This document shows positions 1-64,000 of a stretch of 64,000 nt of DNA, one piece after another. A program made the translations under genes and the position numbers. The notes under the pieces were generated by a model that was not told the origin of the DNA, did not search any database, and worked only from the letters and a program-made list of their open reading frames with translations. Origin of the DNA: Hydrurus foetidus (taxonomy: Eukaryota); the NCBI GenBank assembly GCA_900617105.1, contig UYFQ01000032.1:310001-374000 (forward strand), in the 5' to 3' direction. The number at the start of each line of letters is the position of its first letter. Within the stretch, counting starts at the first letter, position 1.

Positions 1-12
1 GGAAAACAGGCC

Positions 13-2355
13 ATGTTTAAGCGAAATTTGATAGCAGCGGTTGTCTTAGGTGCGGCGCTCCCGGTAGGGTTCCACACCACGGACGCTTGGTCACGTACCA
101 AAAAGAGTCCCAGTGAGCAGATCGAAAGAAAAGAAACCGAATCGGTCGTCGCTCCCAATTTAGCCGTACCCAAAATGGTGCCTGCGTCCAGCGAAATTGC
201 GGCCAGTTTGGGCGCAGGTACGTTGCGCAAATACACCTTCAGCTTGAAGCAATTGGGGGCCAGTGATCCTTTCCAGTTGCGTGGCGTAGACCCGGTTTAT
301 TCGTTGCCCTTCAGTGTCCCTGCAGACGAAGTGGTCACAGGACTCAAACTCAAACTTGACTTTGCTTATTCCCCTGCATTGCTCGCCAATTTGTCTCATT
401 TGAAGATTTTGGTCAATGGCGAAATCGCAGCAACCGTCGCTTTGCCCAAAGAGCAATCAGGCACCAATTTGGTTCGAGAGATTTCGATAGATCCTCGCTT
501 GCTGACCGATTTCAACCGCATCAACTTGCAGTTCATTGGCCACTACACCTTGGATTGCGAGGATCCTTACCATTCCAGCCTCTGGTTGAACGTCAGCAAT
601 TTGAGTACGCTGGAATTCACCGTGACACCGCTGTCCGTACAAAGCGATTTGGCTTTGCTGCCAGCGCCTTTCTTTGACCGCCGTGACAACCGTCGCCTTG
701 AGTTACCGTTCGTGTTTGGCGGCACCCCATCTACAGGCACGCTAGAAGCTGCGGGCATTGTTTCCTCTTGGTTTGGCGCACTGGCCAGCTACCGTGGCGC
801 TTGGTTTCCTGCAAATTTGAATACGGTTCCGGTTGACGACGTGGTTGTTTTTGCGACCAATGACGACCGCCCCGCAGGTCTCACTATTCCTGCGATCAAC
901 GGCCCCACGCTGTCTGTTGCCCCCCATCCCGCAGACGCGCGCTATAAAGTGCTTTACGTGCTGGGTCGTGATGCCAAAGAGCTACGCACAGCAGCCACGG
1001 CACTGGGTCTAGGCCGGAACACGTTCTCAGGTCAAACCGTGCAAGTGACGGGTCTTGAGAATTTGAAGACACGTCAGCCTTACGATGCACCGAACTGGGT
1101 TCCAAGTGATCGCCCGGTCAAGCTTGGCGAGTTGGCTACGGTTGAAGAAATGAATGTCTCAGGCATTCGTCCAGATTTGGTTCGCGTGAATCTGCGTACG
1201 CCACCGGATTTGTTTGGGTGGAAAAGCAAAGGGGTTCCGTTTGACCTCAAATACCGCTACACACCACGTCCGAACATTGACAAATCAACGTTGAACATTA
1301 ACGTCAACCGCAACTTTGTCACGGCTTATCCGCTGCTGCCTTTCCCTGAGTTGGCATCGACCGACTCCGTGGCAAAAAAAGTACAGTCACTCATTGCCAA
1401 CGAAAAACTGATTCCAGGCCGTGAAGAGTTTTTTATACCATTGACACTGTTGCCTGCACGTAGCCAGCTACAGTTCCACTTCCACTACGATTACCCCAAG
1501 TTGGGTGCCTGTAAAGACGTTGAAATGCGCAATCTTCAAGGTGCTATCGACCCCGATTCCACCTTGGATTTGACCTCTTTTCCGCATTACATTCAGATGC
1601 CTAATTTGGCCGTATTCGCGAATGCAGGTTATCCATTCACACGGATGGCTGATCTTTCAGAAACCGCTGTGATCTTGCCGGACACACTGGGCGTTCCAGA
1701 TGTGGGTACCTACCTGACGCTGATGGGGCGCATGGGTGAATCCACAGGTTTACCCGCCTACGGTGTCTCTGTTGGTCGCGCTGGTGATGTTCAAAAGTTT
1801 GCTGACAAAGATATTTTGTTGCTGGGCAGCTCATCCAACCAAGCGATGTTGGCGCAGTGGAGCAAGCAGATGCCATTCTCGGTGAATGGTCAATCTCGCT
1901 CTTTCTCGCTGTCAGAGTGGGCAACGCATTACCTGCCGTGGTTTGAAGCGCCTGTAACCGATCGCGCACCAGTGGTCAAACTTTCTGAAATCACCCTGAA
2001 CAAAGAAGCCGTTATCGTTGGCTTTGAGTCCCCGCTGAAAAATGGTCGCAGCGTTGTGGCTATCGTCAGCGATAAAACTTCAGGTTTAGCCGATGTTCTG
2101 GGCGCGTTGATGGACGGCGAACTGATCTCCAAAATTCAAGGCTCGTTGACTGTGGTTCGTGGCAAAGAGGTGGACTCGATGACCGTAGGCAGTGCCTACA
2201 ACGTCGGTATGCTCCCCCCTCTCACCAAGCTCAAGTGGATGCTGTCCAGCAACTCCTGGATTGTGGGTATTTTACTGATCGTTGGGGCAATTTTGCTTGG
2301 TGCTGTGGTTTACACCCTCTTGCGTCTGCGTGTGGTTCGCCGCACAAAGGGATAA
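13..2355 (+). CDS. bcsB: Cellulose synthase regulatory subunit BcsB
   Basis: Signal peptide; BcsB-like motifs (FIGHYT-CEDP-HSSLW, PYDAPNW, FANAGYPFTRMADLSET); C-terminal TM anchor; directly upstream of bcsC. Confidence 0.95.
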   Translation: MFKRNLIAAVVLGAALPVGFHTTDAWSRTKKSPSEQIERKETESVVAPNLAVPKMVPASSEIAASLGAGTLRKYTFSLKQLGASDPFQLRGVDPVYSLPFSVPADEVVTGLKLKLDFAYSPALLANLSHLKILVNGEIAATVALPKEQSGTNLVREISIDPRLLTDFNRINLQFIGHYTLDCEDPYHSSLWLNVSNLSTLEFTVTPLSVQSDLALLPAPFFDRRDNRRLELPFVFGGTPSTGTLEAAGIVSSWFGALASYRGAWFPANLNTVPVDDVVVFATNDDRPAGLTIPAINGPTLSVAPHPADARYKVLYVLGRDAKELRTAATALGLGRNTFSGQTVQVTGLENLKTRQPYDAPNWVPSDRPVKLGELATVEEMNVSGIRPDLVRVNLRTPPDLFGWKSKGVPFDLKYRYTPRPNIDKSTLNINVNRNFVTAYPLLPFPELASTDSVAKKVQSLIANEKLIPGREEFFIPLTLLPARSQLQFHFHYDYPKLGACKDVEMRNLQGAIDPDSTLDLTSFPHYIQMPNLAVFANAGYPFTRMADLSETAVILPDTLGVPDVGTYLTLMGRMGESTGLPAYGVSVGRAGDVQKFADKDILLLGSSSNQAMLAQWSKQMPFSVNGQSRSFSLSEWATHYLPWFEAPVTDRAPVVKLSEITLNKEAVIVGFESPLKNGRSVVAIVSDKTSGLADVLGALMDGELISKIQGSLTVVRGKEVDSMTVGSAYNVGMLPPLTKLKWMLSSNSWIVGILLIVGAILLGAVVYTLLRLRVVRRTKG

Positions 2356-2361
2356 AGACTC

Positions 2362-5300
2362 ATGCGAACATCCCGACCCTGGCTGAGACGCTTAGCGGGC
2401 ACGGCCATATCGTCAGCCGTTTTGGCCGCAACCTTCCCTGCACTGGCAGCGAATGAATTGGCGATCAAGACACTGACCGATCAAGCCCGCTACTGGCAAT
2501 CCAAAGGCCGAGGCGATTTGGCCTCGGATGCCTGGAAAAAACTGCTGTCCCTGGATGCCAACAGCATTGACGCACTGTCCTCTCTGGCTCAATCCGAGTT
2601 GGACAACAACCGTTTGGAGTCATCTCGCAGTTACACCGAACGGCTTAAACAGCTGCAAGGTGGTGGGGCTGCGGCACGCCGTATTGAATCGGGTGCAGCA
2701 TCCAAAACCGTGGACAGCAAGCAACTGGAAGAAGCGCGCACTGCGGCAAAATCTGGAAAATCAGAAGATGCTTCTCGCATCTACCGGCAAGTGCTGGGCG
2801 GAAAAACACCAACAGGCCCTTTGGCCTTGGAGTACTTCCAAACACTCGGTGGTAGTGAGCAAGGCTGGGAAGAAGCACGCCAAGGTTTGGCACGGCTGAA
2901 CGCCGAGGAACCCAACAACCGCCAAGTTGCCTTGGCTTACGCCCAACATTTGACCTACCGCGCTGGCAGCCGTCGTGATGGCATCCGTTTGCTGACACAG
3001 CTTACACGCCAACCAGACATGGCCAAGCCAGCCAACGAATCACTGCGTAAAGCCTTGATTTGGCTGGAAGCCTCCAAGAGCGATGCGCCTTTGTTTCAAG
3101 GCTATCTGAGCTCACAAGGTGCTGATGCAGCCATCCGCAACCGTCTGGACGCTTTGACGCGCGTGGAAAGGGTTGAGCCCGTCAAAATTGACCCCAAAGT
3201 GATCGCCTTGCGCGACGGTTTTACCGCCCTCAACAGCGGCGATTTAGCACAAGCGTCTTCACGGTTTGAAAAACTTCTTGCAGACAACCCCAACAACACC
3301 GATGCCCTGGGTGGTCTTGGCGTTATCCGGCTCAAACAAGAAAAATTTGCCGAAGCTGAGCGATTTTTGGCGCAAGCCACGAGAAGTGGAGTAAACCTAG
3401 CAAAATGGGGTACAGCCCTCAACAGTGCGCGTTTTTGGCAAGAAATGGATGCCGCCAATGCCAGCCATCAAGCCGGTCAAAACGAACAAGCGGCGGCGCA
3501 ATTCACGCGCGCCCAACGCATTGATCCTTCACAAACGCTGCCCGTACTGGGCCTTGCAGACATCCATTCTGAACAAGGCAAGCTGGTTGAAGCTGAGAAC
3601 GCCTACCGCCGTGTTTTAGGCAAAGAGCCTTCGTCTTTAGATGCTTTGCGCGGCTTGCTGGGCGTACTCGCACAGCAAGGTCGTATTGATGAAGCCGCCG
3701 GTTTAGCCGAGAAACTGTCGCTCGACCAGCGTGAAAAATTGGGTGGATTTGGCACACTGAAAGGCGAACAATTGCGCCGTGCAGCGATGGCCGCTTCAGC
3801 CCGAGGTGACAACAATGGCGCAGTACAACTGCTTGAAGATGCCATGCTGTGGGATCCCACCAGCCCGTGGTTGCGCCTTGAGTTAGGCCGTTTGTACCAA
3901 ACTGCCGGAGCGATGAGTGAAGCCCGTGCTGTGGTGGATGGTCTGCTGGTTTCTAACCCCAACATGCCCAGTGCCCTCTATGCCAGTGCGTTGATGAGTG
4001 CCGAAGCTGAAGACTGGTTAGGCGGTCTTGACCAGCTAGAGCGCATACCCGCCAACAGCCGCACCAAAGAAATGCTGAATCTGCAACGCCGGCTTTGGGT
4101 GCGTGCCCAAGCTGAACGCGCATCGGTACTAGCTCGTTCAGGTCAAAGTGCTTCAGCGGTGCAGATCTTGCGCCAAATCGAGCCCGCGGCAGGCCGTGAA
4201 GGTGAATTATTGGGCGCTATCGCACAAGGTTACTCCGACGCAGGTGAAGACAACCGTGCGCTTGCCACCATGCGCACGCTGATTGCTCAAAATACACGCC
4301 CTGACTTGGGCATGATGGTGCAGTACGCAGCCATTTTGCTCAAAACCAAACAAGACGCAGAATTGGCCGCGCAAATGCGCCAGCTCTATGCGCAACCTTT
4401 GGCTGAAAAACAGCGGGCTGATCTCGACAAAATTCGCATTGCCTACAGCTTGCGGCAGTTTGATTTGCAGCGCGAAGCTAACAACATCGCGCCCGCTTAT
4501 GAAATTTTGATGCCCTTGATTACCGAGCGGCCTGATGATGTGTCTTTGCAGCTTGCGTTGGCACGTTTGTATGGCAGCGCACGGGAATACAAAGATGCCT
4601 TGGCGTGGTACGACTACGCCTTACAACGCGAGCCTGACAATTTAGATGCCTTGGTCGCAGCCTCGGGTGCCGCGCTGGCCGTGCCTAATTTAGCCTATGC
4701 AGAGTCCGCCATCAATAACGCCGTGCAAATCGCACCCGACAATCCGATGGTGCTCACAACACTTGGAAAGGTCTACCGGGCACAAGGCAAAACCAAACTG
4801 GCTTCACAGACTTTCCAGCGAGCCTTGATTGCAGAACAAAGCGCATCAAAGCAATTGGTAAGCGGCCCGCTAGGAATGCGTCTTATCAATTACACGCTGC
4901 CTGGCATGGAGGCTCAGCAAGGTGGGATGGGCACATCTGGAGGAGCACCTTCTTCCGGCGTCCCCAATATCCCTCGTATCGCACCGCCCATGCAGAATGG
5001 CCGAAACCTGAATGCACCGGTGCGTAACTCGGTGTTGCGTCCTATCAGCATGATGCCTGTTGCAGACACACCACTGCCCACAGCGCCTGCGGTTAATTAT
5101 GCGCAAATGGACTCACTGCAGCGATCAACCGTGTTAGTGGCCAATCAGCCCACGCCCTCGGTTGCAGCCCCGTCAGTAGCGCAGCAAGCATCACACATTG
5201 TGCCGGTGCAGTACACCTATCCGCCTTACTACGGCCAGCCAGAACCCAACCGGCAGCAAGCCACAGAAATTTTGCCTTTGCAAAATTTACAACCCTTGCC

Positions 5301-6705
5301 CACAACACGCGCGATGCAAGGCCAGCGGTCGTTACAAATGATCCAGCCCGTGCAAGGTCAGATGCCTGACACGGCAGCACCGTACACCATCACCCAGCCA
5401 CCTTTGCAATCGGCTCCAGGCTATGGCGAGACGGGGCGCAGTGGCTTAGTAACGCCCTTTACCCGCACGCAAAACACCGTACCAACCAAAGAAACACAAG
5501 CTCTGCGCGAAGAGATTGACGCGTTGAGTGCACAGCGCACCGGTTCGGCCTCTGCGGGCGGTATGTGGCGCAGCCGCAGTGGTGATGCAGGCACCAGTTC
5601 ATTGTCGGACTTCACGGTGCCGATAGAAACGCGCTTGCCTGTGGGTGACGGTGGGCACATGGTTTTGCGCGCTACACCTGTTTTGTTGGACGCAGGGCAA
5701 GTTAGCCGTGCTGACCTTAACACTGCACAACGCTTTGGTACCAACGCTTTCGCCGCATCCTCCACCTTAACCAGCGCCAACAGCAGCCAGCAGGCTTCGG
5801 GCATCGGTTTTGGATTAGGTTACGAAAGCTTGCGCCTCAAGATGGACATTGGCAACACACCCGCAGGCTTTCGTGTCGTGACGGCGGTTGGGGGCGTGGC
5901 CTACAACGACCGCATTGGCGATATGTCACTCAAGCTAGACTTGTCCCGCCGCTCGGTGACAGACAGCTTGTTGTCGTACGCAGGCACCATTGACGACCGT
6001 TCTGGCACCGTGTGGGGTGGTGTAACAGCCACCGGTGGACGCGCTGAATTGGGCCTAGAGCAAGGACCGTTCGGTGTCTATGGCTACGGCAGCTACCATT
6101 TTGTAGGTGGGAAAAACGTGCTCGACAACAACCGCTATGAAGGCGGTGCGGGTGCGTACTACAAAATGGTCAACGAACCCAATATGGAGTTGACGGCTGG
6201 TGTCAGTGTGACCGCACTCAGCTACGACAAAAATCTGCGCTACTTCACGCTAGGTCACGGTGGTTATTTCAGCCCACAGCGCTATTTCAGTTTGAATGTG
6301 CCTGTGGAATGGACGGGGCGAAGCGGCCAGTTGGCCTACAAATTTGACGGCTCCGTCGGAATTCAAGCGTTCCGTGAAAACAGTACGGCTTACTTTCCCA
6401 CCAGTGCAGCCCTGCAAACCAGTTGGGAAACCGCTGCAGCTGCAGCCAATGCCACAGCCGGTGGGCCAGCAGGTGTCACCTGGAAAACCAGCTATCCTGG
6501 ACAGAGCAAAACGGGTCTCGGCTTCCGTCTGGGTGGTGCAGCAGAATACAGACTGGCACCTAAATGGGTGGTTGGTGGGCGCGTGGCTTTGGACAACGCC
6601 TCAGATTACTTCCAAGCAGCAGGTTTGCTGTATGTGCGCTACAACTTTGAAGCGTCAAACCGGCCTGTTGCCTTCCCGCCGAATACGTTACGGGTAAACC
6701 AGTGA
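2362..6705 (+). CDS. bcsC: Cellulose export outer-membrane protein BcsC (TPR repeats plus beta-barrel)
   Basis: Signal peptide, many TPR-like helical repeats, C-terminal barrel motifs (RRSVTDSLLSYAG, YFTLGHGGYFSPQ). Confidence 0.95.
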   Translation: MRTSRPWLRRLAGTAISSAVLAATFPALAANELAIKTLTDQARYWQSKGRGDLASDAWKKLLSLDANSIDALSSLAQSELDNNRLESSRSYTERLKQLQGGGAAARRIESGAASKTVDSKQLEEARTAAKSGKSEDASRIYRQVLGGKTPTGPLALEYFQTLGGSEQGWEEARQGLARLNAEEPNNRQVALAYAQHLTYRAGSRRDGIRLLTQLTRQPDMAKPANESLRKALIWLEASKSDAPLFQGYLSSQGADAAIRNRLDALTRVERVEPVKIDPKVIALRDGFTALNSGDLAQASSRFEKLLADNPNNTDALGGLGVIRLKQEKFAEAERFLAQATRSGVNLAKWGTALNSARFWQEMDAANASHQAGQNEQAAAQFTRAQRIDPSQTLPVLGLADIHSEQGKLVEAENAYRRVLGKEPSSLDALRGLLGVLAQQGRIDEAAGLAEKLSLDQREKLGGFGTLKGEQLRRAAMAASARGDNNGAVQLLEDAMLWDPTSPWLRLELGRLYQTAGAMSEARAVVDGLLVSNPNMPSALYASALMSAEAEDWLGGLDQLERIPANSRTKEMLNLQRRLWVRAQAERASVLARSGQSASAVQILRQIEPAAGREGELLGAIAQGYSDAGEDNRALATMRTLIAQNTRPDLGMMVQYAAILLKTKQDAELAAQMRQLYAQPLAEKQRADLDKIRIAYSLRQFDLQREANNIAPAYEILMPLITERPDDVSLQLALARLYGSAREYKDALAWYDYALQREPDNLDALVAASGAALAVPNLAYAESAINNAVQIAPDNPMVLTTLGKVYRAQGKTKLASQTFQRALIAEQSASKQLVSGPLGMRLINYTLPGMEAQQGGMGTSGGAPSSGVPNIPRIAPPMQNGRNLNAPVRNSVLRPISMMPVADTPLPTAPAVNYAQMDSLQRSTVLVANQPTPSVAAPSVAQQASHIVPVQYTYPPYYGQPEPNRQQATEILPLQNLQPLPTTRAMQGQRSLQMIQPVQGQMPDTAAPYTITQPPLQSAPGYGETGRSGLVTPFTRTQNTVPTKETQALREEIDALSAQRTGSASAGGMWRSRSGDAGTSSLSDFTVPIETRLPVGDGGHMVLRATPVLLDAGQVSRADLNTAQRFGTNAFAASSTLTSANSSQQASGIGFGLGYESLRLKMDIGNTPAGFRVVTAVGGVAYNDRIGDMSLKLDLSRRSVTDSLLSYAGTIDDRSGTVWGGVTATGGRAELGLEQGPFGVYGYGSYHFVGGKNVLDNNRYEGGAGAYYKMVNEPNMELTAGVSVTALSYDKNLRYFTLGHGGYFSPQRYFSLNVPVEWTGRSGQLAYKFDGSVGIQAFRENSTAYFPTSAALQTSWETAAAAANATAGGPAGVTWKTSYPGQSKTGLGFRLGGAAEYRLAPKWVVGGRVALDNASDYFQAAGLLYVRYNFEASNRPVAFPPNTLRVNQ

Positions 6706-7502
6706 TGAAGATGTTGATAAAGAGAGTTTCCCAAGCTGGCGTTCTAGCGGGTCTATTGACGGCTATGGCGCTGGGTGCGTCAGCTCAGGCGCAATCCCTC
6801 TCCAGCCCTGCGGATCGGGATGCCGCCGCACGCGCGGCATACGCAAGGGGGGACAATACCCGCGCCTCAGCCAGCTTGAATGAGGCTGTTCGGCTTAATC
6901 CTTTTGACCCTGTTGCGCTGAACAACCTAGCGGTTAATTACGCGGCTCAAGGCGACTATCAAAATGCGGTTGCCTTGCTTGAACGCGCACAGCGGCTGGC
7001 CCCTAACAGGCCTGACATTGTCAATAATTTGGCCAATCTGAAAGCCTGGATGGCACAGGACAGCCAATTTGCAGTGGGTTCGCGTGGTGCACCACAAGCG
7101 CTGAATTTCCCTCGTGCAGAAGACTCCCCTCCTGAGTTCCCCCCTTTGTGGGGTGTGCCAGCAGGTGCGACTGTGCAACAACCCATGCAACAGCAACAAA
7201 CCCCTGTTCGCAATACAGCGCAAGCACCAGTTTACGCAGCACCTCAAGCCTACCCACAGCCGGTGTATCAACAGCAGCCTGCTTACCAGCAACCCAGCTA
7301 TCCCGCGCAAGCGGCTTACCCCACAGTAGCGCCATCGGCACAATCCTATGTGCAACCGTCAACGCCGTTAACACAAGCAGCCGCGTATTCGTCTCGCCCC
7401 GCAGCGCTGCAAACGCGGCAAGTGATGATTACAGAGCGTGCCAGCGATGCACCGCGTCACAAAAAGAAAAAAATACAGGCGCTGGATTGCCCTGTCCCTT
7501 GA
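6702..7502 (+). CDS. Secreted TPR protein with Pro/Gln-rich tail
   Basis: Signal peptide, TPR-like repeats (ALNNLAVNYAAQGDYQNAVALLERA); start overlaps the bcsC stop. Confidence 0.8.
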   Translation: MMKMLIKRVSQAGVLAGLLTAMALGASAQAQSLSSPADRDAAARAAYARGDNTRASASLNEAVRLNPFDPVALNNLAVNYAAQGDYQNAVALLERAQRLAPNRPDIVNNLANLKAWMAQDSQFAVGSRGAPQALNFPRAEDSPPEFPPLWGVPAGATVQQPMQQQQTPVRNTAQAPVYAAPQAYPQPVYQQQPAYQQPSYPAQAAYPTVAPSAQSYVQPSTPLTQAAAYSSRPAALQTRQVMITERASDAPRHKKKKIQALDCPVP

Positions 7503-7646
7503 GCAATCTCACCCCATCAAACACTGTTTCAATGGGGTTATTCTCTTCACGCACCATGTCTCGCTTAGGCGCAGCGCAAGCGTGTTGGGTTGAGTGCCTT
7601 CTGCGCACTTGCTAGAATCCATTTTTATCCCTTTTACAGCACGTTC

Positions 7647-8540
7647 ATGACACCTATCACTGGTAGCATCGTGGCGCTTGTGACGCCCATGCTTGAAGAC
7701 GGCAGCGTGGACTATCCCGGTCTGCGCAAACTCATTGATTGGCATATCCAAGAGGGCACCGATTGCATCGGGGTTGTCGGCACCACCGGAGAATCTCCGA
7801 CCGTCAAAGTCGAAGAGCATTGCGAAATCATTCGCGTCTCGGTCGAACAAGCTCGGGCCAGCAAAATCCGCCAAGTACCCATCATGGCGGGCTGCGGTGC
7901 CAATTCAACCAGCGAAGCTATTGAGTTGGCACGCTTTGCCAAAAAGGTAGGCGCAGATTGCCAGTTGCAAGTTGTGCCCTACTACAACAAGCCCACCCAA
8001 GAAGGCCAGTACCAGCACTTCAAGGCCATCGCTGAAGCTGTTGACCTGCCCACCGTACTCTACAACGTGCCTGGGCGTACCGTTGCAGATATGGCGCACG
8101 ACACCGTGCTGCGCTTGGCCCAAGTCCCCGGCATCATCGGCATCAAAGAAGCCACAGGCAACATTGAACGCGCCCAATGGCTGATCCGCGAAGTACCTGA
8201 AGGCTTTAAAGTTTACTCAGGGGATGACCCTACAGCGGTAGCACTGATGCTGTGCGGTGGGCACGGTAACGTCAGCGTGACCGCCAACGTAGCACCGCGA
8301 TTGATGCATGAGCTGTGCGTCGCTGCAATGGCTGGTAATGCCCATCAAGCAATGGCCCTGCAAATGAAACTGATGCCGCTGCACAAGCAGTTGTTCATTG
8401 AGCCCAACCCTATACCTGTTAAGTGGGCGGTCAGCCGGATGGGCCGATGTGGCCCTACGCTGCGCCTGCCGTTGACACCATTGACCTCCGGCTGTGAAGC
8501 AGCCGTAGAAGATGCCTTGCGCACTGTCGAACTGATTTGA
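7647..8540 (+). CDS. dapA: 4-hydroxy-tetrahydrodipicolinate synthase
   Basis: GTTGES, YNVPGRT and GIKEA motifs; start moved to the ATG at 7647 ([14 protein letters not shown]). Confidence 0.97.
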
Positions 8541-8580
8541 GCCTCATGCAGACCACTGCAGGCACTTTAAGGAATATTAC

Positions 8581-9666
8581 GTGAATCATTCAATCCGATT
8601 TGGATTAGCGAGTCTTGCACTTGCACTGACCGCCTGTGGCTCGCTGGAAGGCGATAAAGTCAACTACAAAAGCGCAACCAAAGCGCCAACCTTGGAAGTA
8701 CCTCCAGATCTCACTCAACTGAGCCGCGACAGCCGATATGCCGTTGCAGGCGGCACTGTAAGCGCGGCAAATTACAAAACAGGTCAAGCCAGCACAACCC
8801 AGCCCGTAGCAAGCCGTGCAGCAGGCGATGTGAAAATCGAACGATCAGGCAATCAGCAATGGCTGGTAGTGACTCGCCCACCAGAGCAATTGTGGGATGC
8901 CACACGGGATTTTTGGCAACAAGCCGGTTTCGTGCTGGTGTCTGACCAAGCTTCGCTGGGCATCATGGAAACCGACTGGGCCGAGAACCGTGCCAAAATT
9001 CCACAGGACTTTATCCGCAGCACGCTGGGTAAGGTACTCGATTCCTTCTATTCGACCGGTGAGCAGGATAAATTCCGCACCCGCTTAGAGCGCAACACTG
9101 CTGGTGGCACCGATATTTTCATCAGCCATCGCGGCATGATGGAAATCTACACCACCAGCACCAAAGACACCACCAAGTGGCAGCCCCGCCCCGCAGACCC
9201 TGATCTGGAAGCCGAATTTTTAAAGCGCCTGATGCTGAAATTGGGTGATGTCACCACTGATGCCAGCCCTGCGGTCATCGCAGCACAGACTGTTCCTACC
9301 ACCTCACGGGTCACCACTGTCAACGGCCAGCCGATGGTTCAAATTGACGAAGGTTTTGACCGGGCTTGGCGACGTGTGGGTCTCAGCCTTGACCGCACTG
9401 GCTTTACCGTTGAAGACCGGGATCGCACCAAAGGTACTTACTTTGTGCGTTATGTCGAACCCAATACCAAAAAGCAAGAACCCGGCTTCTTCGCCAAACT
9501 TTTAAGCAGCAGCACCGCAGCCTCAACCGCTCCATCGAAACTGCGCGTCATACTGACCAGTACAGCGCAATCCACCACGGTGTCAGTACAAAATGCAGAA
9601 GGCACACCGGAGACCACCGCCATAGCGCAGCGGATTGTGAAGGTGATTGCGGATGATCTGAAATAA
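8581..9666 (+). CDS. bamC: Outer membrane assembly lipoprotein BamC (NlpB/DapX)
   Basis: Lipobox LTAC, LEVPPDL and METDWAENRAKIP motifs; conserved position after dapA. Confidence 0.92.
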   Translation: MNHSIRFGLASLALALTACGSLEGDKVNYKSATKAPTLEVPPDLTQLSRDSRYAVAGGTVSAANYKTGQASTTQPVASRAAGDVKIERSGNQQWLVVTRPPEQLWDATRDFWQQAGFVLVSDQASLGIMETDWAENRAKIPQDFIRSTLGKVLDSFYSTGEQDKFRTRLERNTAGGTDIFISHRGMMEIYTTSTKDTTKWQPRPADPDLEAEFLKRLMLKLGDVTTDASPAVIAAQTVPTTSRVTTVNGQPMVQIDEGFDRAWRRVGLSLDRTGFTVEDRDRTKGTYFVRYVEPNTKKQEPGFFAKLLSSSTAASTAPSKLRVILTSTAQSTTVSVQNAEGTPETTAIAQRIVKVIADDLK

Positions 9667-9704
9667 TGCAGCAGAATGGCACACAGGCTTGATACCTGTG
9701 CGCC

Positions 9705-9751
9705 TCATGCAAAAAGCCCATCAGACAATGCCTGATGGGCTTTTTGCATGA
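9705..9751. terminator. Bidirectional intrinsic terminator
   Basis: 20-bp perfect inverted repeat TCATGCAAAAAGCCCATCAG / CTGATGGGCTTTTTGCATGA between convergent genes. Confidence 0.85.
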
Positions 9752-9782
9752 AGGCTGCTGAACGAATTCAGCAGCTGTTCAA

Positions 9783-10109
9783 TTACTTCTTAGGAGCAGC
9801 AGCCTCAGCAGCCTTTTTGGCAGCGTCAGCAGCAGCATCAGCTGCTGCAGTAGCTGCACCAGCAACAGCAGTGCCAGCAGCAGCGGTTACAGCGCCAGCA
9901 GCAGCGGTAGCGGCACCAGCAGCAGCGGTAGCGGCACCAGCAGCAGCGTCAACAGCAGAAGCGGCAGCGGCAGCAACAGGAGCGGCTTCAGGTGCTGGAG
10001 CAGCAGCTGCGGGCGCGGGTGCTGGGGCAGCAACTGGTTCTTCTTTTTTGCCACAAGCAGCGAGAGCAGCAGCAGCGATGACGACTGCCAAAACGAGGGA
10101 TTTATTCAT
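9783..10109 (-). CDS. Small Ala-rich lipoprotein
   Basis: MNKSLVLAVVIAAAALAAC lipobox, then low-complexity Ala/Pro repeats; start at ATG 10109. Confidence 0.85.
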   Translation of the reverse strand: MNKSLVLAVVIAAAALAACGKKEEPVAAPAPAPAAAAPAPEAAPVAAAAASAVDAAAGAATAAAGAATAAAGAVTAAAGTAVAGAATAAADAAADAAKKAAEAAAPKK

Positions 10110-10336
10110 TTCAAATATCCTATTTGTTACGGGAGAGTAGGTAGACAACAATTTCCGGAAAGTGTCAAAACAAGACTCCAAATCACGGCATCACTGCTTT
10201 GCAGGGGCTTATCTTGACCGAGCGAAAGGACTCGAGCTCTTTCGTCTCAGCCTTCGATTATAAGCCGGATTACAGACGACTTACAACGCTTACAAACATG
10301 TCAAGCGTGGTGCAATACCCACAAACCCAGGGGTCG

Positions 10337-11545
10337 TCAGGCGGTAGCATGCACCCACCCCGCAGCGCACCAATCCCGTAACAAAGACTGCGCATCCGCA
10401 CTGGGTTTCTTCAGCTGCTTCGCGTCCAACGACCGCTGATCGGCCAAGGCCCGCATCAGCATAGCATCGCGCCCAGCGGCCAAGTAACTCTCACCGTTGA
10501 TGAAAATATGCTTTGCGTCATACATCATTCGGGTGCTGCGGTCTAGGGCCACGCCTAAGAAAGCTGCCGGCGCACTGCCCGCTTCAAACCAGGCGTTCGG
10601 CTTAGGCTCGGTCAAGCTTTCACCCAAAAGACGAGGCAGGCTGTCAGCCTCAGCCATAACCCGCTGCACCTGAGCCGCTGCAAAGGCCTGCAAAGCGTCA
10701 GGGATGGCGGCGGGGCCAGCCACAGCGGCCTGCTGAGGGTCTTTGTACAGGGTTTTAGGGGATGCGGAAGCCGCTGCGATATCGGTATCCGCATCTTCAT
10801 CGTCTTCGCAAGCGCTGGCCTCGTCAGCTGCGTCTTCCACCAGTTCATCGACCATGCGCTGCAACAACTCCAGTGCCAACCCACGGCCATCTGGAGCGCG
10901 AAAACCAATCGAATAAGTCATGCACTCGTTCAACGCCACACCGTCATGGGCGTAGCGGGGGGGCAGGTACAGCATGTCACCGGGGTTGAGAATGAATTCT
11001 TCTTCGTATTCAAAGTGCGCCAACACCTTGAGCGGCACGCCATCACGCAAAGTCAGGTCTTGCTGCTGACCAATGCGCCAGCGGCGTTGCCCATGCGCTT
11101 GCAGCAAAAACACATCGTAGCTGTCGAAATGCGGCCCCACGCCACCGCCCTCAGTGGCATAGCTCACCATCAGATCGTCCAAGCGGGCATCTGGCACAAA
11201 ACGGAACTGCTGCAAAAGCTGATACACCGCGTCGTCATGGGTGTCCACCCCTTGCACCAAAAGCGTCCACTGTTTTTGCGTCAACGCCGGTAACGCGCGA
11301 CGCTTAAAAGGCCCGTGGGTCAGCTGCCAGCCCTCCACGGCTTCTTCACTGGTAGCTTCTTGCACCACCAAGCGGGACTCCACCTCCTCACGGCCCGCCA
11401 ACGCAAACAGCGCACTGCGGTCAAGCAAGGCCGTAAAACCAGGCAAAGCTTGCCGAATCAGCAAGGGCTTTTTTTGCCAGTATTGCTGCATGAACTGGGT
11501 GGGGCTGAGGCCAGCCAGCAGGGGGAGAGCGGTTTGAATATCCAT
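10337..11545 (-). CDS. roxA: JmjC/cupin 2-oxoglutarate oxygenase, RoxA/YcfD family
   Basis: WQKKPLLIR, GPHFDSYDVF (HxD) and PGDMLYLPP-AH motifs. Confidence 0.85.
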   Translation of the reverse strand: MDIQTALPLLAGLSPTQFMQQYWQKKPLLIRQALPGFTALLDRSALFALAGREEVESRLVVQEATSEEAVEGWQLTHGPFKRRALPALTQKQWTLLVQGVDTHDDAVYQLLQQFRFVPDARLDDLMVSYATEGGGVGPHFDSYDVFLLQAHGQRRWRIGQQQDLTLRDGVPLKVLAHFEYEEEFILNPGDMLYLPPRYAHDGVALNECMTYSIGFRAPDGRGLALELLQRMVDELVEDAADEASACEDDEDADTDIAAASASPKTLYKDPQQAAVAGPAAIPDALQAFAAAQVQRVMAEADSLPRLLGESLTEPKPNAWFEAGSAPAAFLGVALDRSTRMMYDAKHIFINGESYLAAGRDAMLMRALADQRSLDAKQLKKPSADAQSLLRDWCAAGWVHATA

Positions 11546-11562
11546 AGTGCGACAATTCTCCT

Positions 11563-12144
11563 ATGGAAATCAATCAACAATGCGTGGTCGGGCTCACCTG
11601 GACCATGAAAGACACCGTCGGCGAAGTCTTGGACGTGCTGGACGACCCAGTGGAATTTTTAATCGGTGGCGACGACCTGTTCGCCACCATCGAAGCCGCC
11701 TTGCAGGGCCATGAACCAGGTGACAAGCTCGACTTGCACCTGGAGCCAGAGCAAGCCTTTGGCGACTATGACGAGAACCTCGTGTTCCTCGATCCACGCG
11801 CCGCCTTCCCAGCCGATGTCGAAGAAGGCATGACCTTTGAAGGCCACGGCCTGCCTGCGGGTTGCAGCCCTGATGCGCCCAAAGACGCGCTTTACACCGT
11901 CACCGAAATTTACCCAGAGCATGTGGTTCTGGACGGCAACCACCCGCTGGCAGGCATCGCGCTGCGCCTGAGCCTCAAGGTGGAATCGGTACGGGAAGCG
12001 ACCGAGCAAGAAATCGGCGCAGGCAGCGCAGGCACGGGGTTTTTCAGGATTCAGCCCCATGTGGCAAATTCAGACATGGCCTTTGACGAGGATGAAAATG
12101 GCGATGAAGGTGCCGAAGAGGACAACGAACCCACGCGGCACTGA
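11563..12144 (+). CDS. FKBP-type peptidyl-prolyl isomerase (SlyD-like, acidic tail)
   Basis: PEQAFGDYD and LDGNHPLAG motifs; no His-rich tail. Confidence 0.88.
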   Translation: MEINQQCVVGLTWTMKDTVGEVLDVLDDPVEFLIGGDDLFATIEAALQGHEPGDKLDLHLEPEQAFGDYDENLVFLDPRAAFPADVEEGMTFEGHGLPAGCSPDAPKDALYTVTEIYPEHVVLDGNHPLAGIALRLSLKVESVREATEQEIGAGSAGTGFFRIQPHVANSDMAFDEDENGDEGAEEDNEPTRH

Positions 12145-12168
12145 GTCTTTGGCCCGGACAGGCTGACC

Positions 12169-12615
12169 TCAGCCCTTCCCGGTTGACCCGTACCCGCCCT
12201 CGCCCCGCACGCTGGGCGGGAAATCCTCCACCACATTGAACTGAGCCTGCACCACGGGCACGATGATGAGCTGTGCAATGCGCTCCATCGGTGCAATCGT
12301 GAACGCGGTGCTGCTGCGGTTCCAGGCGCTGACCATCAGTTGGCCCTGGTAATCGCTGTCGATCAGCCCCACCAAATTGCCCAACACGATGCCGTGTTTA
12401 TGGCCTAAACCTGAGCGCGGCAAGATCATCGCGGCGTAGCCAGGGTCTTCCAGGTAAATAGAGATGCCAGTGGGCACCAGTTGCCACGCATTGGGCTCCA
12501 GCGTCAGCGGAGCGTCCAAACAAGCACGCAAATCCAACCCGGCACTGCCTGGGGTGGCGTAGGCGGGCAAATGGTCGCGCATACGCACATCGGTGATTTT
12601 CAAGTCGATTTTCAT
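12169..12615 (-). CDS. dut: dUTP diphosphatase
   Basis: [22 protein letters not shown] and [10 protein letters not shown] motifs. Confidence 0.97.
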
Positions 12616-12641
12616 GATTTTTGACTTCATTTTAAGGCTTA

Positions 12642-13853
12642 TCAGCTTATACGGCGTGCTATATCAGCTATCAACTGTGTAGCAAGCAAGCGTTTGGAAG
12701 CGTGTGGCAATTCGCGTGCGCCATCTGCATCGACCAGCAGCAAGGCGTTGTCGTCCAAGCCGAACGTGGCGGGGCCGATGTTGCCAACGAGCAGTGGCAC
12801 ACCTTTGCGGATGCGTTTGGCGGTGGCGTTGGCCAGCAGGTCATGGCTTTCAGCGGCAAAGCCCACGCAGAACAACGTGCCGCTTTGTGCACGGGGCGAA
12901 TGGGCCACAGCGGCCAAGATGTCGGTGTTCTCGGTAAACGTGAGCGAAGGGGTTTGACCGGATCCGTCTTTTTTGATTTTTTGCGTTGACGCACTGGCTG
13001 GCCGCCAATCTGCCACCGCAGCAGTTGCTATGAAAATATGAGCTATTGGCGCATATTTATTAACCGCCTCCAGCATATTCTGTGCAGATTGCACATTCAC
13101 ACGAGTCACGCCACGAGGAGTGGGCAGACTGACTGGCCCGGCGATCAGTGTGACCTGTGCGCCCGCCTCAAGTGCTGCTCTGGCAATGGCAAAACCCATC
13201 TTGCCGCTGGACAAATTGGTGATGCCGCGTACCGGGTCAATCGCCTCGAATGTCGGCCCAGCGCTTATCAGGACTTGTTTTCCCGCTAGTAATTTAGGTG
13301 TAAAGAAAGCGATCAAATCGGCCAGCAGCTCTTGCGGCTCCAGCATCCGGCCATCCCCCGTTTCGCCACAGGCTTGGTCGCCCTGCCCCACGCCCAGCAC
13401 GGTGGTGCCATCGGCTCTGAGTTGGGCCACATTGCGCTGGGTGGCGGGATGTGCCCACATTTCGCGGTTCATCGCCGGGGCAAGCAGCAAAGGCACCTTG
13501 TCGAGGGGCCGTGCCAAGCACATCAAACTCAGCAAATCGCCCGCACCGCCTTGCACCAATTGCGCCATGAAATCCGCACTGCACGGCGCGATGACGATGG
13601 CATCGGCCTCACGGCTGAGGTTGATGTGCGGCATATTGTTAGCTTCGCGGGTGTCCCACTGTGAGCTGTAGACGGGCCGGTTAGAGAGTGCTTGCATCGT
13701 CACCGGGGTGATGAACTGCTCGGCCGCAGCCGTCATCACCACCTGCACCGTGGCACCTTCTTTGACCAAAGCGCGGCAAAAATCCGCGGCCTTGTAGCAG
13801 GCGATACCCCCAGTCAGTCCCAGAACAATGTGTTTACCGTTGAGTTCATTCAT
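12642..13853 (-). CDS. coaBC: Phosphopantothenoylcysteine decarboxylase/ligase
   Basis: [22 protein letters not shown] and [15 protein letters not shown] motifs; start at MNELNGK. Confidence 0.96.
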
Positions 13854-13886
13854 GCGCCGCAATGTAGCAGAGCAATACCCTGAAGA

Positions 13887-14199
13887 CAGCATTTTTAATC
13901 TTCGTTCACCACCTCTCGTGACTTACCCCTCGGGTCTGACATGATCAAGTTTATCTTCGGCATCGGCTGTGTGGCGTCTTCCCTTGGCAAGAGCGTCGCC
14001 TTAACCTCTCTCGCGACGAGCCTCAAATTGCGGGGCCTGACAGTCACCCTCATCAAACTTGCCCCTTACATTAACTTAGACCTTGGCACCATGTAGCTTT
14101 TCCAGCATGAGGAGGTATTTGTCACTGACGACGACGCTGAAACCTATCTGGATTTAGGCCATTACGAGCGCTTTATCACCCAGGGAATACGCCGCACCA
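13887..14199 (+). pseudogene. pyrG: Decayed duplicate of the pyrG upstream region and first ~86 codons
   Basis: Colinear without indels with 16046-16358 (offset 2159). ATG 13941 gives [17 protein letters not shown]...; TCG>TAG stop at 14094-14096. Confidence 0.92.
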
Positions 14200-14200
14200 C

Positions 14201-15763
14201 TCAAGCAGTTTGGAACTGTCTAACGAGAGTGGTCAGCGTTATCGCCTGTTCACTAAGTGATGCAGCAGCAGCAGCCGATTGCTCAACCAATGCAGTGTTC
14301 TGCTGTGTCATATCGTCAATTTCATGCACCGATTGGTTCAGTTGAACGATTCCTTCGGATTGCTGAGCCGAAGCCACACTAATTTCTTCGACAATGTGAT
14401 TAACTTGCTTAGCGTTTGTAACGATGCTCCGCATAGCCGTGCCAGCTTGCTCAACAAGTCGTACACCGCCATCTACGGCATCTACACTGGTCATGATGAG
14501 GACTTTTATTTCATGAGCAGCGTTCGCTGAGCGTTGGGCCAAAGCACGAACTTCGCTGGCAACAACAGCAAAACCCCTTCCTTGCTCACCTGCCCGAGCA
14601 GCTTCAACAGCAGCGTTCAGGGCCAAGATATTGGTTTGAAATGCAATGGAGTCAATCAAACCAATAATGTCATTTATTTTTTTGCTTGACTTTGCAATGT
14701 CTTGCATACTCAGAACCGCTTGCTCAACCACTTGACCACAATTCTGTGCAGAGTTCGACACAGAGGCAGCCAGCCCATTCGCCGTCTGCGCAGAAGCTGC
14801 CGTGCTCTGCACATTCTCTAACAGATGAGAAATTGCAGATGCTGTTATCTGCAAATTCTTGGCAGTTTGTTCAGTGCGCACGGATAAATCTTGGTTACCA
14901 GCAGCTATTTCTTGACTGGCTGATGAAATCAGCTCACTGGAGCCTCTTACTTGGGCCACGATGTAGGCAATACCTCCTTGCATATTTTCCAACGAAGTTT
15001 GCAGATCGGTCATTTCATCTTGGCCAAAAATTTCAATTTTTTGAGTTAAATCTCCTTTTGCAATAGAAACCGTATTAAGACGTACAAGCTTCAATGGATT
15101 ACAAATAGCAACTATATTTATCCAATTGGCTGAAACAACCAAAAGCAGTCCTATTGTTAACAAAATTGCAAAAATCAATTGCATTTGAAATGCAACCTGC
15201 TTTTGTTCATAGGTCGATGCCTGCAGAGTCAAGGTAATTCCTTCACCCAATTGCACGAGTAGCTTGTCCGCCTCCAAAAACTCTGACGCGGCCAATCCTG
15301 ATAATTTATGGGCAGAAGTTGCTGAATCAAAAACGCTTTCCTCCAAACTTTTTATAATAGGTTCCATTCGTGCCTTATATGCAGAAATTCGACCAGAAAG
15401 AGCTTTTACTACTGCTTTCTCCGACTCCGATCGCCCTACTGAGAAATGCTCAGTCAATTTATGTATGGTGTCCACACCGATTTCCCATTTTTGGTGAGAA
15501 TTTTTTATTTTATTAGGAGATTCATATAAAATAATCATTTCCTTCTCCAAAAGTCGTACTTTTGCCATTTCACTGCGCAAAAGATCAAGCCCTTTCAAAC
15601 TATCAACTGACAGCGCCGCAGCAAGCTCACTGGATGTTTGTACTCTGGCCATACCCCAAAGACCTGCACCACCCAAAAGCAATTGGAATATCATAATAAT
15701 AAAAACTACCACAATCATTCTATTTTTAATTCTAAATCCACGCATCATTTCTACAATATTCAT
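14201..15763 (-). CDS. Methyl-accepting chemotaxis protein (AT-rich, likely acquired)
   Basis: Two TM segments flanking a periplasmic sensor, HAMP domain, signalling hairpin [34 protein letters not shown]. Confidence 0.95.
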
Positions 15764-16045
15764 TTAATTTCTCCATGGGAGTTGTCTCAATTTCAAATAC
15801 ATTTAATAAAATTGCAAAATATGCAATCAAAATAAAATATAAGCGATTTATGGAAAATTTTTATTAAATAAATAATTTAATTTAATTTAAAAATTTCTTA
15901 AACCATCTTTTATCAGAAATTGATATACACAAGAGAAAAATGGTCATTTCAGCTGAAGCGCCCCGACCCCAATCACATGACGCACAGACTCGACCAAGTA
16001 GCCAGATCGCGCTAGAAGACCAAGAGCGTCGTCAATGAGGCCTAG

Positions 16046-17752
<1,707 letters not shown>

Positions 17753-17761
17753 AGACAAAAC

Positions 17762-18619
17762 ATGAAACTCTGCAACTTCGACATCGGCTTAGACCAGCCC
17801 TTCTTTCTCATCGCGGGCCCCTGCGTCGTCGAGTCTGAACAATTGCAGATGGACACAGCGGGCACCTTGAAAGAGATCACCGCATCCCTTGGTATTCCCT
17901 TCATCTTCAAAAGCAGCTTCGACAAAGCCAACCGCTCGTCGGGCACCAGCTTTCGTGGCCCAGGGCGCGAAAAGGGCTTGGAGATCATGGCCAAGGTGAA
18001 GCGCGAGTTGGCCTTGTTCACGCTGACCGATGTGCATTCAGAAGATGACATTACCGCCGCCGCCGCTGTGGTCGATGTGCTGCAAACACCCGCCTTCCTG
18101 TGCCGCCAGACCGACTTCATCCGCGCCGTGGCCCAAAGCGGCAAACCGGTGAACATCAAAAAAGGCCAGTTTCTCGCGCCCCATGACATGAAAAACGTCA
18201 TCGACAAAGCCCGTGCTGCGGCCCGCGATGCTGGTTTGCCTGACGACAACTTCATGGCCTGCGAGCGGGGTGCCAGCTTCGGCTACAACAACTTGGTCAG
18301 CGACATGCGCAGCCTCGCCATCATGCGAGAAACACTGGCCCCGGTCGTGTTCGATGCGACCCACTCGGTGCAGCTGCCTGGCGGAAACGGCACCAGCAGC
18401 GGCGGCATGCGTGAGATGGTGCCTGTGCTGGCCCGCGCCGCAGTAGCAGTAGGCGTGGCGGGTCTTTTCATGGAAACCCACCCTGACCCGGCCAACGCTT
18501 TGAGCGATGGCCCTAATGCCGTGCCGCTGAAGCACATGAAAGCGTTGTTAGAAACTCTCTTGGCACTCGACCGCGTGACCAAGGCCCACGGTTACCTCGA
18601 AGAAAGGTTTGAACCATGA
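17762..18619 (+). CDS. kdsA: KDO 8-phosphate synthase
   Basis: [19 protein letters not shown] and DATHSVQ motifs. Confidence 0.97.
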
Positions 18620-18906
18620 CCAGCGCTTACATCATTGCCGACGTGACCGTTACGAACGCAGAACAAATGGCCGCCTACCGCGTCTGGAGCACCAAAGCCA
18701 TGCAAGAATTCGGCGTTGAGGTGCTGGTGCGTGGCGGGGCCATCGAAGTGCTGGAGGGCGAGTGGTCTCCCACCCGCATCGTGGTGCTGAAATTCCCCAG
18801 CATCGCAGCGGCCCGCGCCTACTACGACAGCGCCACCTACACCCATGCCCGCCAAGTGCGCGAAGGCGCAGGCGTGATGCGTATGGTGGTGGTTGAAGGT
18901 ATTTGA
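18616..18906 (+). CDS. DUF1330-family protein
   Basis: 96 aa with VRGG-EVLEG-W and VVLKFPS-ARAYYDS-Y pattern; lies between kdsA and eno. Confidence 0.8.
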
Positions 18907-18938
18907 TTTTCCTGTTTTAAAACTTAAAGAGAAGCTAA

Positions 18939-20225
<1,287 letters not shown>

Positions 20226-20246
20226 ACGGTACTGCCCCTCCACAAC

Positions 20247-20522
20247 ATGGGTTTTCGCCTGCTTCCACTGGTGTTGATCGGATTGCTGGTTGTGATGCAC
20301 GCCCAGTTGTGGCAAGGCCGGGGCAGCCTCTCCAACGTCAAACTTCTGCAAGCCAAGTTGGATGCTCAGATCGCCAAAAACACCCAAGCCCAGTGGGTCA
20401 ACGACCAACTGGCTGCTGAAGTGCGCGATCTGCAAGAGGGGCTAGAGATGGTGGAAGAAAAAGCACGTGCGGAGTTGGGCATGGTCAAGCCCAACGAAAC
20501 GTACGTGCAAATCGTGAAGTGA
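20247..20522 (+). CDS. ftsB: Cell division protein FtsB
   Basis: N-terminal TM, coiled coil, EEKARAELGMVKPNE; follows eno. Confidence 0.92.
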   Translation: MGFRLLPLVLIGLLVVMHAQLWQGRGSLSNVKLLQAKLDAQIAKNTQAQWVNDQLAAEVRDLQEGLEMVEEKARAELGMVKPNETYVQIVK

Positions 20523-20565
20523 TGGGATGCCGAGTTGCTTGATGTGCGTCACTTGATACGATTCA

Positions 20566-21195
20566 ATGCAGTCTGCCGTGATGTTTGAGGATCTCTTCGC
20601 TGAGGCTTTCACCCTCTGGGGCAGTGCCACCACATGGTTAGAAGTGGCAGGCTTTGCACTGGCCGTGCTGATGGTGATTGGCAACATCTTTGAGAAACTG
20701 TGGGCATGGCCGCTGGCCATCATCAGCTCGCTGCTTTATTTCGCGCTGTTTTGGCGCAGCAAGCTGTATGGTGATGCAGTGCTGCAAATCCTCTTCGTCG
20801 TGCTGGCCCTGTGGGGCTGGTGGCAATGGTGGTATGGCAAAAAAGCCGATGGTGCAGCCTTACCCATCAGCACACTCACACAGCGTGGCACATTAAAAAT
20901 GATAGCTGCCTGCGCCCTGCTTTGGCCTGTTATAGGTCTTTTTCTTAAATTATTTACCGACACCGATGTTCCTTGGTGGGATGCCTTTCCGACCGCAGTC
21001 AGTCTGGTGGCGCAGTTTTTGTTGGCCCGTAAATACGTAGAGAACTGGCTGGCGTGGACAGCCGTCAACACCGTCAGCATCGGCTTGTTTGTGTACAAAG
21101 GGCTGTGGCTGACGGCCATTCTCTACCTGCTGTTCATCGCCATGAGCGTGGTGGGCTGGCAGGCGTGGCGCCAGCGTTTGCACACGGCAGCGTGA
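20566..21195 (+). CDS. pnuC: Nicotinamide riboside transporter PnuC family
   Basis: Multi-TM protein with PWWDAF and LLARKYVENW motifs; start may be at 20581. Confidence 0.88.
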   Translation: MQSAVMFEDLFAEAFTLWGSATTWLEVAGFALAVLMVIGNIFEKLWAWPLAIISSLLYFALFWRSKLYGDAVLQILFVVLALWGWWQWWYGKKADGAALPISTLTQRGTLKMIAACALLWPVIGLFLKLFTDTDVPWWDAFPTAVSLVAQFLLARKYVENWLAWTAVNTVSIGLFVYKGLWLTAILYLLFIAMSVVGWQAWRQRLHTAA

Positions 21196-21205
21196 GCATG
21201 ACACC

Positions 21206-21922
21206 GTGAATGTGCCTCTTGTTATCGCACTGCTGGGTGCCGAAAGCACCGGTAAAACCCAACTCACCCTGGCACTGGCCGCATACTGGCAAACTCAAGG
21301 GCTGACGGTGGTTGCGGTCGCCGAAGTACTGCGCAAATGGTGTGACCAAGCCGGACGCACGCCCCAGCCCCATGAACAAGCCGCGATAGCGCAAGAGCAA
21401 GCTCGCTGCACCCTGGCCGCGTTGACCACACCCGGCGTGAACATGGTGATCGCCGACACCACCCCACTGATGACAGCGGTCTACAGCGACAAACTGTTCC
21501 AAGACCGCTCGCTCTACGCTTTGGCTTTGGCCCACCACCGAATCTACACCCACACGCTGCTGACGGGCTTGGATTTACCTTGGGTGGCTGACGGCATACA
21601 GCGCGACAGCCCTGCTGTGCAAGCACCTGTGGATGCGATGGTGCGCAGTGCACTGGGCAGCGCAGGTATTGCTTTTCAGGTGGTGTATGGGCAAGGTGAA
21701 GAGCGCTTGCACAGTGCCTTGCGCGCTCTGAACGCAGGTAATTTTCGTCAAAATGCTATTAAATCAGTAGCATTTACCGCTGATTTCGTAAGGTTACAAA
21801 GCACTAAAAGCGATCAAAATACACGGGGACCGCGTAGCTCCCGCGCCACATGGGCCTGGGCGTGCGACAAATGCAGCGACCCCGAGTGCGAGCACCGCTT
21901 GTTTACTGGACTGCCGCTGTAG
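21206..21922 (+). CDS. NadR-like P-loop kinase/ATPase
   Basis: GAESTGKT P-loop, DTTPLMT, DLPWVADG; coupled to pnuC; C-terminal CDKC-CEH. Confidence 0.85.
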   Translation: MNVPLVIALLGAESTGKTQLTLALAAYWQTQGLTVVAVAEVLRKWCDQAGRTPQPHEQAAIAQEQARCTLAALTTPGVNMVIADTTPLMTAVYSDKLFQDRSLYALALAHHRIYTHTLLTGLDLPWVADGIQRDSPAVQAPVDAMVRSALGSAGIAFQVVYGQGEERLHSALRALNAGNFRQNAIKSVAFTADFVRLQSTKSDQNTRGPRSSRATWAWACDKCSDPECEHRLFTGLPL

Positions 21923-22889
21923 ATGGCACAGGTACTGCGCCTGCAACGAATAACTGTGCAGCATCAACGGCATCAAACGCATACTGCTTGCCGCAAAAAT
22001 CGCAGCCCACTTCGATGGTGTTCCGCTCAGCAATAATGCTTTCGGCCTCTGCCACCCCCAGGCTGACGATCATGCGCCCGACACGCTCGCGACTGCAACT
22101 GCACTCAAAACGCGGGCCAGTCTCGCCCGTCAACGGTTCGTAGCGCAACACTTTTTCTTCCCAAAATAGCCTGTGCAGCACCGTGTCCACGTCCAGCGTC
22201 AGCAACTCTTCGGCTTTCAGGCTTTTGGCGAGGATAGCAATGCGGTTGTAGTCTTCGTTGACACCAATTTCCTCTTCATTGCGCAGGTTCAAAGTGCCTT
22301 CCAGATTGCCTTCGCCCTTCAACGGCAGGCGTTGAATCAGCAGCCCCGCAGCCACCTCGTCGTTTGCAGCCAACACCAGCGTGGTGTCGATTTGCTGGCT
22401 TTGCAACATGAAATGCTCAATCACGCTGCTGAGGTGCTCCAGCTTTTCACGCTTGTCACCGTACAGCGGCACCAGACTTTGGTAAGGCTGCTGGCCGGGC
22501 ATTTTGTCTTGGGGGTCTAGCGTGATGGCGCACTGGCCTTGGTTCTTCTCATTCACCATGCTGCTCAGGCTGGCGTTGTCAGCGATCTCACCCACCACTT
22601 TGGCGGTAGCGCGCAGCCGCAGGTCAGATTGCACCTCCACCACAGCCACTTTCAGCGGCCCATCGCCAAAAATTTGCATCACCAAAGCCCCGTTGAACTG
22701 GATGCTGGCTTGCATCAGCACGCTAGCGGCAGACATTTCACCCAGCAGGGCACGCACTGGCAGTGGATCGGCACCGGTTTCGCTGTTGCCAGCGCGGCGC
22801 TTCAAGATTTCTTGCCAAGCGTCCGTCAAGCGCACCACCATGCCGCGCACGGGCAGGCCATCAAAGAGAAATTTATGCAGTTCAGACAT
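21903..22889 (-). CDS. hslO: Redox-regulated chaperone Hsp33
   Basis: CSCS and CDFC zinc-binding motifs; GLLIQRLP. Confidence 0.95.
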   Translation of the reverse strand: MSELHKFLFDGLPVRGMVVRLTDAWQEILKRRAGNSETGADPLPVRALLGEMSAASVLMQASIQFNGALVMQIFGDGPLKVAVVEVQSDLRLRATAKVVGEIADNASLSSMVNEKNQGQCAITLDPQDKMPGQQPYQSLVPLYGDKREKLEHLSSVIEHFMLQSQQIDTTLVLAANDEVAAGLLIQRLPLKGEGNLEGTLNLRNEEEIGVNEDYNRIAILAKSLKAEELLTLDVDTVLHRLFWEEKVLRYEPLTGETGPRFECSCSRERVGRMIVSLGVAEAESIIAERNTIEVGCDFCGKQYAFDAVDAAQLFVAGAVPVPSTAAVQ

Positions 22890-22911
22890 GCGGGTACATC
22901 AAATCAAAGGT

Positions 22912-23436
22912 TCAGGCGATTTTCTTTAAGCCGTTGCGAAAGCGGTTGGCGTTGTCCACGTAATGTTGGGCACTCATTTCCAAACCGGCAATTTGCTCGG
23001 ATGAGAGCTGGCGCACGGCTTTGGCAGGGCTGCCCAAAATCATCCATCCATCGGGAAATTCTTTGCCTTCAGTGACCAACGCACCAGCACCGACCAAACA
23101 ATGCTTTCCAATCTTGGCACCGTTCAAAACAACAGCACCAATTCCAATCAACGAGCCGTCACCGATGGTGCAGCCGTGCAGCATCACCTTGTGGCCCACC
23201 GTCACGTTGTCGCCAACCGTCAGCGGTTGCCCGATGTCGGCGTGCAGCACGCTGGCATCTTGGATGTTGGAATTGCGACCAATGTGGATGGTTTCGGTGT
23301 CACCGCGCACCACGGTGCCAAACCACACGCTGGCACCTTCGGCCAGCATCACATTGCCCATCACCTGGGCGCTGTCAGCCACCCAGGCCGTAGCGGCCAC
23401 TTGGGGTGCTGCGCCATCGAGTTCATACAAAGCCAT
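22912..23436 (-). CDS. Gamma carbonic anhydrase family (hexapeptide repeat) protein
   Basis: VRGD, SNIQD-VLH and VTVGH-LHGC motifs; start at MALYELDG. Confidence 0.92.
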
Positions 23437-23573
23437 ACGGTCTCCTGATTTGGAATTGGGGGTATTCAACTTGTGCTGCCACAAAGGGTTGCGCTTGGGC
23501 AGTGCCAGACACAAGAATAGCGCAGCAATGGCAAAGCGCAGGACGCACGAGCGTCACCTCGCAACGTCAAGCC

Positions 23574-24218
23574 TCAATGCAAATGCCGAGGCCTGCGCCC
23601 ACCACCGCCATGACCCGCACCGCCGGGGCCACCTGAGCCACGCGGTGGACGCCCCAGCTCCAGGGAGTTAGCGAGTGCATCAAAGCGAAGGTTAAAGAGT
23701 TTGTCAATCTCGCCCACCACACCGCCCAGTTCAGCGCCGTCGAAATGGCGCTCCATCATGGCCACCACGTCTTGCACCAGCAAATCACGCTGCACCTGCA
23801 TGATGGCAGCAGGGTCAGGGCCAATGAACAGCATCACGAAATCGTCACGCGATTCGGCTTCTTCGTTGCGCTCGTCGTCCTCATCATCCTCGTCAAATTC
23901 CACGTCGTAGAAAGTGACTTCGATGGCAGCTCCGCGCTCGGAAAGCTCGTTCAGGCTCATGGCAACTTCGTCAAGTACTTGGCGAAAATCATCGTCGCCT
24001 GCGACCGTCCAGCACATTTGCAGCAAATGCGCCGGCGCGTCAAAGCGGATGCCGGGTTCTTCTTCATAGACGCTGGTGGAGCCGTCGGACAAATTGCGTC
24101 CGCCAGCGTATTTCCACAGGGGCTTGAGCGCGTCTTGAAGTTGGTCAAAACTCACGTCAGCACGCAGAGCCACTTCACCGTGGACGTGGATTTCTAGAGG
24201 AGCGTTGTAACGTGTCAT
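23574..24218 (-). CDS. Conserved hypothetical protein (possibly DUF6806)
   Basis: Long ORF with host-like codon usage (EIHVHG); family assignment is from recall and was not verified. Confidence 0.65.
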   Translation of the reverse strand: MTRYNAPLEIHVHGEVALRADVSFDQLQDALKPLWKYAGGRNLSDGSTSVYEEEPGIRFDAPAHLLQMCWTVAGDDDFRQVLDEVAMSLNELSERGAAIEVTFYDVEFDEDDEDDERNEEAESRDDFVMLFIGPDPAAIMQVQRDLLVQDVVAMMERHFDGAELGGVVGEIDKLFNLRFDALANSLELGRPPRGSGGPGGAGHGGGGRRPRHLH

Positions 24219-24247
24219 AGCAGCAATCGTGGAGGGGTCTGATACAA

Positions 24248-24274
24248 CCATTTGGTGCCGGAGCCGGTATCGAA
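24248..24274 (+). repeat. Distal att site (copy of the tRNA-Leu 3' end)
   Basis: CCATTTGGTGCC-GGAGCCGGTATCGAA versus CCATATGGTGCCCGGAGCCGGGGTCGAA at 34995-35022. Confidence 0.85.
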
Positions 24275-24517
24275 AATCAGGCTGTAACCCGCATGAATAC
24301 TAGGTTCCGGTGAATCAACTTTAAAAAGTACCGTAATAAGTACCGTAAAAATGTTTTGTGACCCCCTTGCGAGGGTTCGTATGGTCTGATTCTATGCCCA
24401 CAGGAACCCCATGCTCGCATCAAAACCTGCGGGGACAGCTGGCCGATTTGTTAATGGGGGGAACCACCGGGTTTTCAGGCATCATCGTATACGGGTATCC
24501 CGTACAATCACCACCCC

Positions 24518-24814
24518 ATGTACACCGTCATCGAATCCCCCGTCTTTCAAAAGCAGGCCGTGAAGGTTTGGGATGAAGCCGGGCGTTTTGCCTTCATCGA
24601 CTGGATCGCAAAAAACCCGATGGCGGGTGACGTGATTCCCGGTGCTGAAGGTGCGCGGAAAGTACGCTGGGCGGCTTCCGGGCGTGGCAAGCGCGGCGGC
24701 GCTCGGGTGGTTTACTTCAACTTGTCCGCACAGGGCGTGGTTTATTTGGTGACGGTCTATATCAAAGCCGATCAAGCCAACATCCTGCCCGGCGAAATTA
24801 AGGAGGTGGTTTGA
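24518..24814 (+). CDS. RelE/HigB-like type II toxin
   Basis: NPMAGDVIPGAEGARKVRW-GKRGGARVVYF-YIK pattern; toxin-first gene pair. Confidence 0.88.
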   Translation: MYTVIESPVFQKQAVKVWDEAGRFAFIDWIAKNPMAGDVIPGAEGARKVRWAASGRGKRGGARVVYFNLSAQGVVYLVTVYIKADQANILPGEIKEVV

Positions 24815-24815
24815 T

Positions 24816-25124
24816 ATGGATATTGAAAAAGTAGCCAAGGCCATTGAGGCAGATGCTGGTTTTGTGCTGCCTGACCTTCGCGAGGCTCTGGCACAGGCTC
24901 AAGCGGGCCTTGGGCGAGTCACCACACCAGAGCAAATACTGCTACGACAAGCGCGGACAAAAACAGGGCTATCGCAGCAAGCGTTTGCCCAACGCATCGC
25001 CACCTCGGTAGCCACTTTACGCGACTGGGAACAAGGGCGGTTCGTGCCACCGGGTGGCGTGCTGTGCCTGCTGCGCTTGATCGACAAACATCCTGAATTG
25101 GCCGCTGAACTCGAAACCGCCTGA
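24816..25124 (+). CDS. Xre-HTH antitoxin
   Basis: GLSQQAFA-VATLRDWEQGR HTH; starts 1 bp after the toxin stop. Confidence 0.88.
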   Translation: MDIEKVAKAIEADAGFVLPDLREALAQAQAGLGRVTTPEQILLRQARTKTGLSQQAFAQRIATSVATLRDWEQGRFVPPGGVLCLLRLIDKHPELAAELETA

Positions 25125-25655
25125 TTGCAGGTCTACCGCATCGCCATAAACCCCTTGGTCTATGAGCCGCCCACCTCATAGACCTCATAGGGGCTACGTG
25201 TTTGCCGCCGTGACCGTAAAGCCCTCGCGCCCGCGCGTACATCTCGGTGCGCCGCTCTGACAGCGTGGGATTGAAGGGACTGGGGTGTAACCAGGAGGTG
25301 TAACTACTCTGCTGCACCCTTACGCCATTGAAGGACTTCAGCCCCCACCATGAATGCGTTGGCTTCTATGATTTGCCGCTCAGTTGCCACTCTTGATGCG
25401 GAAACTGCCTTGGAAACCTCGCGTCTGGAAACCGCACGGCAATCCGTCGTTCGGGATGGTGTGCGTCAAACCTGCCTATTGAAACTTACGCAAAACCCTT
25501 TTGCGAAGATGTGCAAGTCTGTCGCAAATTGCAGCAAAAGTAAGCATTTTCCATTTCCTCAAAATGAAAGCACATGAGGAAACTTCAGCATTTTTTAGCA
25601 TTTCCCACGCGGAACACTCAGGTTTTTGCAGGTTTTCTCAGGTGAGCAAATATGC

Positions 25656-26114
25656 TCAGCCCCTGAAGTAGTCACACCGGTGCAGCACGGCCAGCACCGC
25701 CATACCTCGGGTGCAACGCCCATAGCTCAGCCCCCGGCATTCTTGGCAGTGGCGGCGATCATCTTGCTCACGGTCACGCCGGTTCAGCGTATCGGCCAGC
25801 CGGTGCGCAGCGTCCAGCCCCATTCCTTTGTCAGTGAAGCGGGCCGTTCGCACTGTGAAGGTGTCCAGCTCCACCGCGTTCATGGCGGTGCTGTGTGGCC
25901 AGCACCAGCGGTCAGGGTCTGGTTTGATGGCTGGGTCAGCGTCTTTGGGCGATGCTGTGGGGTCGTTTGCAGCCCCCTCCCTTTTTTGAATATGCTCAGG
26001 GTACGACCCTACAAAACCTACGAAACCCCCATTTTGAGGTTTTGTAGGTTTCGTAGGGTCGGTTTCAGGGGCATCCTGACTTTTCAGACTTTGAAGGCGT
26101 GCCAGCCAATTCAT
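25656..26114 (-). CDS. Satellite hypothetical protein overlapping iterons; C-terminal CxxC
   Basis: ATGA-coupled to the primase; PTKPTKP/GFVGFVG is encoded by inverted DNA repeats; CQEC-C-C. Confidence 0.6.
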   Translation of the reverse strand: MNWLARLQSLKSQDAPETDPTKPTKPQNGGFVGFVGSYPEHIQKREGAANDPTASPKDADPAIKPDPDRWCWPHSTAMNAVELDTFTVRTARFTDKGMGLDAAHRLADTLNRRDREQDDRRHCQECRGLSYGRCTRGMAVLAVLHRCDYFRG

Positions 26115-28573
26115 GGCGAAACTTTCACCGATGCCGTCATTGCAGCCGGGTTGATGGCGTAGCGTTCGCTGGGTCTGCCACCTGTTGGGCCGGAATGCAC
26201 GACCTCACGGCGCAACCAATCGTAGTCGGCCAGCACCTCAGCCGCTTTGCGCACCGCCTCGGGGGTGGTCAGCTCAGCCCAGCCTTTGACAGCGATCATG
26301 CGCGGGGTGAAGCCGTCCAGCACCACACCATCCCGGTCTGTCAGCTTGCCCGCTCTGATTTTGGTCAGCAACGCCCTTGCCCCCGATGTTTCAGGCGTGA
26401 CCGCTGCCGCGTAGAGCCTGTCTGCATGGGTACGCAGGTACTCACTCCACGCCAGCGCACGCATCAACTCACGGGCATGAACCACTTGGCCGTTGTCTGG
26501 GGTGTCAATGTTGGCGAACACTAACGCCAGGGCGGGGATTAGCTTGCGGTACTTGGCGAGGTGGCTTTCCATTGCGGGGTGGAGTTCACCGCCTTGGAGT
26601 TCTTGCTCGAAAGCGGTACGCCACTCCACAAACAAGGCTTGAGCCTCGGGGCTGAATCGCCATACATTGGCCTCGGTGTCGCTCGCTGGGGCAAGGTTGG
26701 CCAGCCGCTCGAATACCGCCCATGCTGTGGTCTTGGCGGGTGTGTCGGGCCATTGGTCAACGTGGACAAATCCACCCCCCGTGTCGGGCCACACGGTCAG
26801 GCTGAAGCGCTGCAACAAGCCATCATCGGCGCTGCCACCGGCCACAGCATCCCGCACATAGGATTGAATGCGCCCCGGTTGAATGCCGCCGATCATCGCC
26901 AGACACACGCGCGGAATGTGCAGGGTGCCACGTGCGATGCGGTCAAAAGTGTAGCCCTGATTCCCGTCATAGCCTTGCAGGTAGAAAGACCGCGCCCCTT
27001 CCTGCCCTTGCTTGTCCATGCCGGTCAGCAGGCCGTAGAGTTCATCGCGGTAGCTCAGGGTGCCCCACGGGTTCGCGGTCAGTATTTCACCCAGCTTTTC
27101 CACGGTGGCATCGTTGACGATGTAGCGCCGGGCCAGGGGTTCCTCGGTGGTGGCTGCGGGTTCCAACAGGGCACGCGCTGCAAGGGGGTCTTTGACGGCG
27201 AGCGCTTTGGCCTTGCCTGCCCGCTCTGCGTTTTGCAGCTCGGTGACTTTGCAGTCCAGTACCCACGCCTCATGGGATTCTTTGTGGCGCTCGAACTCTG
27301 CGCTTTGCAAGCGGTGCAAGGGTTTGAGGGCTTCACTCAGCGCCGGGGATTTCATCGCGCCGGGTCTGCCCACAATCAGCCCCCAGAGGTTGGGGGTGAC
27401 TTGCCAGTCGTCGCGCTCTTTGGGGTGAACCACGGCTTTGGCACCGATCAGGCTGGACAAGGCCACCACCGCGCCCACGGCGGCAAAGTCTGGGGGGCAC
27501 TGCATACGGTGTGCAATGTCCAGCACCCAGCCCCGCAATGCCTCGGGCAGCAAATCGGCATGGAAGGCCATCACCGGGAGTAGCGCCGTGGGTAGCGGGG
27601 TGGGTTCTGGCCATGCTTGCAATGGGTTTGCAACAGGCTCCGCACTGAGTGCAGAATTACCAGCCCCCCATGCTGGCCGTGCAGCCCCCATGCACTGCAC
27701 GACAGCCCCAGCCCCGGCGAGCTGGTGCAGGTCGTTGAAGTCGGTGGCCTTGTCGGGGCGGTCTTCTCCAAACAGGGGGGTGGCGATCAAGCCATTCACG
27801 GCGTGGGCTGCTGCGCTTGCTTTGGTCATGCCTGGGTTGCCCTCGGTCAGGTGGTCGTCGTCTGCGGCTATGCACAGAGTCAGGGTGGGGTACTTGGCTT
27901 TCAAGGCGATGGCGACGGCTTCCAAGTTGCCCGCGTTGAAGGTCACGGCCACGGCGTGCTGTGTGGCTTCAAAGATGCTGGCACCGGTGGCGAAGCCTTC
28001 GCACACGACCAACATCCCGCCAGTGGGTTTGCCTATGGCGTGGTAGCAGCCTTTGACCCGTCCACCAGGGTGAAAGCGCTTGCTGCCATCGGGTGCGATG
28101 GTTTGCAGGCTGTGCAGCTTGCCCGCTGTGTCGCGCATGGGAATCAGCAGCGTGTCACCGAATACCCGCACACCGTGGGGCTGGATACCTTTGGTAGTCA
28201 GGTAGGGATGCGCCGTGACCAGCTCAGCGTTTGCCCACAGCCGCGCCACGGCTTCGCGGGCCTGCTGGTGCTGGGTGGCTTTGTCGGTTTCGCGCTGAGC
28301 CTTCATGGCCTGGGTGCGCACGCGGTGGGCTTCGCGCTCGGCCTCGGTCATGTCGTTGTCGGCCTTGCTGCACCAGGGCACCGTGAGGGCAGAACGCCAG
28401 TCCCCAAAGGCACCGGCGGCGATGCCATCAGTGTGCAGGATGTACCAGCCGGTTTTATCCGGGCGTGTGTCGGTGCTGAAGCGGTGCAACTTGCCATCAT
28501 CAATGAGGGCATCGGGCGGGGTCAGTCCAGCGGCTGCTATGGCGATTTGGAAGTGTTCGGCGGGGTTACTCAT
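26111..28573 (-). CDS. TOPRIM primase fused to DUF3987/YfjI-type helicase
   Basis: VCEGFATG and AADDD TOPRIM motifs; GRPGAMKS Walker A; DELYG; DGLLQRF. Confidence 0.9.
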   Translation of the reverse strand: MSNPAEHFQIAIAAAGLTPPDALIDDGKLHRFSTDTRPDKTGWYILHTDGIAAGAFGDWRSALTVPWCSKADNDMTEAEREAHRVRTQAMKAQRETDKATQHQQAREAVARLWANAELVTAHPYLTTKGIQPHGVRVFGDTLLIPMRDTAGKLHSLQTIAPDGSKRFHPGGRVKGCYHAIGKPTGGMLVVCEGFATGASIFEATQHAVAVTFNAGNLEAVAIALKAKYPTLTLCIAADDDHLTEGNPGMTKASAAAHAVNGLIATPLFGEDRPDKATDFNDLHQLAGAGAVVQCMGAARPAWGAGNSALSAEPVANPLQAWPEPTPLPTALLPVMAFHADLLPEALRGWVLDIAHRMQCPPDFAAVGAVVALSSLIGAKAVVHPKERDDWQVTPNLWGLIVGRPGAMKSPALSEALKPLHRLQSAEFERHKESHEAWVLDCKVTELQNAERAGKAKALAVKDPLAARALLEPAATTEEPLARRYIVNDATVEKLGEILTANPWGTLSYRDELYGLLTGMDKQGQEGARSFYLQGYDGNQGYTFDRIARGTLHIPRVCLAMIGGIQPGRIQSYVRDAVAGGSADDGLLQRFSLTVWPDTGGGFVHVDQWPDTPAKTTAWAVFERLANLAPASDTEANVWRFSPEAQALFVEWRTAFEQELQGGELHPAMESHLAKYRKLIPALALVFANIDTPDNGQVVHARELMRALAWSEYLRTHADRLYAAAVTPETSGARALLTKIRAGKLTDRDGVVLDGFTPRMIAVKGWAELTTPEAVRKAAEVLADYDWLRREVVHSGPTGGRPSERYAINPAAMTASVKVSP

Positions 28574-28824
28574 GCGCGTTCTCCTGGGGGACTGGTGGTG
28601 GTGGCGTGGCTGTTTGCGGGGCGGGTGGCGGCTCTTTCGGCACTGGCTGCGAGGATGCGTAAAAGCCCGACAGCGCCCTCTGCCCGGTCTGCGAAGTCGT
28701 AGGCGTAATCCCAGTCGGGTACTGATTTACGAATCTCGGACAAGGCCACCAGGAGGGCGGATTCAGCCCGTATCAAGGCCAGGGCGAACTCGGTGGCGGC
28801 GGCGGGTGTGGCGGTGGTGTTCAT
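28570..28824 (-). CDS. Small satellite hypothetical protein
   Basis: ATGA-coupled on both sides within the replication operon. Confidence 0.65.
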   Translation of the reverse strand: MNTTATPAAATEFALALIRAESALLVALSEIRKSVPDWDYAYDFADRAEGAVGLLRILAASAERAATRPANSHATTTSPPGERA

Positions 28825-29198
28825 GCTGCACCGCCTTTCAGAACTGCCTGTGCGCAGTCCCCCAGCTCTTCAATGCTGGCCTGTGTTTGGCTGCAAGCGT
28901 GGGCTGCGTCCAGCAGCATCACTTGCATGGCCGTGGCGTGTTCGATGCTGAACCGGTCGTTGTTGATGGATATGCCTTGGTCGTTCAAATCCTTCGCCAG
29001 TGGGGCACACCATTCAGCTTTGGAACGAATCGCGTCCAGTGTGGCAATGGCCCCAAACATCCAGCTTGCAAGGCGTAGCGCCCCCTCAGCTTTGCCTATG
29101 TGCTCGTAGTCTGACAGCTCAAAAATGCCTGCCGTCAAGGTCTCCAATGTGGGCGTGGCTGTGGCGTTGGTGCCCGTGGGCGTGTTGGTCGTGCTCAT
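28821..29198 (-). CDS. Small satellite hypothetical protein
   Basis: In the operon; ends with KGGAA that supplies the RBS for the next gene. Confidence 0.65.
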   Translation of the reverse strand: MSTTNTPTGTNATATPTLETLTAGIFELSDYEHIGKAEGALRLASWMFGAIATLDAIRSKAEWCAPLAKDLNDQGISINNDRFSIEHATAMQVMLLDAAHACSQTQASIEELGDCAQAVLKGGAA

Positions 29199-29201
29199 GA
29201 T

Positions 29202-29432
29202 TTAAGCCCCCACCGTTGCTGCGTTTTGCTGCGTTCTGCTGCAAGCGTGCTTCAGCAGGGTCAGTGCCCGGTTCGCTTTGGCCGTGGCGGCGTGCAGATT
29301 GATGGCTGCACTGCCGGGGTGACGAAGGTGGTACAGCGCCATGCTCAGGGCGTTCTCGGCCAAGGCGTGGAGTTGGATGCTGTCGATGGCGTGGCCCGCT
29401 GTGGGCGTGATGGTGGTGTTGACCTGGGTCAT
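29202..29432 (-). CDS. Small protein downstream of the C4-like RNA (Icd/kil-like position)
   Basis: GGAG RBS before ATG 29432 (MTQVNTT...); the RBS overlaps the antisense target. Confidence 0.6.
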   Translation of the reverse strand: MTQVNTTITPTAGHAIDSIQLHALAENALSMALYHLRHPGSAAINLHAATAKANRALTLLKHACSRTQQNAATVGA

Positions 29433-29486
29433 GGTTTCTTCTCCGGAATGAGACTGAAAACCACCGTTTGCGTTTCTACGCGCATT

Positions 29487-29555
29487 GGGTGGGTGGGGTG
29501 TTAGAAACATGGATTCCGCCATGCGGCCAGCCTTGCGGACAAGCCCATCCCACCC
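29487..29555 (-). ncRNA. C4/P4-CI-like antisense immunity RNA
   Basis: 11-bp outer stem and two inner hairpins. Loop CGGAAU and bulge UUUCUA are complementary to paired sites both upstream and downstream. Confidence 0.75.
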
Positions 29556-29613
29556 GTAACCAGCGGCGTGCGCGTGACCAAAGGCCACACGTTCACCAAA
29601 ATTGGGGCGTGAT

Positions 29614-29635
29614 AAAACCCCACTTAAGGCGGGGG
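29614..29635 (-). terminator. Terminator-like hairpin after the upstream antisense target
   Basis: Minus strand reads CCCCGC-CTTAA-GTGGGG-TTTT. Confidence 0.5.
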
Positions 29636-29732
29636 CTGAGACCTCGGAATCAACGGTGTTTCTACGCACCATCCCTCTCGGGACGTGGGCAGTATAGCGG
29701 GAATGATGCCGCGTGAGGCTTGCTGAAACCAA

Positions 29733-29761
29733 TTGACGTTTAACGCCATGCGTTATACACT
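29733..29761 (+). promoter_or_regulatory. higBA sigma70 promoter with palindromic operator
   Basis: TTGACG-N17-TACACT; TAACGC-CAT-GCGTTA palindrome in the spacer; ATG 7 nt after the -10 box. Confidence 0.75.
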
Positions 29762-29768
29762 TTGCGTC

Positions 29769-30047
29769 ATGATTCAAAGCTTTAAATGTGCGGACACAAA
29801 AGCGCTGTTTGAGGGGCAAGTGGTGGCGCGGTTTGCCAATCTGAGCACGGTGGCGACACGCAAGCTCCAAGTACTGCACAGCGCCTTGTTGCTTATGGAC
29901 TTGCGCGTTCCGCTGGGAAACCACCTTGAGGCGCTCATGGGCAACCGTGCAGGGCAGCACAGTATTCGCGTGAATGACCAATGGCGCTTGTGTTTTGTGT
30001 GGACACCCACCGGCCCCGCAGCCGTTGAAATTATTGATTACCACTGA
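29769..30047 (+). CDS. higB: HigB toxin
   Basis: MIQSFKC-T-LF, DLRVPLGNHLEAL-GQHSIRVNDQWRLCF, EIIDYH. Confidence 0.93.
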   Translation: MIQSFKCADTKALFEGQVVARFANLSTVATRKLQVLHSALLLMDLRVPLGNHLEALMGNRAGQHSIRVNDQWRLCFVWTPTGPAAVEIIDYH

Positions 30048-30059
30048 AGGAGCTATTCC

Positions 30060-30389
30060 ATGACTACCACCACTGAAATCCCTGTCAACGGTATGCGCCC
30101 CATCCACCCCGGCGAGGTGCTGCGTGAGGAATTCATTACCCCGTTGGGACTGACCGCGCACGCCCTGTCGATGGCGCTGCAAGTCCCCGCACCTCGTATC
30201 AGTGAAATCGTGCGCGAGCGCCGGGCGATCACTGCTGATACCGCCTTGCGGCTGGCTAAGTACTTCGACACCAGTGTTCAGTTTTGGCTGAACCTGCAAA
30301 CTGACTACGACGTTGCTGTCGCACGCACCACCATGACCGCCGTCCTTGACCGAATCAGCCGCTGCGAAGGACTGGCAGCCCATGCGTGA
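30060..30389 (+). CDS. higA: HigA antitoxin
   Basis: HPGEVLREEF, RAITADTALRL and FWLNLQ motifs. Confidence 0.95.
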   Translation: MTTTTEIPVNGMRPIHPGEVLREEFITPLGLTAHALSMALQVPAPRISEIVRERRAITADTALRLAKYFDTSVQFWLNLQTDYDVAVARTTMTAVLDRISRCEGLAAHA

Positions 30390-30613
30390 CTTGCTGCGCA
30401 CGAATGTCCCAGCGGCATAGCCCCTGCAAATAACCCGGCTGGGGCTGCGCACCAGTTCTGCGTACCGGCTTTGCGTACCGTCGTTGTGCAGCGCATCCAC
30501 CAGCCCCCAAGCGTTCACCGTGGTGTTCAACACCGTGGCAGAATCAGGGCTGTAGTTGGTTTGCTTTGGGCCTCGGATGTTTGCAGCGTCCGGGGCTTTC
30601 GTCTTTGTGGGGT

Positions 30614-30904
30614 TCATGCTTTTGTTCCTGTGGTGTGGTGCAAAACGTAAGCGCCAACGCGGTGAACGACACCGGCCTCGGTCACGACCTCCATCCAATG
30701 CCGCTGAATGTCTTCACCCCGCTGGCGTAAGTCCTTGATGCGGGCGCGTGGGTCGTAAATGTCCAGGTGGCGCGATGCCTCCAAGCTGTTGACGAAGGGG
30801 AGTTCGCTCAGAGCTGCCTTCAAACGAATGCATTGGGTCGCGCCGGTCACGCCTTTGAAGCGATCGCGGATGGCGTGCAGGGTGTTGATTTTTTCGGAGT
30901 TCAT
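30614..30904 (-). CDS. Winged helix-turn-helix protein
   Basis: EASRHLDIYDPRARIKDLRQRG pattern, typical of satellite HTH genes. Confidence 0.75.
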   Translation of the reverse strand: MNSEKINTLHAIRDRFKGVTGATQCIRLKAALSELPFVNSLEASRHLDIYDPRARIKDLRQRGEDIQRHWMEVVTEAGVVHRVGAYVLHHTTGTKA

Positions 30905-30917
30905 GGTTTTTTCTCTT

Positions 30918-31280
30918 TCATGGCCAGCAGGCCAGTTTTTCCCGGATGTGGGCGATGGCCTGGGAGAACGTGCCCTCCCGGTAGCCGCCGTGGATGGTGT
31001 GAATCAGCGCCTGCCAGGGTTCGCGGCTACGGCGGTAGAACAGCAGCGGCTCAGCCCCGGCCTTTTGGCCTTGCTTGCAGGCTTGTTGCCACCAAGACGG
31101 GCGGGATAGCTTTTCGTGGCGTTTGCACTCGATAGCGAAGCCTTGCACCATCAGGCAGTCAGCCCCACCGGCGCGGGCTTGATCGACGTTGCGCCGTACT
31201 TCAATACCGAGTTCGTCTTGCAGCAGGCGGCACAGCTCACGCTCAGCAGCCGCGCCTTTGTTGCGTTGGGATGCGCCCAT
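30918..31280 (-). CDS. PD-(D/E)XK nuclease, Holliday-junction-resolvase-like
   Basis: KGAAAERE-GAD-IECK motif order; start at MGASQ (31313 is an alternative). Confidence 0.7.
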   Translation of the reverse strand: MGASQRNKGAAAERELCRLLQDELGIEVRRNVDQARAGGADCLMVQGFAIECKRHEKLSRPSWWQQACKQGQKAGAEPLLFYRRSREPWQALIHTIHGGYREGTFSQAIAHIREKLACWP

Positions 31281-31284
31281 AGCG

Positions 31285-31605
31285 TCAGGTGGTGACGGAT
31301 TTGAGGTGGGCATTGCGCAGCTTGGTAGCCGCTGGTTTGGGGTAGTCCGGTGGGGCTGGTGGTGCGTCCCCGGTCATTTTGCGCAGCCATTCCCGCACGT
31401 CACCAACTTTCCAGGCGCTCACACGATCAGAGAGTTTTACGGGCGCTGGGAAGGTCTTGGTTTTGACCTTGCGCCACAGTGTCGGGCCGCTGAATGGCAG
31501 TACCGGCGTGGCGTTGGGCCGCTTGGGGCTTTGAACGAGTTGGGACTCGCGGATGTAGGCACTGTCTGCCAGTGCGTCGAAAGGGGATATGAGTTGGGGT
31601 GACAC
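31285..31605 (-). CDS. alpA: AlpA-family regulator/excisionase
   Basis: LPFSGPTLWRKVK-FPAPVKLS-SAWKVGDVREW. Confidence 0.88.
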   Translation of the reverse strand: MSPQLISPFDALADSAYIRESQLVQSPKRPNATPVLPFSGPTLWRKVKTKTFPAPVKLSDRVSAWKVGDVREWLRKMTGDAPPAPPDYPKPAATKLRNAHLKSVTT

Positions 31606-31701
31606 GTTGCGCCTTGCTGTTTGAACAGGGGCGAGTGTTCGATTTTCGTGCTGTTAGTTGGTGCAATTGCCAAGCTGAATTGGCAATTGCCAGTGAACCC
31701 G

Positions 31702-32541
31702 TTATTTCATGCGGACTTCCAGCGCATCAGGAATTTTTTTCAAATGCTCTTCGATAGCACGCTTGGATACATGCGCTCCCAATTCTTCAGTTATCCCCTC
31801 AATGTAGAGTGCCACTTTACCCAGGCGGCTAGAGTCATCTAGCGACACATTTGCAGCTTTGGCCAGGGCCGCAATGATGGTCAGGAGTGTGTCCCGCTCT
31901 CGCTTGAGTAGGGGTTTTTCAGGTCTATCCCGCTTAGCTGAACGTCTATACGCCGCAAGCTCTTCATAAAGAGCCAATTCAGCTTCAGGAGTTCGATGGT
32001 TAGGCGAATTCACTCCGCCATACTGAGTAAAAACATTGTTCAATTCCTCCTGAAAATTCGGGGTTTCGGCTTTTCTTCTTTGATTTTCTGACTCCTCTAC
32101 GCCAGCATTCAGGATTTCATGCTCTTGGTTTCGATACTCAGTCCATAACTCACCCAGTTCAATTCGTCTAGCGGTACACCAAGCAGCAAACGCGGAATCT
32201 ACAACCCACGTATCGTCAAGATTCACACAATCATCTAAGGACGTTCTCAGCACAACAGGCTTTAGTTCGCCTTTTCCAAGGCTAAGACGTACCGCATCTG
32301 AGACTACTTTTATCGCTCGGCTCATTCCTCCTGTCGCCTCAATTCGGAAATAGCAGTGAACATTGCTGGTCTCGTGGAATGGATTAAGTTCACTATCCAC
32401 GTATTCGATGCCACACGCATTGCCACCGTCATCAATGCAGGCAATTCGAATGGCGGTGCTCAAACGTATGCAAATATCATCAAAATTATCAACTTGGAGG
32501 TAAAGCACCTCAATCGGATAGTTCAGGTTTACATCACCCAT
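31702..32541 (-). CDS. AT-rich hypothetical protein with HTH-like C-terminus
   Basis: 279-aa ORF; C-terminal ERDTLLTIIAAL-VSKRAIEEHLK; lies upstream of alpA. Confidence 0.7.
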   Translation of the reverse strand: MGDVNLNYPIEVLYLQVDNFDDICIRLSTAIRIACIDDGGNACGIEYVDSELNPFHETSNVHCYFRIEATGGMSRAIKVVSDAVRLSLGKGELKPVVLRTSLDDCVNLDDTWVVDSAFAAWCTARRIELGELWTEYRNQEHEILNAGVEESENQRRKAETPNFQEELNNVFTQYGGVNSPNHRTPEAELALYEELAAYRRSAKRDRPEKPLLKRERDTLLTIIAALAKAANVSLDDSSRLGKVALYIEGITEELGAHVSKRAIEEHLKKIPDALEVRMK

Positions 32542-32682
32542 TGCGTCCCCTGTCTCGCACCTGAAAAGAAAACCAGCGCCGCCGGGTCAGGGAGTCCCGG
32601 TGTTCACCTCGGGTAATTAGTCCGGGGCTAGGCGTGGCCTAAAACTGTTGCCAGCCGCGTTTCAAACGCGAGTGGTCTTCAC

Positions 32683-32874
32683 TCAATCCGGTAGCACTTC
32701 CCGCCCCACAGAAGGCATAGCGTCCCACGCTTGATCTATCGTCAAAGGGGCATCCCGCTGCATGGTCAGCAAATCGGCCAAACGGATAACTTTCCCCGCC
32801 TTGTGCTGCGCTATCGACTTGGCAAGATGCGCAGCGTTCGCAGGCGTGGACAGCAGGTACTCGGTTTCCGTCAT
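32683..32874 (-). CDS. Orphan YefM/Phd-like antitoxin fragment
   Basis: ETEYLLSTPANAAHLAKSIAQ resembles the YefM toxin-binding C-terminal helix; no partner toxin alongside. Confidence 0.5.
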   Translation of the reverse strand: MTETEYLLSTPANAAHLAKSIAQHKAGKVIRLADLLTMQRDAPLTIDQAWDAMPSVGREVLPD

Positions 32875-32978
32875 GGCGTGGCCTTTCGTGTGTTTCCAAC
32901 TTTCCGTATTCTGCATTTTTTGAGTGGGTGGCTACTGAGTGTCCACCCCTTCCCCCTGCACCGTGGTGAACCCATTCA

Positions 32979-33143
32979 GGGGGGGGTTTGTAGGTTTCGT
33001 AGGGTCGCAGTAGGCCCATATTCAAAAACACGGGGGGAGGTTTCGTAGCGTTCGTAGCGTCCCTCCAGCCCCATATTCAAAAGTACAGGGGGGTTTCGTA
33101 GGTTTTGTAGGGTCGTACCCTGGGCATATTCAAAAAAGGGAGG
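32979..33143 (+). repeat. Three ~55-bp imperfect direct repeats carrying GGTTTYGTAG iterons
   Basis: Each unit is a G-run, two iterons, then CATATTCAAAA. Unit 33089-33143 matches 25976-26030 inverted at 54/55 nt. Confidence 0.85.
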
Positions 33144-33593
33144 TACGCCATGAAGTTCATCAAATCAATGGTTACTCCATATTGGTAGTTAATAGTTTGC
33201 TATCAATATAGTAGTAAGTGAAAAAATGAGTCCTACGCGAGAGGAAACCCCCCGTGAGAAAACGACCCCGTGAGGGTCAATCTGGGGATAGGGGTCTGGG
33301 AAATTTCCTGATATGCGGAAGTGAAAATTGAGCTAAACCTACGGTCTTTAGCCCCTGACCCTCCAAGGAATGAAAGGGCATACCCCCATTTTGATTATTT
33401 CTACAGGGGGATTTAACCTGCGAATGGGAAAACATGCGGTCTAGGCAGGGTCGATTCGTTCAGGGATTTACACCCCCCTACACACCACGCGGTGGGCGAT
33501 GGCTGGCCTGTAGCTGTGGGGCTTGGTCATGCTGCCCGGTGTAGCGCAGGCTGTTAGCAAATGTTAATGTTCGCGCCAAAGTAGCGGTCACGG

Positions 33594-34823
33594 TCACGCT
33601 GCCTGGTGTAGCGGTATCACTTCAACCCCGGTGCGCAGCTTGTCCAGGTAGTCCGCCCACCGTTGCATCATCTCCCGGCGGGCTGGGAGGTGGGCGGTTC
33701 TGTTGTAGGCGCGTCCGTTGGCATCTTTGACTTGGTGGGCGAGCTGGTGCTCGATCAAGTCCACACGTTCCCCCTGCACTTCGTCCATGATGGTTCTGGC
33801 CATCGCTCGAAAGCCGTGGGCGCTGTGAACTTCCTTGCTGTAGCCCATGCCGCGCAATGCTGCGTTCACGGTGTTCTCACTCATGGGGCGTTCACCCGTG
33901 CGCAGGCTGGGGAAGATGTAGCGGCCATGCCCGGTCATGCGGTGGATGCTGCGCAGTATCTCCACGGCTTGGGCGGCCAGGGGCACCAGGTGGTCAACCT
34001 TCATCTTCATCTTGGTGCCAGGGATACGCCATTCCGCCGTATCGAGGTCAACCTCTGCCCACTCAGCAGCCCGCAGTTCACCAGGACGCACGAACAGCAG
34101 GGCGGACAACTTCAGCGCGGCCACGGTGTAGGGGTGGCCGGTGTAGTCGAAGATGGAACGCATGAGTTCACCGGCTTGCTTTGGCTCAGTGATGGCGGGG
34201 AAGTGCTTTTCAGGGACAACCGACAACGCGCCACGCAAATCGGCGGTTACATCGCGCTCTGCCAGCCCCACAGCGACAGCGAAGCGGAACACCTGCCCAC
34301 AGGCTTGTTTGATGCGGTGGGCGCTGTCGATGGCTCCACGGGCTTCAACCTTGCGCAGTACGTTGTCCAGAACATCACGCGGGCCTATGGTGGCGATGGG
34401 CATGTGACCCATGAAGGGGAACACGTCTTTGACAAACCACGTCTCGATCTTGTCTTGCGTGGTGCTTTCGCGGTTTGCCGCTGTCTTGGCTAACCAGTCA
34501 CGGGCGACGGCCTCGAAGGTGTTGACCGCTGCGTCAGCGATGGCCTGTCTGTCTTGCTTCTTGGCGGTGCTGGGGTCTGTGCCATTTGCCAGCAGCTCGC
34601 GGGCTTTGTCGCGCAACTTACGGGCCATCTTTAGCGTTACCGCCGTGTCCGAGTAAACCCCAAGGGCCAGCGTTTTGCGCTTATCGGCGTGGGTGTAGTC
34701 CATGCGCCAGTATTTGCCCGCAGCCTTCACCAGCAAATACATCCCCCCGCCATCGCTGTGTTTGTCCCCTGCGGGCTTGCCGCTGTGCTTGAGCGTCTTG
34801 ATCGCGGTATCTGTCAGTGCCAT
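33594..34823 (-). CDS. P4-type tyrosine integrase
   Basis: Arm-binding N-terminus (DGGGMYL-KYWR), VRPGEL, HGFR, QLAH and AYNR motifs. Confidence 0.96.
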   Translation of the reverse strand: MALTDTAIKTLKHSGKPAGDKHSDGGGMYLLVKAAGKYWRMDYTHADKRKTLALGVYSDTAVTLKMARKLRDKARELLANGTDPSTAKKQDRQAIADAAVNTFEAVARDWLAKTAANRESTTQDKIETWFVKDVFPFMGHMPIATIGPRDVLDNVLRKVEARGAIDSAHRIKQACGQVFRFAVAVGLAERDVTADLRGALSVVPEKHFPAITEPKQAGELMRSIFDYTGHPYTVAALKLSALLFVRPGELRAAEWAEVDLDTAEWRIPGTKMKMKVDHLVPLAAQAVEILRSIHRMTGHGRYIFPSLRTGERPMSENTVNAALRGMGYSKEVHSAHGFRAMARTIMDEVQGERVDLIEHQLAHQVKDANGRAYNRTAHLPARREMMQRWADYLDKLRTGVEVIPLHQAA

Positions 34824-34999
34824 CGCTGCCCCTGTTGCGGTATCTGCTTTTACGGTATCGGGCTGATACCGTCAGAAATACCGTTAAAACTTTGAGCTTT
34901 GATGATACCGAGTGAGATGGTGTGAGGCAAAGAAAAACCCGCTACGCTGGGGAACGTGCGGGTTATTGATACTGTGTGAGGTGGTCTGATATGACCATA

Positions 35000-35093
35000 T
35001 GGTGCCCGGAGCCGGGGTCGAACCGGCACGCCCCTTATGCAGGAAAGCGGCGGATTTTAAGTCCGCAGTGTCTACCAATTTCACCATCCGGGC
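35000..35093 (-). tRNA. tRNA-Leu(TAA)
   Basis: GCCCGGATGG...anticodon TAA...GGTTCGA...GGGCACCA; long variable arm. Confidence 0.95.
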
Positions 35094-35150
35094 AGTCTGT
35101 CTATTGTGAAACAAAAAAGCCCTGTCTATCGTGGCGACAGGGCTGTTTTT

Positions 35151-35224
35151 TGGAGGCGCGATCCAGAGTCGAACTGGACTAACCGGATTTGCAATCCGGG
35201 GCATAACCGCTTTGCTATCGCGCC
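35151..35224 (-). tRNA. tRNA-Cys(GCA)
   Basis: GGCGCGATAG...TTGCAAA...CGCCTCCA. Confidence 0.95.
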
Positions 35225-35320
35225 TTTATGCTGCTGATGTCTTGCGGCGGAGACTGCCGCTGCAAAACAATTTGATGTCCTCTTATGAAAAAAGGAAGCC
35301 TAAGCTTCCTTTTTCAAATT

Positions 35321-35396
35321 TGGAGCGGGAAAAGAGTCTCGAACTCTCGACCTCAACCTTGGCAAGGTTGCGCTCTACCAACTGAGCTATTCCCGC
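35321..35396 (-). tRNA. tRNA-Gly(GCC)
   Basis: GCGGGAATAGCTCAG...TTGCCAA...CCGCTCCA. Confidence 0.96.
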
Positions 35397-35506
35397 AATA
35401 CTTACATTATAGTATGTTTTTAACTTACTTTAGCTTTATCAACCAAATAAGTGGGTACTGTACCTACGCTCAACACCCAAACATACACCAAAATACACTT
35501 AAAAAC

Positions 35507-35582
35507 TGGAGCGGGAAAAGAGTCTCGAACTCTCGACCTCAACCTTGGCAAGGTTGCGCTCTACCAACTGAGCTATTCCCGC
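35507..35582 (-). tRNA. tRNA-Gly(GCC)
   Basis: Identical second copy. Confidence 0.96.
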
Positions 35583-35680
35583 GTAGCTCTCTATTATATG
35601 AAGATTTTTGGGCTCTTTTAAAAATTGTCACCAATTTTTAAAAATCAGCACGATCAAACCCTGAGCGGCACAATGCAGCC

Positions 35681-36439
35681 ATGACAAAACATCTCTACAT
35701 TCTGACTGGCGCATCGCGAGGTATGGGCTTGGCCATGGCGCAACAACTGCTGCATACCGACCATCACCTGCTGTGCATTTCTCGGCAAAGTAACGATACC
35801 CTCACCGTGCAAGCCCAAAGTACCCAAGCCGCACTGACACAGTGGCAACAGGACTTGGCAGAGCCTGCGCAACCCGCCGCACGCTTGGGGATATGGTTGG
35901 TCGCTCAAGGTACAACGCCGTGGGCCAGCGTAACGCTGATTAACAACGCTGGCGTCATCGCTGACACCGTGCCCTTAAGCGCCGCAGACCCTGAGCACCT
36001 CGCACAAGCGTTGCGCGTTGGCCTTGAAGCGCCACTGCTATTAACCGCCGCCTTCTTACACGCGACCGACAGCTGGACAGCACTGCGCCGCGTGCTGAAT
36101 ATCTCGTCAGGACTGGGGCGACGCGCTATGGCCAGTCAAGCTGCCTACGGTGCGGCCAAAGCCGGCATGGATCATTTCACCCGCTGCCTTGCGCTGGAAG
36201 AATCATCCAAATCGTATGGGGCCAAAGTCTGCTCGCTGGCCCCAGGTGTGATCGACACTGATATGCAAACCCAATTGCGGGCTGGCAATGACCAAGACTT
36301 CCCCGATCGCCAGGGTTTCGTCAACCTCAAAACCAACGGCCAACTTACCTCCCCCGCCGAAGCCGCTGCCCGCGTGCTGGCCTACTTGGCGCGTGCCGAC
36401 TTCGGCAGTCAGCCTGTAGCCGATGTGCGCGAGGTTTAA
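35681..36439 (+). CDS. Short-chain dehydrogenase/reductase
   Basis: TGASRGMG, NNAG and YGAAK motifs. Confidence 0.92.
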   Translation: MTKHLYILTGASRGMGLAMAQQLLHTDHHLLCISRQSNDTLTVQAQSTQAALTQWQQDLAEPAQPAARLGIWLVAQGTTPWASVTLINNAGVIADTVPLSAADPEHLAQALRVGLEAPLLLTAAFLHATDSWTALRRVLNISSGLGRRAMASQAAYGAAKAGMDHFTRCLALEESSKSYGAKVCSLAPGVIDTDMQTQLRAGNDQDFPDRQGFVNLKTNGQLTSPAEAAARVLAYLARADFGSQPVADVREV

Positions 36440-36513
36440 CCACCCACACACTAAGATACGTTTCTTTTACTCCGTCCTAAAAACTCAAAACCCTTAACCC
36501 CCAAGGAAATATC

Positions 36514-37698
36514 ATGAGCCGCGAAGTTGTTGTAGTCAGTGGTGTGCGCACCGCCATAGGTACGTTTGGTGGCAGTCTTAAAGACATTACGCCGATTGAT
36601 CTGGCCACCCAGGTCGTGCGTGAATCGCTGTCCCGTGCCTCGGTTGCCGGTGCCGACGTGGGCCATGTCGTGTTCGGCCATGTGGTTAACACCGAGCCAC
36701 GGGACATGTACTTGTCCCGCGTAGCGGCCATCCAAGGCGGGTGCAGCGAAGGCACGCCCGCATTCAACGTCAACCGCCTGTGTGGCTCTGGCTTGCAAGC
36801 CATCATCTCCGCCGCGCAAGCGATTCAACTTGGCGACACCGACATCGCCATCGGCGGTGGTGCTGAAAACATGAGCCGTGCGCCCTATGCCTCGCTCAAC
36901 GCCCGCTGGGGTGCCCGCATGGGGGACACTAAGATGATCGACATGATGATGGGGGCACTGCACGACCCGTTCCACAGCATCCACATGGGTGTCACCGCTG
37001 AAAACATCGCCACCAAATGGGGCATCAGCCGTGAAACTCAGGACGCACTGGCGGTAGAAAGCCACAACCGGGCCGAGCGTGCCACCCTGGCCGGTTACTT
37101 TAAAGACCAAATCACCCCTGTGATCCTGAAAAGCAAAAAGGGGGACATCGCCTACGCAACCGACGAACACTTTCGCCCCAACGCTACGATGGCCGACATG
37201 GCCAAACTCAAACCCGTGTTCGCCAAAGAAAACGGCACCGTCACCGCCGGGAACGCATCGGGCATCAACGACGCCGCCGCCGCCGTGGTGATGATGGACG
37301 CGGCTACGGCCAAAGCCCGTGGCCTACAGCCGATGGCCCGCCTGGTAGCCTACGCCCATGCCGGTGTTGACCCCAAATACATGGGCATTGGCCCCGTGCC
37401 CGCCACGCGCAAAGCCTTGGCTAAAGCAGGCTTGACAGTGAATGATCTGGACGTGATCGAAGCCAACGAGGCCTTCGCCGCCCAAGCCTGCGCCGTCACC
37501 CGTGATTTGGAGCTCGACCCTGCCAAGGTCAACCCCAATGGTTCTGGCATCTCGCTGGGCCACCCGATTGGGGCAACAGGAGCACTGATTACGGTAAAAG
37601 CCCTGTACGAGTTGGAGCGCATTCAAGGCCGCTACGCTCTGGTAACGATGTGCATTGGCGGTGGTCAAGGCATTGCAGCGATTTTCGAACGCTGCTAA
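36514..37698 (+). CDS. bktB: Beta-ketothiolase (BktB-like)
   Basis: NRLCGSG, NEAF, GHPIGATG and MCIGGGQG motifs; NTEPRDMYLSR is typical of BktB. Confidence 0.85.
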   Translation: MSREVVVVSGVRTAIGTFGGSLKDITPIDLATQVVRESLSRASVAGADVGHVVFGHVVNTEPRDMYLSRVAAIQGGCSEGTPAFNVNRLCGSGLQAIISAAQAIQLGDTDIAIGGGAENMSRAPYASLNARWGARMGDTKMIDMMMGALHDPFHSIHMGVTAENIATKWGISRETQDALAVESHNRAERATLAGYFKDQITPVILKSKKGDIAYATDEHFRPNATMADMAKLKPVFAKENGTVTAGNASGINDAAAAVVMMDAATAKARGLQPMARLVAYAHAGVDPKYMGIGPVPATRKALAKAGLTVNDLDVIEANEAFAAQACAVTRDLELDPAKVNPNGSGISLGHPIGATGALITVKALYELERIQGRYALVTMCIGGGQGIAAIFERC

Positions 37699-37745
37699 AA
37701 CACATTCAATGCTATTAATTTCATAGCAACTTAAGACCGTATATC

Positions 37746-38183
37746 CTACGCCCTGACCACAAGCACAGGTACGGGCGAGCGCCCCAAAACGCGCAGGGTC
37801 ACGCTGCCCATCAGCAGTTTTTCCAGGCCGTGACGGCCATGAGAGCCCATCACGATCAAATCCGCCTCCACCTCACGGGCGGTGTTCAAAATGCCCTCAT
37901 GAATCACATGCTCTTCTACGGCCCGCTTGGCGCAAAAAAGGCCCAGCGTGGTCATTGCTGCCTCAGCCTTGCTCAACGCACTGTGCGCGTTGGCCGTGGC
38001 GGCAGCCATGTACTCGACCTGACCATAAGCGAAATCGCCCCCCACACCAGTGAAGGGATAGTTGTCGATCACCGTGACCAAAGTCACAGCGGAACCGAAG
38101 GCTTGCGCCAATCCCGCCGCTTTGTCCACGGCCTGCGCCGCATTGGCAGAACCATCGACGGGCACCAGAATATGTTTGAACAC
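37746..38183 (-). CDS. Universal stress protein
   Basis: ILVPVDGS and ADLIVMGSHGR-GSV motifs. Confidence 0.93.
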   Translation of the reverse strand: MFKHILVPVDGSANAAQAVDKAAGLAQAFGSAVTLVTVIDNYPFTGVGGDFAYGQVEYMAAATANAHSALSKAEAAMTTLGLFCAKRAVEEHVIHEGILNTAREVEADLIVMGSHGRHGLEKLLMGSVTLRVLGRSPVPVLVVRA

Positions 38184-38355
38184 GATGGGAACTCCTGCGT
38201 TGAAGTGAATTTGACAGTGAGATGCTTGTACTGCGCAAGAAGTTACATGTCAAATAGAAACCGCCAATAGGCCATTGCATCTGCGCAAATTTGAACCATC
38301 GATCACAAAGAGACTAGCGTATTGATTGAAATATTGACTGAGGGAAATTCAAAGC

Positions 38356-38391
38356 AAAAAGCCTTGTCATTCAATGAATGACAAGGCTTTT
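38356..38391 (-). terminator. Terminator of the tRNA operon
   Basis: AAAAAGCCTTGTCATTC-AAT-GAATGACAAGGCTTTT immediately after tRNA-Asp. Confidence 0.8.
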
Positions 38392-38395
38392 AAAC

Positions 38396-38472
38396 TGGCG
38401 GAGCGGACGGGACTCGAACCCGCGACCCCCGGCGTGACAGGCCGGTATTCTAACCAACTGAACTACCACTCC
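38396..38472 (-). tRNA. tRNA-Asp(GTC)
   Basis: GGAGTGGTAGTTCAG...CTGTCAC...CTCCGCCA. Confidence 0.95.
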
Positions 38473-38544
38473 TGGTAGATGACGTTTTGTTCTTTCGAAC
38501 CAAGTGCCAACCACTTGTTGCCTGATTTGCCTTTCGGCTTATCT

Positions 38545-38620
38545 TGGCGACCCTACGGGGATTCGAACCCCGGTACTCACCGTGAAAGGGTGATGTCCTA
38601 GGCCTCTAGACGATAGGGTC
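38545..38620 (-). tRNA. tRNA-Glu(TTC)
   Basis: GACCCTATCGTCTAG...CTTTCAC...GGTCGCCA. Confidence 0.95.
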
Positions 38621-38656
38621 ATAACCTAAAACTTCCAAATTCATTACGACTAACTT

Positions 38657-38682
38657 TGGTGGAGGTAAGCAGGATCGAACTG

Positions 38683-38725
<43 letters not shown>

Positions 38726-38732
38726 TACCCCC
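38657..38732 (-). tRNA. tRNA-Ala(GGC)
   Basis: GGGGGTATAGCTCAG...ATGGCAT...CTCCACCA. Confidence 0.95.
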
Positions 38733-38826
38733 TCAAGACTAGCTTTAACACCCACTTTACTTTGCTAAACTTGTTTAACTAAGTATCGTTAGTGCCGAGC
38801 CTCGAATTATATACATATATTTAGGC

Positions 38827-40221
38827 TTATGCCAAACGCTGCAAAACAATTTCTCTTTTTGACAATGCCAGCATTGCATCGAGTGCCGGTGTTTGGGCGG
38901 AACCCATCACCAAAACACGTACGGGCATGGCGAGTTGAGGCATCTTCAGACCTTGGGCAGTCAGCACCTCTTTGATAGCAGCGGCAATGCTGGGTTTATC
39001 CCAAGCACACGCAGCCAGCTTCTCGACCAGCAGCGCCAGCGCAGGACGGACAGCATCGGTAATATGCTGGGCAAGCTCTTCAGGCTTGGGGGTCACGTCC
39101 ACATAGAAAGCAGCCGCCCAATCAGCAAGCACCACCGTGGTTTCGCTGCGGTCTTTGAACAAGGCACAGATGTCGATGAGTCGCTCGTCCGGCGCAATGC
39201 CGCGCTTGGCCAGTTGCGCCGTGACCAGCGCTGCCAAGCGCTCATTGCTCGCCGCCTTCATGTAATGGGCATTGACCCACAGCAATTTGACGGGATCCCA
39301 CTGCGCAGGGCTTTTGTTCAGGTGGCTGCCATCGAACCAACTCACCAGTTGTTCGCTGCTGAAGAGTTCATCGTCGCCGTGACTCCAACCCAGACGCGCA
39401 AGGTAGTTCAGCATGGCTTCGGGCAAGAAGCCGCCTTCTTCATAGGCCGTAACACTGACGGCACCGCGCCGCTTCGAGAGCTTCTGCCCGTCATCCCCCA
39501 GAATCACCGGGCAATGACCAAACTGTGGCAGTGCTGCACCCAGGGCGTTGAAGATGTTGATTTGCCACGGCGTGTTGTTGATGTGCTCATCACCCCGGAA
39601 CACATGGGTAATGGTCATGTCCCAATCATCCACCACCACCGCAAAGTTGTAGGTAGGGATGCCGTCGGTGCGCACGATGATGAGGTCGTCAATCTCGCGG
39701 TTGTTGATGGTGATCGGGCCTTTGACGAGATCGTTCCAAGTCACATCACCGTCTGCTGGATTTTTGAAACGCACCACGGGCTGCACACCTGCGGGGACGG
39801 GTGGCAGCGTTTTGCCGGGTTCAGGCCGCCAGCGACCGTCGTACAGCGTCTTTTCACCCAAAGCGCGCTTGGCTTCGCGCACAGCCTCTAACTCTTCCGG
39901 CGTGCTGTAGCAGTGGTACGCCTTGCCTTCAGCCATCAGCTGTGCCACGACGGTGCTGTAACGCTCCAGCCGCTGCATTTGGTAGAACGGGCCTTCGTCA
40001 TAGCCCAGGCCAAGCCACTGCATCGAGGCGAGGATTTGGTCTACCGAATCTTGCGTGGAACGCGCCACATCGGTGTCTTCAATGCGCAGCACGAATTCAC
40101 CACCATAGTGACGGGCGTAGGCCCAGGAATACAGCGCCGTGCGGGCCGTGCCCAAATGCAGGAAGCCAGTGGGGGATGGGGCGATACGGGTGCGAACAGC
40201 CGCAGGGGTAGAGTGGGTCAT
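38827..40221 (-). CDS. gltX: Glutamate-tRNA ligase
   Basis: [17 protein letters not shown] and KLSKR motifs. Confidence 0.97.
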
Positions 40222-40253
40222 AAACAATTATTTCAAAACACGGTACACAACCA

Positions 40254-41753
40254 TCAGCTCAAATTCGGCAAAGCCAGCCGCGAGGTATCTTCAGCGCCCT
40301 CAACAGCTACCACGCGGTTTTCGTTCAAACGGGTGATGTCATCGAACGTGATGTCGCCGGTGACATAAACGCCGTCAAAACACGATGCGTCGAAGTTGGT
40401 GATGGCTGGGTTCAGCGCACCGATGGCCCGCTTCATGGGCTCCACGTCCTGGTAAATCAAAGCATCGCAGCCAATGATTTGGCGGATTTCCTCCACGGTG
40501 CGACCATGCGCGACCAGCTCGTCTTTGGTGGGCATGTCGATGCCGTAGACGTTGGGGTAGCGCACGGGTGGTGCAGCGCTGGCAAGGTAGACCTTGCGGG
40601 CACCGGCATCACGGGCCATTTGGACGATTTCTTTGCTGGTGGTTCCACGCACAATGGAATCGTCCACCAGCAGCACGTTGCGGCCTTTGAACTCGCTGGC
40701 AATCACGTTGAGCTTTTGGCGCACTGATTTTTTACGCACTTCGTGGCCGGGCATGATGAAGGTACGGCCCACGTAGCGGTTTTTCACAAAGCCTTCTCGG
40801 TACGGGATGCCCAGCAAATGTGCCACCTGCGTCGCGCTGGGGCGGCTGGATTCGGGGATAGGGATCACCACGTCGATGTCGCTTGGCGGCACGGTAGAGA
40901 CGATGCGCTTGGCCAAGGTTTCGCCCAGGTTCAAACGGGCTTGGTAGACCGAAATACCGTCCATCACCGAATCAGGGCGAGCCAGGTAGACGTACTCAAA
41001 AATACAGGGGTTGAGCTGGGGATTCACCGCGCACTGCTCGGCGTGAACCACGCCTTCCAGGCCGATATAAACCGCTTCACCCGGTGCGATATTGCGCTCA
41101 AACACATGGCCCGTGCCTTCTAACGCCACAGATTCGCTGGCCACCATGCGTGTGCCATCGGCGCTCAGGCCCATGCACAGCGGGCGGATGCCATACGGAT
41201 CGCGGAAGGCCAACAACCCATGCCCAGCAATCAGCGCGATGACCGCGTAAGAGCCTTTGATGCGGCGATGCACGCCACGCACAGCCTCAAACACGTCCAT
41301 CGGCTTGAGTGGCAAGCCACGGGTAGTTTTCTCCAGCTCATGGGCCAGCACGTTGAGCAAAACTTCAGAATCGCTCTCGGTGTTGATGTGGCGGTGATCG
41401 GCAGAAAACAACTCGGATTTAAGTGCGTGCGCGTTGGTCAAATTGCCGTTGTGAACCAACACGATGCCGAAGGGCGCGTTCACATAAAACGGCTGCGCTT
41501 CTTCCTCACTGTAGGCGTTACCCGCCGTGGGGTAGCGCACTTGGCCCAAGCCGCAGTTGCCCGGCAGCGAGCGCATGTTGCGGGTGCGAAACGCATCCCG
41601 CACCATGCCCTTGGCCTTGTGCATGAAGAACTTACGGTCTTGCTGGGTGCAAATCCCCGCAGCATCCTGACCCCGGTGCTGGAGCAGCAACAGAGCGTCG
41701 TAAATAAGTTGATTGACAGGGGCGTTACTGACAACACCGGCAATTCCACACAT
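40254..41753 (-). CDS. purF: Amidophosphoribosyltransferase
   Basis: N-terminal MCG, QHRGQD and VDDSIVRGTT motifs. Confidence 0.98.
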   Translation of the reverse strand: MCGIAGVVSNAPVNQLIYDALLLLQHRGQDAAGICTQQDRKFFMHKAKGMVRDAFRTRNMRSLPGNCGLGQVRYPTAGNAYSEEEAQPFYVNAPFGIVLVHNGNLTNAHALKSELFSADHRHINTESDSEVLLNVLAHELEKTTRGLPLKPMDVFEAVRGVHRRIKGSYAVIALIAGHGLLAFRDPYGIRPLCMGLSADGTRMVASESVALEGTGHVFERNIAPGEAVYIGLEGVVHAEQCAVNPQLNPCIFEYVYLARPDSVMDGISVYQARLNLGETLAKRIVSTVPPSDIDVVIPIPESSRPSATQVAHLLGIPYREGFVKNRYVGRTFIMPGHEVRKKSVRQKLNVIASEFKGRNVLLVDDSIVRGTTSKEIVQMARDAGARKVYLASAAPPVRYPNVYGIDMPTKDELVAHGRTVEEIRQIIGCDALIYQDVEPMKRAIGALNPAITNFDASCFDGVYVTGDITFDDITRLNENRVVAVEGAEDTSRLALPNLS

Positions 41754-41854
41754 AGCTTTTCGCTTTCCAGACCGTGCTGCCCGCCGCCCAACCACACGTT
41801 GGACACCAACCAGCACTTAACAAACTTGAACAAACTCGATTGACAGCAGCCGCG

Positions 41855-42391
41855 TCAATTCACACTGGCGCCTAACTCCGGGACATACCGCGCAATGTCT
41901 GCGGGCAGCAGGGGTACCACCTTGTGGACACCTTCGGTCACGAGCTTCACACCTTCAGACGCTTGCCAAGCGGCACTGCGCTGCAAAGGCGTTTTGGCAG
42001 CCAACAACATCAGCAACATCAGCAATGCTACGCCACGCACCACGCCAAAAATCGCCCCCAGCGCGCGGTCTACAGGCCGTAAACCCACGGTATCAACCAA
42101 GCGCCGTAATACAGAAATCAACAATGCACAGGCTACCAGCGCCAGCACAAACACGCAGCCGAAACCGGCAACATCCCGCACAGCGTCGCTGGTTTTACCC
42201 AGCGGCAAATAGGCCCCCATGTCCACCGCAAAGAACGAGGCCAGTGCAAAGGCCACACCCCAAGACAGCAGCGACAGCACCTCGTAAATCACACCGCGCC
42301 ACGCACCAAACAACACGGACAGCAGCAAAACGGCCAGCAACCCCCAATCCACCGCACTGACCGCGTTCGCCAAAGCGTAAAGAGAATCCAC
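41855..42391 (-). CDS. cvpA: CvpA family membrane protein
   Basis: DRALGAIFGVVRG motif; folC-dedD-cvpA-purF gene order. Confidence 0.9.
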   Translation of the reverse strand: MDSLYALANAVSAVDWGLLAVLLLSVLFGAWRGVIYEVLSLLSWGVAFALASFFAVDMGAYLPLGKTSDAVRDVAGFGCVFVLALVACALLISVLRRLVDTVGLRPVDRALGAIFGVVRGVALLMLLMLLAAKTPLQRSAAWQASEGVKLVTEGVHKVVPLLPADIARYVPELGASVN

Positions 42392-42394
42392 GGG

Positions 42395-43258
42395 TTACAG
42401 CGTCAAAATCGCGGCAGGCAGGGCCAATGCCTTGACTTTGTTGGCAGCTTTTTCGGCCTCGGCCTTGCTGGTGAACGGGCCTAGGCGTACGCGGGTGCGG
42501 GGGCCGTCTTTGGTTTCAGCAACGTGGGTGTAGGTTTTCAGACCAGCGTGCTCCAGCTTGAGGCGGGCTTCTTGGGCTTTGGCGGCATCGGCAAAAGCGC
42601 CGACTTGGATGATGTAACGGCTGTTGTCTTCATCCTTCGCATCCTTGCTGTCTTTCACTTCTTTGATTTCTTTAGATTCTTTGGGCTTGGCCGGTGGTTT
42701 GCTGTCCAGCAGCGCTTTAGCACGGGTGCCGTCGTCGGCTTTTGCTTCGTTATGTTTCGCTTCGTTATTTGTAGCTGCTACCGCCCGTGCAACCTGCTGT
42801 TTAGCCGTATTTTTAGCTGAATCAGAAGCGACAAGCTGCTCTTCATCATCCAAACTGGCGGCAGCGGACACCTTGGTGTCTGCGGGTTTGGTCACAGCGC
42901 GTGCAGGAGCCGTCGCAGGTGGGGAAGATGTGGCGGACGACACCCCCACCTTAGCAGGACGACTGGGAACGGGCGCAGAGGGCGCAGGTGCCTCAGACAC
43001 CACAACCTCAGTGGCCGGGGTGGACATTTGCAGCGGAGCGACTTTGGCTTTGTCAGGAATCTCAATCTGCACATCCACCGGCATAGGCCGGGGTTGCGTA
43101 TCGAACACCAGCGGAAAGCCCACCACGCCAATCAGTACCAGCACTACTGAGCCGATCAAGCGGTTGCGGGCACGTTGGCGCAACGTCTCAACGCTTTCAG
43201 CAGGACGGGTAGAGGGGGTGGGGGAATCGCCAGCTTGGCGGAACTTGAAAAAAGCCAT
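42395..43258 (-). CDS. dedD: SPOR-domain protein DedD
   Basis: RNRLIG plus TM segment, low-complexity linker, SPOR domain (IQVGAF-RVRLGPF). Confidence 0.85.
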   Translation of the reverse strand: MAFFKFRQAGDSPTPSTRPAESVETLRQRARNRLIGSVVLVLIGVVGFPLVFDTQPRPMPVDVQIEIPDKAKVAPLQMSTPATEVVVSEAPAPSAPVPSRPAKVGVSSATSSPPATAPARAVTKPADTKVSAAASLDDEEQLVASDSAKNTAKQQVARAVAATNNEAKHNEAKADDGTRAKALLDSKPPAKPKESKEIKEVKDSKDAKDEDNSRYIIQVGAFADAAKAQEARLKLEHAGLKTYTHVAETKDGPRTRVRLGPFTSKAEAEKAANKVKALALPAAILTL

Positions 43259-43269
43259 GTCGCTGAGGG

Positions 43270-44607
43270 TCAGACGCCGTTGAGGTGTTTCGCGTGGAGT
43301 CGAGGCAGACCGTCTTTTAAAACACCGCCTACCGTCAGGAACGAACCAAAAACGACGATTCTATCAGCGGGGTTGGCTGCAGCTACGGCAGCGTCCAGCG
43401 CCTGTTTCGGGTCAGCGTAGGTGCTCGCACGCTCTGTGGGGAGCGCCGCAAACGCCGCGCCAGCGACGGGTTTAAGGGTCTCAAAAATACTTTTAAGCTG
43501 CTGCGCGGTGGCAGCACGGGGCAGGGGCAAGTCGCAAAAATACCATTTATCGACCAGCGGCCCGATGCGGGCGAGCATGGCGGCGAGGTCTTTGTCCGCC
43601 ATCGCCCCCAGCACGGCATGGGTGCAGGGGTAAAAACCCATCGCGTCGAGGTTTTCGGTCAGCGCGGCGACGGCGTGGGGGTTGTGCGCCACGTCCAACA
43701 CCAGCACCGGCTCGCCAGGGATGATCTGGAAGCGGCCCGGCAGCGACACCATCGCCAAACCGTTGCGCACAGCCTGCGCGGTGACGGGGATTTTCTCGCG
43801 CAAAGCGTCCAGCGCGGCCAGCACGCCTGAAGCGTTCACCAGTTGGTTGGCACCCCGCAGTGCCGGGTACGCCATACCGGCGTAACGCCTACCCCGTCCG
43901 GCCCAAGCCCACTGCTGCTTGTCGCCGGTGACGTTGAAATCACGGCCAAACCGCCATAAATCGGCACCCAGCTTGTCTGCGTGGTCCAAAATGCTCTGCG
44001 GCGGCATGGGGTCACTGACCACCACAGGCCGCCCGGCACGCATGATGCCGGCCTTCTCGAAACCAATGGCCTCGCGGTCATTCCCGAGCAATTCGGTGTG
44101 GTCGAGGTCAATGCTGGTGATGACAGCGCAGTCCGCGTCGATGATGTTGACGGCATCCAAGCGGCCACCCAGGCCCACTTCCAGGATCACCACATCCAGC
44201 TGTGCTTTCGCCAGCAGTTGCAGGATGGCCAGGGTGCTGAACTCAAAATAAGACAGACTGATCTCACCATTGTCGGCATCCCTATAGCCTCTAGCGCTTT
44301 CGATATAAGCGAAGTTAGCTACCAAATTTGCAGCAGACACACTCTCACCATGCACCCGGCAGCGCTCTTCAAACTGCACCAAATGCGGGGAGGTGTAGAC
44401 CCCAGTGCGGTAGCCTGCTTCCAGCAGGATGGCCTCTAGCATGGCGCAGGTAGAGCCTTTGCCATTGGTGCCCGCCACGGTAATCACCGGGCAATCGAAG
44501 TGCAGCTTCAGGCGATTGGCCACAGCTTTAACGCGGCCCAGGCCCATTTCAATGGCGGTGGGGTGAAGGTGCTCGCAATGAGCCAGCCAGTCTTGCAGGG
44601 TTTTCAT
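43270..44607 (-). CDS. folC: Dihydrofolate/folylpolyglutamate synthase
   Basis: VAGTNGKGS, YTSPHL, LEVGLGGRLD and LDVAHNP motifs. Confidence 0.97.
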   Translation of the reverse strand: MKTLQDWLAHCEHLHPTAIEMGLGRVKAVANRLKLHFDCPVITVAGTNGKGSTCAMLEAILLEAGYRTGVYTSPHLVQFEERCRVHGESVSAANLVANFAYIESARGYRDADNGEISLSYFEFSTLAILQLLAKAQLDVVILEVGLGGRLDAVNIIDADCAVITSIDLDHTELLGNDREAIGFEKAGIMRAGRPVVVSDPMPPQSILDHADKLGADLWRFGRDFNVTGDKQQWAWAGRGRRYAGMAYPALRGANQLVNASGVLAALDALREKIPVTAQAVRNGLAMVSLPGRFQIIPGEPVLVLDVAHNPHAVAALTENLDAMGFYPCTHAVLGAMADKDLAAMLARIGPLVDKWYFCDLPLPRAATAQQLKSIFETLKPVAGAAFAALPTERASTYADPKQALDAAVAAANPADRIVVFGSFLTVGGVLKDGLPRLHAKHLNGV

Positions 44608-44659
44608 GGGGGTCTATTATCATGATCCGGTGGTGATGATGCGAACTTAGGCTGATCGA

Positions 44660-44677
44660 ATTTCACAACCACGTCAT
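44660..44677 (+). promoter_or_regulatory. Possible Pho box upstream of phoD
   Basis: TTTCAC and CGTCAT half-sites at 11-bp spacing (Pho box consensus half-site TGTCAT). Confidence 0.4.
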
Positions 44678-44719
44678 ACAGGAAGTGCCAAATAAAAAGC
44701 TTAACCACAGCTTTACACC

Positions 44720-46483
44720 ATGTCACTCCATCCAAAGAACCGTCGTGAATTTTTCATCCACTCTGCAGGTACTGTCGCAGCCTTGGCGACGACCGGAGTC
44801 GCCTTGGTCGCTTGCGGCGACGGCAGCGCACCAGCCGCAGAATTCAAATACGGTGTAGCCAGTGGCGATCCGTTGGCTGACCGCGTCATTTTGTGGACGC
44901 ATGCCAAGATGGCGAACGCCAACGACAACGTACAGCTGACTTGGCAGGTGAGTACCAGCGCCACGTTTGACAGCATCTTGGCCTCTGGCACCGTGACCTC
45001 AACCGCTGAGACGGCGTTCACGAACAAAGTTGATGCCACAGGGCTGTCGGCTGGCAACACCTACTACTACCGATTTTTGGATCCCTCGCGTAATGCATCG
45101 CCTGTGGGCACCACCCGCACCCTGCCAGCGGCCAATGCGGCCAGCGTGAAATTTGCCGTCTTCTCGTGTACCTTGTATTCAGCTGGGTACTTCAATGCCT
45201 ACGACGCTGCGGGGAAATCGGGTGCGCAATACGCCCTTCATTTAGGTGACTACATCTACGAATACGGCTCTGATCCGTCCAAATTTGGCAACAGTGATGC
45301 GGTGACGCTGGGACGGGTAACAGCCCCCGCCAATGACATGGTGAGTCTGGACGATTACCGTACCCGCTACGCGCTGTACCGCACTGACCCCAACCTTCAA
45401 GCCCTGCATGCAGCCATGCCTTGGATCACGGTGTGGGATGACCATGAATTTGCCAACAATGCATGGGTTGACGGTGCAGAAAACCACAAAAGCGCGACCC
45501 AGGGCAGCTGGAATACGCGCAAGGCCATTGCAGCGCGGGTCTACCACGAATGGATGCCTATCCGAACCCCTGATACAACCAACCTGCTCAAGATATACCG
45601 CCGTTTTGACTTTGGCAACATTTTCACGCTGCACATGGTGGACACGCGCATCGAGGGGCGTGACAGGCAATACGACGACTATGGCGATGCCGATGGTGGC
45701 ATCGGTCGCTACGCGACGGCATTGACAAGCGGTACGGACGCCACCCACCGCATGATGAGCACCACCCAGCAAAACTGGCTCACCAGTGGCATGGCGGCCT
45801 CTACGGCAACGTGGCAGATCCTGGGCAACCAGGACATCATGGCGCGGATGTGGTTCCCCGCCAGCGTGCTGGTAGCGCAGGGCACGGCCACGGTGAGCCC
45901 GACAGCCGCCAACCAGCAAGCGGTGCTGAAGTCTATTTCAGACTTCCTGACCGCCAAGGCCACACCATCCGCTTCACGTACAGCCACACAGGCTGGGTTG
46001 GTCAGTACCAGCACTAACCCACGCCTCCCCTACAACCTCGACGCTTGGGACGGCTACCCCATTCAACGCGAAACCATTTTGCAAACGGTCAAAGCACAGG
46101 GCAAGAAATTGATTGCACTGTCAGGTGACTCACACAATGCATGGTTTACCCACCTGACAACATTGGCTGGCGAGAAAGTAGGTTTCGAGTTTGCGGGCTC
46201 CTCCGTCACGTCACCCGGCTTTGAGAGCGCCGGACTCGGTGGCCTGGCCAGTTCGCTCGACGGTACGGCTGTGGCTCCCGGTGTGCAAGGCACAGGTCTT
46301 GGGCTGGTTGACGATCTCAACTATGCAGAAACGGTTCGCCGTGGCTACCTGCTGATGACGGCCACTGCTGCATCGGTCAAGGGCGAGTTTGTGTTTGTGG
46401 ACACCATCAAGTCAAAAACCTACGTGGCTACCACGGGCAAAACAGTCACTGTCGCGGCGACAGGTACGGTCACTTACGCTTAA
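44720..46483 (+). CDS. phoD: Alkaline phosphatase D (Tat lipoprotein)
   Basis: RREFF Tat motif, LVAC lipobox, GVASGDP, HLGDYIYE, WDDHE and SGDSH motifs. Confidence 0.93.
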   Translation: MSLHPKNRREFFIHSAGTVAALATTGVALVACGDGSAPAAEFKYGVASGDPLADRVILWTHAKMANANDNVQLTWQVSTSATFDSILASGTVTSTAETAFTNKVDATGLSAGNTYYYRFLDPSRNASPVGTTRTLPAANAASVKFAVFSCTLYSAGYFNAYDAAGKSGAQYALHLGDYIYEYGSDPSKFGNSDAVTLGRVTAPANDMVSLDDYRTRYALYRTDPNLQALHAAMPWITVWDDHEFANNAWVDGAENHKSATQGSWNTRKAIAARVYHEWMPIRTPDTTNLLKIYRRFDFGNIFTLHMVDTRIEGRDRQYDDYGDADGGIGRYATALTSGTDATHRMMSTTQQNWLTSGMAASTATWQILGNQDIMARMWFPASVLVAQGTATVSPTAANQQAVLKSISDFLTAKATPSASRTATQAGLVSTSTNPRLPYNLDAWDGYPIQRETILQTVKAQGKKLIALSGDSHNAWFTHLTTLAGEKVGFEFAGSSVTSPGFESAGLGGLASSLDGTAVAPGVQGTGLGLVDDLNYAETVRRGYLLMTATAASVKGEFVFVDTIKSKTYVATTGKTVTVAATGTVTYA

Positions 46484-46542
46484 AAGTACGCACTGGGCAA
46501 CGCAGCTGCTTTCGTTGCGTTGCCCGGTATCAGCTCAGATAC

Positions 46543-47733
46543 TCACAGCACCCGCTCTGCAAACCAAAACACAGACAGCATCACCAGCAGCCACGAGCCC
46601 CAACGCAGCACCCAGCGGGCGTAAAACGGCTTGCCCACCAGCGGCTGCGAGACGATCACCCAGGCCGTCACGGCGATCAGTTGCCCTGCTTCCACGCCCA
46701 AGTTAAAGCCCCCCAAGGCCCAGCCCAACAGGCCGGAAGGTGCGGCAGCCTCGGTCAGCAACCCAGCAAAGCCGTAGCCATGCACCAGACCAAACACACC
46801 CGCCAGCACCTCGGTGCGCAGCCAGCGCTGGGGGTAGATATTCAGCAAGGCAGAGACACCAATCGACAACGCAATCACCGGCTCCACCCAGGCGGGCGAG
46901 GCGCTGGTGTAGCCCAGCGTGGCGAGCACCAAGGTGATGGAATGGCCCAGAGTGAACGCGGTGATGGTGGTCAGCAAGCGGCCCCATTCGGATGTATTTT
47001 TCGATGGGCTTTCCGATGCCCCTGCCTTCGCCGTCACCGCTGTGTTTCGCGGCCACAGCAGCAACTGCAAAGGCAGCACCAGCGCCAGCAAGAACGCCAG
47101 ATGGTCGTAGCCCTCCAGCAGATGGTGAACGCCCAGCCCGAAATACTGGGTCAGGCTGCGCCATGCGGAGTTCGGTTGTGCGGCGGGGGATGCGGCAACC
47201 ACACCAGCCCCCAGCACTGTGGCCTGCGTCTGCGTGGGGGAAACCGTCAGCAGCAAATCTTTGCCGTCCAATTGACCGGCCACCAGCAGACGGTGTGTGG
47301 TGTCTTGGGTTTTGAAAAGCGCATAGCGCAGGGCCAGTGCAGCCCCGGCAGCGGATGAGGGCGATGCCGTGAAGCGCACATAAGCGCCATCCCCGCGTGA
47401 CTCCAGGCCGTCGAACTTCCAGACCAGTGCAGGTGCACCCGCGATACCGATCTCGGTGGTCAACAAGGTGCTGATGGCGGGTTTTGCGGCCTTGATCTCG
47501 CCCCAGGTGACGCGGCCATCGCCATTGGCATCAACGCTCAGCACCAGTTCCAGGTCTTTGATCGCCACGGCGTAGGTGAGGCTCACACGCTGTGGATCAT
47601 TGGGCTGATGGGGTTGATCACTGACTTGCAAATAAGCATCGCTGCCTTTGTGTGCCCAAGCGTTACCCGCAGCCATGCAGACCAAAAGCACACCCATCCA
47701 TCCATGCGCCACACGTTTCAACCAAGGTTTCAT
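46543..47733 (-). CDS. HupE/UreJ-type membrane protein with periplasmic EF-hand-like domain
   Basis: GYDHLAF, FTLGHSITL, LVHGYGF and FNLGVEAGQ motifs; DANGDGRVTWGE loop. Confidence 0.88.
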   Translation of the reverse strand: MKPWLKRVAHGWMGVLLVCMAAGNAWAHKGSDAYLQVSDQPHQPNDPQRVSLTYAVAIKDLELVLSVDANGDGRVTWGEIKAAKPAISTLLTTEIGIAGAPALVWKFDGLESRGDGAYVRFTASPSSAAGAALALRYALFKTQDTTHRLLVAGQLDGKDLLLTVSPTQTQATVLGAGVVAASPAAQPNSAWRSLTQYFGLGVHHLLEGYDHLAFLLALVLPLQLLLWPRNTAVTAKAGASESPSKNTSEWGRLLTTITAFTLGHSITLVLATLGYTSASPAWVEPVIALSIGVSALLNIYPQRWLRTEVLAGVFGLVHGYGFAGLLTEAAAPSGLLGWALGGFNLGVEAGQLIAVTAWVIVSQPLVGKPFYARWVLRWGSWLLVMLSVFWFAERVL

Positions 47734-48974
47734 GGCTTTCCTCTCAAAGGCAACGCCTGTAAACGCTGGTCTTTCAGGCCGATGGCGGCGATACCCGCTT
47801 GAAACTCAGCCACGGCTTTGTCGTCCTTGGCGGCTTGGGCGCTTTGCAGGGCCAGCCACCAGTCGATCGGTTCTTTTTGCAGCTTCAAATTCTGCCGAGC
47901 CAGCGCCAAAGCCGCGCTAGGCTGATCGTCCAGCCACAGGGCGATGAGGCCGGCTTCACGGGCATGCAAGGACACATCGTCGCCCCGGCGGCGCAGGGCG
48001 GCATCGCGCTCGTGCAGCTCGGTGGTAATGGCCTGCCAGCCGCTTTGGCCGCTCAGGCGCAGCGAGTGGGCGCGGCGGATCAGCACGGCATCGGTTTCGG
48101 GCACCGCGGCCAAGGCTTTCATTGCGGCTTGGGGTTGACGGGTACGCAGCAGCATATCGCTGTAGGCCAGGGCGGTGTACAGGTCAGGCTCGGCTTTCAG
48201 GCTGCGCTGGTAGGCTTTCGCGGCAGCGGCATCGTGCCCGGCGCGTTCTTCACTTTCGGCCAGCAGCGAGGCAACCCAGGCGATTTGGGAGGGGGTCTGG
48301 GCCGCGCTGAGCAGGGTCTGGAAATCGCGTGGTGTTTGAGCCGTTTGGCCCTGTAGCGATTCGGTTTCCAGGCTGCACACTTTGGCGTACCAGAGCTGTC
48401 GGGCCAGGGCCACAGCTTCGCAGGCCAGCAAGGATTCTTTGTACCGGCCTGACAGGCGCTCCAGGCTGGCGAGGGTGAGCCATGCCTGGGCGTTGCCTCG
48501 GTCGCGCTTCAAGGCGGCTTTCAGCGTGGCATGGGCGGCGGCGAATTCATGGCGGCCTTGCTGCACCGTGGCCTGCATCACCATGAGGGCGGGCGGTGCA
48601 TCGGGCTTGTCCCACCAGGGGCTGAGGACGGCTTGGGCACGGCCCCAAAAGCGCGTGTCACCCGACTGGCGGGCCTCTCCCACCCAGGCTTGGGCTTGGG
48701 ACAAGGCTTCAGCGGCAGTAGGTGAAGGGGTCAATAACGAGGCAGAGGCAGAGGCCGGTGCAGTGACCGGCACTGAAGCAGTTGGACTGGTCGCCGCTGG
48801 CCGTACAGCAGCACTTCGGTTGAATTGGCGGGCAGCGGGCAAGGTCTCAATGACTTGCTCGTCGCGCTCGGGTTTGATTTCAGTAACAGCCTCGGCGCTC
48901 ACCAAAATGAACACCAAGGCTGAAAACACCATCAGCTGGGGATGAAGGGATTGGAACAACGTCATCGCCAGCAT
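47730..48974 (-). CDS. Exported TPR protein
   Basis: Ala-rich helical repeats, hydrophobic N-terminus; stop overlaps the HupE-type gene start. Confidence 0.8.
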   Translation of the reverse strand: MLAMTLFQSLHPQLMVFSALVFILVSAEAVTEIKPERDEQVIETLPAARQFNRSAAVRPAATSPTASVPVTAPASASASLLTPSPTAAEALSQAQAWVGEARQSGDTRFWGRAQAVLSPWWDKPDAPPALMVMQATVQQGRHEFAAAHATLKAALKRDRGNAQAWLTLASLERLSGRYKESLLACEAVALARQLWYAKVCSLETESLQGQTAQTPRDFQTLLSAAQTPSQIAWVASLLAESEERAGHDAAAAKAYQRSLKAEPDLYTALAYSDMLLRTRQPQAAMKALAAVPETDAVLIRRAHSLRLSGQSGWQAITTELHERDAALRRRGDDVSLHAREAGLIALWLDDQPSAALALARQNLKLQKEPIDWWLALQSAQAAKDDKAVAEFQAGIAAIGLKDQRLQALPLRGKP

Positions 48975-48994
48975 TATGGGTTGTCAGGGGCCAC

Positions 48995-49273
48995 TCAAAT
49001 CGAAGCGGGCTCAGACGTTTCATCAACCGCCAGTTCGGTGGTTGTAATGTCGTTCGGCGCGCTTATATCGCTGGTCAAGCCCATGAGATCAGCCATGTAC
49101 TTGAAGATACCGGCCACGCTGATGCTGACAGCCGCAGGAGGAACAGGGGTGGTGGGTGTTGTCGGCACTGTTGGCGTCGTGACGACAGCATCACCGCCAC
49201 TACCACCGCAAGCAGTGAGAGCCAGCACGACTGCGACTGTAGACACGAGCGCCAGGGATTGGGATGTTTTCAT
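48995..49273 (-). CDS. Small lipoprotein
   Basis: LTAC lipobox, Thr/Pro linker, C-terminal DETSEP. Confidence 0.75.
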   Translation of the reverse strand: MKTSQSLALVSTVAVVLALTACGGSGGDAVVTTPTVPTTPTTPVPPAAVSISVAGIFKYMADLMGLTSDISAPNDITTTELAVDETSEPASI

Positions 49274-49367
49274 GGTTATCCTTGTGTATCAAAATGGCTT
49301 TCATAGCTGGTGCAATAAGCACAATCAGCTATGAAATCAGGAGTTATAGAAAGCAACTAAGCCGGGC

Positions 49368-50978
49368 TTACTTTTGCAGCGGCGACGAACCTGCCAGAGG
49401 CGTATTCAAGTACGGGAAGCTGGTCAAGAAAGGCACCACGGCTTGGTCTACGCCATCGTGTACCGCAGCGGACGTGGCACCCAGGGGCACGCTGGAGGCT
49501 TTGCACGCGGAGGTCACACCGGCCACACCAGGAATGCTGTTGAGCTTCAAGCCATCGTTGTCACCGTTGATGACGCACAGACCACCCAGCATCGCCACCA
49601 GAGCGATGTCCACCACGTCGTCTTTAGGACGGCGACCGTTGGGGAAACCGGCCAAATCTTTGGCTTTGTCCAGATTGGCCAAACCACCGACGCGCAGCAC
49701 CTCACCCGCCACACCCAAACGGTTTTGATCCGCATAAGCCACTGGCGCGATGGCCGTGTTCAGACGCAGCATTTCAGAAGGTGTGGGGTTCGCTGGCTTG
49801 TTCACGCCAGTGATGCCGGTCAAGAAGACGGTAGCCAAATCGGTACGTGGCAGATTGGTAGGGGCCAAAGCTTTAGCGTCACCCGCGAGCACAACGCCCA
49901 AAAGCACTGGCAGCGTGGGGTTAATCACGTAATTCAGGAACTGTCCGTCACCACTGGGTTTGGAGGCGTTGAACTTGTCTTTGTCTTTCAAGCCAATCAC
50001 CACCTCGTTTACCAGGGGGTTACCAAGACGGGAGACTTGCGTCCATGCACCGCCAGCTTTTTCACTGGTCTGGTGACCGGAAGCAGGGGCTCCGTTCAAC
50101 AGCCGGGCTTGGCGCATGCTTGCACTTGTCCATCCTCCAATCACGGGGTCAGTGCCTGCAGTCAGGCAGTCTTTGTGGACTTCCATAGCGATGGTTGTGA
50201 CGTTCTTGTCCTGAATCGACTTGGACGCAAACGCGTTGATATTGGCCGGATTGGTGATTTGAGCGGCGGTGGCATTCACCAGATCGAAAATAGGCCCGAG
50301 ATTGACTGCAAAGCCTTCTTGGCGCTGGCCCACGAACACGCGGCCCTGGTCTTTGCCGGCGGGGCAACCAGGCACCGTCACCGTATGGATGTGCTGACCG
50401 GCGTAGGCGGCGTAAGCAGCGGTTTCGCCCAACGTCTTCACGCCAATGTAGTCCACAGGCTTTTCGAACGTTGCACCACCACCGGTTTTACTGATAGCCG
50501 TGGCTACTCCAGTGCGGCGGTCGCCACGCACAACGGTGACGCCATAACTCTCTGCCACATGCAAATTAGGGTCATTCAGCTTACTAACGCCACCGATCTG
50601 CACCAAAGGAATAGAGACAGACGTACCACCAACGGTCAGTGCCAAATCGTTCAACTTATTCTTGAAGCGAAATTGGAAAGTGATGTCTTCTTTGGCATCA
50701 CCATTGTTATCAAGGTGGATTTCATACAGTGCGTTGGGATCCATCATGAAATAGTTGGGGCCGCCGTAGCTGTCTTGCAGGGGGATGTAGTTGGCGATCA
50801 GCGTCACGTAATCGGTGCGGCCCGCCTCGTAGCTGCGGAACATGTAGAAATCACTGGCATCCACTTTGGGGCTGGTGGTGATGAACGGGGCTTCGCGGTG
50901 GCTGGAAGCACTGACAAGGCCTGCGCCGCAAACTGCGGCGATCGCCAAAGCAGTGACGGTGAGTTTTTTAAAATACAT
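49368..50978 (-). CDS. DUF4331 secreted protein
   Basis: ASSHREAP, QVSRLGNPLVNE and GFPNGRRP-DD motifs; GGAG RBS before ATG 50978. Confidence 0.88.
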   Translation of the reverse strand: MYFKKLTVTALAIAAVCGAGLVSASSHREAPFITTSPKVDASDFYMFRSYEAGRTDYVTLIANYIPLQDSYGGPNYFMMDPNALYEIHLDNNGDAKEDITFQFRFKNKLNDLALTVGGTSVSIPLVQIGGVSKLNDPNLHVAESYGVTVVRGDRRTGVATAISKTGGGATFEKPVDYIGVKTLGETAAYAAYAGQHIHTVTVPGCPAGKDQGRVFVGQRQEGFAVNLGPIFDLVNATAAQITNPANINAFASKSIQDKNVTTIAMEVHKDCLTAGTDPVIGGWTSASMRQARLLNGAPASGHQTSEKAGGAWTQVSRLGNPLVNEVVIGLKDKDKFNASKPSGDGQFLNYVINPTLPVLLGVVLAGDAKALAPTNLPRTDLATVFLTGITGVNKPANPTPSEMLRLNTAIAPVAYADQNRLGVAGEVLRVGGLANLDKAKDLAGFPNGRRPKDDVVDIALVAMLGGLCVINGDNDGLKLNSIPGVAGVTSACKASSVPLGATSAAVHDGVDQAVVPFLTSFPYLNTPLAGSSPLQK

Positions 50979-51063
50979 GGAGAACTCCTGGTGTGGTGCG
51001 GTTTTTGCTGAAAGTTTGCTGAAACGGTAAAAAGACACAGGCAACACTTTAGGTTTGCCTGAT

Positions 51064-51096
51064 TGCTTTACGCACTGGACACACCACTGGATTCAA
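51064..51096 (-). promoter_or_regulatory. ECF-type promoter for the DUF4331 operon
   Basis: TTGAATCC-N16-CGTAAAGCA on the minus strand. Confidence 0.7.
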
Positions 51097-51137
51097 AACG
51101 TCCAAAAAAATCTGAAAAAATCTAAAAAGACAGGGCG

Positions 51138-51170
51138 TTGAATCCAAACCGGCGCAGTCAACGTAAAGCA
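51138..51170 (+). promoter_or_regulatory. ECF-type promoter for the TonB receptor
   Basis: TTGAATCC-N16-CGTAAAGCA, identical boxes to the divergent promoter. Confidence 0.7.
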
Positions 51171-51206
51171 TGGCAAGCCCTCAGAACAACCACCCGACAC
51201 ACCGCC

Positions 51207-53360
51207 ATGACCGCCATCAAACCCCCTCGTGCGCCCGCGCCCACTTTCACCCGCCGCCCCACCGTTCAAGCCTGCCTCGCCACCGTGCTACTCACCAGCC
51301 TCGCCGCGCAACACGCTCAGGCCCATGACCCCATCGACGCCAACCTGAGCGAAATCACCGTGCGCAGCACCCGCGAAGACCTGCAAGGCACGGCAACCAC
51401 CGCCAGCGAAGGCGTGGTCACACTGAAGCAGCTGCGCACCCGCCCAATGCTGCGTGCGGGCGATTTGATGGAAGCCGTGCCCGGTTTGGTGGCCACCCAG
51501 CACGCCGGTGAAGGCAAGGCCAACCAATACTACCTGCGCGGCTTCAACCTCGACCACGGCACCGATTTGGCGACCTATGTCGATGGCGTACCCGTCAACC
51601 TGCCCACCCACGGCCACGGTCAGGGCTACACTGATTTGGGCTTTTTGATCCCTGAGCTGATTGAATCTGTGCAGTACCGCAAAGGCCCGTATGCGGCAGA
51701 AGACGGCGACTTTGCCGCTGCGGGCGCTGTGCGGATGAACACCGTGCGCCGCGTCAACCACCCGTTCGGCCAAATCGAACTGGGCGGTGGCAACTACCGC
51801 CGCGCCCTGGCCGTAGGCTCGCTGGAGTTGGGTGGTGGCGACTTGCTGCTGGCCGGTGAACAGCTCAATGACGATGGCCCCTGGGCGGTCAAACAAAACC
51901 TCAAACGAACCAACCTGTTGGGCAAATACACCCAAGGCAGCAAGGGCAACGGCTGGTCAGTCGGCCTCACGCATTACCAAGCCTCGTGGATTTCATCCGA
52001 CCAAATCCCCCAGCGGGCGGTGGACAGCGGTTTGGTCGGGCGCTTTGGCTCGCTCGACCCCACCGCCGGAGGCCAAACCCGCCGCACCGGGCTGAATGCG
52101 AACTGGGTCAGCACCGACAAAGGCACACAAACCCAAGTCAGCGCCTACGCCCTTCGCTATGATTTTGAACTGTTCTCGCAGTTCACCTACGCCACCCGAG
52201 GCTGTGATGCAGACCCGCTGCCTGCCGCGTGCAACGGCAAAGCGCCACTCGACCAGTTCTCCCAGGTTGACCACCGCAACGCGCTGGGCTTGAACGCCTC
52301 GCACCGCGTACCCCTGACGGTGGCGGGCCTGGACGGCATCTTCACCATCGGCACTGACATCCGGCGCGACAACATCGGCCAAGTTGCCCTGTACGACACC
52401 CTGGCCCGCATGCGCACAAACACCGTGCGCAGTGACAGCGTGGAACTCAACGCCCTGGGCCTGTGGAGCCAAGCTGAATTACAACTCACGCCCCAACTGC
52501 GCGGCATCGCCGGTCTGCGCTGGGACAAACGCGCCTTGAGCGTCAACAGTTCCATCCCACAAAACTCGGGTAACGCAGGTGCCGCCATCAGCAGCCCCAA
52601 AGTTTCACTGATCTACAGCGCCAACCCCACGCTTGACCTGTACGCCAACTGGGGACGCGGCTTCCACAGCAACGATGCCCGTGGGGCCGTCGCTAAAGTT
52701 GACCCCCGCGACCCGTCCGTGGCCGTCAGCCCCGCCACCCCGCTGGTGCGTGCCACCGGCTATGAGTTCGGCACCCGCCACAAAGTGACGGACGAATTCA
52801 CCCTGACCGCCGCACTCTGGGCGCTGAAGCTCAATTCCGAACTCTTGTTTGTGGGCGACGCGGGAACGACAGAAGCCTCGCGCCCGTCGATGCGCAAAGG
52901 CTTGGAAATCACCAGCAACTGGCGTCCCACCAAAAACCTGGAGTTGGACGGCGACTTGTCCCTCTCCCGCGCCCGCTTCAGCGATGCCAACACCGCAGGC
53001 GACTTCATCCCCGGCTCGATGGAGCGCGTCGCCAGTTTCGGTGCCACCTACCAAAGCGGCCCCTGGACGCTGGGCACCCGCATCCGCCACTTCGGCAGCC
53101 GCGCCCTGATCGAAGACAACAGTATTCGCGGCAATGCCAGCACCATGGTCAACGTGAAAAGCGGCTACCGCCTCAGCGCCAACGCTGAGCTGTCCGTCGA
53201 GGTGTTCAACCTGTTCAACCGCAGCGTGAACGACACCGAATACGCCTATGCCTCCCGCCTGCCCGGCGAAGCCGCTTTCTCAGCCAGCACCCCCGCTACG
53301 CTGCACTTTCACCCCAGCCTGCCACGCACAGCGCGGGTGGGGTTGAAGATGTGGTTTTGA
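51207..53360 (+). CDS. TonB-dependent receptor
   Basis: Plug motifs (QHAGEGKANQYYLRGFNLDHG, HGHGQGY); C-terminal Phe. Confidence 0.93.
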   Translation: MTAIKPPRAPAPTFTRRPTVQACLATVLLTSLAAQHAQAHDPIDANLSEITVRSTREDLQGTATTASEGVVTLKQLRTRPMLRAGDLMEAVPGLVATQHAGEGKANQYYLRGFNLDHGTDLATYVDGVPVNLPTHGHGQGYTDLGFLIPELIESVQYRKGPYAAEDGDFAAAGAVRMNTVRRVNHPFGQIELGGGNYRRALAVGSLELGGGDLLLAGEQLNDDGPWAVKQNLKRTNLLGKYTQGSKGNGWSVGLTHYQASWISSDQIPQRAVDSGLVGRFGSLDPTAGGQTRRTGLNANWVSTDKGTQTQVSAYALRYDFELFSQFTYATRGCDADPLPAACNGKAPLDQFSQVDHRNALGLNASHRVPLTVAGLDGIFTIGTDIRRDNIGQVALYDTLARMRTNTVRSDSVELNALGLWSQAELQLTPQLRGIAGLRWDKRALSVNSSIPQNSGNAGAAISSPKVSLIYSANPTLDLYANWGRGFHSNDARGAVAKVDPRDPSVAVSPATPLVRATGYEFGTRHKVTDEFTLTAALWALKLNSELLFVGDAGTTEASRPSMRKGLEITSNWRPTKNLELDGDLSLSRARFSDANTAGDFIPGSMERVASFGATYQSGPWTLGTRIRHFGSRALIEDNSIRGNASTMVNVKSGYRLSANAELSVEVFNLFNRSVNDTEYAYASRLPGEAAFSASTPATLHFHPSLPRTARVGLKMWF

Positions 53361-53529
53361 GCTGGAATGGGGTGCGATGCAAAGTGATGTGGGTTGAAAC
53401 CGTACGACTGCAAGCAGTTTTTGGGGGCAAATTCCAAAAAACCTATACCTCGCCCGAATCAATGTGGTCGCCTTCACGGAGCAAGCCAGAGGCAGGGCTT
53501 GCAGTGCTGCTTACTCGCTAGCCTTTGAT

Positions 53530-54276
53530 TTACCAACCGGAGAGTTTTCTGTTCGCATTTCGATTTTCAATTTCCATGGCAATAGTGTTCTCATCTGCGG
53601 GCTCTGCGTGAAAAGCTGGTCGCGGGATATAGAACATATCCACTTCGCAGGTTTCGTCATCCTCAGGAATGCCCTTTTCCCCATTTTTCCGCCAAAACCC
53701 AATTTCAATCTCGTAGTGGCTTCGAAAATGCTGCCCAAGGCTATTTCTGTAGTAGGCCATTACTCGCAATCGGGAGGTTTTAAAAGACTCTTGAGTTGGG
53801 TCTGTTTCGATCCGGTGAAGATTAAGACGATGCGATTCGCGAGCATCATCAAAAAAGTGCGTAATAAATTTATTCCCATAGCTGGGCGAAACGCCGAGGC
53901 CGGCGATTTGGTCACCGGGCTTTACGAAGGGAATCATGTCTGGCTCAAAACGTGCGGGGATTGCTTTCTCTCCATTGACTGATGAATACCTAAGCTGAAT
54001 TTCAGAATCAACCAGTACCTCGATTGCGGGGGCGTTACCTACATTGGTAAGCTCAACTTCAACACTCATGTTGCGGCGCTTGGGGCCAAAGACCTCACTG
54101 ATAGATATCTTCTTGACAGTTATGCCGATTACTGGGTTCAGATTCAAGCGAGCTTGACTCGCTGTTGCAGCAAGGATGCCCTTTGTCCAGTAGGCATAAA
54201 AGGCTGTTAATGCGACGAGTACAAGTGTTGCCAAGAAAGTAAAGGCACCAGAATATTGCTGTAGGAAATCGAGCAT
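53530..54276 (-). CDS. AT-rich hypothetical protein with N-terminal TM helix
   Basis: 248-aa ORF with atypical composition, lying between duplicated flanks. Confidence 0.75.
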   Translation of the reverse strand: MLDFLQQYSGAFTFLATLVLVALTAFYAYWTKGILAATASQARLNLNPVIGITVKKISISEVFGPKRRNMSVEVELTNVGNAPAIEVLVDSEIQLRYSSVNGEKAIPARFEPDMIPFVKPGDQIAGLGVSPSYGNKFITHFFDDARESHRLNLHRIETDPTQESFKTSRLRVMAYYRNSLGQHFRSHYEIEIGFWRKNGEKGIPEDDETCEVDMFYIPRPAFHAEPADENTIAMEIENRNANRKLSGW

Positions 54277-54550
54277 GGCTATTGAAGGCTAAAAATCAGC
54301 GTTTATCCGCCGCACTACAAAGGCCAGCCATGAGCGAGGACATTGAAACCATTTTGGACTGAACTGCCCGTGATGCGGTGAATTGAGGGTTGTTTGAACC
54401 ATAGGGGATTTCAATTTTGGTGCCCCCGATGGCAAAACATTATTGCCCAAGCGACAGTGCCTTTTGAGCGTGAATAATGCCCAAACATCCCCATCGCAGC
54501 AGCAGTTGATGCCCTGCAAATCGAGTTGCGCTGCAGGCCTTTGCTGAGTG

Positions 54551-54896
54551 GCACTTTCACCCCAGCCTGCCACGCAGCATGGGTGGTTTTGAGCTTGAAT
54601 TGGGTGCGATTAAAAGTGATGTGGGTTGAAACCGTACGACTGCCAGCAGTTTTTGGGGTCAGATTCCAATATGACCGCGAAGCGCCCGAAGGGATGCCAA
54701 CGGGCAGGTTATTTTGGAATCTGACCCCAATAACTGCGGATTCACTGTTGTGTGCTCAAGCCCTGCGCGAGTTGGCCCGGTTTATTGGGGTCAGAGTCCA
54801 AAATCCACCACCCTTTGGGTGTCCCTGGCGGGTGCTTTGCATGGATATTGGAATCCGACCCCAAAAAACCTACACCTCGCCCGAATCAACGCGGTC
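54551..54896 (+). repeat. Decayed duplicate of the receptor 3' end and downstream DNA (53303-53469)
   Basis: Shared GCACTTTCACCCCAGCCTGCCACGCA...GTGATGTGGGTTGAAACCGTACGACTGC...ACCTCGCCCGAATCAA. Confidence 0.88.
54650..54868. repeat. REP/REPIN-like composite palindrome
   Basis: Four TTGGGGTCRGAKTCCAA units in alternating orientation (starting about 54653, 54714, 54785, 54848). Confidence 0.8.
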
Positions 54897-55018
54897 TCCT
54901 CCACAGAGCAAGCCAGCGGCAGATACCGTCTTGAAAGTCAACAGTTCTGACCCCGGTTCCCCCAGCGATGGGGCGGCGGGTAAAGGTGCAGTTCGTTTAG
55001 GGCGTTGAAAACCAGCCC

Positions 55019-55522
55019 TTACAAAAACCGATCAAGCAGCTTGCGCGACCCTTTGTCTAGCGCCAGCTTGTCTGCCACCACAAACTGCAAGCCGTGGCTG
55101 CTGGCGATCAGCAAGCGGCCATCGGCCAGGCGACGAATGTCTTCTTCCGTTTTCAGGATGAAACTCGCGTCACCCCTGTCCGTCACCACATCCCAGCGGC
55201 TGGGGGTGGAGAAGGTGGAGACGGTTTTGATGCGCTGAATGAGGGGCAAAAAGTCGCGGCTGGCGAGTTCTTCGGTCAGCAGTTGGCGTGGTGTTTCAGG
55301 CAGTTTGGCAAGGTCGTCCACCCAGGCCAGTTCGTGGCCGTCGGTGCCTACCAAAGAGATACCTTCGTCGGGTGCAGAAATCGGGTGGGCACGCACGGGC
55401 ACCACGCCTTCGTGGTGGATGCCGTGGACATCGGTCAACACCAAGCGGCCAAAGCGGTTACGGGTGAGTTTGGGGAAGACGAGAGAAGGCGCAGGGGCAG
55501 TGGTTGTCATGGTGGCGATCAT
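55019..55522 (-). CDS. DUF1854 protein (cyanophycin-locus associated)
   Basis: GVVPVRAHP, W-V-TDRG and EEDIRRL motifs; follows the ABC gene. Confidence 0.82.
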   Translation of the reverse strand: MIATMTTTAPAPSLVFPKLTRNRFGRLVLTDVHGIHHEGVVPVRAHPISAPDEGISLVGTDGHELAWVDDLAKLPETPRQLLTEELASRDFLPLIQRIKTVSTFSTPSRWDVVTDRGDASFILKTEEDIRRLADGRLLIASSHGLQFVVADKLALDKGSRKLLDRFL

Positions 55523-55527
55523 GGTTT

Positions 55528-57882
55528 TCAGAGGCGTCCAACGGGTTGCATTTCTGCGAGGGCTGACAGGTTGACGGGCAGGATGGGCAAGGCGGCATCT
55601 ACTGTGCCCCCATCACGTTCACCTTCGGCAACCTCGCGCCGCGCTTGCGCTTCGTACAAGCGCCAGTACGCGCCTTGCTTGGCCATCAACTCTTCGTGCG
55701 GGCCGACTTCGACGACTTGGCCACGGTCCATCACCACCAGCCTGTCCGCCTTGCGCAGCGTGGAGAGGCGGTGGGCGATGGCAATCGTTGTGCGACCCAG
55801 CACCAAGTTATCCAGGGCCTTTTGGATTTCTTTCTCGGTTTCGGTGTCCACCGACGAGGTGGCTTCGTCCAGAATCAAAATGCGTGGGTCAATCAGCAGC
55901 GCTCGGGCAATCGAGATGCGCTGGCGCTCACCGCCGGACAAGCCCTGGCCGCGCTCGCCCACCAGCGAGTCGTAGCCTTGTGGCAAGCGCAAGATGAACT
56001 CGTGCGCGTGGGCGGCGCGGGCAGCGGCAACGATCTCACTGCGGGTGGCTTCAGGCTTGCCATAGGCGATGTTTTCAGCAATGGTGCCGAAGAATAAGAA
56101 CGGCTCTTGCAGCACCAGACCAATATTGCGGCGGTAGTCGGCCACACCCAGGCGGCGCAGATCCACGCCGTCCAGGCTGATGGTGCCTTCGGTCACGTCG
56201 TAAAAACGACAAATCAGGTTGACCAGCGTGCTCTTGCCGGAACCGCTGTGGCCCACCAAACCGATCATCTCGCCAGGGCGGATGTGCAGATTCAAGCCGC
56301 GAATGACGGCGCGGTTGCCGTAGCGAAAGCCAATATCGCGCATTTCCAGACTGCCTTTGACGGCGGGCAGTGTGACGGGGTTGGTGGGTTCCGGCACGTT
56401 GGAGACGTGATCGAGGATGTCAAAAATCCGCTTGGCGCCCGCAGCGGCTTTTTGCGTGACCGACACGATGCGGCTCATCGAGTCCAGCCGCCCATAAAAG
56501 CGCCCAATGTAAGCAATGAACGCTGTCAGCACACCCACGGTGATTTGCTGCTTGGACACCAACCAGATGCCAAACGCCCACACCACCAGCAGGCCGATTT
56601 CGGTCAACAGCGAGACGGTGGGGGTGAACAGCGCCCAGGTTTTGTTCAGCTTGTCGTTGATTTCCAGGTTGTGCTGGTTCGCTTCGCGAAAACGGGTGGC
56701 TTCGCGCTTTTCTTGCGCAAAGGCTTTAACCACGCGGATGCCGGGGATGGTGTCGGCCAGCACGTTGGTGACTTCGCCCCACACGCGGTCAATCTTCTCG
56801 AAGCCGGTGCGCAGACGGTCACGCACCAAATGGATCATCCAGGTGATGAAGGGCAGCGGTAGCAGCGTGACCAGCGCGAGCCAAGGGTTGATGGAAAACA
56901 AAATCACGCCGGTCATGACGATCATCAGCACGTCGGTGGCGAAATCGAGCGCGTGCATCGACAAAAACACGCAGATGCGGTCAGTTTCTGAGCCGATGCG
57001 CGACATCAAATCGCCTGTGCGTTTGCCGCCAAAGTAGTCCAGCGAAAGCCCCAGCAAATGCTCGAAGGTGGCGGTACGCAAATCGGCACCGATACGCTCA
57101 GACACCAGCGCCAGCAAATAGGTGCGCCACCAGCCCAAAGCCCAGGCCAACAGGGCCGAACCCAGCAGGCCACCCAGACAAAGGATGACCAGTCCGTGGT
57201 CAATGTCTTGCCCGTTTTGAAATGGAATCAGCACTTTGTCCATCAACGGGATCGTCAAATACGGCGGAATCAGCGTGGCGGCGGTGGACAGCATCGTCAG
57301 CACAAAGCCCAGCAGCAACTGGCTGTGGTACGGCTTGGCAAAACGCCACAACCGCAGCAGCACCCAGGTGGAGGGGGGGGTGTGCAGCTCACGGGCACAG
57401 GTGGGGCAATCTTCGGAATCGGGCGGCAGCGGGGCGCGGCAACTGGGGCAGGTGGGCAAATCGTCACTGTCCGGGACGATTTCACCGCGCTTGGCGGCTT
57501 GCTGTGCGTCAAACTTTTCTTGCCAGCGCTGGGCTTGCAGGTTCAAAGCGAGGCTGAAACGCCAGGTGGCGAGGCGCTGGTGCGCGTCTTGCAACTCCAG
57601 CGTGCCCACACCGGCATGGTCGCTCAGGCGCATGGACAAATCTGGCGTGAGCGGCCATTCCGTCCAACCGGATTGGGCCGGCACCCAGGCCAAGACGCGC
57701 CGGGAGGTCAGCACCAGCCAACCTTGTGTAAAGTGGAGTTGTGCGTCCAAGTCAACCCCAAGCGTACTTTGCACGTTTTCTTGAGGAAGCAGACAAGCGT
57801 GCAACGCGGCGTGCGCAGGATGGTCTTGCGGAATGTCTGCCACCGACACTGATTTAACTGCGTGAGAATGTATTTTTTGCAT
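55528..57882 (-). CDS. ABC exporter (TMD plus NBD) with N-terminal extension and zinc ribbon
   Basis: GHSGSGKS, LSGGERQR and ILDEATS motifs; CPSC-CPTC before the TMD; divergent from the cphA genes. Confidence 0.92.
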   Translation of the reverse strand: MQKIHSHAVKSVSVADIPQDHPAHAALHACLLPQENVQSTLGVDLDAQLHFTQGWLVLTSRRVLAWVPAQSGWTEWPLTPDLSMRLSDHAGVGTLELQDAHQRLATWRFSLALNLQAQRWQEKFDAQQAAKRGEIVPDSDDLPTCPSCRAPLPPDSEDCPTCARELHTPPSTWVLLRLWRFAKPYHSQLLLGFVLTMLSTAATLIPPYLTIPLMDKVLIPFQNGQDIDHGLVILCLGGLLGSALLAWALGWWRTYLLALVSERIGADLRTATFEHLLGLSLDYFGGKRTGDLMSRIGSETDRICVFLSMHALDFATDVLMIVMTGVILFSINPWLALVTLLPLPFITWMIHLVRDRLRTGFEKIDRVWGEVTNVLADTIPGIRVVKAFAQEKREATRFREANQHNLEINDKLNKTWALFTPTVSLLTEIGLLVVWAFGIWLVSKQQITVGVLTAFIAYIGRFYGRLDSMSRIVSVTQKAAAGAKRIFDILDHVSNVPEPTNPVTLPAVKGSLEMRDIGFRYGNRAVIRGLNLHIRPGEMIGLVGHSGSGKSTLVNLICRFYDVTEGTISLDGVDLRRLGVADYRRNIGLVLQEPFLFFGTIAENIAYGKPEATRSEIVAAARAAHAHEFILRLPQGYDSLVGERGQGLSGGERQRISIARALLIDPRILILDEATSSVDTETEKEIQKALDNLVLGRTTIAIAHRLSTLRKADRLVVMDRGQVVEVGPHEELMAKQGAYWRLYEAQARREVAEGERDGGTVDAALPILPVNLSALAEMQPVGRL

Positions 57883-58048
57883 TGTGATTTCAACAAACCG
57901 ATTTCAACGGTCTTATATGTCCGATACCCAGGATACCCAGACCCACTGGCTTAACGCGACTGCATCTCGAACCGACTACTGATTTTCCCTCACGTTCGCA
58001 GCACCAAGCTTCTCACCCTTTTTCACACCCCCGTTTTCTAAGAACAAC

Positions 58049-60337
58049 ATGTCCACTGAAACCGTCTCCACACCCAGCTTCTTTGAAGACATCAAGCTGC
58101 TGCGCATCAACTACCTGCGTGGCCCCAACATGTGGACGTACCGCTCGATCCTCGAAGTCTGGCTCGATTTGGGCGCGTTGGAAGACCACCCCACCAACCT
58201 GATTCCTGGCTTCACCCCCCGCTTGACGGCCCTGCTGCCCGCGCTGATCGAGCACCACTGCGGCGTGGGCGAGCGCGGCGGCTTTTTGCAGCGGCTCGAA
58301 GAGGGCACCTGGTGCGGTCATGTGCTGGAGCATGTGGTGATCGAGCTGCTCAACTTGGCCGGTATGCCCACCGGCTTTGGTCAAACGCGCAGCACGTCCC
58401 AACGCGGTGTCTACCGCATGGTGTTCCGTGCGCGTGACGAGCAAGTCGCCCGCCTCGCACTGAGCGAAGGCCACACACTGCTGATGGCGACCCTGCGCAG
58501 CCAGCCGTTTGACGTGGAAGCCGCCGTGGCCCGCATCCGCGAAAAGCTGGACGACTGCTACCTCGGCCCCTCCACCGCCGCCATCGTGGGTGCCGCGACC
58601 GACCGCAACATCCCACACATTCGCTTGAACGAGGGTAATTTGGTGCAGCTGGGCCACGGGGCCAAACAGCGCCGCATCTGGACGGCCCAAACCGATCAAA
58701 CCAACGCCATCGCGGCCGGAATAGCCCGTGACAAAGACCTGACCAAAACCCTGCTGAAAGCCTGCGGCGTGCCTGTCCCCGAGGGCATGGTGGTCAACAG
58801 CGCTGACGAAGCCTGGGAGGCCGCGCAAGACATCGGCTTGCCCGTGGTCATCAAACCGTCTGATGGCAACCATGGCCGGGGCGTGACGCTGGATTTGCGT
58901 TTGCGCGAGCACTTTGCCGAAGCCTTCAGAATTGCCGACGAGGAAGGCTCTGAGGTGCTGGTCGAGCGCTCCATACCTGGCGACGAACACCGCCTGCTGG
59001 TAGTGGGCGGCAAAGTGGTGGCGGCGGCCCGTGGTGAATCCGCCTGGATCACCGGCGACGGTGTGAAAACCGTGGAGCAGCTCATTGCCAGCCAAATCAA
59101 CACAGACCCGCGCCGTGGCTGGGCAGAAGACTTCCCGTTGAGCCCTATTGACCTCAAAATCGACCACGTTATCGTGCAAAACCTGCAACGCCAAGGTTTG
59201 GATGGCACCAGCGTGCTGCCTGTGGAACAGCGTGTGCTGCTGGTGCGCAACGGCAACATGGCGATGGACTGCACCGCCCTGGTTCACCCCGAAGTCGCCC
59301 ATGCCGCCAGTCTGGCCGCACGGGTTGTTGGTCTGGACATTGCTGGCATTGACATGGTGGCCGAAGATATCAGCCAGCCGCTGCAAGCCCAAGGCGGCGC
59401 GATTGTCGAGGTGAATGCTGGGCCAGGGCTGTTGATGCACCTGAAGCCCGCTGAAGGCACGCCCCAGCCTGTGGGCCAAGCGATTGTGGACCACCTGTTC
59501 GCCCCCGATGAGACGGGCCGCATCCCCATCGTGGGCGTAACGGGCACGCACGGCACCTCCACCATCGCCCGTTTGGTCGCTTGGTTTTTGCACCTGGCTG
59601 GCCGCCATGTCGGTTTGGCCTGCCGCGAAGGGCTTTACCTGGGGAACCGCCTCGTCGAGCGCCAAAGCGCCGCCCGCTGGGAACCCGCCTACCGCCTGCT
59701 GATGAACCGCGCCGTAACCACCGTGGTGGCCGAAAACGATGCCACCTCCATCTTGCAAGACGGCTTGGCTTATGACCGCTGCCTGATTGGTGTCGTCACC
59801 GATTTGGACGGCATTGAAAGCCTGAAAGACTTTGACATCCAAGACGAAGCCCAACTCTTCAAAGTAATGCGCACCCAGGTGGACGTGGTCTTACCCGAAG
59901 GTTTTGCCGTGCTGAACGCCGACGATGCCCGCGTGATGGGCATGGCCGAGCTGTGCGATGGCCAAGTCGTGCTGTACGGCATGGATGCCCACAGCGCCGC
60001 GATGGAAACCCACCGCGCTCAAGGTGGCCGTGCCGTGGCCTACCAGCGTGGCCGCGCCGTGCTGTTCACAGGCACTGCAGAAACTCCGGTAGCGAACGTG
60101 GATGCCGTGGTAAAGCGCTTGAATGAGGCACGGACAGCTACAAATACAGTAGCAAAACCCGACAGCGCACGCGGCATCAGCGAAGCCGCTGTGCTGGCCG
60201 CGATTGCCACCGCGTGGGCGCTGGGCATCGTGCCTGAGCTCATCAGCGCCGGGCTGGACACCTTTGCAGTGGATGCCACGGCGGCCAGCATTGCTACCAA
60301 TTCAATAGCTTTCGAAGCTCATACTGTAAGCGTTTAA
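58049..60337 (+). CDS. cphA: Cyanophycin synthetase paralogue (CphA'), degenerate Mur-ligase half
   Basis: RGPN, LGPST, KP-DGNHGRGV and EVNAGPG motifs; P-loop reads GTHGTS; shorter than the downstream paralogue. Confidence 0.88.
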   Translation: MSTETVSTPSFFEDIKLLRINYLRGPNMWTYRSILEVWLDLGALEDHPTNLIPGFTPRLTALLPALIEHHCGVGERGGFLQRLEEGTWCGHVLEHVVIELLNLAGMPTGFGQTRSTSQRGVYRMVFRARDEQVARLALSEGHTLLMATLRSQPFDVEAAVARIREKLDDCYLGPSTAAIVGAATDRNIPHIRLNEGNLVQLGHGAKQRRIWTAQTDQTNAIAAGIARDKDLTKTLLKACGVPVPEGMVVNSADEAWEAAQDIGLPVVIKPSDGNHGRGVTLDLRLREHFAEAFRIADEEGSEVLVERSIPGDEHRLLVVGGKVVAAARGESAWITGDGVKTVEQLIASQINTDPRRGWAEDFPLSPIDLKIDHVIVQNLQRQGLDGTSVLPVEQRVLLVRNGNMAMDCTALVHPEVAHAASLAARVVGLDIAGIDMVAEDISQPLQAQGGAIVEVNAGPGLLMHLKPAEGTPQPVGQAIVDHLFAPDETGRIPIVGVTGTHGTSTIARLVAWFLHLAGRHVGLACREGLYLGNRLVERQSAARWEPAYRLLMNRAVTTVVAENDATSILQDGLAYDRCLIGVVTDLDGIESLKDFDIQDEAQLFKVMRTQVDVVLPEGFAVLNADDARVMGMAELCDGQVVLYGMDAHSAAMETHRAQGGRAVAYQRGRAVLFTGTAETPVANVDAVVKRLNEARTATNTVAKPDSARGISEAAVLAAIATAWALGIVPELISAGLDTFAVDATAASIATNSIAFEAHTVSV

Positions 60338-60446
60338 GGCTTATTAAATCTTAAAAAATGGCTTACAAAAGACTGCTTCAGCCTTCTTCAGCTCTTTTCT
60401 ATCCCTCAAGCCTCTAGTCATAACAACAACTGACCGAAAGCCCCTC

Positions 60447-63107
60447 ATGGAAGTCTCTCGCATTCGCGCCCTGCGCGGCCCCAACCGCTGGAGCCGCCAC
60501 ACCGCCATCGAAGCCGTGGTCTCTTGCAGCGACACCGAGTTGTCAATTTCGGACATGCCCGGCTTTGAAGCCCGCATCCGCGCCCTCTTCCCCAGCATCG
60601 GTGCGCTGCGTGGGGGCACCGCCAAACGTGCGCCCATCTCCCTCGCCCATGTGCTGGAGCAGGCCACGCTGGCCCTGCAAGCCCAGGCCGGTTGCCCCGT
60701 CACCTTCAGCCAAACCCGCGCCACACCCGAGGCCGGTATGTTCGAGGTGGTGGTGGAATACAGCGAAGAAGACGTGGGCCGCATGGCGATGGACGCGGCC
60801 ATCCAGCTCGTGCAGGCCGCCCTCGCAAGCGGTGAACACGATGCCGCCGCTGAATTCGATGCCGATGCCACCCTGGCCGCGCTGCGCGACAAAGACGAAG
60901 ACGTGCGCCTTGGCCCCAGCACCGGCTCCATCGTCGATGCCGCCATCGCACGCGGCATCCCCTACCGCCGCCTGACGCAGGGCAGCTTGGTGCAGTTCGG
61001 CTGGGGCAGCCAGCAGCGCCGCATTTGGGCTGCCGAGGTGGACGCCACCAGCGCCGTGTCGGAAGAAATCGCCCAAGACAAAGACCTGAGCAAACGCCTG
61101 CTGCTGGCCGCGGGCGTGCCTGTGCCCTTTGGCCGTCCCGTAGAAACGCCCGACGATGCGTGGGCTGCGGCCCTGGAAATCGGTCTGCCCGTGGTGGTAA
61201 AACCGCTGGACGGCAACCAAGGCAAAGGCGTGACCGTCAACGTCGCCACCCGCGAACACCTGGAGGTGGCCTACAAAGCCGCGCTGGACATCGGCACCGT
61301 GATGGTCGAAAAATTCCTGCCCGGCAGCGATTACCGCCTGCTGGTAGTGGGCAACCGCCTGGTCGCCGCAGCCCGGCGTGACCCCCCGCATGTGATTGGC
61401 GACGGCGTGTTAACCGTCAAACAGCTGGTCGATAAAGTCAACGCCGACCCCAAACGCGGCGACGGCCATGCCACCTCGCTCACCAAAATCCGCTTTGACG
61501 ACATTGCGGTGGCCAGACTGTTGATGCAAGACCTGACCCCCTTCGACATCCCCGTCAAGGGCAGGCGCGTCATTCTCCGCAACAACGCGAACCTGAGCAC
61601 GGGCGGCACTGCCACCGATGTGACGGACGACGTTCACCCCGAAGTCGCCGCCCGCGCCATCGACGCCGCCGTCACCGTGGGTCTGCATGTCTGCGGTGTG
61701 GACGTGGTGGCCGAAACCGTGCTGCGCCCGCTGGAAGAGCAAAACGGCGGCGTGGTGGAAGTCAACGCCGCGCCCGGTCTGCGCATGCACCTGTCGCCCT
61801 CTTACGGCAAAGGTCGCAACGTGGGCGAGGCCATCATCACGCACCTCTACGGCCACAGCGACAAGCATGGCGACAAATACGGTGACAAACACGGTGACAA
61901 GCTGGGCTGCAAACTCGGCGCAAAGCAAAGTGACAATGGCCGCATCCCCGTGATTGCTGTCACCGGCACCAACGGCAAAACCACCACCACCCGCCTCATC
62001 GCCCACCTGCTGACCACCGGCGGCCAGCGTGTCGGCATGACCAACACCGATGGCGTGTACGTCGATGGCCGCCAGACCGACAGTGGAGACTGCAGCGGCC
62101 CGCGCAGCGCCCGCAATGTGCTGATGCACCCCGATGTGGACGCAGCGGTGTTCGAAAGCGCACGCGGCGGCATCTTGCGCGAAGGCTTGGGCTACGACCG
62201 CAGCCAAGTCGCCGTCGTCACCAACATTGGCGCAGGCGACCACCTGGGCATGAACTTCATCCACACGCCTGAGCAACTCGCGCAGGTCAAGCAGGTGCTG
62301 GTACACAACGTGGCCAGCAGCGGTTACGCGGTACTGAACGCAGCTGACCCGCTGGTCGTCAACATGGCCGCCACCTGCCCCGGCCAAATCATCTACTTTG
62401 CCATCGACCGGCACCACCCCGTGCTCTCTACGCACCGCGCCCAAGGCAGACGTTGCGTGTTCGTCGATGGCGACATGCTGGTGGCCGCTGAAGGCATGTG
62501 GCGCGAAAGCATTGCGCTGCGCGACATCCCCATCACCCGCAACGGCCACATCGCCTTCCAAGTTGAGAACGCGATGGCCGCCGTCGCTGCCGCCTGGGGT
62601 GTGGAACTCGATTGGGACAGCGTGCGCCGTGGCCTCGCCAGCTTCGCCAACGACGCCGACAATGCCCCTGGCCGCTTCAACGTGATGGACTACCGGGGAG
62701 CCACCGTGATTGCCGACTACGGCCACAACGTGGACGCCATGCGCGCCCTGGTCAGCGCCGTCGCCGCCATGCCCGGCCAGCGCCGCTCCGTCGTCATCAG
62801 CGGTGCAGGCGACCGCCGCGATGAAGACATCCGCGACCAAACTGTGGTGCTGGGAGACGCCTTTGACGACGTGATTTTGTTCCAAGATGCCTGCCAACGA
62901 GGCCGCGCCGATGGCGAAGTGCTGGCCCTGCTGCGCCAAGGTTTGAGTGAGGCCAAACGCACCAAGCACGTCGAAGAAATCCACGGCGAATTCATCGCCA
63001 TCGACCACGCCCTAGAGCGCTTGCAGCCAGGGGATTTGTGCCTGGTGCTGGTCGATCAGGTGGAAGAGGCGCTGGCGCATTTGGGCAAACGGATCGCAGC
63101 GGGGTAA
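60447..63107 (+). CDS. cphA: Cyanophycin synthetase
   Basis: ATP-grasp domain (NLSTGG, EVNAAPG) plus Mur domain (GTNGKTTT, DYGHN, GDRRD). Confidence 0.95.
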   Translation: MEVSRIRALRGPNRWSRHTAIEAVVSCSDTELSISDMPGFEARIRALFPSIGALRGGTAKRAPISLAHVLEQATLALQAQAGCPVTFSQTRATPEAGMFEVVVEYSEEDVGRMAMDAAIQLVQAALASGEHDAAAEFDADATLAALRDKDEDVRLGPSTGSIVDAAIARGIPYRRLTQGSLVQFGWGSQQRRIWAAEVDATSAVSEEIAQDKDLSKRLLLAAGVPVPFGRPVETPDDAWAAALEIGLPVVVKPLDGNQGKGVTVNVATREHLEVAYKAALDIGTVMVEKFLPGSDYRLLVVGNRLVAAARRDPPHVIGDGVLTVKQLVDKVNADPKRGDGHATSLTKIRFDDIAVARLLMQDLTPFDIPVKGRRVILRNNANLSTGGTATDVTDDVHPEVAARAIDAAVTVGLHVCGVDVVAETVLRPLEEQNGGVVEVNAAPGLRMHLSPSYGKGRNVGEAIITHLYGHSDKHGDKYGDKHGDKLGCKLGAKQSDNGRIPVIAVTGTNGKTTTTRLIAHLLTTGGQRVGMTNTDGVYVDGRQTDSGDCSGPRSARNVLMHPDVDAAVFESARGGILREGLGYDRSQVAVVTNIGAGDHLGMNFIHTPEQLAQVKQVLVHNVASSGYAVLNAADPLVVNMAATCPGQIIYFAIDRHHPVLSTHRAQGRRCVFVDGDMLVAAEGMWRESIALRDIPITRNGHIAFQVENAMAAVAAAWGVELDWDSVRRGLASFANDADNAPGRFNVMDYRGATVIADYGHNVDAMRALVSAVAAMPGQRRSVVISGAGDRRDEDIRDQTVVLGDAFDDVILFQDACQRGRADGEVLALLRQGLSEAKRTKHVEEIHGEFIAIDHALERLQPGDLCLVLVDQVEEALAHLGKRIAAG

Positions 63108-63119
63108 TCCTGTATCACG

Positions 63120-63152
63120 CCCTCTCCCGCTGGGGGAGGGTTGGGGTGAGGG
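63120..63152. repeat. REP-like palindrome between convergent genes
   Basis: CCCTCTCCC-GCT-GGGGGAGGG followed by TTGGGGTGAGGG. Confidence 0.6.
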
Positions 63153-63162
63153 CTCTTCGTCT

Positions 63163-63672
63163 TCAACCCCGCTTGAACATCCGTGCCAGCAGCCAGCCAC
63201 TCAGCACGCTAAACCCCGCAAAGCACAGAAACGACCAGTTGGCAATCGAGCCACCCAAGAGCGTCCAATCCACCTTGGTGCAGTCCCCACCACCCCGGAA
63301 GATCATCGGAATCGCGCGTTTGAGCGGAAAAGTTTCCACCATCCCGTAAAAATCCCGCCCACAGGTCACCACCTCGGGCGGATACCACTGCAACCAGGTC
63401 TGCATAGCCGCCACATACGCGCCGCCCACGGCAAACAGAAGCAGCAGCGACGTGAAGGTGATTTGCAAGCCTTTTTTGCCACTTATGCTTGCCAGACCAG
63501 CGAAGACAGCTACAAAAATAAGAGCATACCGCTGCACAATGCACATCGGGCACGGCTCCAGCCCCACCACATGTTGCAGGTACAGGCCAAAAGCCAGCAT
63601 GGCGATACAAGCGACGCACAACAGCGCCAACACACGGCGCGGTGCCGCATCAATCCAACTCATCAACAGCAT
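63163..63672 (-). CDS. dsbB: Disulfide bond formation protein B
   Basis: EPCPMCIVQR, a second Cys pair, four TM segments; start at MLLMSW. Confidence 0.93.
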   Translation of the reverse strand: MLLMSWIDAAPRRVLALLCVACIAMLAFGLYLQHVVGLEPCPMCIVQRYALIFVAVFAGLASISGKKGLQITFTSLLLLFAVGGAYVAAMQTWLQWYPPEVVTCGRDFYGMVETFPLKRAIPMIFRGGGDCTKVDWTLLGGSIANWSFLCFAGFSVLSGWLLARMFKRG

Positions 63673-63823
63673 TCGATTCCTTTGGGCACTCAAGGCCTGG
63701 GTTAAGGGTGGACGGTATTGTCTGTGGGTTTGTGTGAGGTTAGGGGGACAAGTTCCATTGGGCTGCGTGCAAGCTTCAGTGGAAAACAGGATGGAAATGT
63801 CAGTTGGCGAGTTGCCTGAACCG

Positions 63824-64000
63824 CTACCAGCGGCGGTGCCCCCAACCCCGCTGACCGTAGGCGCCAGCACCCCCATACCCACCGCCGTAATACCCCGGCG
63901 TCACCACCACAGGGGGGGCGACTTGCACGGCGGGGCGCACGACCACTGGCCCACCGTAGCCGTAGCCATACGGGGCGGGCACCACGGCGCAGCCGGTGAG
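63824..64000 (-). CDS. Small Gly/Tyr/Pro-rich lipoprotein (5'-truncated by the window; not in the ORF track)
   Basis: Manual translation: LTGCAVVPAPYGYGYGGPVVVRPAV...GYYGGGYGG...GWGHRRW*, with an LTGC lipobox. Confidence 0.7.
   Translation of the reverse strand, partial: LTGCAVVPAPYGYGYGGPVVVRPAVQVAPPVVVTPGYYGGGYGGAGAYGQRGWGHRRW

Follow-up and report, generated by a model that had tools for sequence, protein, structure and literature searches.

A dispersed 69-bp DNA element of Comamonadaceae, overprinted on core genes, as a candidate uptake-type signal

According to the sections of PMC2817400 drawn on here, sequence-specific uptake signals have been described for two bacterial families only. 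As far as the source papers were available, the uptake sequences USS (Pasteurellaceae) and DUS (Neisseriaceae) arise by mutation and recombination rather than by insertion (PMC2817400, PMC3458573, PMC6776037). They are spaced more evenly than random, occur in both orientations and form lineage dialects; they are under-represented in genes yet reshape proteins, accumulate in temperate phages, and combine a GC-rich core with helically phased T-tracts. The 69-bp element described here, dispersed through genomes of the Comamonadaceae, shares these traits. It differs in its size and information (69 bp and ~59 bits in the Acidovorax genome G001, against the 9-12 bp cores and 32-bp USS given in those sections), in its palindromic core, in a five- to six-fold lower density and in its patchy occurrence within one genus. 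Its universal core is unrelated to the USS and DUS cores, and the only match is a short one in a dialect, that of genome G366, where CAAGCGGT at positions 36-43 equals 8 of the 9 bases of the A. pleuropneumoniae core ACAAGCGGT as given in the source, possibly by chance. The element appears to work like an uptake sequence, and by sequence it lies outside the USS and DUS families.

Fragments of the element have been reported before. Tong et al. (2017; PMC5217627) recorded GCTTAT(N5)AAGCG, with 114 copies in Acidovorax ebreus, which equals positions 26-41 of the 69-bp element, and ATAGCT(N22)CAAAAG, with 125 copies in Polaromonas naphthalenivorans, which fits positions 14-47; R. ferrireducens topped all genomes tested in the number of pairs (140). 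In the sections of that paper available here, the pairs are separate 'potential novel motifs' with no function assigned and are not joined into one element, and overprinting, dialects and distribution are not described. The Burkholderiales-1 motif is likewise repeated, from the same order and absent from Rfam, and was rejected as the identity of the element, being an unrelated GC-rich sequence in the available part of its description (PMC2864571). Within the available literature, which excludes subscription papers, the element is described in fragments only (PMC5217627) and nowhere as a whole. New here are the contrast between plasmids and phages, an in-place C42G switch, decay in close negatives, copies in integron cassettes, the link to the 2017 fragments and counter-evidence from Verminephrobacter eiseniae.

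Other dispersed sites offer partial parallels. Rickettsia palindromic elements (RPE) are short, dispersed and partly palindromic, with some copies in genes. Like RPE, MITEs and REP/REPIN sequences with their RAYT, the element occurs as hundreds of short, dispersed, partly palindromic copies that are mainly intergenic; unlike them, it shows no insertion signature and no hairpin covariation, and its positions are fixed. The sites parS, matS, SBS/NBS, KOPS and Chi are 8-16 bp long and tied to ori, ter or strand. The element resembles these in lying over genes and spacers and may likewise be read by a protein, and differs in its 69-bp length and uniform distribution. The motif-bearing genera are not mentioned in the main text of PMC3733652.

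The window, the whole stretch of 64,000 nucleotides that was analysed, encodes a CoaBC with 71-81% identity to Comamonadaceae and allied loci and with no firm genus placement on a tree. The original prediction had noted a motif at 13 places in it, and all 13 agree with the sequence letter by letter. They sort into nine full or near-full 69-bp copies, one with a weak tail, two that are core only and one island relic, with scores against a position weight matrix (PWM) of 10 to 49 bits, and Pfam agrees with the names of the host genes:

12619..12687, minus strand: 69-bp element over the coaBC 3' end and stop codon, up to the dut start; 24 bits
13023..13091, plus strand: full element within coaBC, on the strand opposite to the gene; 43 bits
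13237..13305, minus strand: weak element within coaBC; 15 bits
20886..20954, plus strand: weak element within pnuC (NMN transporter); 10 bits, core 16 bits
21751..21819, plus strand: element in the C-terminal linker of an AAA_28 (NadR-like) gene; 26 bits
33151..33219, minus strand: partial element within an integrase-bearing island; 25 bits, nearly all from the core
33594-34823: integrase of the island, from Pfam
37710..37727, plus strand: palindromic core only, 12 bp past the thiolase stop codon; core 28 bits, 3' part -30 bits
42755..42823, plus strand: element in the low-complexity linker of dedD (SPOR protein), on the strand opposite to the gene; 27 bits
44270..44338, minus strand: full element within folC; 42 bits
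49280..49348, minus strand: full intergenic element directly downstream of a DUF4331 gene; 47 bits
60137..60154, minus strand: core with degenerate 3' part in the variable loop of cphA'; core 25 bits, 3' part -17 bits
60289..60357, plus strand: full element over the cphA' C-terminal tail and stop codon; 49 bits
63461..63529, minus strand: full element within dsbB; 35 bits

Ten copies had been placed inside coding sequences, of which eight lie wholly inside and two (12684 and 60292, counted from position 1) straddle stop codons. The first of these is occupied at the same site in Rhodoferax and Ramlibacter loci and its coding part aligns without an indel, as does the weak coaBC copy at 13237..13305. 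The pnuC host gene is identified by PF04973 and its copy is collinear with Variovorax, the sole ortholog recovered; the 3' parts of this copy and of the NadR-like one (20889 and 21754) are weak. At the NadR-like site Acidovorax has a 74-bit copy, Polaromonas a 62-bit copy and Variovorax a remnant peptide, and the dedD linker has matches in Polaromonas and Rhodoferax and KPEP repeats in Variovorax and Delftia. The folC copy is collinear with five orthologs over most of its length, with 3-7 extra residues at the 3' end. The island relic is the sole match from 22.0 to 35.6 kb of the window.

The pattern GCTNYNNWWWNNRTAGC gives 11 strand-matches (7 sites) in the window against a mean of 0.13 in 100 dinucleotide shuffles. 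Five PWM matches of at least 20 bits lie wholly inside the 39 window ORFs, compared with 0.02 after synonymous shuffling that keeps the protein and none after codon shuffling (100 shuffles each), and the 19-bp core has nine strand-hits in these ORFs against 0.03 and 0.07, respectively (60 shuffles each). The PWM was seeded by the window copies and then rebuilt on 102 copies of relatives, the final training set being free of window copies; because that set included the relatives' coaBC sites, the coaBC comparison was scored with a PWM from G001 tiles only. Genome-scale tests were done on relatives, and the window's own copies were counted within its 64 kb. The excess over codon-shuffled controls, together with ortholog alignments free of indels, confirms that the overprinting on coding sequence is real.

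Among the relatives' copies, information content climbs at position -3 and fades near 66, so that the fixed geometry first proposed stands at a size of ~69 bp instead of ~55-60 bp. The palindromic core is T-GCTAY-N7-RTAGC-T at positions 1-19; it is followed by GC at 26-27 and a lineage-varying block at 36-49 (within a second block at 24-49), with phased A/T tracts at 8-12, 52-55 and 62-66. The 3' bases most conserved across the family are G39, G41-C42-T43 and a T- or A-tract at 52-55, which replace those originally listed, and the fixed spacing with free filler is borne out. Among 112 copies in 800 kb of G001, a run of A or, interchangeably, of T occupies positions 52-55, and the highest pairwise identity is 0.83; adjacent columns are linked, with a nearest-neighbour identity of 0.72 against 0.68 expected. 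The G001 copies have no target duplication (best excess 0.06), pairing in all five stems equals the expectation from column frequencies, with no compensation, and no Rfam family matched at any copy. The low maximum identity, the lack of target duplication and pairing, and the A-/T-run exchange indicate a double-stranded DNA site that is read partly by shape, rather than a hairpin or a young repeat. Adenine-specific template mutagenesis of the DGR type is ruled out, since the invariant columns include both A and T.

A strict pattern of the element is present in 112 of 301 genomes of the family, with a two-humped spread, up to ~510 matches and close to none in reversed controls. The motif is genome-wide, as had been proposed: many Comamonadaceae genomes carry tens to hundreds of copies, recurring every 5-7 kb (~0.14 per kb), and others carry none. 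With rich defined as at least 15 cores per Mb, 26 of 50 genomes (those of 50 of the 80 named loci) are rich and 24 fall below. Acidovorax, Simplicispira, Ottowia, Polaromonas, Rhodoferax, Curvibacter, Hylemonella and one Ramlibacter are rich, and Delftia, Comamonas, Giesbergeria, Hydrogenophaga, Variovorax, Caenimonas, Limnohabitans, most Ramlibacter and Rubrivivax are poor, although one of the 24 poor genomes (L067) probably uses another dialect. R. ferrireducens OTU1 has 38 cores per Mb and five Polaromonas genomes have 72-103 per Mb. The rich or poor state changes eight times on a quick CoaBC tree, with three changes forced by well-supported branches. Strict matches number 0-1 in 9 of the 67 genomes of one genus; where degenerate core matches were counted, four of these nine have 17-22 and G366 has 385. 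These comparisons indicate that the motif family was lost or gained several times.

Of 60 copies in 420 kb of G001, 36 are intergenic, 11 lie at gene edges and 13 in ORFs as defined by a simple ORF caller; the genic copies comprise seven in the same and six in the opposite orientation to the gene, and 12 of the 60 are in or at convergent spacers. Spacing proved more even than random: the coefficient of variation (CV) of the gaps between these copies is 0.69, against 0.97 for random placement (P 0.0008) and 0.90 under a null drawn from intergenic positions (P 0.011). The gap CV of a second genome, G384, is 0.64, a value as low being reached in none of 5000 simulations. Each of 20 tiles of 20 kb placed around the G001 chromosome has 1-4 copies (P 0.001), and within these tiles there is neither ori or ter bias nor strand bias by replichore (11+/17- and 11+/15-); an apparent strand bias among the matches listed disappeared in totals and tiles. 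On depletion in islands, a point raised by the original prediction, low-GC bins have a lower density (~9 copies against 13-15 per 100 kb elsewhere), such bins being few.

Three host genes illustrate how copies arise. The coaBC site at 13026 is occupied in 19 of 25 rich and 1 of 24 poor genomes (Fisher P 2e-7, with genomes that are not independent), and its span is 61 residues in all 49 genomes readable out of 50, occupied or not. In dsbB the site is made of rare A/T-ending codons and conservative changes, and the orthologous site scores 38 bits in Rhodoferax, 21 in Acidovorax, -24 in Polaromonas, -37 in Variovorax and -42 in Delftia, without an indel. The motif peptide of cphA' was gained stepwise, the nearest homologs having a loop of 44-48 residues yet lacking the motif peptide; in comparison with five distant orthologs the copy at 60154 had suggested an insertion of 13 residues, a reading rejected among 120 homologs, where the loop was long before the motif. 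In dedD and the NadR-like gene the element is located in linkers. Copies therefore appear to form in place by point substitution, with protein length unchanged, and a domesticated miniature element, once suggested as the source, is not supported for those in genes. At some intergenic copies the spacer is 70-80 bp longer, a gain not produced by point mutation alone.

Once formed, sites stay in place while their sequence changes. Between G001 and G384, whose genes are 87.5% identical, the element is kept at 38 of 41 syntenic sites, one of them flipped in orientation around the central palindrome. TAGC (15-18) and GCG (39-41) are completely conserved in 37 orthologous pairs, the residual similarity of free positions is 0.23 in intergenic and 0.46 in coding copies against 0.67 at four-fold sites, and dialect assigns members of the pairs to the correct species in 31 of 37 cases out of sample. 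Between G001 and G366 (88.3%), 21 of 25 sites retain the element and C42 has become G at 11 of 19 orthologous sites, compared with a change at 11.9% of four-fold C sites; the six sites that retain C42 mostly look coding-constrained. In the motif-poor G363, one of nine syntenic sites survives. Kept sites, the C42G switch and the decay in G363 together point to a directional force on fixed sites that differs between species and is able to vanish.

The element extends to some mobile DNA. A phage scan matched at least 124 stretches; among the matches listed were 80 viral loci, 67 of them scoring at least 25 bits, and a tyrosine integrase was found in 25 of 36 longer viral records and 17 of 21 near-complete ones from these listed matches, 15 of the 36 being classed as proviruses. 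The 77.7 kb of two lytic phages (of Rhodoferax and Curvibacter) contain no copy, a count taken irrespective of their hosts' motif state. Five large Polaromonas and Rhodoferax plasmids carry two cores in 1.50 Mb, where the reversed control gives four and chromosomal density would give ~100. The near-absence from both is also compatible with recent arrival or with a function on the chromosome inside the cell. In genome G307, 13 short integron cassettes carry one copy each, and near-identical copies are confined to duplicated integron cassettes.

As the original prediction had it for the window, no cognate protein could be identified among the gene families profiled over rich and poor genomes. 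ComEC is present in 24 of 24 rich and 23 of 25 poor genomes and in five of five motif-negative members of the genus examined above, ComP_DUS-family pilins in 20 of 24 rich and 25 of 25 poor, GspH/FimT in 24 of 24 rich and 24 of 26 poor, and PilO in eight of the nine in-genus negatives. The families PF16732, PF12019, PF04350 and PF03772 are common to rich and poor genomes alike, in a comparison of presence or absence. Extra PF12019 matches were type II secretion and MSHA pilins, and an orphan FimT was discarded as receptor when 20 loci proved to be other pilins. Loss of pilus or competence genes, considered as the cause of motif absence, was not seen. A Y1 (HUH)/RAYT-like gene (PF01797) was rejected as partner, being found in 23 of 24 rich and 23 of 25 poor genomes without co-occurrence; a copy lies directly downstream of it in four of five orthologs, with no flanking arrays. 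The comEC loci of rich genomes hold 12 copies in eight loci, mostly at two orthologous sites and hence not independent.

The explanation that appears to fit the evolutionary pattern best, one that had not been considered originally, is accumulation of the element through preferential uptake or recombination of DNA bearing it, a molecular drive as for DUS and USS, to which we give an even chance of being correct. In-place origin, even spacing, both orientations, dialects, scarcity on non-resident DNA and presence in temperate phages all suggest it, and are traits given for uptake sequences in the available sections of PMC2817400, PMC6776037 and PMC3458573. A protein complex would recognise the bases of the core together with the shape of the A/T tracts, and each match-improving substitution would spread by homologous recombination without benefit at the site. 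Only selection acting on the host protein would oppose this spread, and the bias of copies towards spacers, linkers and C-termini would follow from it; a shift in reader specificity would re-tune all sites. The biased step would most likely be surface uptake via type IV pili, with periplasmic, cytoplasmic or donor-side bias as alternatives. Since drive needs no per-site benefit, both costly overprinting and outright loss would be allowed.

The published record on transformation is mixed. According to the available part of PMC4212676, A. facilis and A. temperans are naturally transformable, and A. defluvii and A. delafieldii gave no transformants; A. facilis (G306, 312 cores), A. defluvii and A. 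delafieldii are all motif-rich. The same source describes selective pilus-dependent uptake in Verminephrobacter eiseniae, the sole family member for which it is published. This selectivity is not matched by enrichment for the 69-bp element: among the rows listed in the supplement of PMC5217627, V. eiseniae has a single significant spaced pair, a different repeat. Also counted against uptake are competence genes that do not track the motif, the 47 of 60 G001 copies that are intergenic or at gene edges, the faster divergence of free positions than of four-fold sites, which is not expected under drive, a length twice that of the 32-bp USS and a density of ~0.14 per kb against 0.8-0.9.

A somewhat unlikely alternative, and the strongest of the rivals, is bending or wrapping of the chromosome at regular intervals by a protein or complex inside the cell, with ordinary selection keeping each site; the roles envisaged are organisation, segregation, repair and self-marking. 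Shape read-out by such a binder would suit the dyad core with its interchangeable A- and T-tracts, and the invariance of TAGC and GCG, the even spacing, the restriction of the motif to chromosomes and prophages, the G307 cassettes with one copy each and competence genes that do not track the motif all favour it. The core has what we take to be the T-N11-A geometry of LysR-type boxes, although copies in genes and convergent spacers do not fit placement upstream of a regulated promoter. Known chromosome-architecture codes, one of the original suggestions, are a poor fit given the repeated loss and gain and the absence of strand, ori or ter patterns, which also counts against a binder generally, as do the outright loss in nine close relatives of one genus and the failure to find a candidate protein. 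Under ordinary selection, hundreds of independent sweeps would be needed for a near-fixed base to have switched at most free sites while genes diverged by no more than 12%.

It is improbable that the element is an ancient immobile repeat homogenised by short-patch gene conversion, with look-alike coding stretches converted too. The fast turnover of free positions, concerted dialects, adjacent-column linkage, net length gain at some spacers and the orientation flip around the palindrome would follow from conversion, but the 112 copies contain no near-identical pair, cphA' and dsbB acquired their motifs stepwise and codon by codon, and the even spacing is left unexplained by conversion alone. 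That a transposase has spread an active element of the MITE, REP or RPE kind, with in-frame insertion into genes, is very unlikely and already largely refuted, as the original prediction also held: palindromic parts, mainly intergenic placement, the copies downstream of the Y1 gene and the length gains speak for it, against which stand the lack of target duplications, of any young subfamily and of indels in genic copies, sites fixed between species, and the even presence of the Y1 gene without flanking arrays. A structured RNA, terminator or promoter family is just as hard to credit: Acidovorax copies could form a central hairpin, a T-run follows fully palindromic copies and the reverse strand of some resembles, by eye, a sigma-70 -35/-10 pair, but pairing does not exceed expectation, Rfam has no match, genic copies face both ways, convergent spacers are occupied, the hairpin and -35 look-alike are lost in other dialects, and 18 of 26 copies in co-oriented spacers point, by eye, the wrong way for a promoter.

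Uptake-type drive, taken to its full extent, would make the element a third, independent and far longer code of self-recognition for gene exchange in the Comamonadaceae, whose reader specificity shifts between sister species, re-tuning hundreds of fixed sites and rewriting core proteins, and some short cassettes would exist to carry the signal; we advance this wider proposal tentatively, at slightly less than even confidence. If the element is an uptake signal, a large family from freshwater, soil and wastewater would have a third such signal, unrelated to the other two, and a new DNA receptor would be implied; in practice, adding the motif to donor DNA might raise transformation of motif-rich strains. 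Its gains, losses and fast dialect shifts would then make molecular drive testable as a natural experiment. If the intracellular rival holds, the element would represent a chromosome code of a novel kind. On both readings the codons and residues of core genes are altered by the motif, which can flag phage hosts and may account for some integron cassettes that lack an ORF.

Further features of the window and of the relatives' genomes are as follows.

Window 13-7502: cellulose-synthase-like genes
Window 14201-16050: AT-rich stretch with a chemoreceptor-like gene and a spacer
Window 24400-35000: satellite-like island adjoining a tRNA cluster
Window 32559-32638: int-alpA RNA, inside the satellite-like island
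G307:C1:1-12000: integron-like array (locus L346) with 23 attC-like ends
L105:1462-2154: single-copy Y1_Tnp (HUH) gene, with orthologs in other genomes

The element was not found in the first 12.6 kb of the window, which includes genes that we take from their translations to be BcsB-like and BcsC-like (13-7502), nor in the AT-rich chemoreceptor-like gene and its spacer (14201-16050), which are probably a recent acquisition. The satellite-like island encodes a tyrosine integrase and a Toprim/DUF3987 protein.

In motif-rich genomes, comEC contains two recurrent in-gene sites (loci L292-L303). In the phage records G412 and G414 (L305, L308), the C-termini of small ORFs are encoded by copies of the element, and in either record most of the copies point the same way. 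The integron-like array of G307, which includes one AadA-family and one SMR-family cassette, holds 13 near-identical copies, the majority of them inside short cassettes of ~319 bp in which no convincing ORF was found. In the motif-poor genome G351, a few degenerate cores are repeated on contigs C2, C13 and C24; because these are near-identical and have a single common 3' context, they appear to be carried by another repeated unit.

Several copies of the Y1_Tnp (HUH) gene are flanked by GGGGTCAG on the upstream side and GTGTCCCC on the downstream side. The gene is kept in 46 of 49 genomes, with identities mostly of 60-78%, and is like a domesticated transposase.

What the first reader, a model, noticed from the sequence alone, without database searches (positions are those of the whole stretch)
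24248..35022. Minimal phage-satellite-like element with no capsid, terminase or conjugation genes
Seen: att repeats, integrase, alpA, a resolvase-like nuclease, wHTH, small coupled ORFs and a primase-helicase, all on the minus strand; TA pairs on the plus strand. Known: int-alpA-primase is the core shared by P4, PICIs and Vibrio PICMIs. P4 adds sid/psu/delta and many PICIs add terS or capsid-size genes. None was recognised here. Inference: a helper-dependent minimalist satellite that combines P4-like RNA immunity with a PD-(D/E)XK nuclease and may not fit existing families.
Basis: partly seen in the sequence, partly recalled or inferred. Interest (0 to 1): 0.7.

Follow-up and report, generated by a model that had tools for sequence, protein, structure and literature searches.

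The report
Minimal satellite island with RNA lock
A 10.8-kb mobile island sits in a tRNA gene and carries its own integrase, replication enzyme and a small folded RNA whose two loops match sites in front of the replication genes, but no recognisable coat, packaging or mating genes, so it likely keeps itself silent with that RNA and probably travels inside an unknown helper phage, a variant of known phage satellites.

Summary
The element is real. A 16-nt tRNA-Leu(TAA) 3' end is repeated 10.76 kb away with one base missing, and a close relative has the empty site. It encodes a P4-type integrase, AlpA, a PD-(D/E)XK nuclease, a wHTH protein, a Toprim-DUF3987 primase-helicase, a conserved 152-aa gene holding an origin-like palindrome, and two toxin-antitoxin pairs. 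No capsid, terminase, Sid/Psu or conjugation gene was recognised. The RNA-immunity guess holds up. Rfam misses it, but a C4/CI-type RNA lies at 29491-29555. In 12 held-out relatives its two loops pair with their own upstream and downstream targets far better than with each other's (permutation p about 1e-4). The island belongs to a widespread Burkholderiales family whose right arm is swappable: terS, capsid plus protease, an unknown gene pair, or cargo only. No relaxase or Trb gene turned up there. It meets three of the four PICMI model genes but not fis. The nuclease is accessory, found in 0 of 102 family loci. Helper, excision and packaging are unshown. Verdict: new variant of a known kind, moderately interesting.

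The parts
35000..35093 (-). tRNA-Leu(TAA), the integration target; its 3' end (35015-35000) is the attL core
   Evidence: ARAGORN; core position; empty site in L171
24229..24274 (-). attR: displaced tRNA 3' fragment with a 1-nt deletion (core 24267-24253), running into the start of the host DUF6806 gene
   Evidence: same 1-2 nt deletion in attR of L003, L061, L071, L137; such damaged fragments are described in PMC4383910
33594..34823 (-). P4-type tyrosine integrase, 409 aa, catalytic R/HxxR/H/Y motifs present
   Evidence: Pfam; motifs
32979..33143 (-). three tandem 53-55-nt copies of the origin-like half-site; one copy is 98% complementary to 25976-26030. Possible second replication-protein binding array (inferred)
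   Evidence: D2, I1-I3; rare in relatives
32683..32874 (-). short ORF with a YefM/Phd C-terminal fragment (below cut-off), probably a toxin-antitoxin remnant
32559..32638 (-). int-alpA RNA motif (RF02996, 36.5 bits vs 35.8)
   Evidence: also in L139, L142, L143, L145, L154
31702..32541 (-). 279-aa orphan in a variable cargo slot; replaced by 555 other bases in a 95-98% identical element from another study
   Evidence: no family hit; joint 31606-32629 in run X3
31285..31605 (-). AlpA regulator / likely recombination directionality factor
   Evidence: PF05930
30918..31280 (-). PD-(D/E)XK Holliday-junction-resolvase-like nuclease, accessory
   Evidence: PF24608, PHROG 244; 0 of 102 family loci; 57% relative in a lambdoid nin region
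30614..30904 (-). winged helix-turn-helix protein (HTH_39)
   Evidence: in 8 of 102 family loci
29769..30389 (+). HigB-HigA toxin-antitoxin pair inserted on the opposite strand
29618..29696 (-). leader: -10-like TATACT (29696), upstream targets b1 (29664-29658, in a small hairpin) and a1 (29651-29645), terminator-like hairpin 29634-29618
29491..29555 (-). C4/CI-type antisense RNA: three-helix junction with loop a' (29519-29512) and bulge b' (29508-29500)
   Evidence: covariation; target pairing; weak similarity of relatives to Rfam sRNA-Xcc1
29441..29478 (-). downstream targets b2 (29478-29472) and a2 (29449-29444); a2 overlaps the GGAG ribosome-binding site of the 76-aa ORF
29202..29432 (-). 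76-aa first ORF under RNA control (position of P1 icd / P4 kil; no sequence match to them)
   Evidence: homologs behind the RNA in L090, L142-L145, L168, L170
28570..29198 (-). two small coupled ORFs (125 aa, 84 aa) of unknown function
   Evidence: no family hits; four 63-67% homologs of the 125-aa ORF; atlas uninformative
26111..28573 (-). Toprim primase fused to DUF3987 (YfjI-like) helicase, 820 aa; Toprim E and DxD, Walker A and B motifs present
   Evidence: DUF3987 shown to be a 5'-3' helicase in another element, PMC11724360
25656..26114 (-). conserved core gene of unknown function (152 aa, C-terminal four-cysteine motif) whose 5' part holds the inverted doublet repeat 26061-26038 / 26027-26004, the likely origin
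   Evidence: 711 homologs; 68 of 102 family loci by tblastn; alignment; palindrome in 73 of 80 loci; no fold match
24518..25124 (+). RelE-like toxin and HTH antitoxin pair, occupying the right-arm slot where relatives carry terS, capsid or an unknown pair

Best explanation
This is an integrated, PICMI-like island at tRNA-Leu with its own integrase, AlpA and primase-helicase, a C4/CI-type RNA whose loops match its own leader, and no recognisable packaging gene, and it likely moves as a satellite inside particles of an unknown helper phage. Shown: site-specific insertion, intact core motifs, the RNA fold and its cognate targets. Inferred working: in the integrated state a constitutive promoter at about 29696 makes a leader that mostly stops at the hairpin at 29634-29618; the processed RNA pairs with a1/b1 and with a2/b2, blocks the ribosome site of the 76-aa ORF and so would shut the coupled operon down to the primase-helicase. 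An incoming island with the same loop letters would be silenced too (type-specific immunity). On helper infection the alpA operon would switch on, AlpA and integrase would excise the circle, the Toprim-DUF3987 protein would replicate it from the palindrome inside the 152-aa gene, and the helper's own terminase would package concatemers into full-size heads, as shown for Vibrio PICMIs. The two toxin-antitoxin pairs probably stabilise the island or abort rival phages.
For: Empty site in a close relative and in 24 of 30 loci. int + AlpA + DUF3987 are three of the four PICMI model genes, and PICMI115 is packaged as concatemers without packaging genes (PMC10803314); marine virion-borne elements also lack capsid genes (PMC9618062). 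The family is mobile and common: 2866 primase homologs at E<=1e-50, 18 of 401 sampled genomes, eight kinds of tRNA/tmRNA target in 31 loci. Right-arm genes of relatives point to phages, not conjugation: of 150 ORFs from 47 loci, Terminase_4 in 2, capsid E plus S49 protease in 1, relaxase/Trb/coupling protein in 0; another carrier of the same RNA has DUF3987 plus capsid E (L169). Two of 75 whole contigs tested that belong to the close family end in 99-123-nt terminal repeats, as circles do; one (L054) has no recognised packaging gene. RNA: 96% of cells paired, 13 of 21 pairs with double changes in 12 held-out sequences; cognate pairing 6.3-7.7 nt vs 4.0-5.0 nt non-cognate, permutation p<=1e-4 for all four targets, 18 different a' loops in 18 copies. 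A 95-98% identical element with a swapped cargo slot occurs in another study.
Against: No helper, circle, amplification or virion of this element was seen: depth is even across element and flanks in the two runs that hold it and no att-att joint was listed (contigs only). No full-length primase-helicase relative in 50,697 cultured phage records; close relatives in IMG/VR are 2 of 25 loci and both sit on longer phage-like contigs. 23 of 55 family loci carry a conserved right-arm gene pair that this copy lacks, so it may have lost a needed function. No packaging site (cos/pac) was identified. The RNA module is present in only 5 other of 90 related loci searched, plus 2 with a classic C4, so it is optional. 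Six of the 12 held-out RNAs come from one genome, and related copies inflate covariation counts. The promoter has CG instead of the TG seen in most relatives.
Confidence: 0.6

Rival explanations
1. A stranded derivative: the island once carried a right-arm packaging module (terS, capsid, or the unknown 225-aa + 75-aa pair), lost it to a toxin-antitoxin cassette, and now can excise and replicate but not be packaged; toxin-antitoxin pairs keep it in place.
For: 23 of 55 loci carry the pair, 3 carry terS, 1 capsid, 4 DUF5681; the two nearest tree neighbours with labels include pair-bearing L002 and L003, also at tRNA-Leu; a YefM fragment suggests decay of cargo.
Against: All core motifs are intact; 25 of 54 rows lack all these modules and are scattered over the tree (at least 7 changes forced); a near-identical element with the same right arm and a different left cargo exists in another study; the attR deletion is a family trait, not damage.
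Confidence: 0.22
2. A relaxase-free hitcher of conjugative elements (oriT-only island) that replicates after excision and is moved by a helper plasmid or ICE.
For: Over 1,500 islands with only an oriT are reported (10.64898/2026.01.13.699239); int-alpA-rep islands with trb genes are IncP-mobilised (PIMEs); non-coding stretches 33143-33594 and 25124-25656 could hold an oriT; I could not screen oriT libraries.
Against: 0 conjugation genes in 150 right-arm ORFs against terS and capsid hits; C4/CI-type immunity is a phage and satellite trait; no full-length primase relative on 72,556 plasmids.
Confidence: 0.12
3. A mosaic of decayed prophage pieces with no coherent life cycle.
For: The nuclease resembles a lambdoid nin-region resolvase; several ORFs are orphans.
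Against: Precise att ends, conserved gene order int-alpA-primase-152aa in dozens of unrelated loci, intact motifs and a perfectly self-matched RNA switch.
Confidence: 0.06

Closest known systems
PICMI (phage-inducible chromosomal minimalist islands of Vibrionaceae; PMC10803314)
   Same: int, alpA and a DUF3987 primase in one small island with direct repeats; no capsid, terS or capsid-size genes; variable cargo.
   Different: Integrates in tRNA-Leu, not beside fis; betaproteobacterial host; 10.8 kb against a 6.7-kb mean; has a C4-type RNA, a conserved 152-aa gene with an origin-like palindrome, a nuclease and two TA pairs; packaging not shown.
P4-like satellites
   Same: P4-type integrase at a tRNA-Leu 3' end, AlpA, an antisense RNA flanked by upstream and downstream targets in front of small ORFs and the primase gene (CI RNA with seqA/seqC, as summarised in PMC4825925).
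   Different: No Psu, Sid, Delta or Ash match; helicase is DUF3987, not the P4 alpha type; the RNA has two recognition boxes like P1 c4 and does not match the Rfam C4 or IsrK models.
PICI (SatelliteFinder model, PMC10085698)
   Same: Integrase, AlpA regulator, primase-replicase; same gene order; relatives in the family add terS or a capsid gene in the PICI position.
   Different: This copy has neither capsid nor terS, so it would be only a Type C element, a class those authors left unanalysed.
c4 antisense RNA of phages P1/P7 (RF01695) and sRNA-Xcc1 (RF02221)
   Same: Three-helix RNA with a' and b' boxes matching a1/b1 upstream and a2/b2 at the next ribosome site; classic C4 fills the same slot in relatives L144 and L145; 8 of 12 held-out copies score 30-39 bits on sRNA-Xcc1.
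   Different: The window copy matches no Rfam model even at E<=10; sRNA-Xcc1 is described as a trans-acting, virulence-linked sRNA in the papers I could read, whereas these copies covary with cis targets.
VEIMEs (virion-encapsidated integrative mobile elements; PMC9618062)
   Same: Integrase, AlpA, primase/helicase, no capsid genes, accessory nucleases.
   Different: Defined by concatemers in marine virions, which could not be tested here; other hosts.

Membership tests
PICMI | tyrosine integrase PF00589 | tested here: met
   50.5 bits vs cut-off 27.1
PICMI | AlpA PF05930 | tested here: met
   24.8 bits vs 21
PICMI | primase with DUF3987 (PF13148) or DUF5906 | tested here: met
   302 bits; model genes
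PICMI | integration next to fis (called a hallmark) | tested here: not met
   target is tRNA-Leu(TAA), other flank DUF6806
PICMI | induced by a virulent phage and packaged as concatemers in full-size heads | not testable with these tools
   only contigs of DNA runs could be laid; no joint or amplification seen
P4-like satellite | integrase and AlpA | tested here: met
P4-like satellite | Psu, Sid, Delta | tested here: not met
   no match among the element's ORFs in Pfam (E<=0.1), PHROGs or NCBIfam
P4-like satellite | Ash/epsilon and alpha-type primase-helicase | tested here: not met
   no Ash hit; Toprim_3 + DUF3987 instead
P4-like satellite | antisense immunity RNA between an upstream and a downstream target | tested here: met
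   architecture and covariation; activity itself not tested
PICI (SatelliteFinder types A/B) | integrase, regulator, primase-replicase | tested here: met
   model
PICI (SatelliteFinder types A/B) | capsid-morphogenesis gene and/or small terminase | tested here: not met
   no profile match in this element; present in some relatives. Remote homology of the 125-aa and 84-aa ORFs was not tested by folding
PICI (SatelliteFinder types A/B) | 152-aa core gene as a hidden TerS or capsid factor, by fold | tested here: inconclusive
   model pLDDT 68.5; no Foldseek hit at E<=0.001, best VIA Z 5.0
PIME / GIsul2-type mobilisable elements | trbJ and trbL beside int, alpA and rep | tested here: not met
   none in the element or in 150 right-arm ORFs of relatives; definition
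oriT-only islands | an oriT shared with a conjugative helper | not tested
C4 antisense RNA (RF01695) | match to the Rfam model at gathering score | tested here: not met
   no hit at E<=10
C4 antisense RNA (RF01695) | a' and b' boxes complementary to paired targets up- and downstream, the second at a ribosome site | tested here: met
   7/7/6/7-nt matches in the window; holds in 12 held-out copies

The most novel reading that the evidence does not exclude
A large, undescribed betaproteobacterial satellite family in which a fixed core (integrase, AlpA, Toprim-DUF3987, an origin-bearing zinc protein) swaps its hijack module freely, from none to terS to a capsid to an unknown 225-aa + 75-aa pair that is a new packaging-hijack system, while a fast-diversifying C4-type RNA (the real role of the sRNA-Xcc1 class) sets immunity types; this copy is the fully mobile zero-packaging-gene form.
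Probability: 0.25. Interest if true: 0.72.

Novelty: new variant of a known kind. Interest (0 to 1): 0.45.

Why it matters
If mobile, it extends packaging-gene-free satellites from Vibrio to freshwater-type Burkholderiales and offers a natural series (no module, terS, capsid, unknown pair) on one backbone for asking what a satellite minimally needs. The RNA gives a ready reporter test: 18 copies, 18 different a' loops, each matched to its own targets. It also suggests that RNAs annotated as sRNA-Xcc1, now discussed as virulence sRNAs, may be cis-acting mobile-element switches. The parts themselves are each of a known kind, which caps the surprise.

Tried and rejected
Rfam on the element and on 29400-29760 alone found no C4/IsrK match; the RNA was found only by comparison with relatives. 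A long 471-aa frame (30617-29202) that reads through higBA antisense and the RNA into the 76-aa ORF recalls P4 eta (recalled), but it is inconclusive: chance of the antisense part being open is 0.215, and the in-frame read-through holds in 8 of 13 island copies against 2 and 5 of 13 for the other frames. The sigma-70 scan gave 3 promoters vs 3.9 expected and 17 terminators vs 13.2, so it carries no weight alone; single-sequence folding of the RNA was unremarkable (z -0.21). Folds of the 152-aa core protein and of the relatives' 225-aa protein gave no specific match; the 225-aa family does not align with the terS of L061; the 75-aa family has 3565 relatives but no NCBIfam, Pfam or PHROG name. 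Atlas: nothing useful for the 125-aa ORF; only hypothetical clusters for the 225-aa protein. PADLOC: only weak HTH hits. No solved structure matched the nuclease. The half-site pattern had no exact match in viral contigs. No RNA holder was listed, so expression was not examined; runs X4-X7 cover only scraps. No whole genome is held, so a resident helper prophage could not be sought. The tree is the quick version. Papers PMC176756 and PMC3256417 were not held, and the supplement of PMC5737381 (which describes c4-2 and int-alpA) could not be read; it and the PICMI list of 135 elements, which my supplement search did not surface, may already cover this family or this RNA.


Full report
1. Observation. 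The element lies between the 3' end of tRNA-Leu(TAA) (35000-35093, minus strand) and a host DUF6806 gene (23574-24251). The 16-nt core at 35015-35000 recurs at 24267-24253 with one base missing; no other place in the window holds the core or a one-deletion variant. I searched 201 genomes of the family around handle G001 with the DUF6806 protein; 113 matched, and of the best 30 loci 24 have tRNA-Leu(TAA) within 300 nt upstream. L171, with a 96% identical DUF6806 protein, reads straight from the tRNA into the gene. So about 10.76 kb were inserted at this site. The one-base gap recurs in attR of L003, L061, L137 (two bases in L071) among 12 elements with clear ends and is a described feature of tRNA islands (PMC4383910, passages).

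2. Genes. Pfam, PHROGs and NCBIfam confirm integrase, AlpA, a PD-(D/E)XK nuclease, an HTH_39 protein and an 820-aa Toprim-DUF3987 protein on the minus strand, and HigBA and a RelE-like/HTH pair on the plus strand. Catalytic motifs of integrase, Toprim and the ATPase are present. DUF3987 was shown to be a 5'-3' helicase in another mobile element (PMC11724360, passages). Nothing matched capsid, terminase, Sid, Psu, Delta, Ash, relaxase or Trb families. An int-alpA RNA motif lies at 32559-32638.

3. The family. The primase-helicase has 2866 homologs at E<=1e-50 among 7994 candidates scored; named ones are Polaromonas, Rhodoferax and Variovorax. It was found in 18 of 401 sampled genomes. I gathered 125 loci and kept the 102 with at least 50% identity over the best segment. 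Their shared order is int, alpA, often an 83-aa ORF, primase-helicase, then the 152-aa gene. Thirty-one have a tRNA or tmRNA directly before int, of eight kinds. The 152-aa gene is real: 711 homologs, invariant cysteines. Its 5' part carries an inverted doublet repeat, seen in 73 of 80 loci with enough sequence (alignment-score threshold, no shuffled control for this count). I read it as the origin by position; this is inference. The window also has three half-site copies behind int, one 98% complementary to the origin half; an upstream copy above the shuffled score appears in only 8 of 80 loci including the window, some doubtful. It recalls the P4 crr site (recalled, not tested).

4. Right arm. 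Of 55 loci with at least 2.2 kb after the helicase (window and near-duplicates included), 23 carry an unnamed 225-aa + 75-aa gene pair. I scanned 150 of 169 other right-arm ORFs from 47 loci, after leaving out 8 near-duplicate loci; some ORFs lie beyond the element where no att was found. Terminase_4 appeared in 2 loci, capsid E with an S49 protease in 1 (inside an att-bounded 10.5-kb element that has the same RNA), and no conjugation gene at all. On a quick tree of 54 rows the right-arm types are scattered; 25 rows have none of the pair, terS or DUF5681. The window fills this slot with a toxin-antitoxin pair. The nuclease is absent from all 102 loci; its best viral match (57%) lies among O-like rep, DnaB, NinB and HNH genes.

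5. The RNA. Rfam finds nothing at 29400-29760. Five relatives share the region, and two others have a classic C4 RNA in the same slot. The six align to a three-helix fold with 11 of 21 pairs doubly changed. A model built from them found 13 matches in 7 of 150 genomes, one being a training sequence. In the 12 new copies 96% of cells pair and 13 of 21 pairs change on both sides (alignment fitted to the model). The loop a' and the bulge b' were compared with 260 nt upstream and about 100 nt downstream of each copy. Cognate runs average 6.9, 6.3, 7.7 and 7.3 nt against 4.6, 4.0, 5.0 and 4.7 nt for non-cognate pairs; permutation p is at most 1e-4 for each. All 18 a' loops differ. In the window the matches are 7, 6, 7 and 7 nt, and a2 overlaps the GGAG before the 76-aa ORF. 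A terminator-like hairpin sits between the upstream targets and the RNA. This is the layout of P4 CI with seqA/seqC (PMC4825925, passages) and of P1 c4 with a'/b' (10.1101/2020.03.17.996009, passages). Caveats: six held-out copies are from one genome, five of them orphan cassettes without int or primase nearby; the others lie in islands with PriCT2-Toprim-DUF927 primases or with DUF3987 plus capsid. Eight of 12 score 30-39 bits on sRNA-Xcc1, below its cut-off of 53. The module is optional in the family: besides the window, 5 of 90 loci searched.

6. Mobility. Two runs of one study hold the element at even depth with its flanks and list no att joint; they may be its source. A run of another study holds a 95-98% identical element, attached to the same flank, with the 279-aa gene replaced by 555 other bases and an extra half-site inside the 152-aa gene. 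Two close-family contigs of 75 whole contigs tested have terminal repeats, which suggests circles but can arise in assembly. No cultured phage or plasmid holds a full-length relative. Helper and packaging site are unknown.

7. Mechanism. Most likely (0.6) a helper-phage satellite held silent by the RNA and packaged without its own packaging proteins, as PICMIs are (PMC10803314, passages and section 10). Rivals: stranded derivative (0.22), oriT-only conjugative hitcher (0.12; 10.64898/2026.01.13.699239, passages), prophage debris (0.06).

8. Known kinds and novelty. It meets int, AlpA and DUF3987 of the PICMI model and fails fis; that study found 135 such trios, 67 in Vibrionaceae. It fails P4 and PICI A/B and would be a Type C PICI (PMC10085698, passages). 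It lacks the trb genes of PIMEs (10.64898/2026.01.12.698999, first sixth of the text). Nine literature searches showed no paper on this betaproteobacterial family or on cis targets for sRNA-Xcc1-like RNAs; subscription papers and two supplements were out of reach. Other papers seen as passages: PMC12595487, PMC12189769, PMC11701678, PMC5737381, PMC2864571 (91, supplement hits 97), PMC9618062, PMC8628076. Earlier notes of this scan report several other uncatalogued C4-like switches in islands, which I did not check and which lower the surprise. Verdict: real, new variant of a known kind, interest 0.45.

Noticed in passing
G033 (L149, L153, L155-L158; L161-L166): One genome holds six copies of the C4/Xcc1-like RNA module with six different a' loops; five are orphan cassettes (RNA plus two short ORFs) with no integrase or primase match in the flanks fetched.
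   Followed up: partly
L147, L148, L149, L151, L152, L153, L155, L156 at about 1505-1576: These RNAs score weakly on Rfam sRNA-Xcc1, a family treated as a trans-acting virulence sRNA, yet covary with cis targets; the tandem sRNA-Xcc1 copies reported in a Xylella island may be such switches.
   Followed up: partly
L037:6511-7312 and 22 other loci: Conserved right-arm pair (225-aa helical protein plus 75-aa protein with an STG motif, 3565 relatives) with no family name or fold match, in the slot where other members carry terS or capsid.
   Followed up: partly
L143:2429-4587 and L169:319-2450: DUF3987 islands with the same RNA switch that also encode capsid E and an S49 protease.
   Followed up: partly
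window 25160-25640: Non-coding stretch with several short doublet repeats unlike the origin doublet; function unknown, possible packaging or transfer site.
   Followed up: no
window 24229-24251 and 34974-34999: The island's DNA just after the tRNA resembles the first 20 bases of the host DUF6806 gene, extending the att repeat beyond the tRNA.
   Followed up: partly
window 29202-30617: A 471-codon frame runs antisense through higBA and through the RNA into the 76-aa ORF; not distinguishable from chance here.
   Followed up: yes
L137:14979-17597: A 15.4-kb att-bounded family member carries an 872-aa protein with an N-terminal lysozyme domain.
   Followed up: no
window 15001-16000: A low-GC kilobase (0.355) outside the finding.
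   Followed up: no

Follow-up and report, generated by a model that had tools for sequence, protein, structure and literature searches.

The 64,000-nucleotide stretch of DNA analysed here (hereafter the window) very probably carries a short antisense RNA gene of the C4/CI type, whose two key segments are complementary to sites on its own transcript and which would likely serve a satellite-like island as its RNA immunity repressor. Immunity based on RNA has been recognised in a few enterobacterial phages. The analysis establishes the RNA structure, the two-key code, a layout like that of P1 and P4, and the host island. The C4/CI-type reading had been put forward in an initial annotation of the window, and it is supported by covariation, by the resemblance to the P1 immI layout, by the placement of one site on a ribosome binding site and by an operon that runs to a primase.

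A three-helix RNA and its leader

The C4-type RNA occupies positions 29488..29555 of the minus strand, as delineated by covariation on 75 sequences. Its body of 65 nt (29555-29491) comprises three helices and is followed by ACC. The main stem, P1, pairs 29555-29546 (GGGTGGGATG) with 29500-29491 (CACCCCACCC) and contains one A.C mismatch, P2 (29545-29525) carries a GCAA loop, and P3 lies at 29523-29508, all on the minus strand. P2 is built from a 4-bp stem (GGCT/GGCC), an internal loop and a CC-GNRA-GG cap, which reads CC-GCAA-GG in the window. Two antisense segments are exposed by this fold, one in the P3 loop and the other in the junction. Every motif position given in the initial annotation was recovered on the minus strand, and some of the pairings drawn there were revised. 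The main stem has a different conserved register (GGGTGGGATG/CACCCCACCC), and in place of a proposed hairpin CTTG-TCCG-CAAG, whose CTTG/CAAG stem is fully paired in 9 of 127 homologs, the conserved element is CC-GCAA-GG on the 4-bp stem.

Homology to the 76-aa gene downstream of the RNA yielded 40 loci, and a pattern made of scaffold letters only added 16 viral and at least 120 metagenome loci. Of the 167 pattern matches listed, 129 distinct RNAs remained once 17 with fewer than 8 of 10 main-stem pairs, 6 with short flanks and 15 duplicates had been removed. Two of these (L076 and L166) match none of their own sites and look like chance matches; they are retained in the set of 129 and omitted from a set of 127.

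When 75 RNAs are aligned, 98.3% of the cells pair and two-sided changes are present at 11 of 21 pairs. This covariation exceeds that of all 500 shuffles and all slid controls, and RNAalifold yields approximately the same fold as the covariation structure. Because the search pattern dictated the constant pairs of inner P1 and P3, these carry no evidential weight; it placed no constraint on P2, the loops or the sites. Within P2, the inner 2 bp are paired in all 127 of 127 homologs and the outer 4 bp in 124, and the loop conforms to GNRA in 126 of the 127. The RNA begins with GG at its 5' end, and ACC directly follows P1 in 116 of 127 homologs. The A.C mismatch in P1 is found only in the window copy, with A-U at this position in 74 of the 75 aligned sequences. 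Because the window RNA alone folds no better than its own shuffles (z -0.50, with mixed registers) and an Rfam search at E<=10 returned nothing in 29200-30000, including with the C4 and c4-2 models, the case for structure rests on the homologs. Comparison with the Rfam C4, c4-2 and c4-a1b1 models, which the initial annotation had offered as a check, gave no match at the element.

The likely leader promoter is marked by a -10 hexamer, TATACT (29691..29696, minus strand), the sole copy in the window, which lies 20 nt before the hairpin that displays the first upstream site. A -10-like hexamer is located at 20-23 nt in 69 of the 99 homologs that have one. At the expected -35 position there is no TTG in the window copy; TTG is present there in 61 of the 99 homologs and missing in 38. 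Promoter calling returned no promoter on the minus strand at the switch. The initial description of the switch as complete is not borne out for the promoter, which has no recognisable -35.

A first leader hairpin with a GNRA loop, GTCCC-GAGA-GGGAT, is predicted at 29671..29684 (minus strand). A terminator-like hairpin with a short U tract is located at 29613..29637 (minus strand), at the position of the P4 seqA/IsrK terminator. This putative leader terminator, initially described as a terminator-like hairpin between the upstream sites and the RNA, coincides with a conserved helix: an alignment of 119 leaders shows 6 bp with compensatory changes plus a U tract, as judged by a loose rule without a shuffle control. 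A terminator-like hairpin with T4 was called at 29634-29618, one of 7 such sites compared with 5.3 in shuffles, a count that alone is not significant. Between the terminator and the RNA, a variable spacer hairpin (29565..29597, minus strand) is seen as a predicted fold only.

Keys, sites and their covarying code

Following the naming in the P1 GenBank record, the junction segment is called a' and the P3 loop b'. Key b' (29512..29518) consists of the P3 loop CGGAAT (29518-29513) and the closing C, and key a' (29502..29508) is the junction GTTTCTA, of which TTTCTA occupies 29507-29502. Upstream of the RNA, site a1 (TAGAAAC, 29664-29658) lies in the loop of a GGTG/CACC hairpin (29655..29670), whose helix is the consensus of 119 aligned leaders, and site b1 (GATTCCG, 29645..29651, with ATTCCG at 29650-29645) is the complement of the P3 loop. 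Downstream, site a2 (TAGAAAC, 29478-29472) lies in the loop of a TGCG/CGCA hairpin (29469..29484), a consensus helix in 124 downstream regions, and site b2 (ATTCCG, 29449-29444) is in the loop of a small TCTC/GAGA hairpin (29440..29453), of which the CTC/GAG helix is conserved. All of these elements are on the minus strand. As had been proposed, the downstream target overlaps the GGAG ribosome binding site: the last G of b2 is the first G of this SD (29444-29441). The same arrangement recurs in the 109 homologs with an exact b2, where b2 ends on the first G of GGAG or GGAA in 108 and the start codon is 10-13 nt past b2 in 105.

The ordered pair TAGAAAC..ATTCCG within 40 nt is present in the 64 kb only at the two flanking places and in the RNA's own complement, and 20 million nt of second-order Markov simulation produced 1 match, a rough figure given the single match. 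Among the 129 RNAs, exact cognate sites are found for a1 in 120, b1 in 102, a2 in 94 and b2 in 109. Non-cognate exact matches amount to 0.3% (a1) and 2.2% (a2) of 12,708 pairs, and to 2.1% (b1) and 1.1% (b2) of 16,216 pairs. Loop/target covariation, named in the initial annotation as a check, proved strong: all four sites are exact in 72 of 129 cognate cases (the window copy among them) versus 1 of 16,402 non-cognate pairs. The other 57 of the 129 RNAs lack one or more exact sites. With one RNA retained per b' code, 41 of 65 match both sites, compared with a maximum of 6 in 100,000 permutations, and with one RNA per a' code, 12 of 17 do so, compared with a maximum of 7 (100,000 permutations). 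For 92 rows anchored independently of the keys, four free loop positions are complementary at frequencies of 0.95-0.98 versus 0.29-0.39 expected. The transcript thus carries two covarying site pairs, with the downstream site over the ribosome binding site of the first gene.

There are 65 b' codes, 17 a' codes and 97 combinations in the set of 129 RNAs. The key combination of the window is unique in this set, and one other RNA (L103) fits the four window sites if G.U pairs are allowed. Some natural codes have a single key in common, for instance b' in L085 and a' in L097. Fifteen groups with identical scaffolds all differ in code, which is not taken as evidence because it is largely a product of de-duplicating by RNA sequence. 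One locus (L072:601-803) has two RNA copies in tandem, separated by 148 nt, whose loops differ and whose sites are incomplete, and at another (L194, G278:C1:2373350-2373447) an extra hairpin is inserted in P2 and the cognate sites are kept by inspection.

From these sequences, we infer transcription, processing, repression in trans and immunity along the following lines. The leader promoter would generate a precursor transcript, from which a stable RNA of ~68 nt is likely released through cleavage by host RNase P at the GG that begins the tRNA-like P1 stem. The ends of the RNA, a GG start and ACC in 116 of 127 homologs, are compatible with release by RNase P. Acting in trans, a' would pair with the loops of the a1 and a2 hairpins, and b' in the P3 loop would pair with b1 and b2. 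Upstream binding would promote termination at the hairpin in the leader, and downstream binding would mask the SD of the 76-aa gene, blocking its translation and, by polarity, shutting down the coupled primase operon as well. Only elements sharing the same two-part code would be silenced. On induction, translation of an eta-like frame from the alpA operon would override the block, as in P4.

We also considered that the pairings might be real and yet operate in cis only, as long-range leader folds of an attenuator that makes no diffusible repressor. The keys and their sites do reside within 230 nt of one transcript, and alternative cis folds exist, given that 114 of 127 homologs have, 18-42 nt downstream, a stretch exactly complementary to the CCAC that ends P1. 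However, two sites compete for each key and both cannot pair in cis, and for a near-constant scaffold to bear 97 codes requires triple changes, which would not be favoured in a cis switch. The 5' GG and 3' ACC ends also are as in processed P1 C4, and the related sRNA-Xcc1 was characterised by Northern and RACE as a discrete RNA of 88 nt (PMC2996969). We regard a purely cis-acting leader as improbable and favour an antisense RNA that acts in trans.

The host island, its operon and homologous loci

The RNA is located in an island of 10.7 kb (24253..35022, minus strand) bounded by att copies at 35022-35000, the 3' end of a tRNA-Leu, and at 24274-24253. Relative to the tRNA end, the distal copy carries two substitutions and one deletion. 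The minus strand of the island carries an integrase gene (34823-33594), an int-alpA RNA (32638-32559; Rfam, 36.5 bits) that is also frequent in related loci, and alpA (31605-31285); the island also has genes for a RusA-like nuclease and an HTH_39 winged-helix protein. A higB-higA toxin-antitoxin pair (29733..30389, plus strand) is divergent from the switch promoter, and higBA is directly upstream of the switch also in L010, L016, L034 and L202. A second toxin-antitoxin pair, RelE-like plus HTH, is at the distal island end (24518-25124). The tRNA-inserted integrase, AlpA, the primase and the flanking att repeats are those of a P4-like satellite or PICI-like element. No capsid/terminase, helper-hijacking or packaging families were detected among the window ORFs scanned (16 with Pfam, 11 with PHROGs and 10 with NCBIfam), of which several fall in no family.

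The first gene of the operon that the switch would control encodes 76 aa (29202..29432, minus strand), has 23 homologs and is the positional counterpart of P1 icd and P4 kil; its product has no similarity to Icd or Kil. This protein has no Pfam, NCBIfam or convincing PHROG match and falls in unnamed Atlas clusters. The downstream operon (26111..29198, minus strand) continues with 125-aa and 84-aa genes that have no assigned function, and then an 820-aa Toprim/DUF3987 primase-helicase, the genes being linked by overlapping stop and start codons. The earlier proposal that the RNA precedes a primase operon is borne out by this arrangement within an integrase-AlpA island.

An eta-like open frame of 471 codons (29202..30617, minus strand) runs through the whole switch into the 76-aa gene. 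It starts with an ATG (30617) overlapping the HTH_39 stop codon, crosses higBA antisense and is open across the entire pair. The chance of such a frame is ~0.002 for the parts outside higBA, multiplied by 0.23 for the in-register antisense part. No homolog was found for its N-terminal 72 codons. An Ash-family protein encoded over the RNA was considered and rejected, as the frame has no Pfam, PHROG or NCBIfam match. An upstream frame open for >330 nt is in-frame in 32 of 134 loci (7 of which reach the locus edge), compared with 4 and 4 for the other frames; the read-through frame is kept by about a quarter of the homologous loci and absent from three quarters. P4 eta is described as coupled to an alpA homolog, reading through CI into kil and preventing termination (PMC10111431), and by analogy the frame in the window may provide read-through control.

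The features of the island and leader also bear on whether the family works as described and the window copy itself is weakened or decaying, with a poor promoter in an inactive island. Such decay would fit the A.C mismatch unique to the window, the lack of a -35 and the two substitutions and one deletion in the distal att copy. However, all four sites of this copy are exact, as in only 72 of 129 RNAs, TTG at -35 is also missing in 38 of 99 homologs, and the integrase, alpA and primase frames are intact. Two oligo-dT RNA runs yielded zero reads here and two contig sets showed no excision joint, neither result being informative about activity. We consider it unlikely that the window holds a failing copy, and favour a working repressor.

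First-gene homologs come from Rhodoferax, Polaromonas, Limnohabitans and other Burkholderiales, which suggests that the island host likely belongs to the Burkholderiales. Three loci (L001, L030 and L034) have a canonical long Rfam C4 upstream of the same first-gene family and are the sole C4 matches among the 40 loci, indicating that long and short switches are interchangeable before one gene family. Most other first-gene loci have the short RNA and no Rfam match at gathering score. A new covariance model, applied with only 32 candidates scored per genome, was positive in 8 of 151 genomes from a sample of G001's family. In a corresponding sample of its phylum, 3 of 151 genomes gave a match, namely G001, G278 and a marginal one without the scaffold (E 0.001). 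The switch region yielded one weak blastn match in phages and one weak match in plasmids. Across 15 loci, where a Pfam scan covered 106 of the 215 ORFs called, an integrase is upstream in 9 and a primase-type gene is downstream in 5. At two loci (L024 and L027), the first gene follows a host GntR-like gene and only the tail of the switch is left, apparently a truncated island remnant.

One genome (G037) has six copies, each with a different code, and none of the non-self pairs among them matches at all four sites. One copy resides in an integrase-alpA-rha island. The other five (L195-L199, at C6:132314-132387, C6:145646-145719, C6:50537-50610, C1:489518-489591 and C1:547675-547748) are 0.9-kb cassettes, 70-82% alike, each with a promoter, an RNA switch with its own code, a gene of 40-50 aa and a gene of 158-179 aa. 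The 158-179 aa proteins are 73-79% identical and belong to no Pfam or NCBIfam family. No full-length integrase or primase was found among the ORFs scanned near the five cassettes, one of which is near a 136-aa integrase-like fragment. Replicon immunity therefore cannot be the role of every copy. The distinct codes of these co-resident copies were rejected as evidence of selection, because random pairs share both keys in only 0.7%. The cassettes adjoin defence-like cargo (TIR-cNMP/JAB, IrrE, GT4-conflict and HipA).

Comparison with known RNA families

By score, the window RNA is outside Rfam C4, c4-2 and sRNA-Xcc1. It has no match to C4 (RF01695; cut-off 45 bits, P1 stem of ~17 bp) or c4-a1b1 (RF03163), and does not reach c4-2 (RF02944, cut-off 41 bits), a motif considered to be probably a remote homolog of an RNA already known (PMC5737381); in five genomes that carry the element, no c4-2 match falls on it. 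P1 C4 and P4 CI both score well on RF01695, P4 CI with 74.9 bits, and P4 seqA has 60.8 bits on IsrK (RF01394). The new model assigns 6.3 bits to P1 C4, nothing to P4 CI and 10-16 bits to three canonical C4 loci.

The same topology is present in sRNA-Xcc1 (RF02221), which has a short P1, a P2 with an internal loop and GNRA cap, a short P3 and a junction of 6-7 nt. Its loci have a similar leader, and the window P2 is ~16 nt shorter. The sRNA-Xcc1 model matches 9 of 15 relatives at 30-39 bits (cut-off 53) and does not match the window itself. In the reverse direction, the new model located the RNA in 18 of the 30 sRNA-Xcc1 loci searched (E<=1), with a best score of 25 bits. The two RNAs are alike in helix topology and reciprocal model similarity, and the scores stay below the family cut-off. 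We would place the window RNA in a new short subfamily close to sRNA-Xcc1.

Cognate sites were also evaluated in sRNA-Xcc1 loci (L203-L232), which are the best match of 30 of the 41 genomes with one, across the phylum. In 22 parsed loci, matches are observed for loop-upstream in 17, junction-upstream in 21, loop-downstream in 13 and junction-downstream (5 nt) in 17, compared with permutation maxima of 9, 11, 7 and 16. Fixed windows applied to all 30 loci give 12, 28, 14 and 19 versus permutation maxima of 11, 18, 8 and 15. One sRNA-Xcc1 locus aligns with phage DNA in which anti-repressor genes follow immediately downstream, which is the P1 arrangement; blastn of one locus against plasmids gave no match. 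Judged from these sequences, the sRNA-Xcc1 family, which is not in the Rfam C4 clan, looks like C4-type switches. Literature passages that name sRNA-Xcc1 and C4 together, as distinct from the unnamed motifs of large screens (PMC10690425), were found to contain no equation of the two.

In the accounts consulted, sRNA-Xcc1 is treated as a trans-acting or virulence-linked sRNA (PMC2996969, PMC12189769, bioRxiv 2025.06.18.660453, bioRxiv 2020.03.17.996009). The window RNA could likewise be a trans-acting sRNA against host mRNAs, its flanking matches being secondary, given that its nearest Rfam model is sRNA-Xcc1, for which trans action and predicted host targets are described (PMC12189769, PMC2996969). 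However, the keys track the element's own four sites, the ordered two-site pattern is present nowhere else in the 64-kb window, and sRNA-Xcc1 members show their own flanking cognate sites. Host targeting is very unlikely in our judgement, and we favour a self-targeting immunity RNA.

We tentatively suggest, as a possibility that is open to considerable doubt, that the window RNA, sRNA-Xcc1 and C4/CI belong to a superfamily of two-key RNA locks much larger than Rfam depicts, with the short form supplying ~100 orthogonal codes in Burkholderiales and with stand-alone 0.9-kb trap or decoy cassettes. If so, many islands could share one cell through orthogonal immunity codes, the 0.9-kb cassette could be a code-gated trap or decoy rather than a replicon repressor, and sRNA-Xcc1 would be a misread immunity RNA and not a host-directed virulence sRNA. 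The compact form, missed by C4 models, heads the replication operons of many betaproteobacterial islands. Its natural library of ~100 key/lock codes makes specificity rules testable with natural alleles, such as whether one key or both are needed, how many mismatches are tolerated and what role each site has. A 65-nt orthogonal translation switch is also on offer, and many sRNA-Xcc1 annotations deserve to be re-read as self-targeting switches.

The C4/CI antisense mechanism is described in print (PMC5320573, PMC4825925, PMC10111431, PMC5499578), as are key variation behind P1/P7 heteroimmunity, processing by RNase P and the occurrence of C4-like RNAs in several copies (PMC5320573, PMC5499578, PMC4825925, PMC3632133, PMC8198154). 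C4-like sRNAs described in Acinetobacter baumannii include several with different keys per genome, as in G037, but these RNAs match Rfam C4 and their proposed targets are the host or incoming phage rather than their own flanks (PMC5320573). Like the window, P4 has an integrase/AlpA/primase satellite setting, and the place of its terminator, between the upstream sites and the RNA, is taken in the window by the terminator-like hairpin. Its eta, coupled to a gene upstream, is described as reading through the RNA into the first gene (PMC10111431), as the eta-like frame does in the window. In contrast, P4 CI and seqA match the C4 and IsrK models whereas the window matches neither, and neither capsid-size nor late-activator genes were detected in the window island.

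Compared with phage P1 C4, the window RNA is shorter (65 nt plus ACC versus 77 nt), its P1 stem has 10 bp rather than ~17 and its P2 has an internal loop. Phage P1 immI controls icd-ant, whereas the window switch heads a gene without an assigned function and a primase. These differences aside, P1 C4 has a' in the junction and b' in the P3 loop, as does the window RNA. The P1/P7 immI regions also share the order of elements, which runs from the -10 through a hairpin, a1 in a hairpin loop, b1, the hairpin at the terminator position (terminator-like in the window) and the spacer to a three-helix RNA extending from GG to CCACC, followed by a2 and by b2 on the SD of a small gene.
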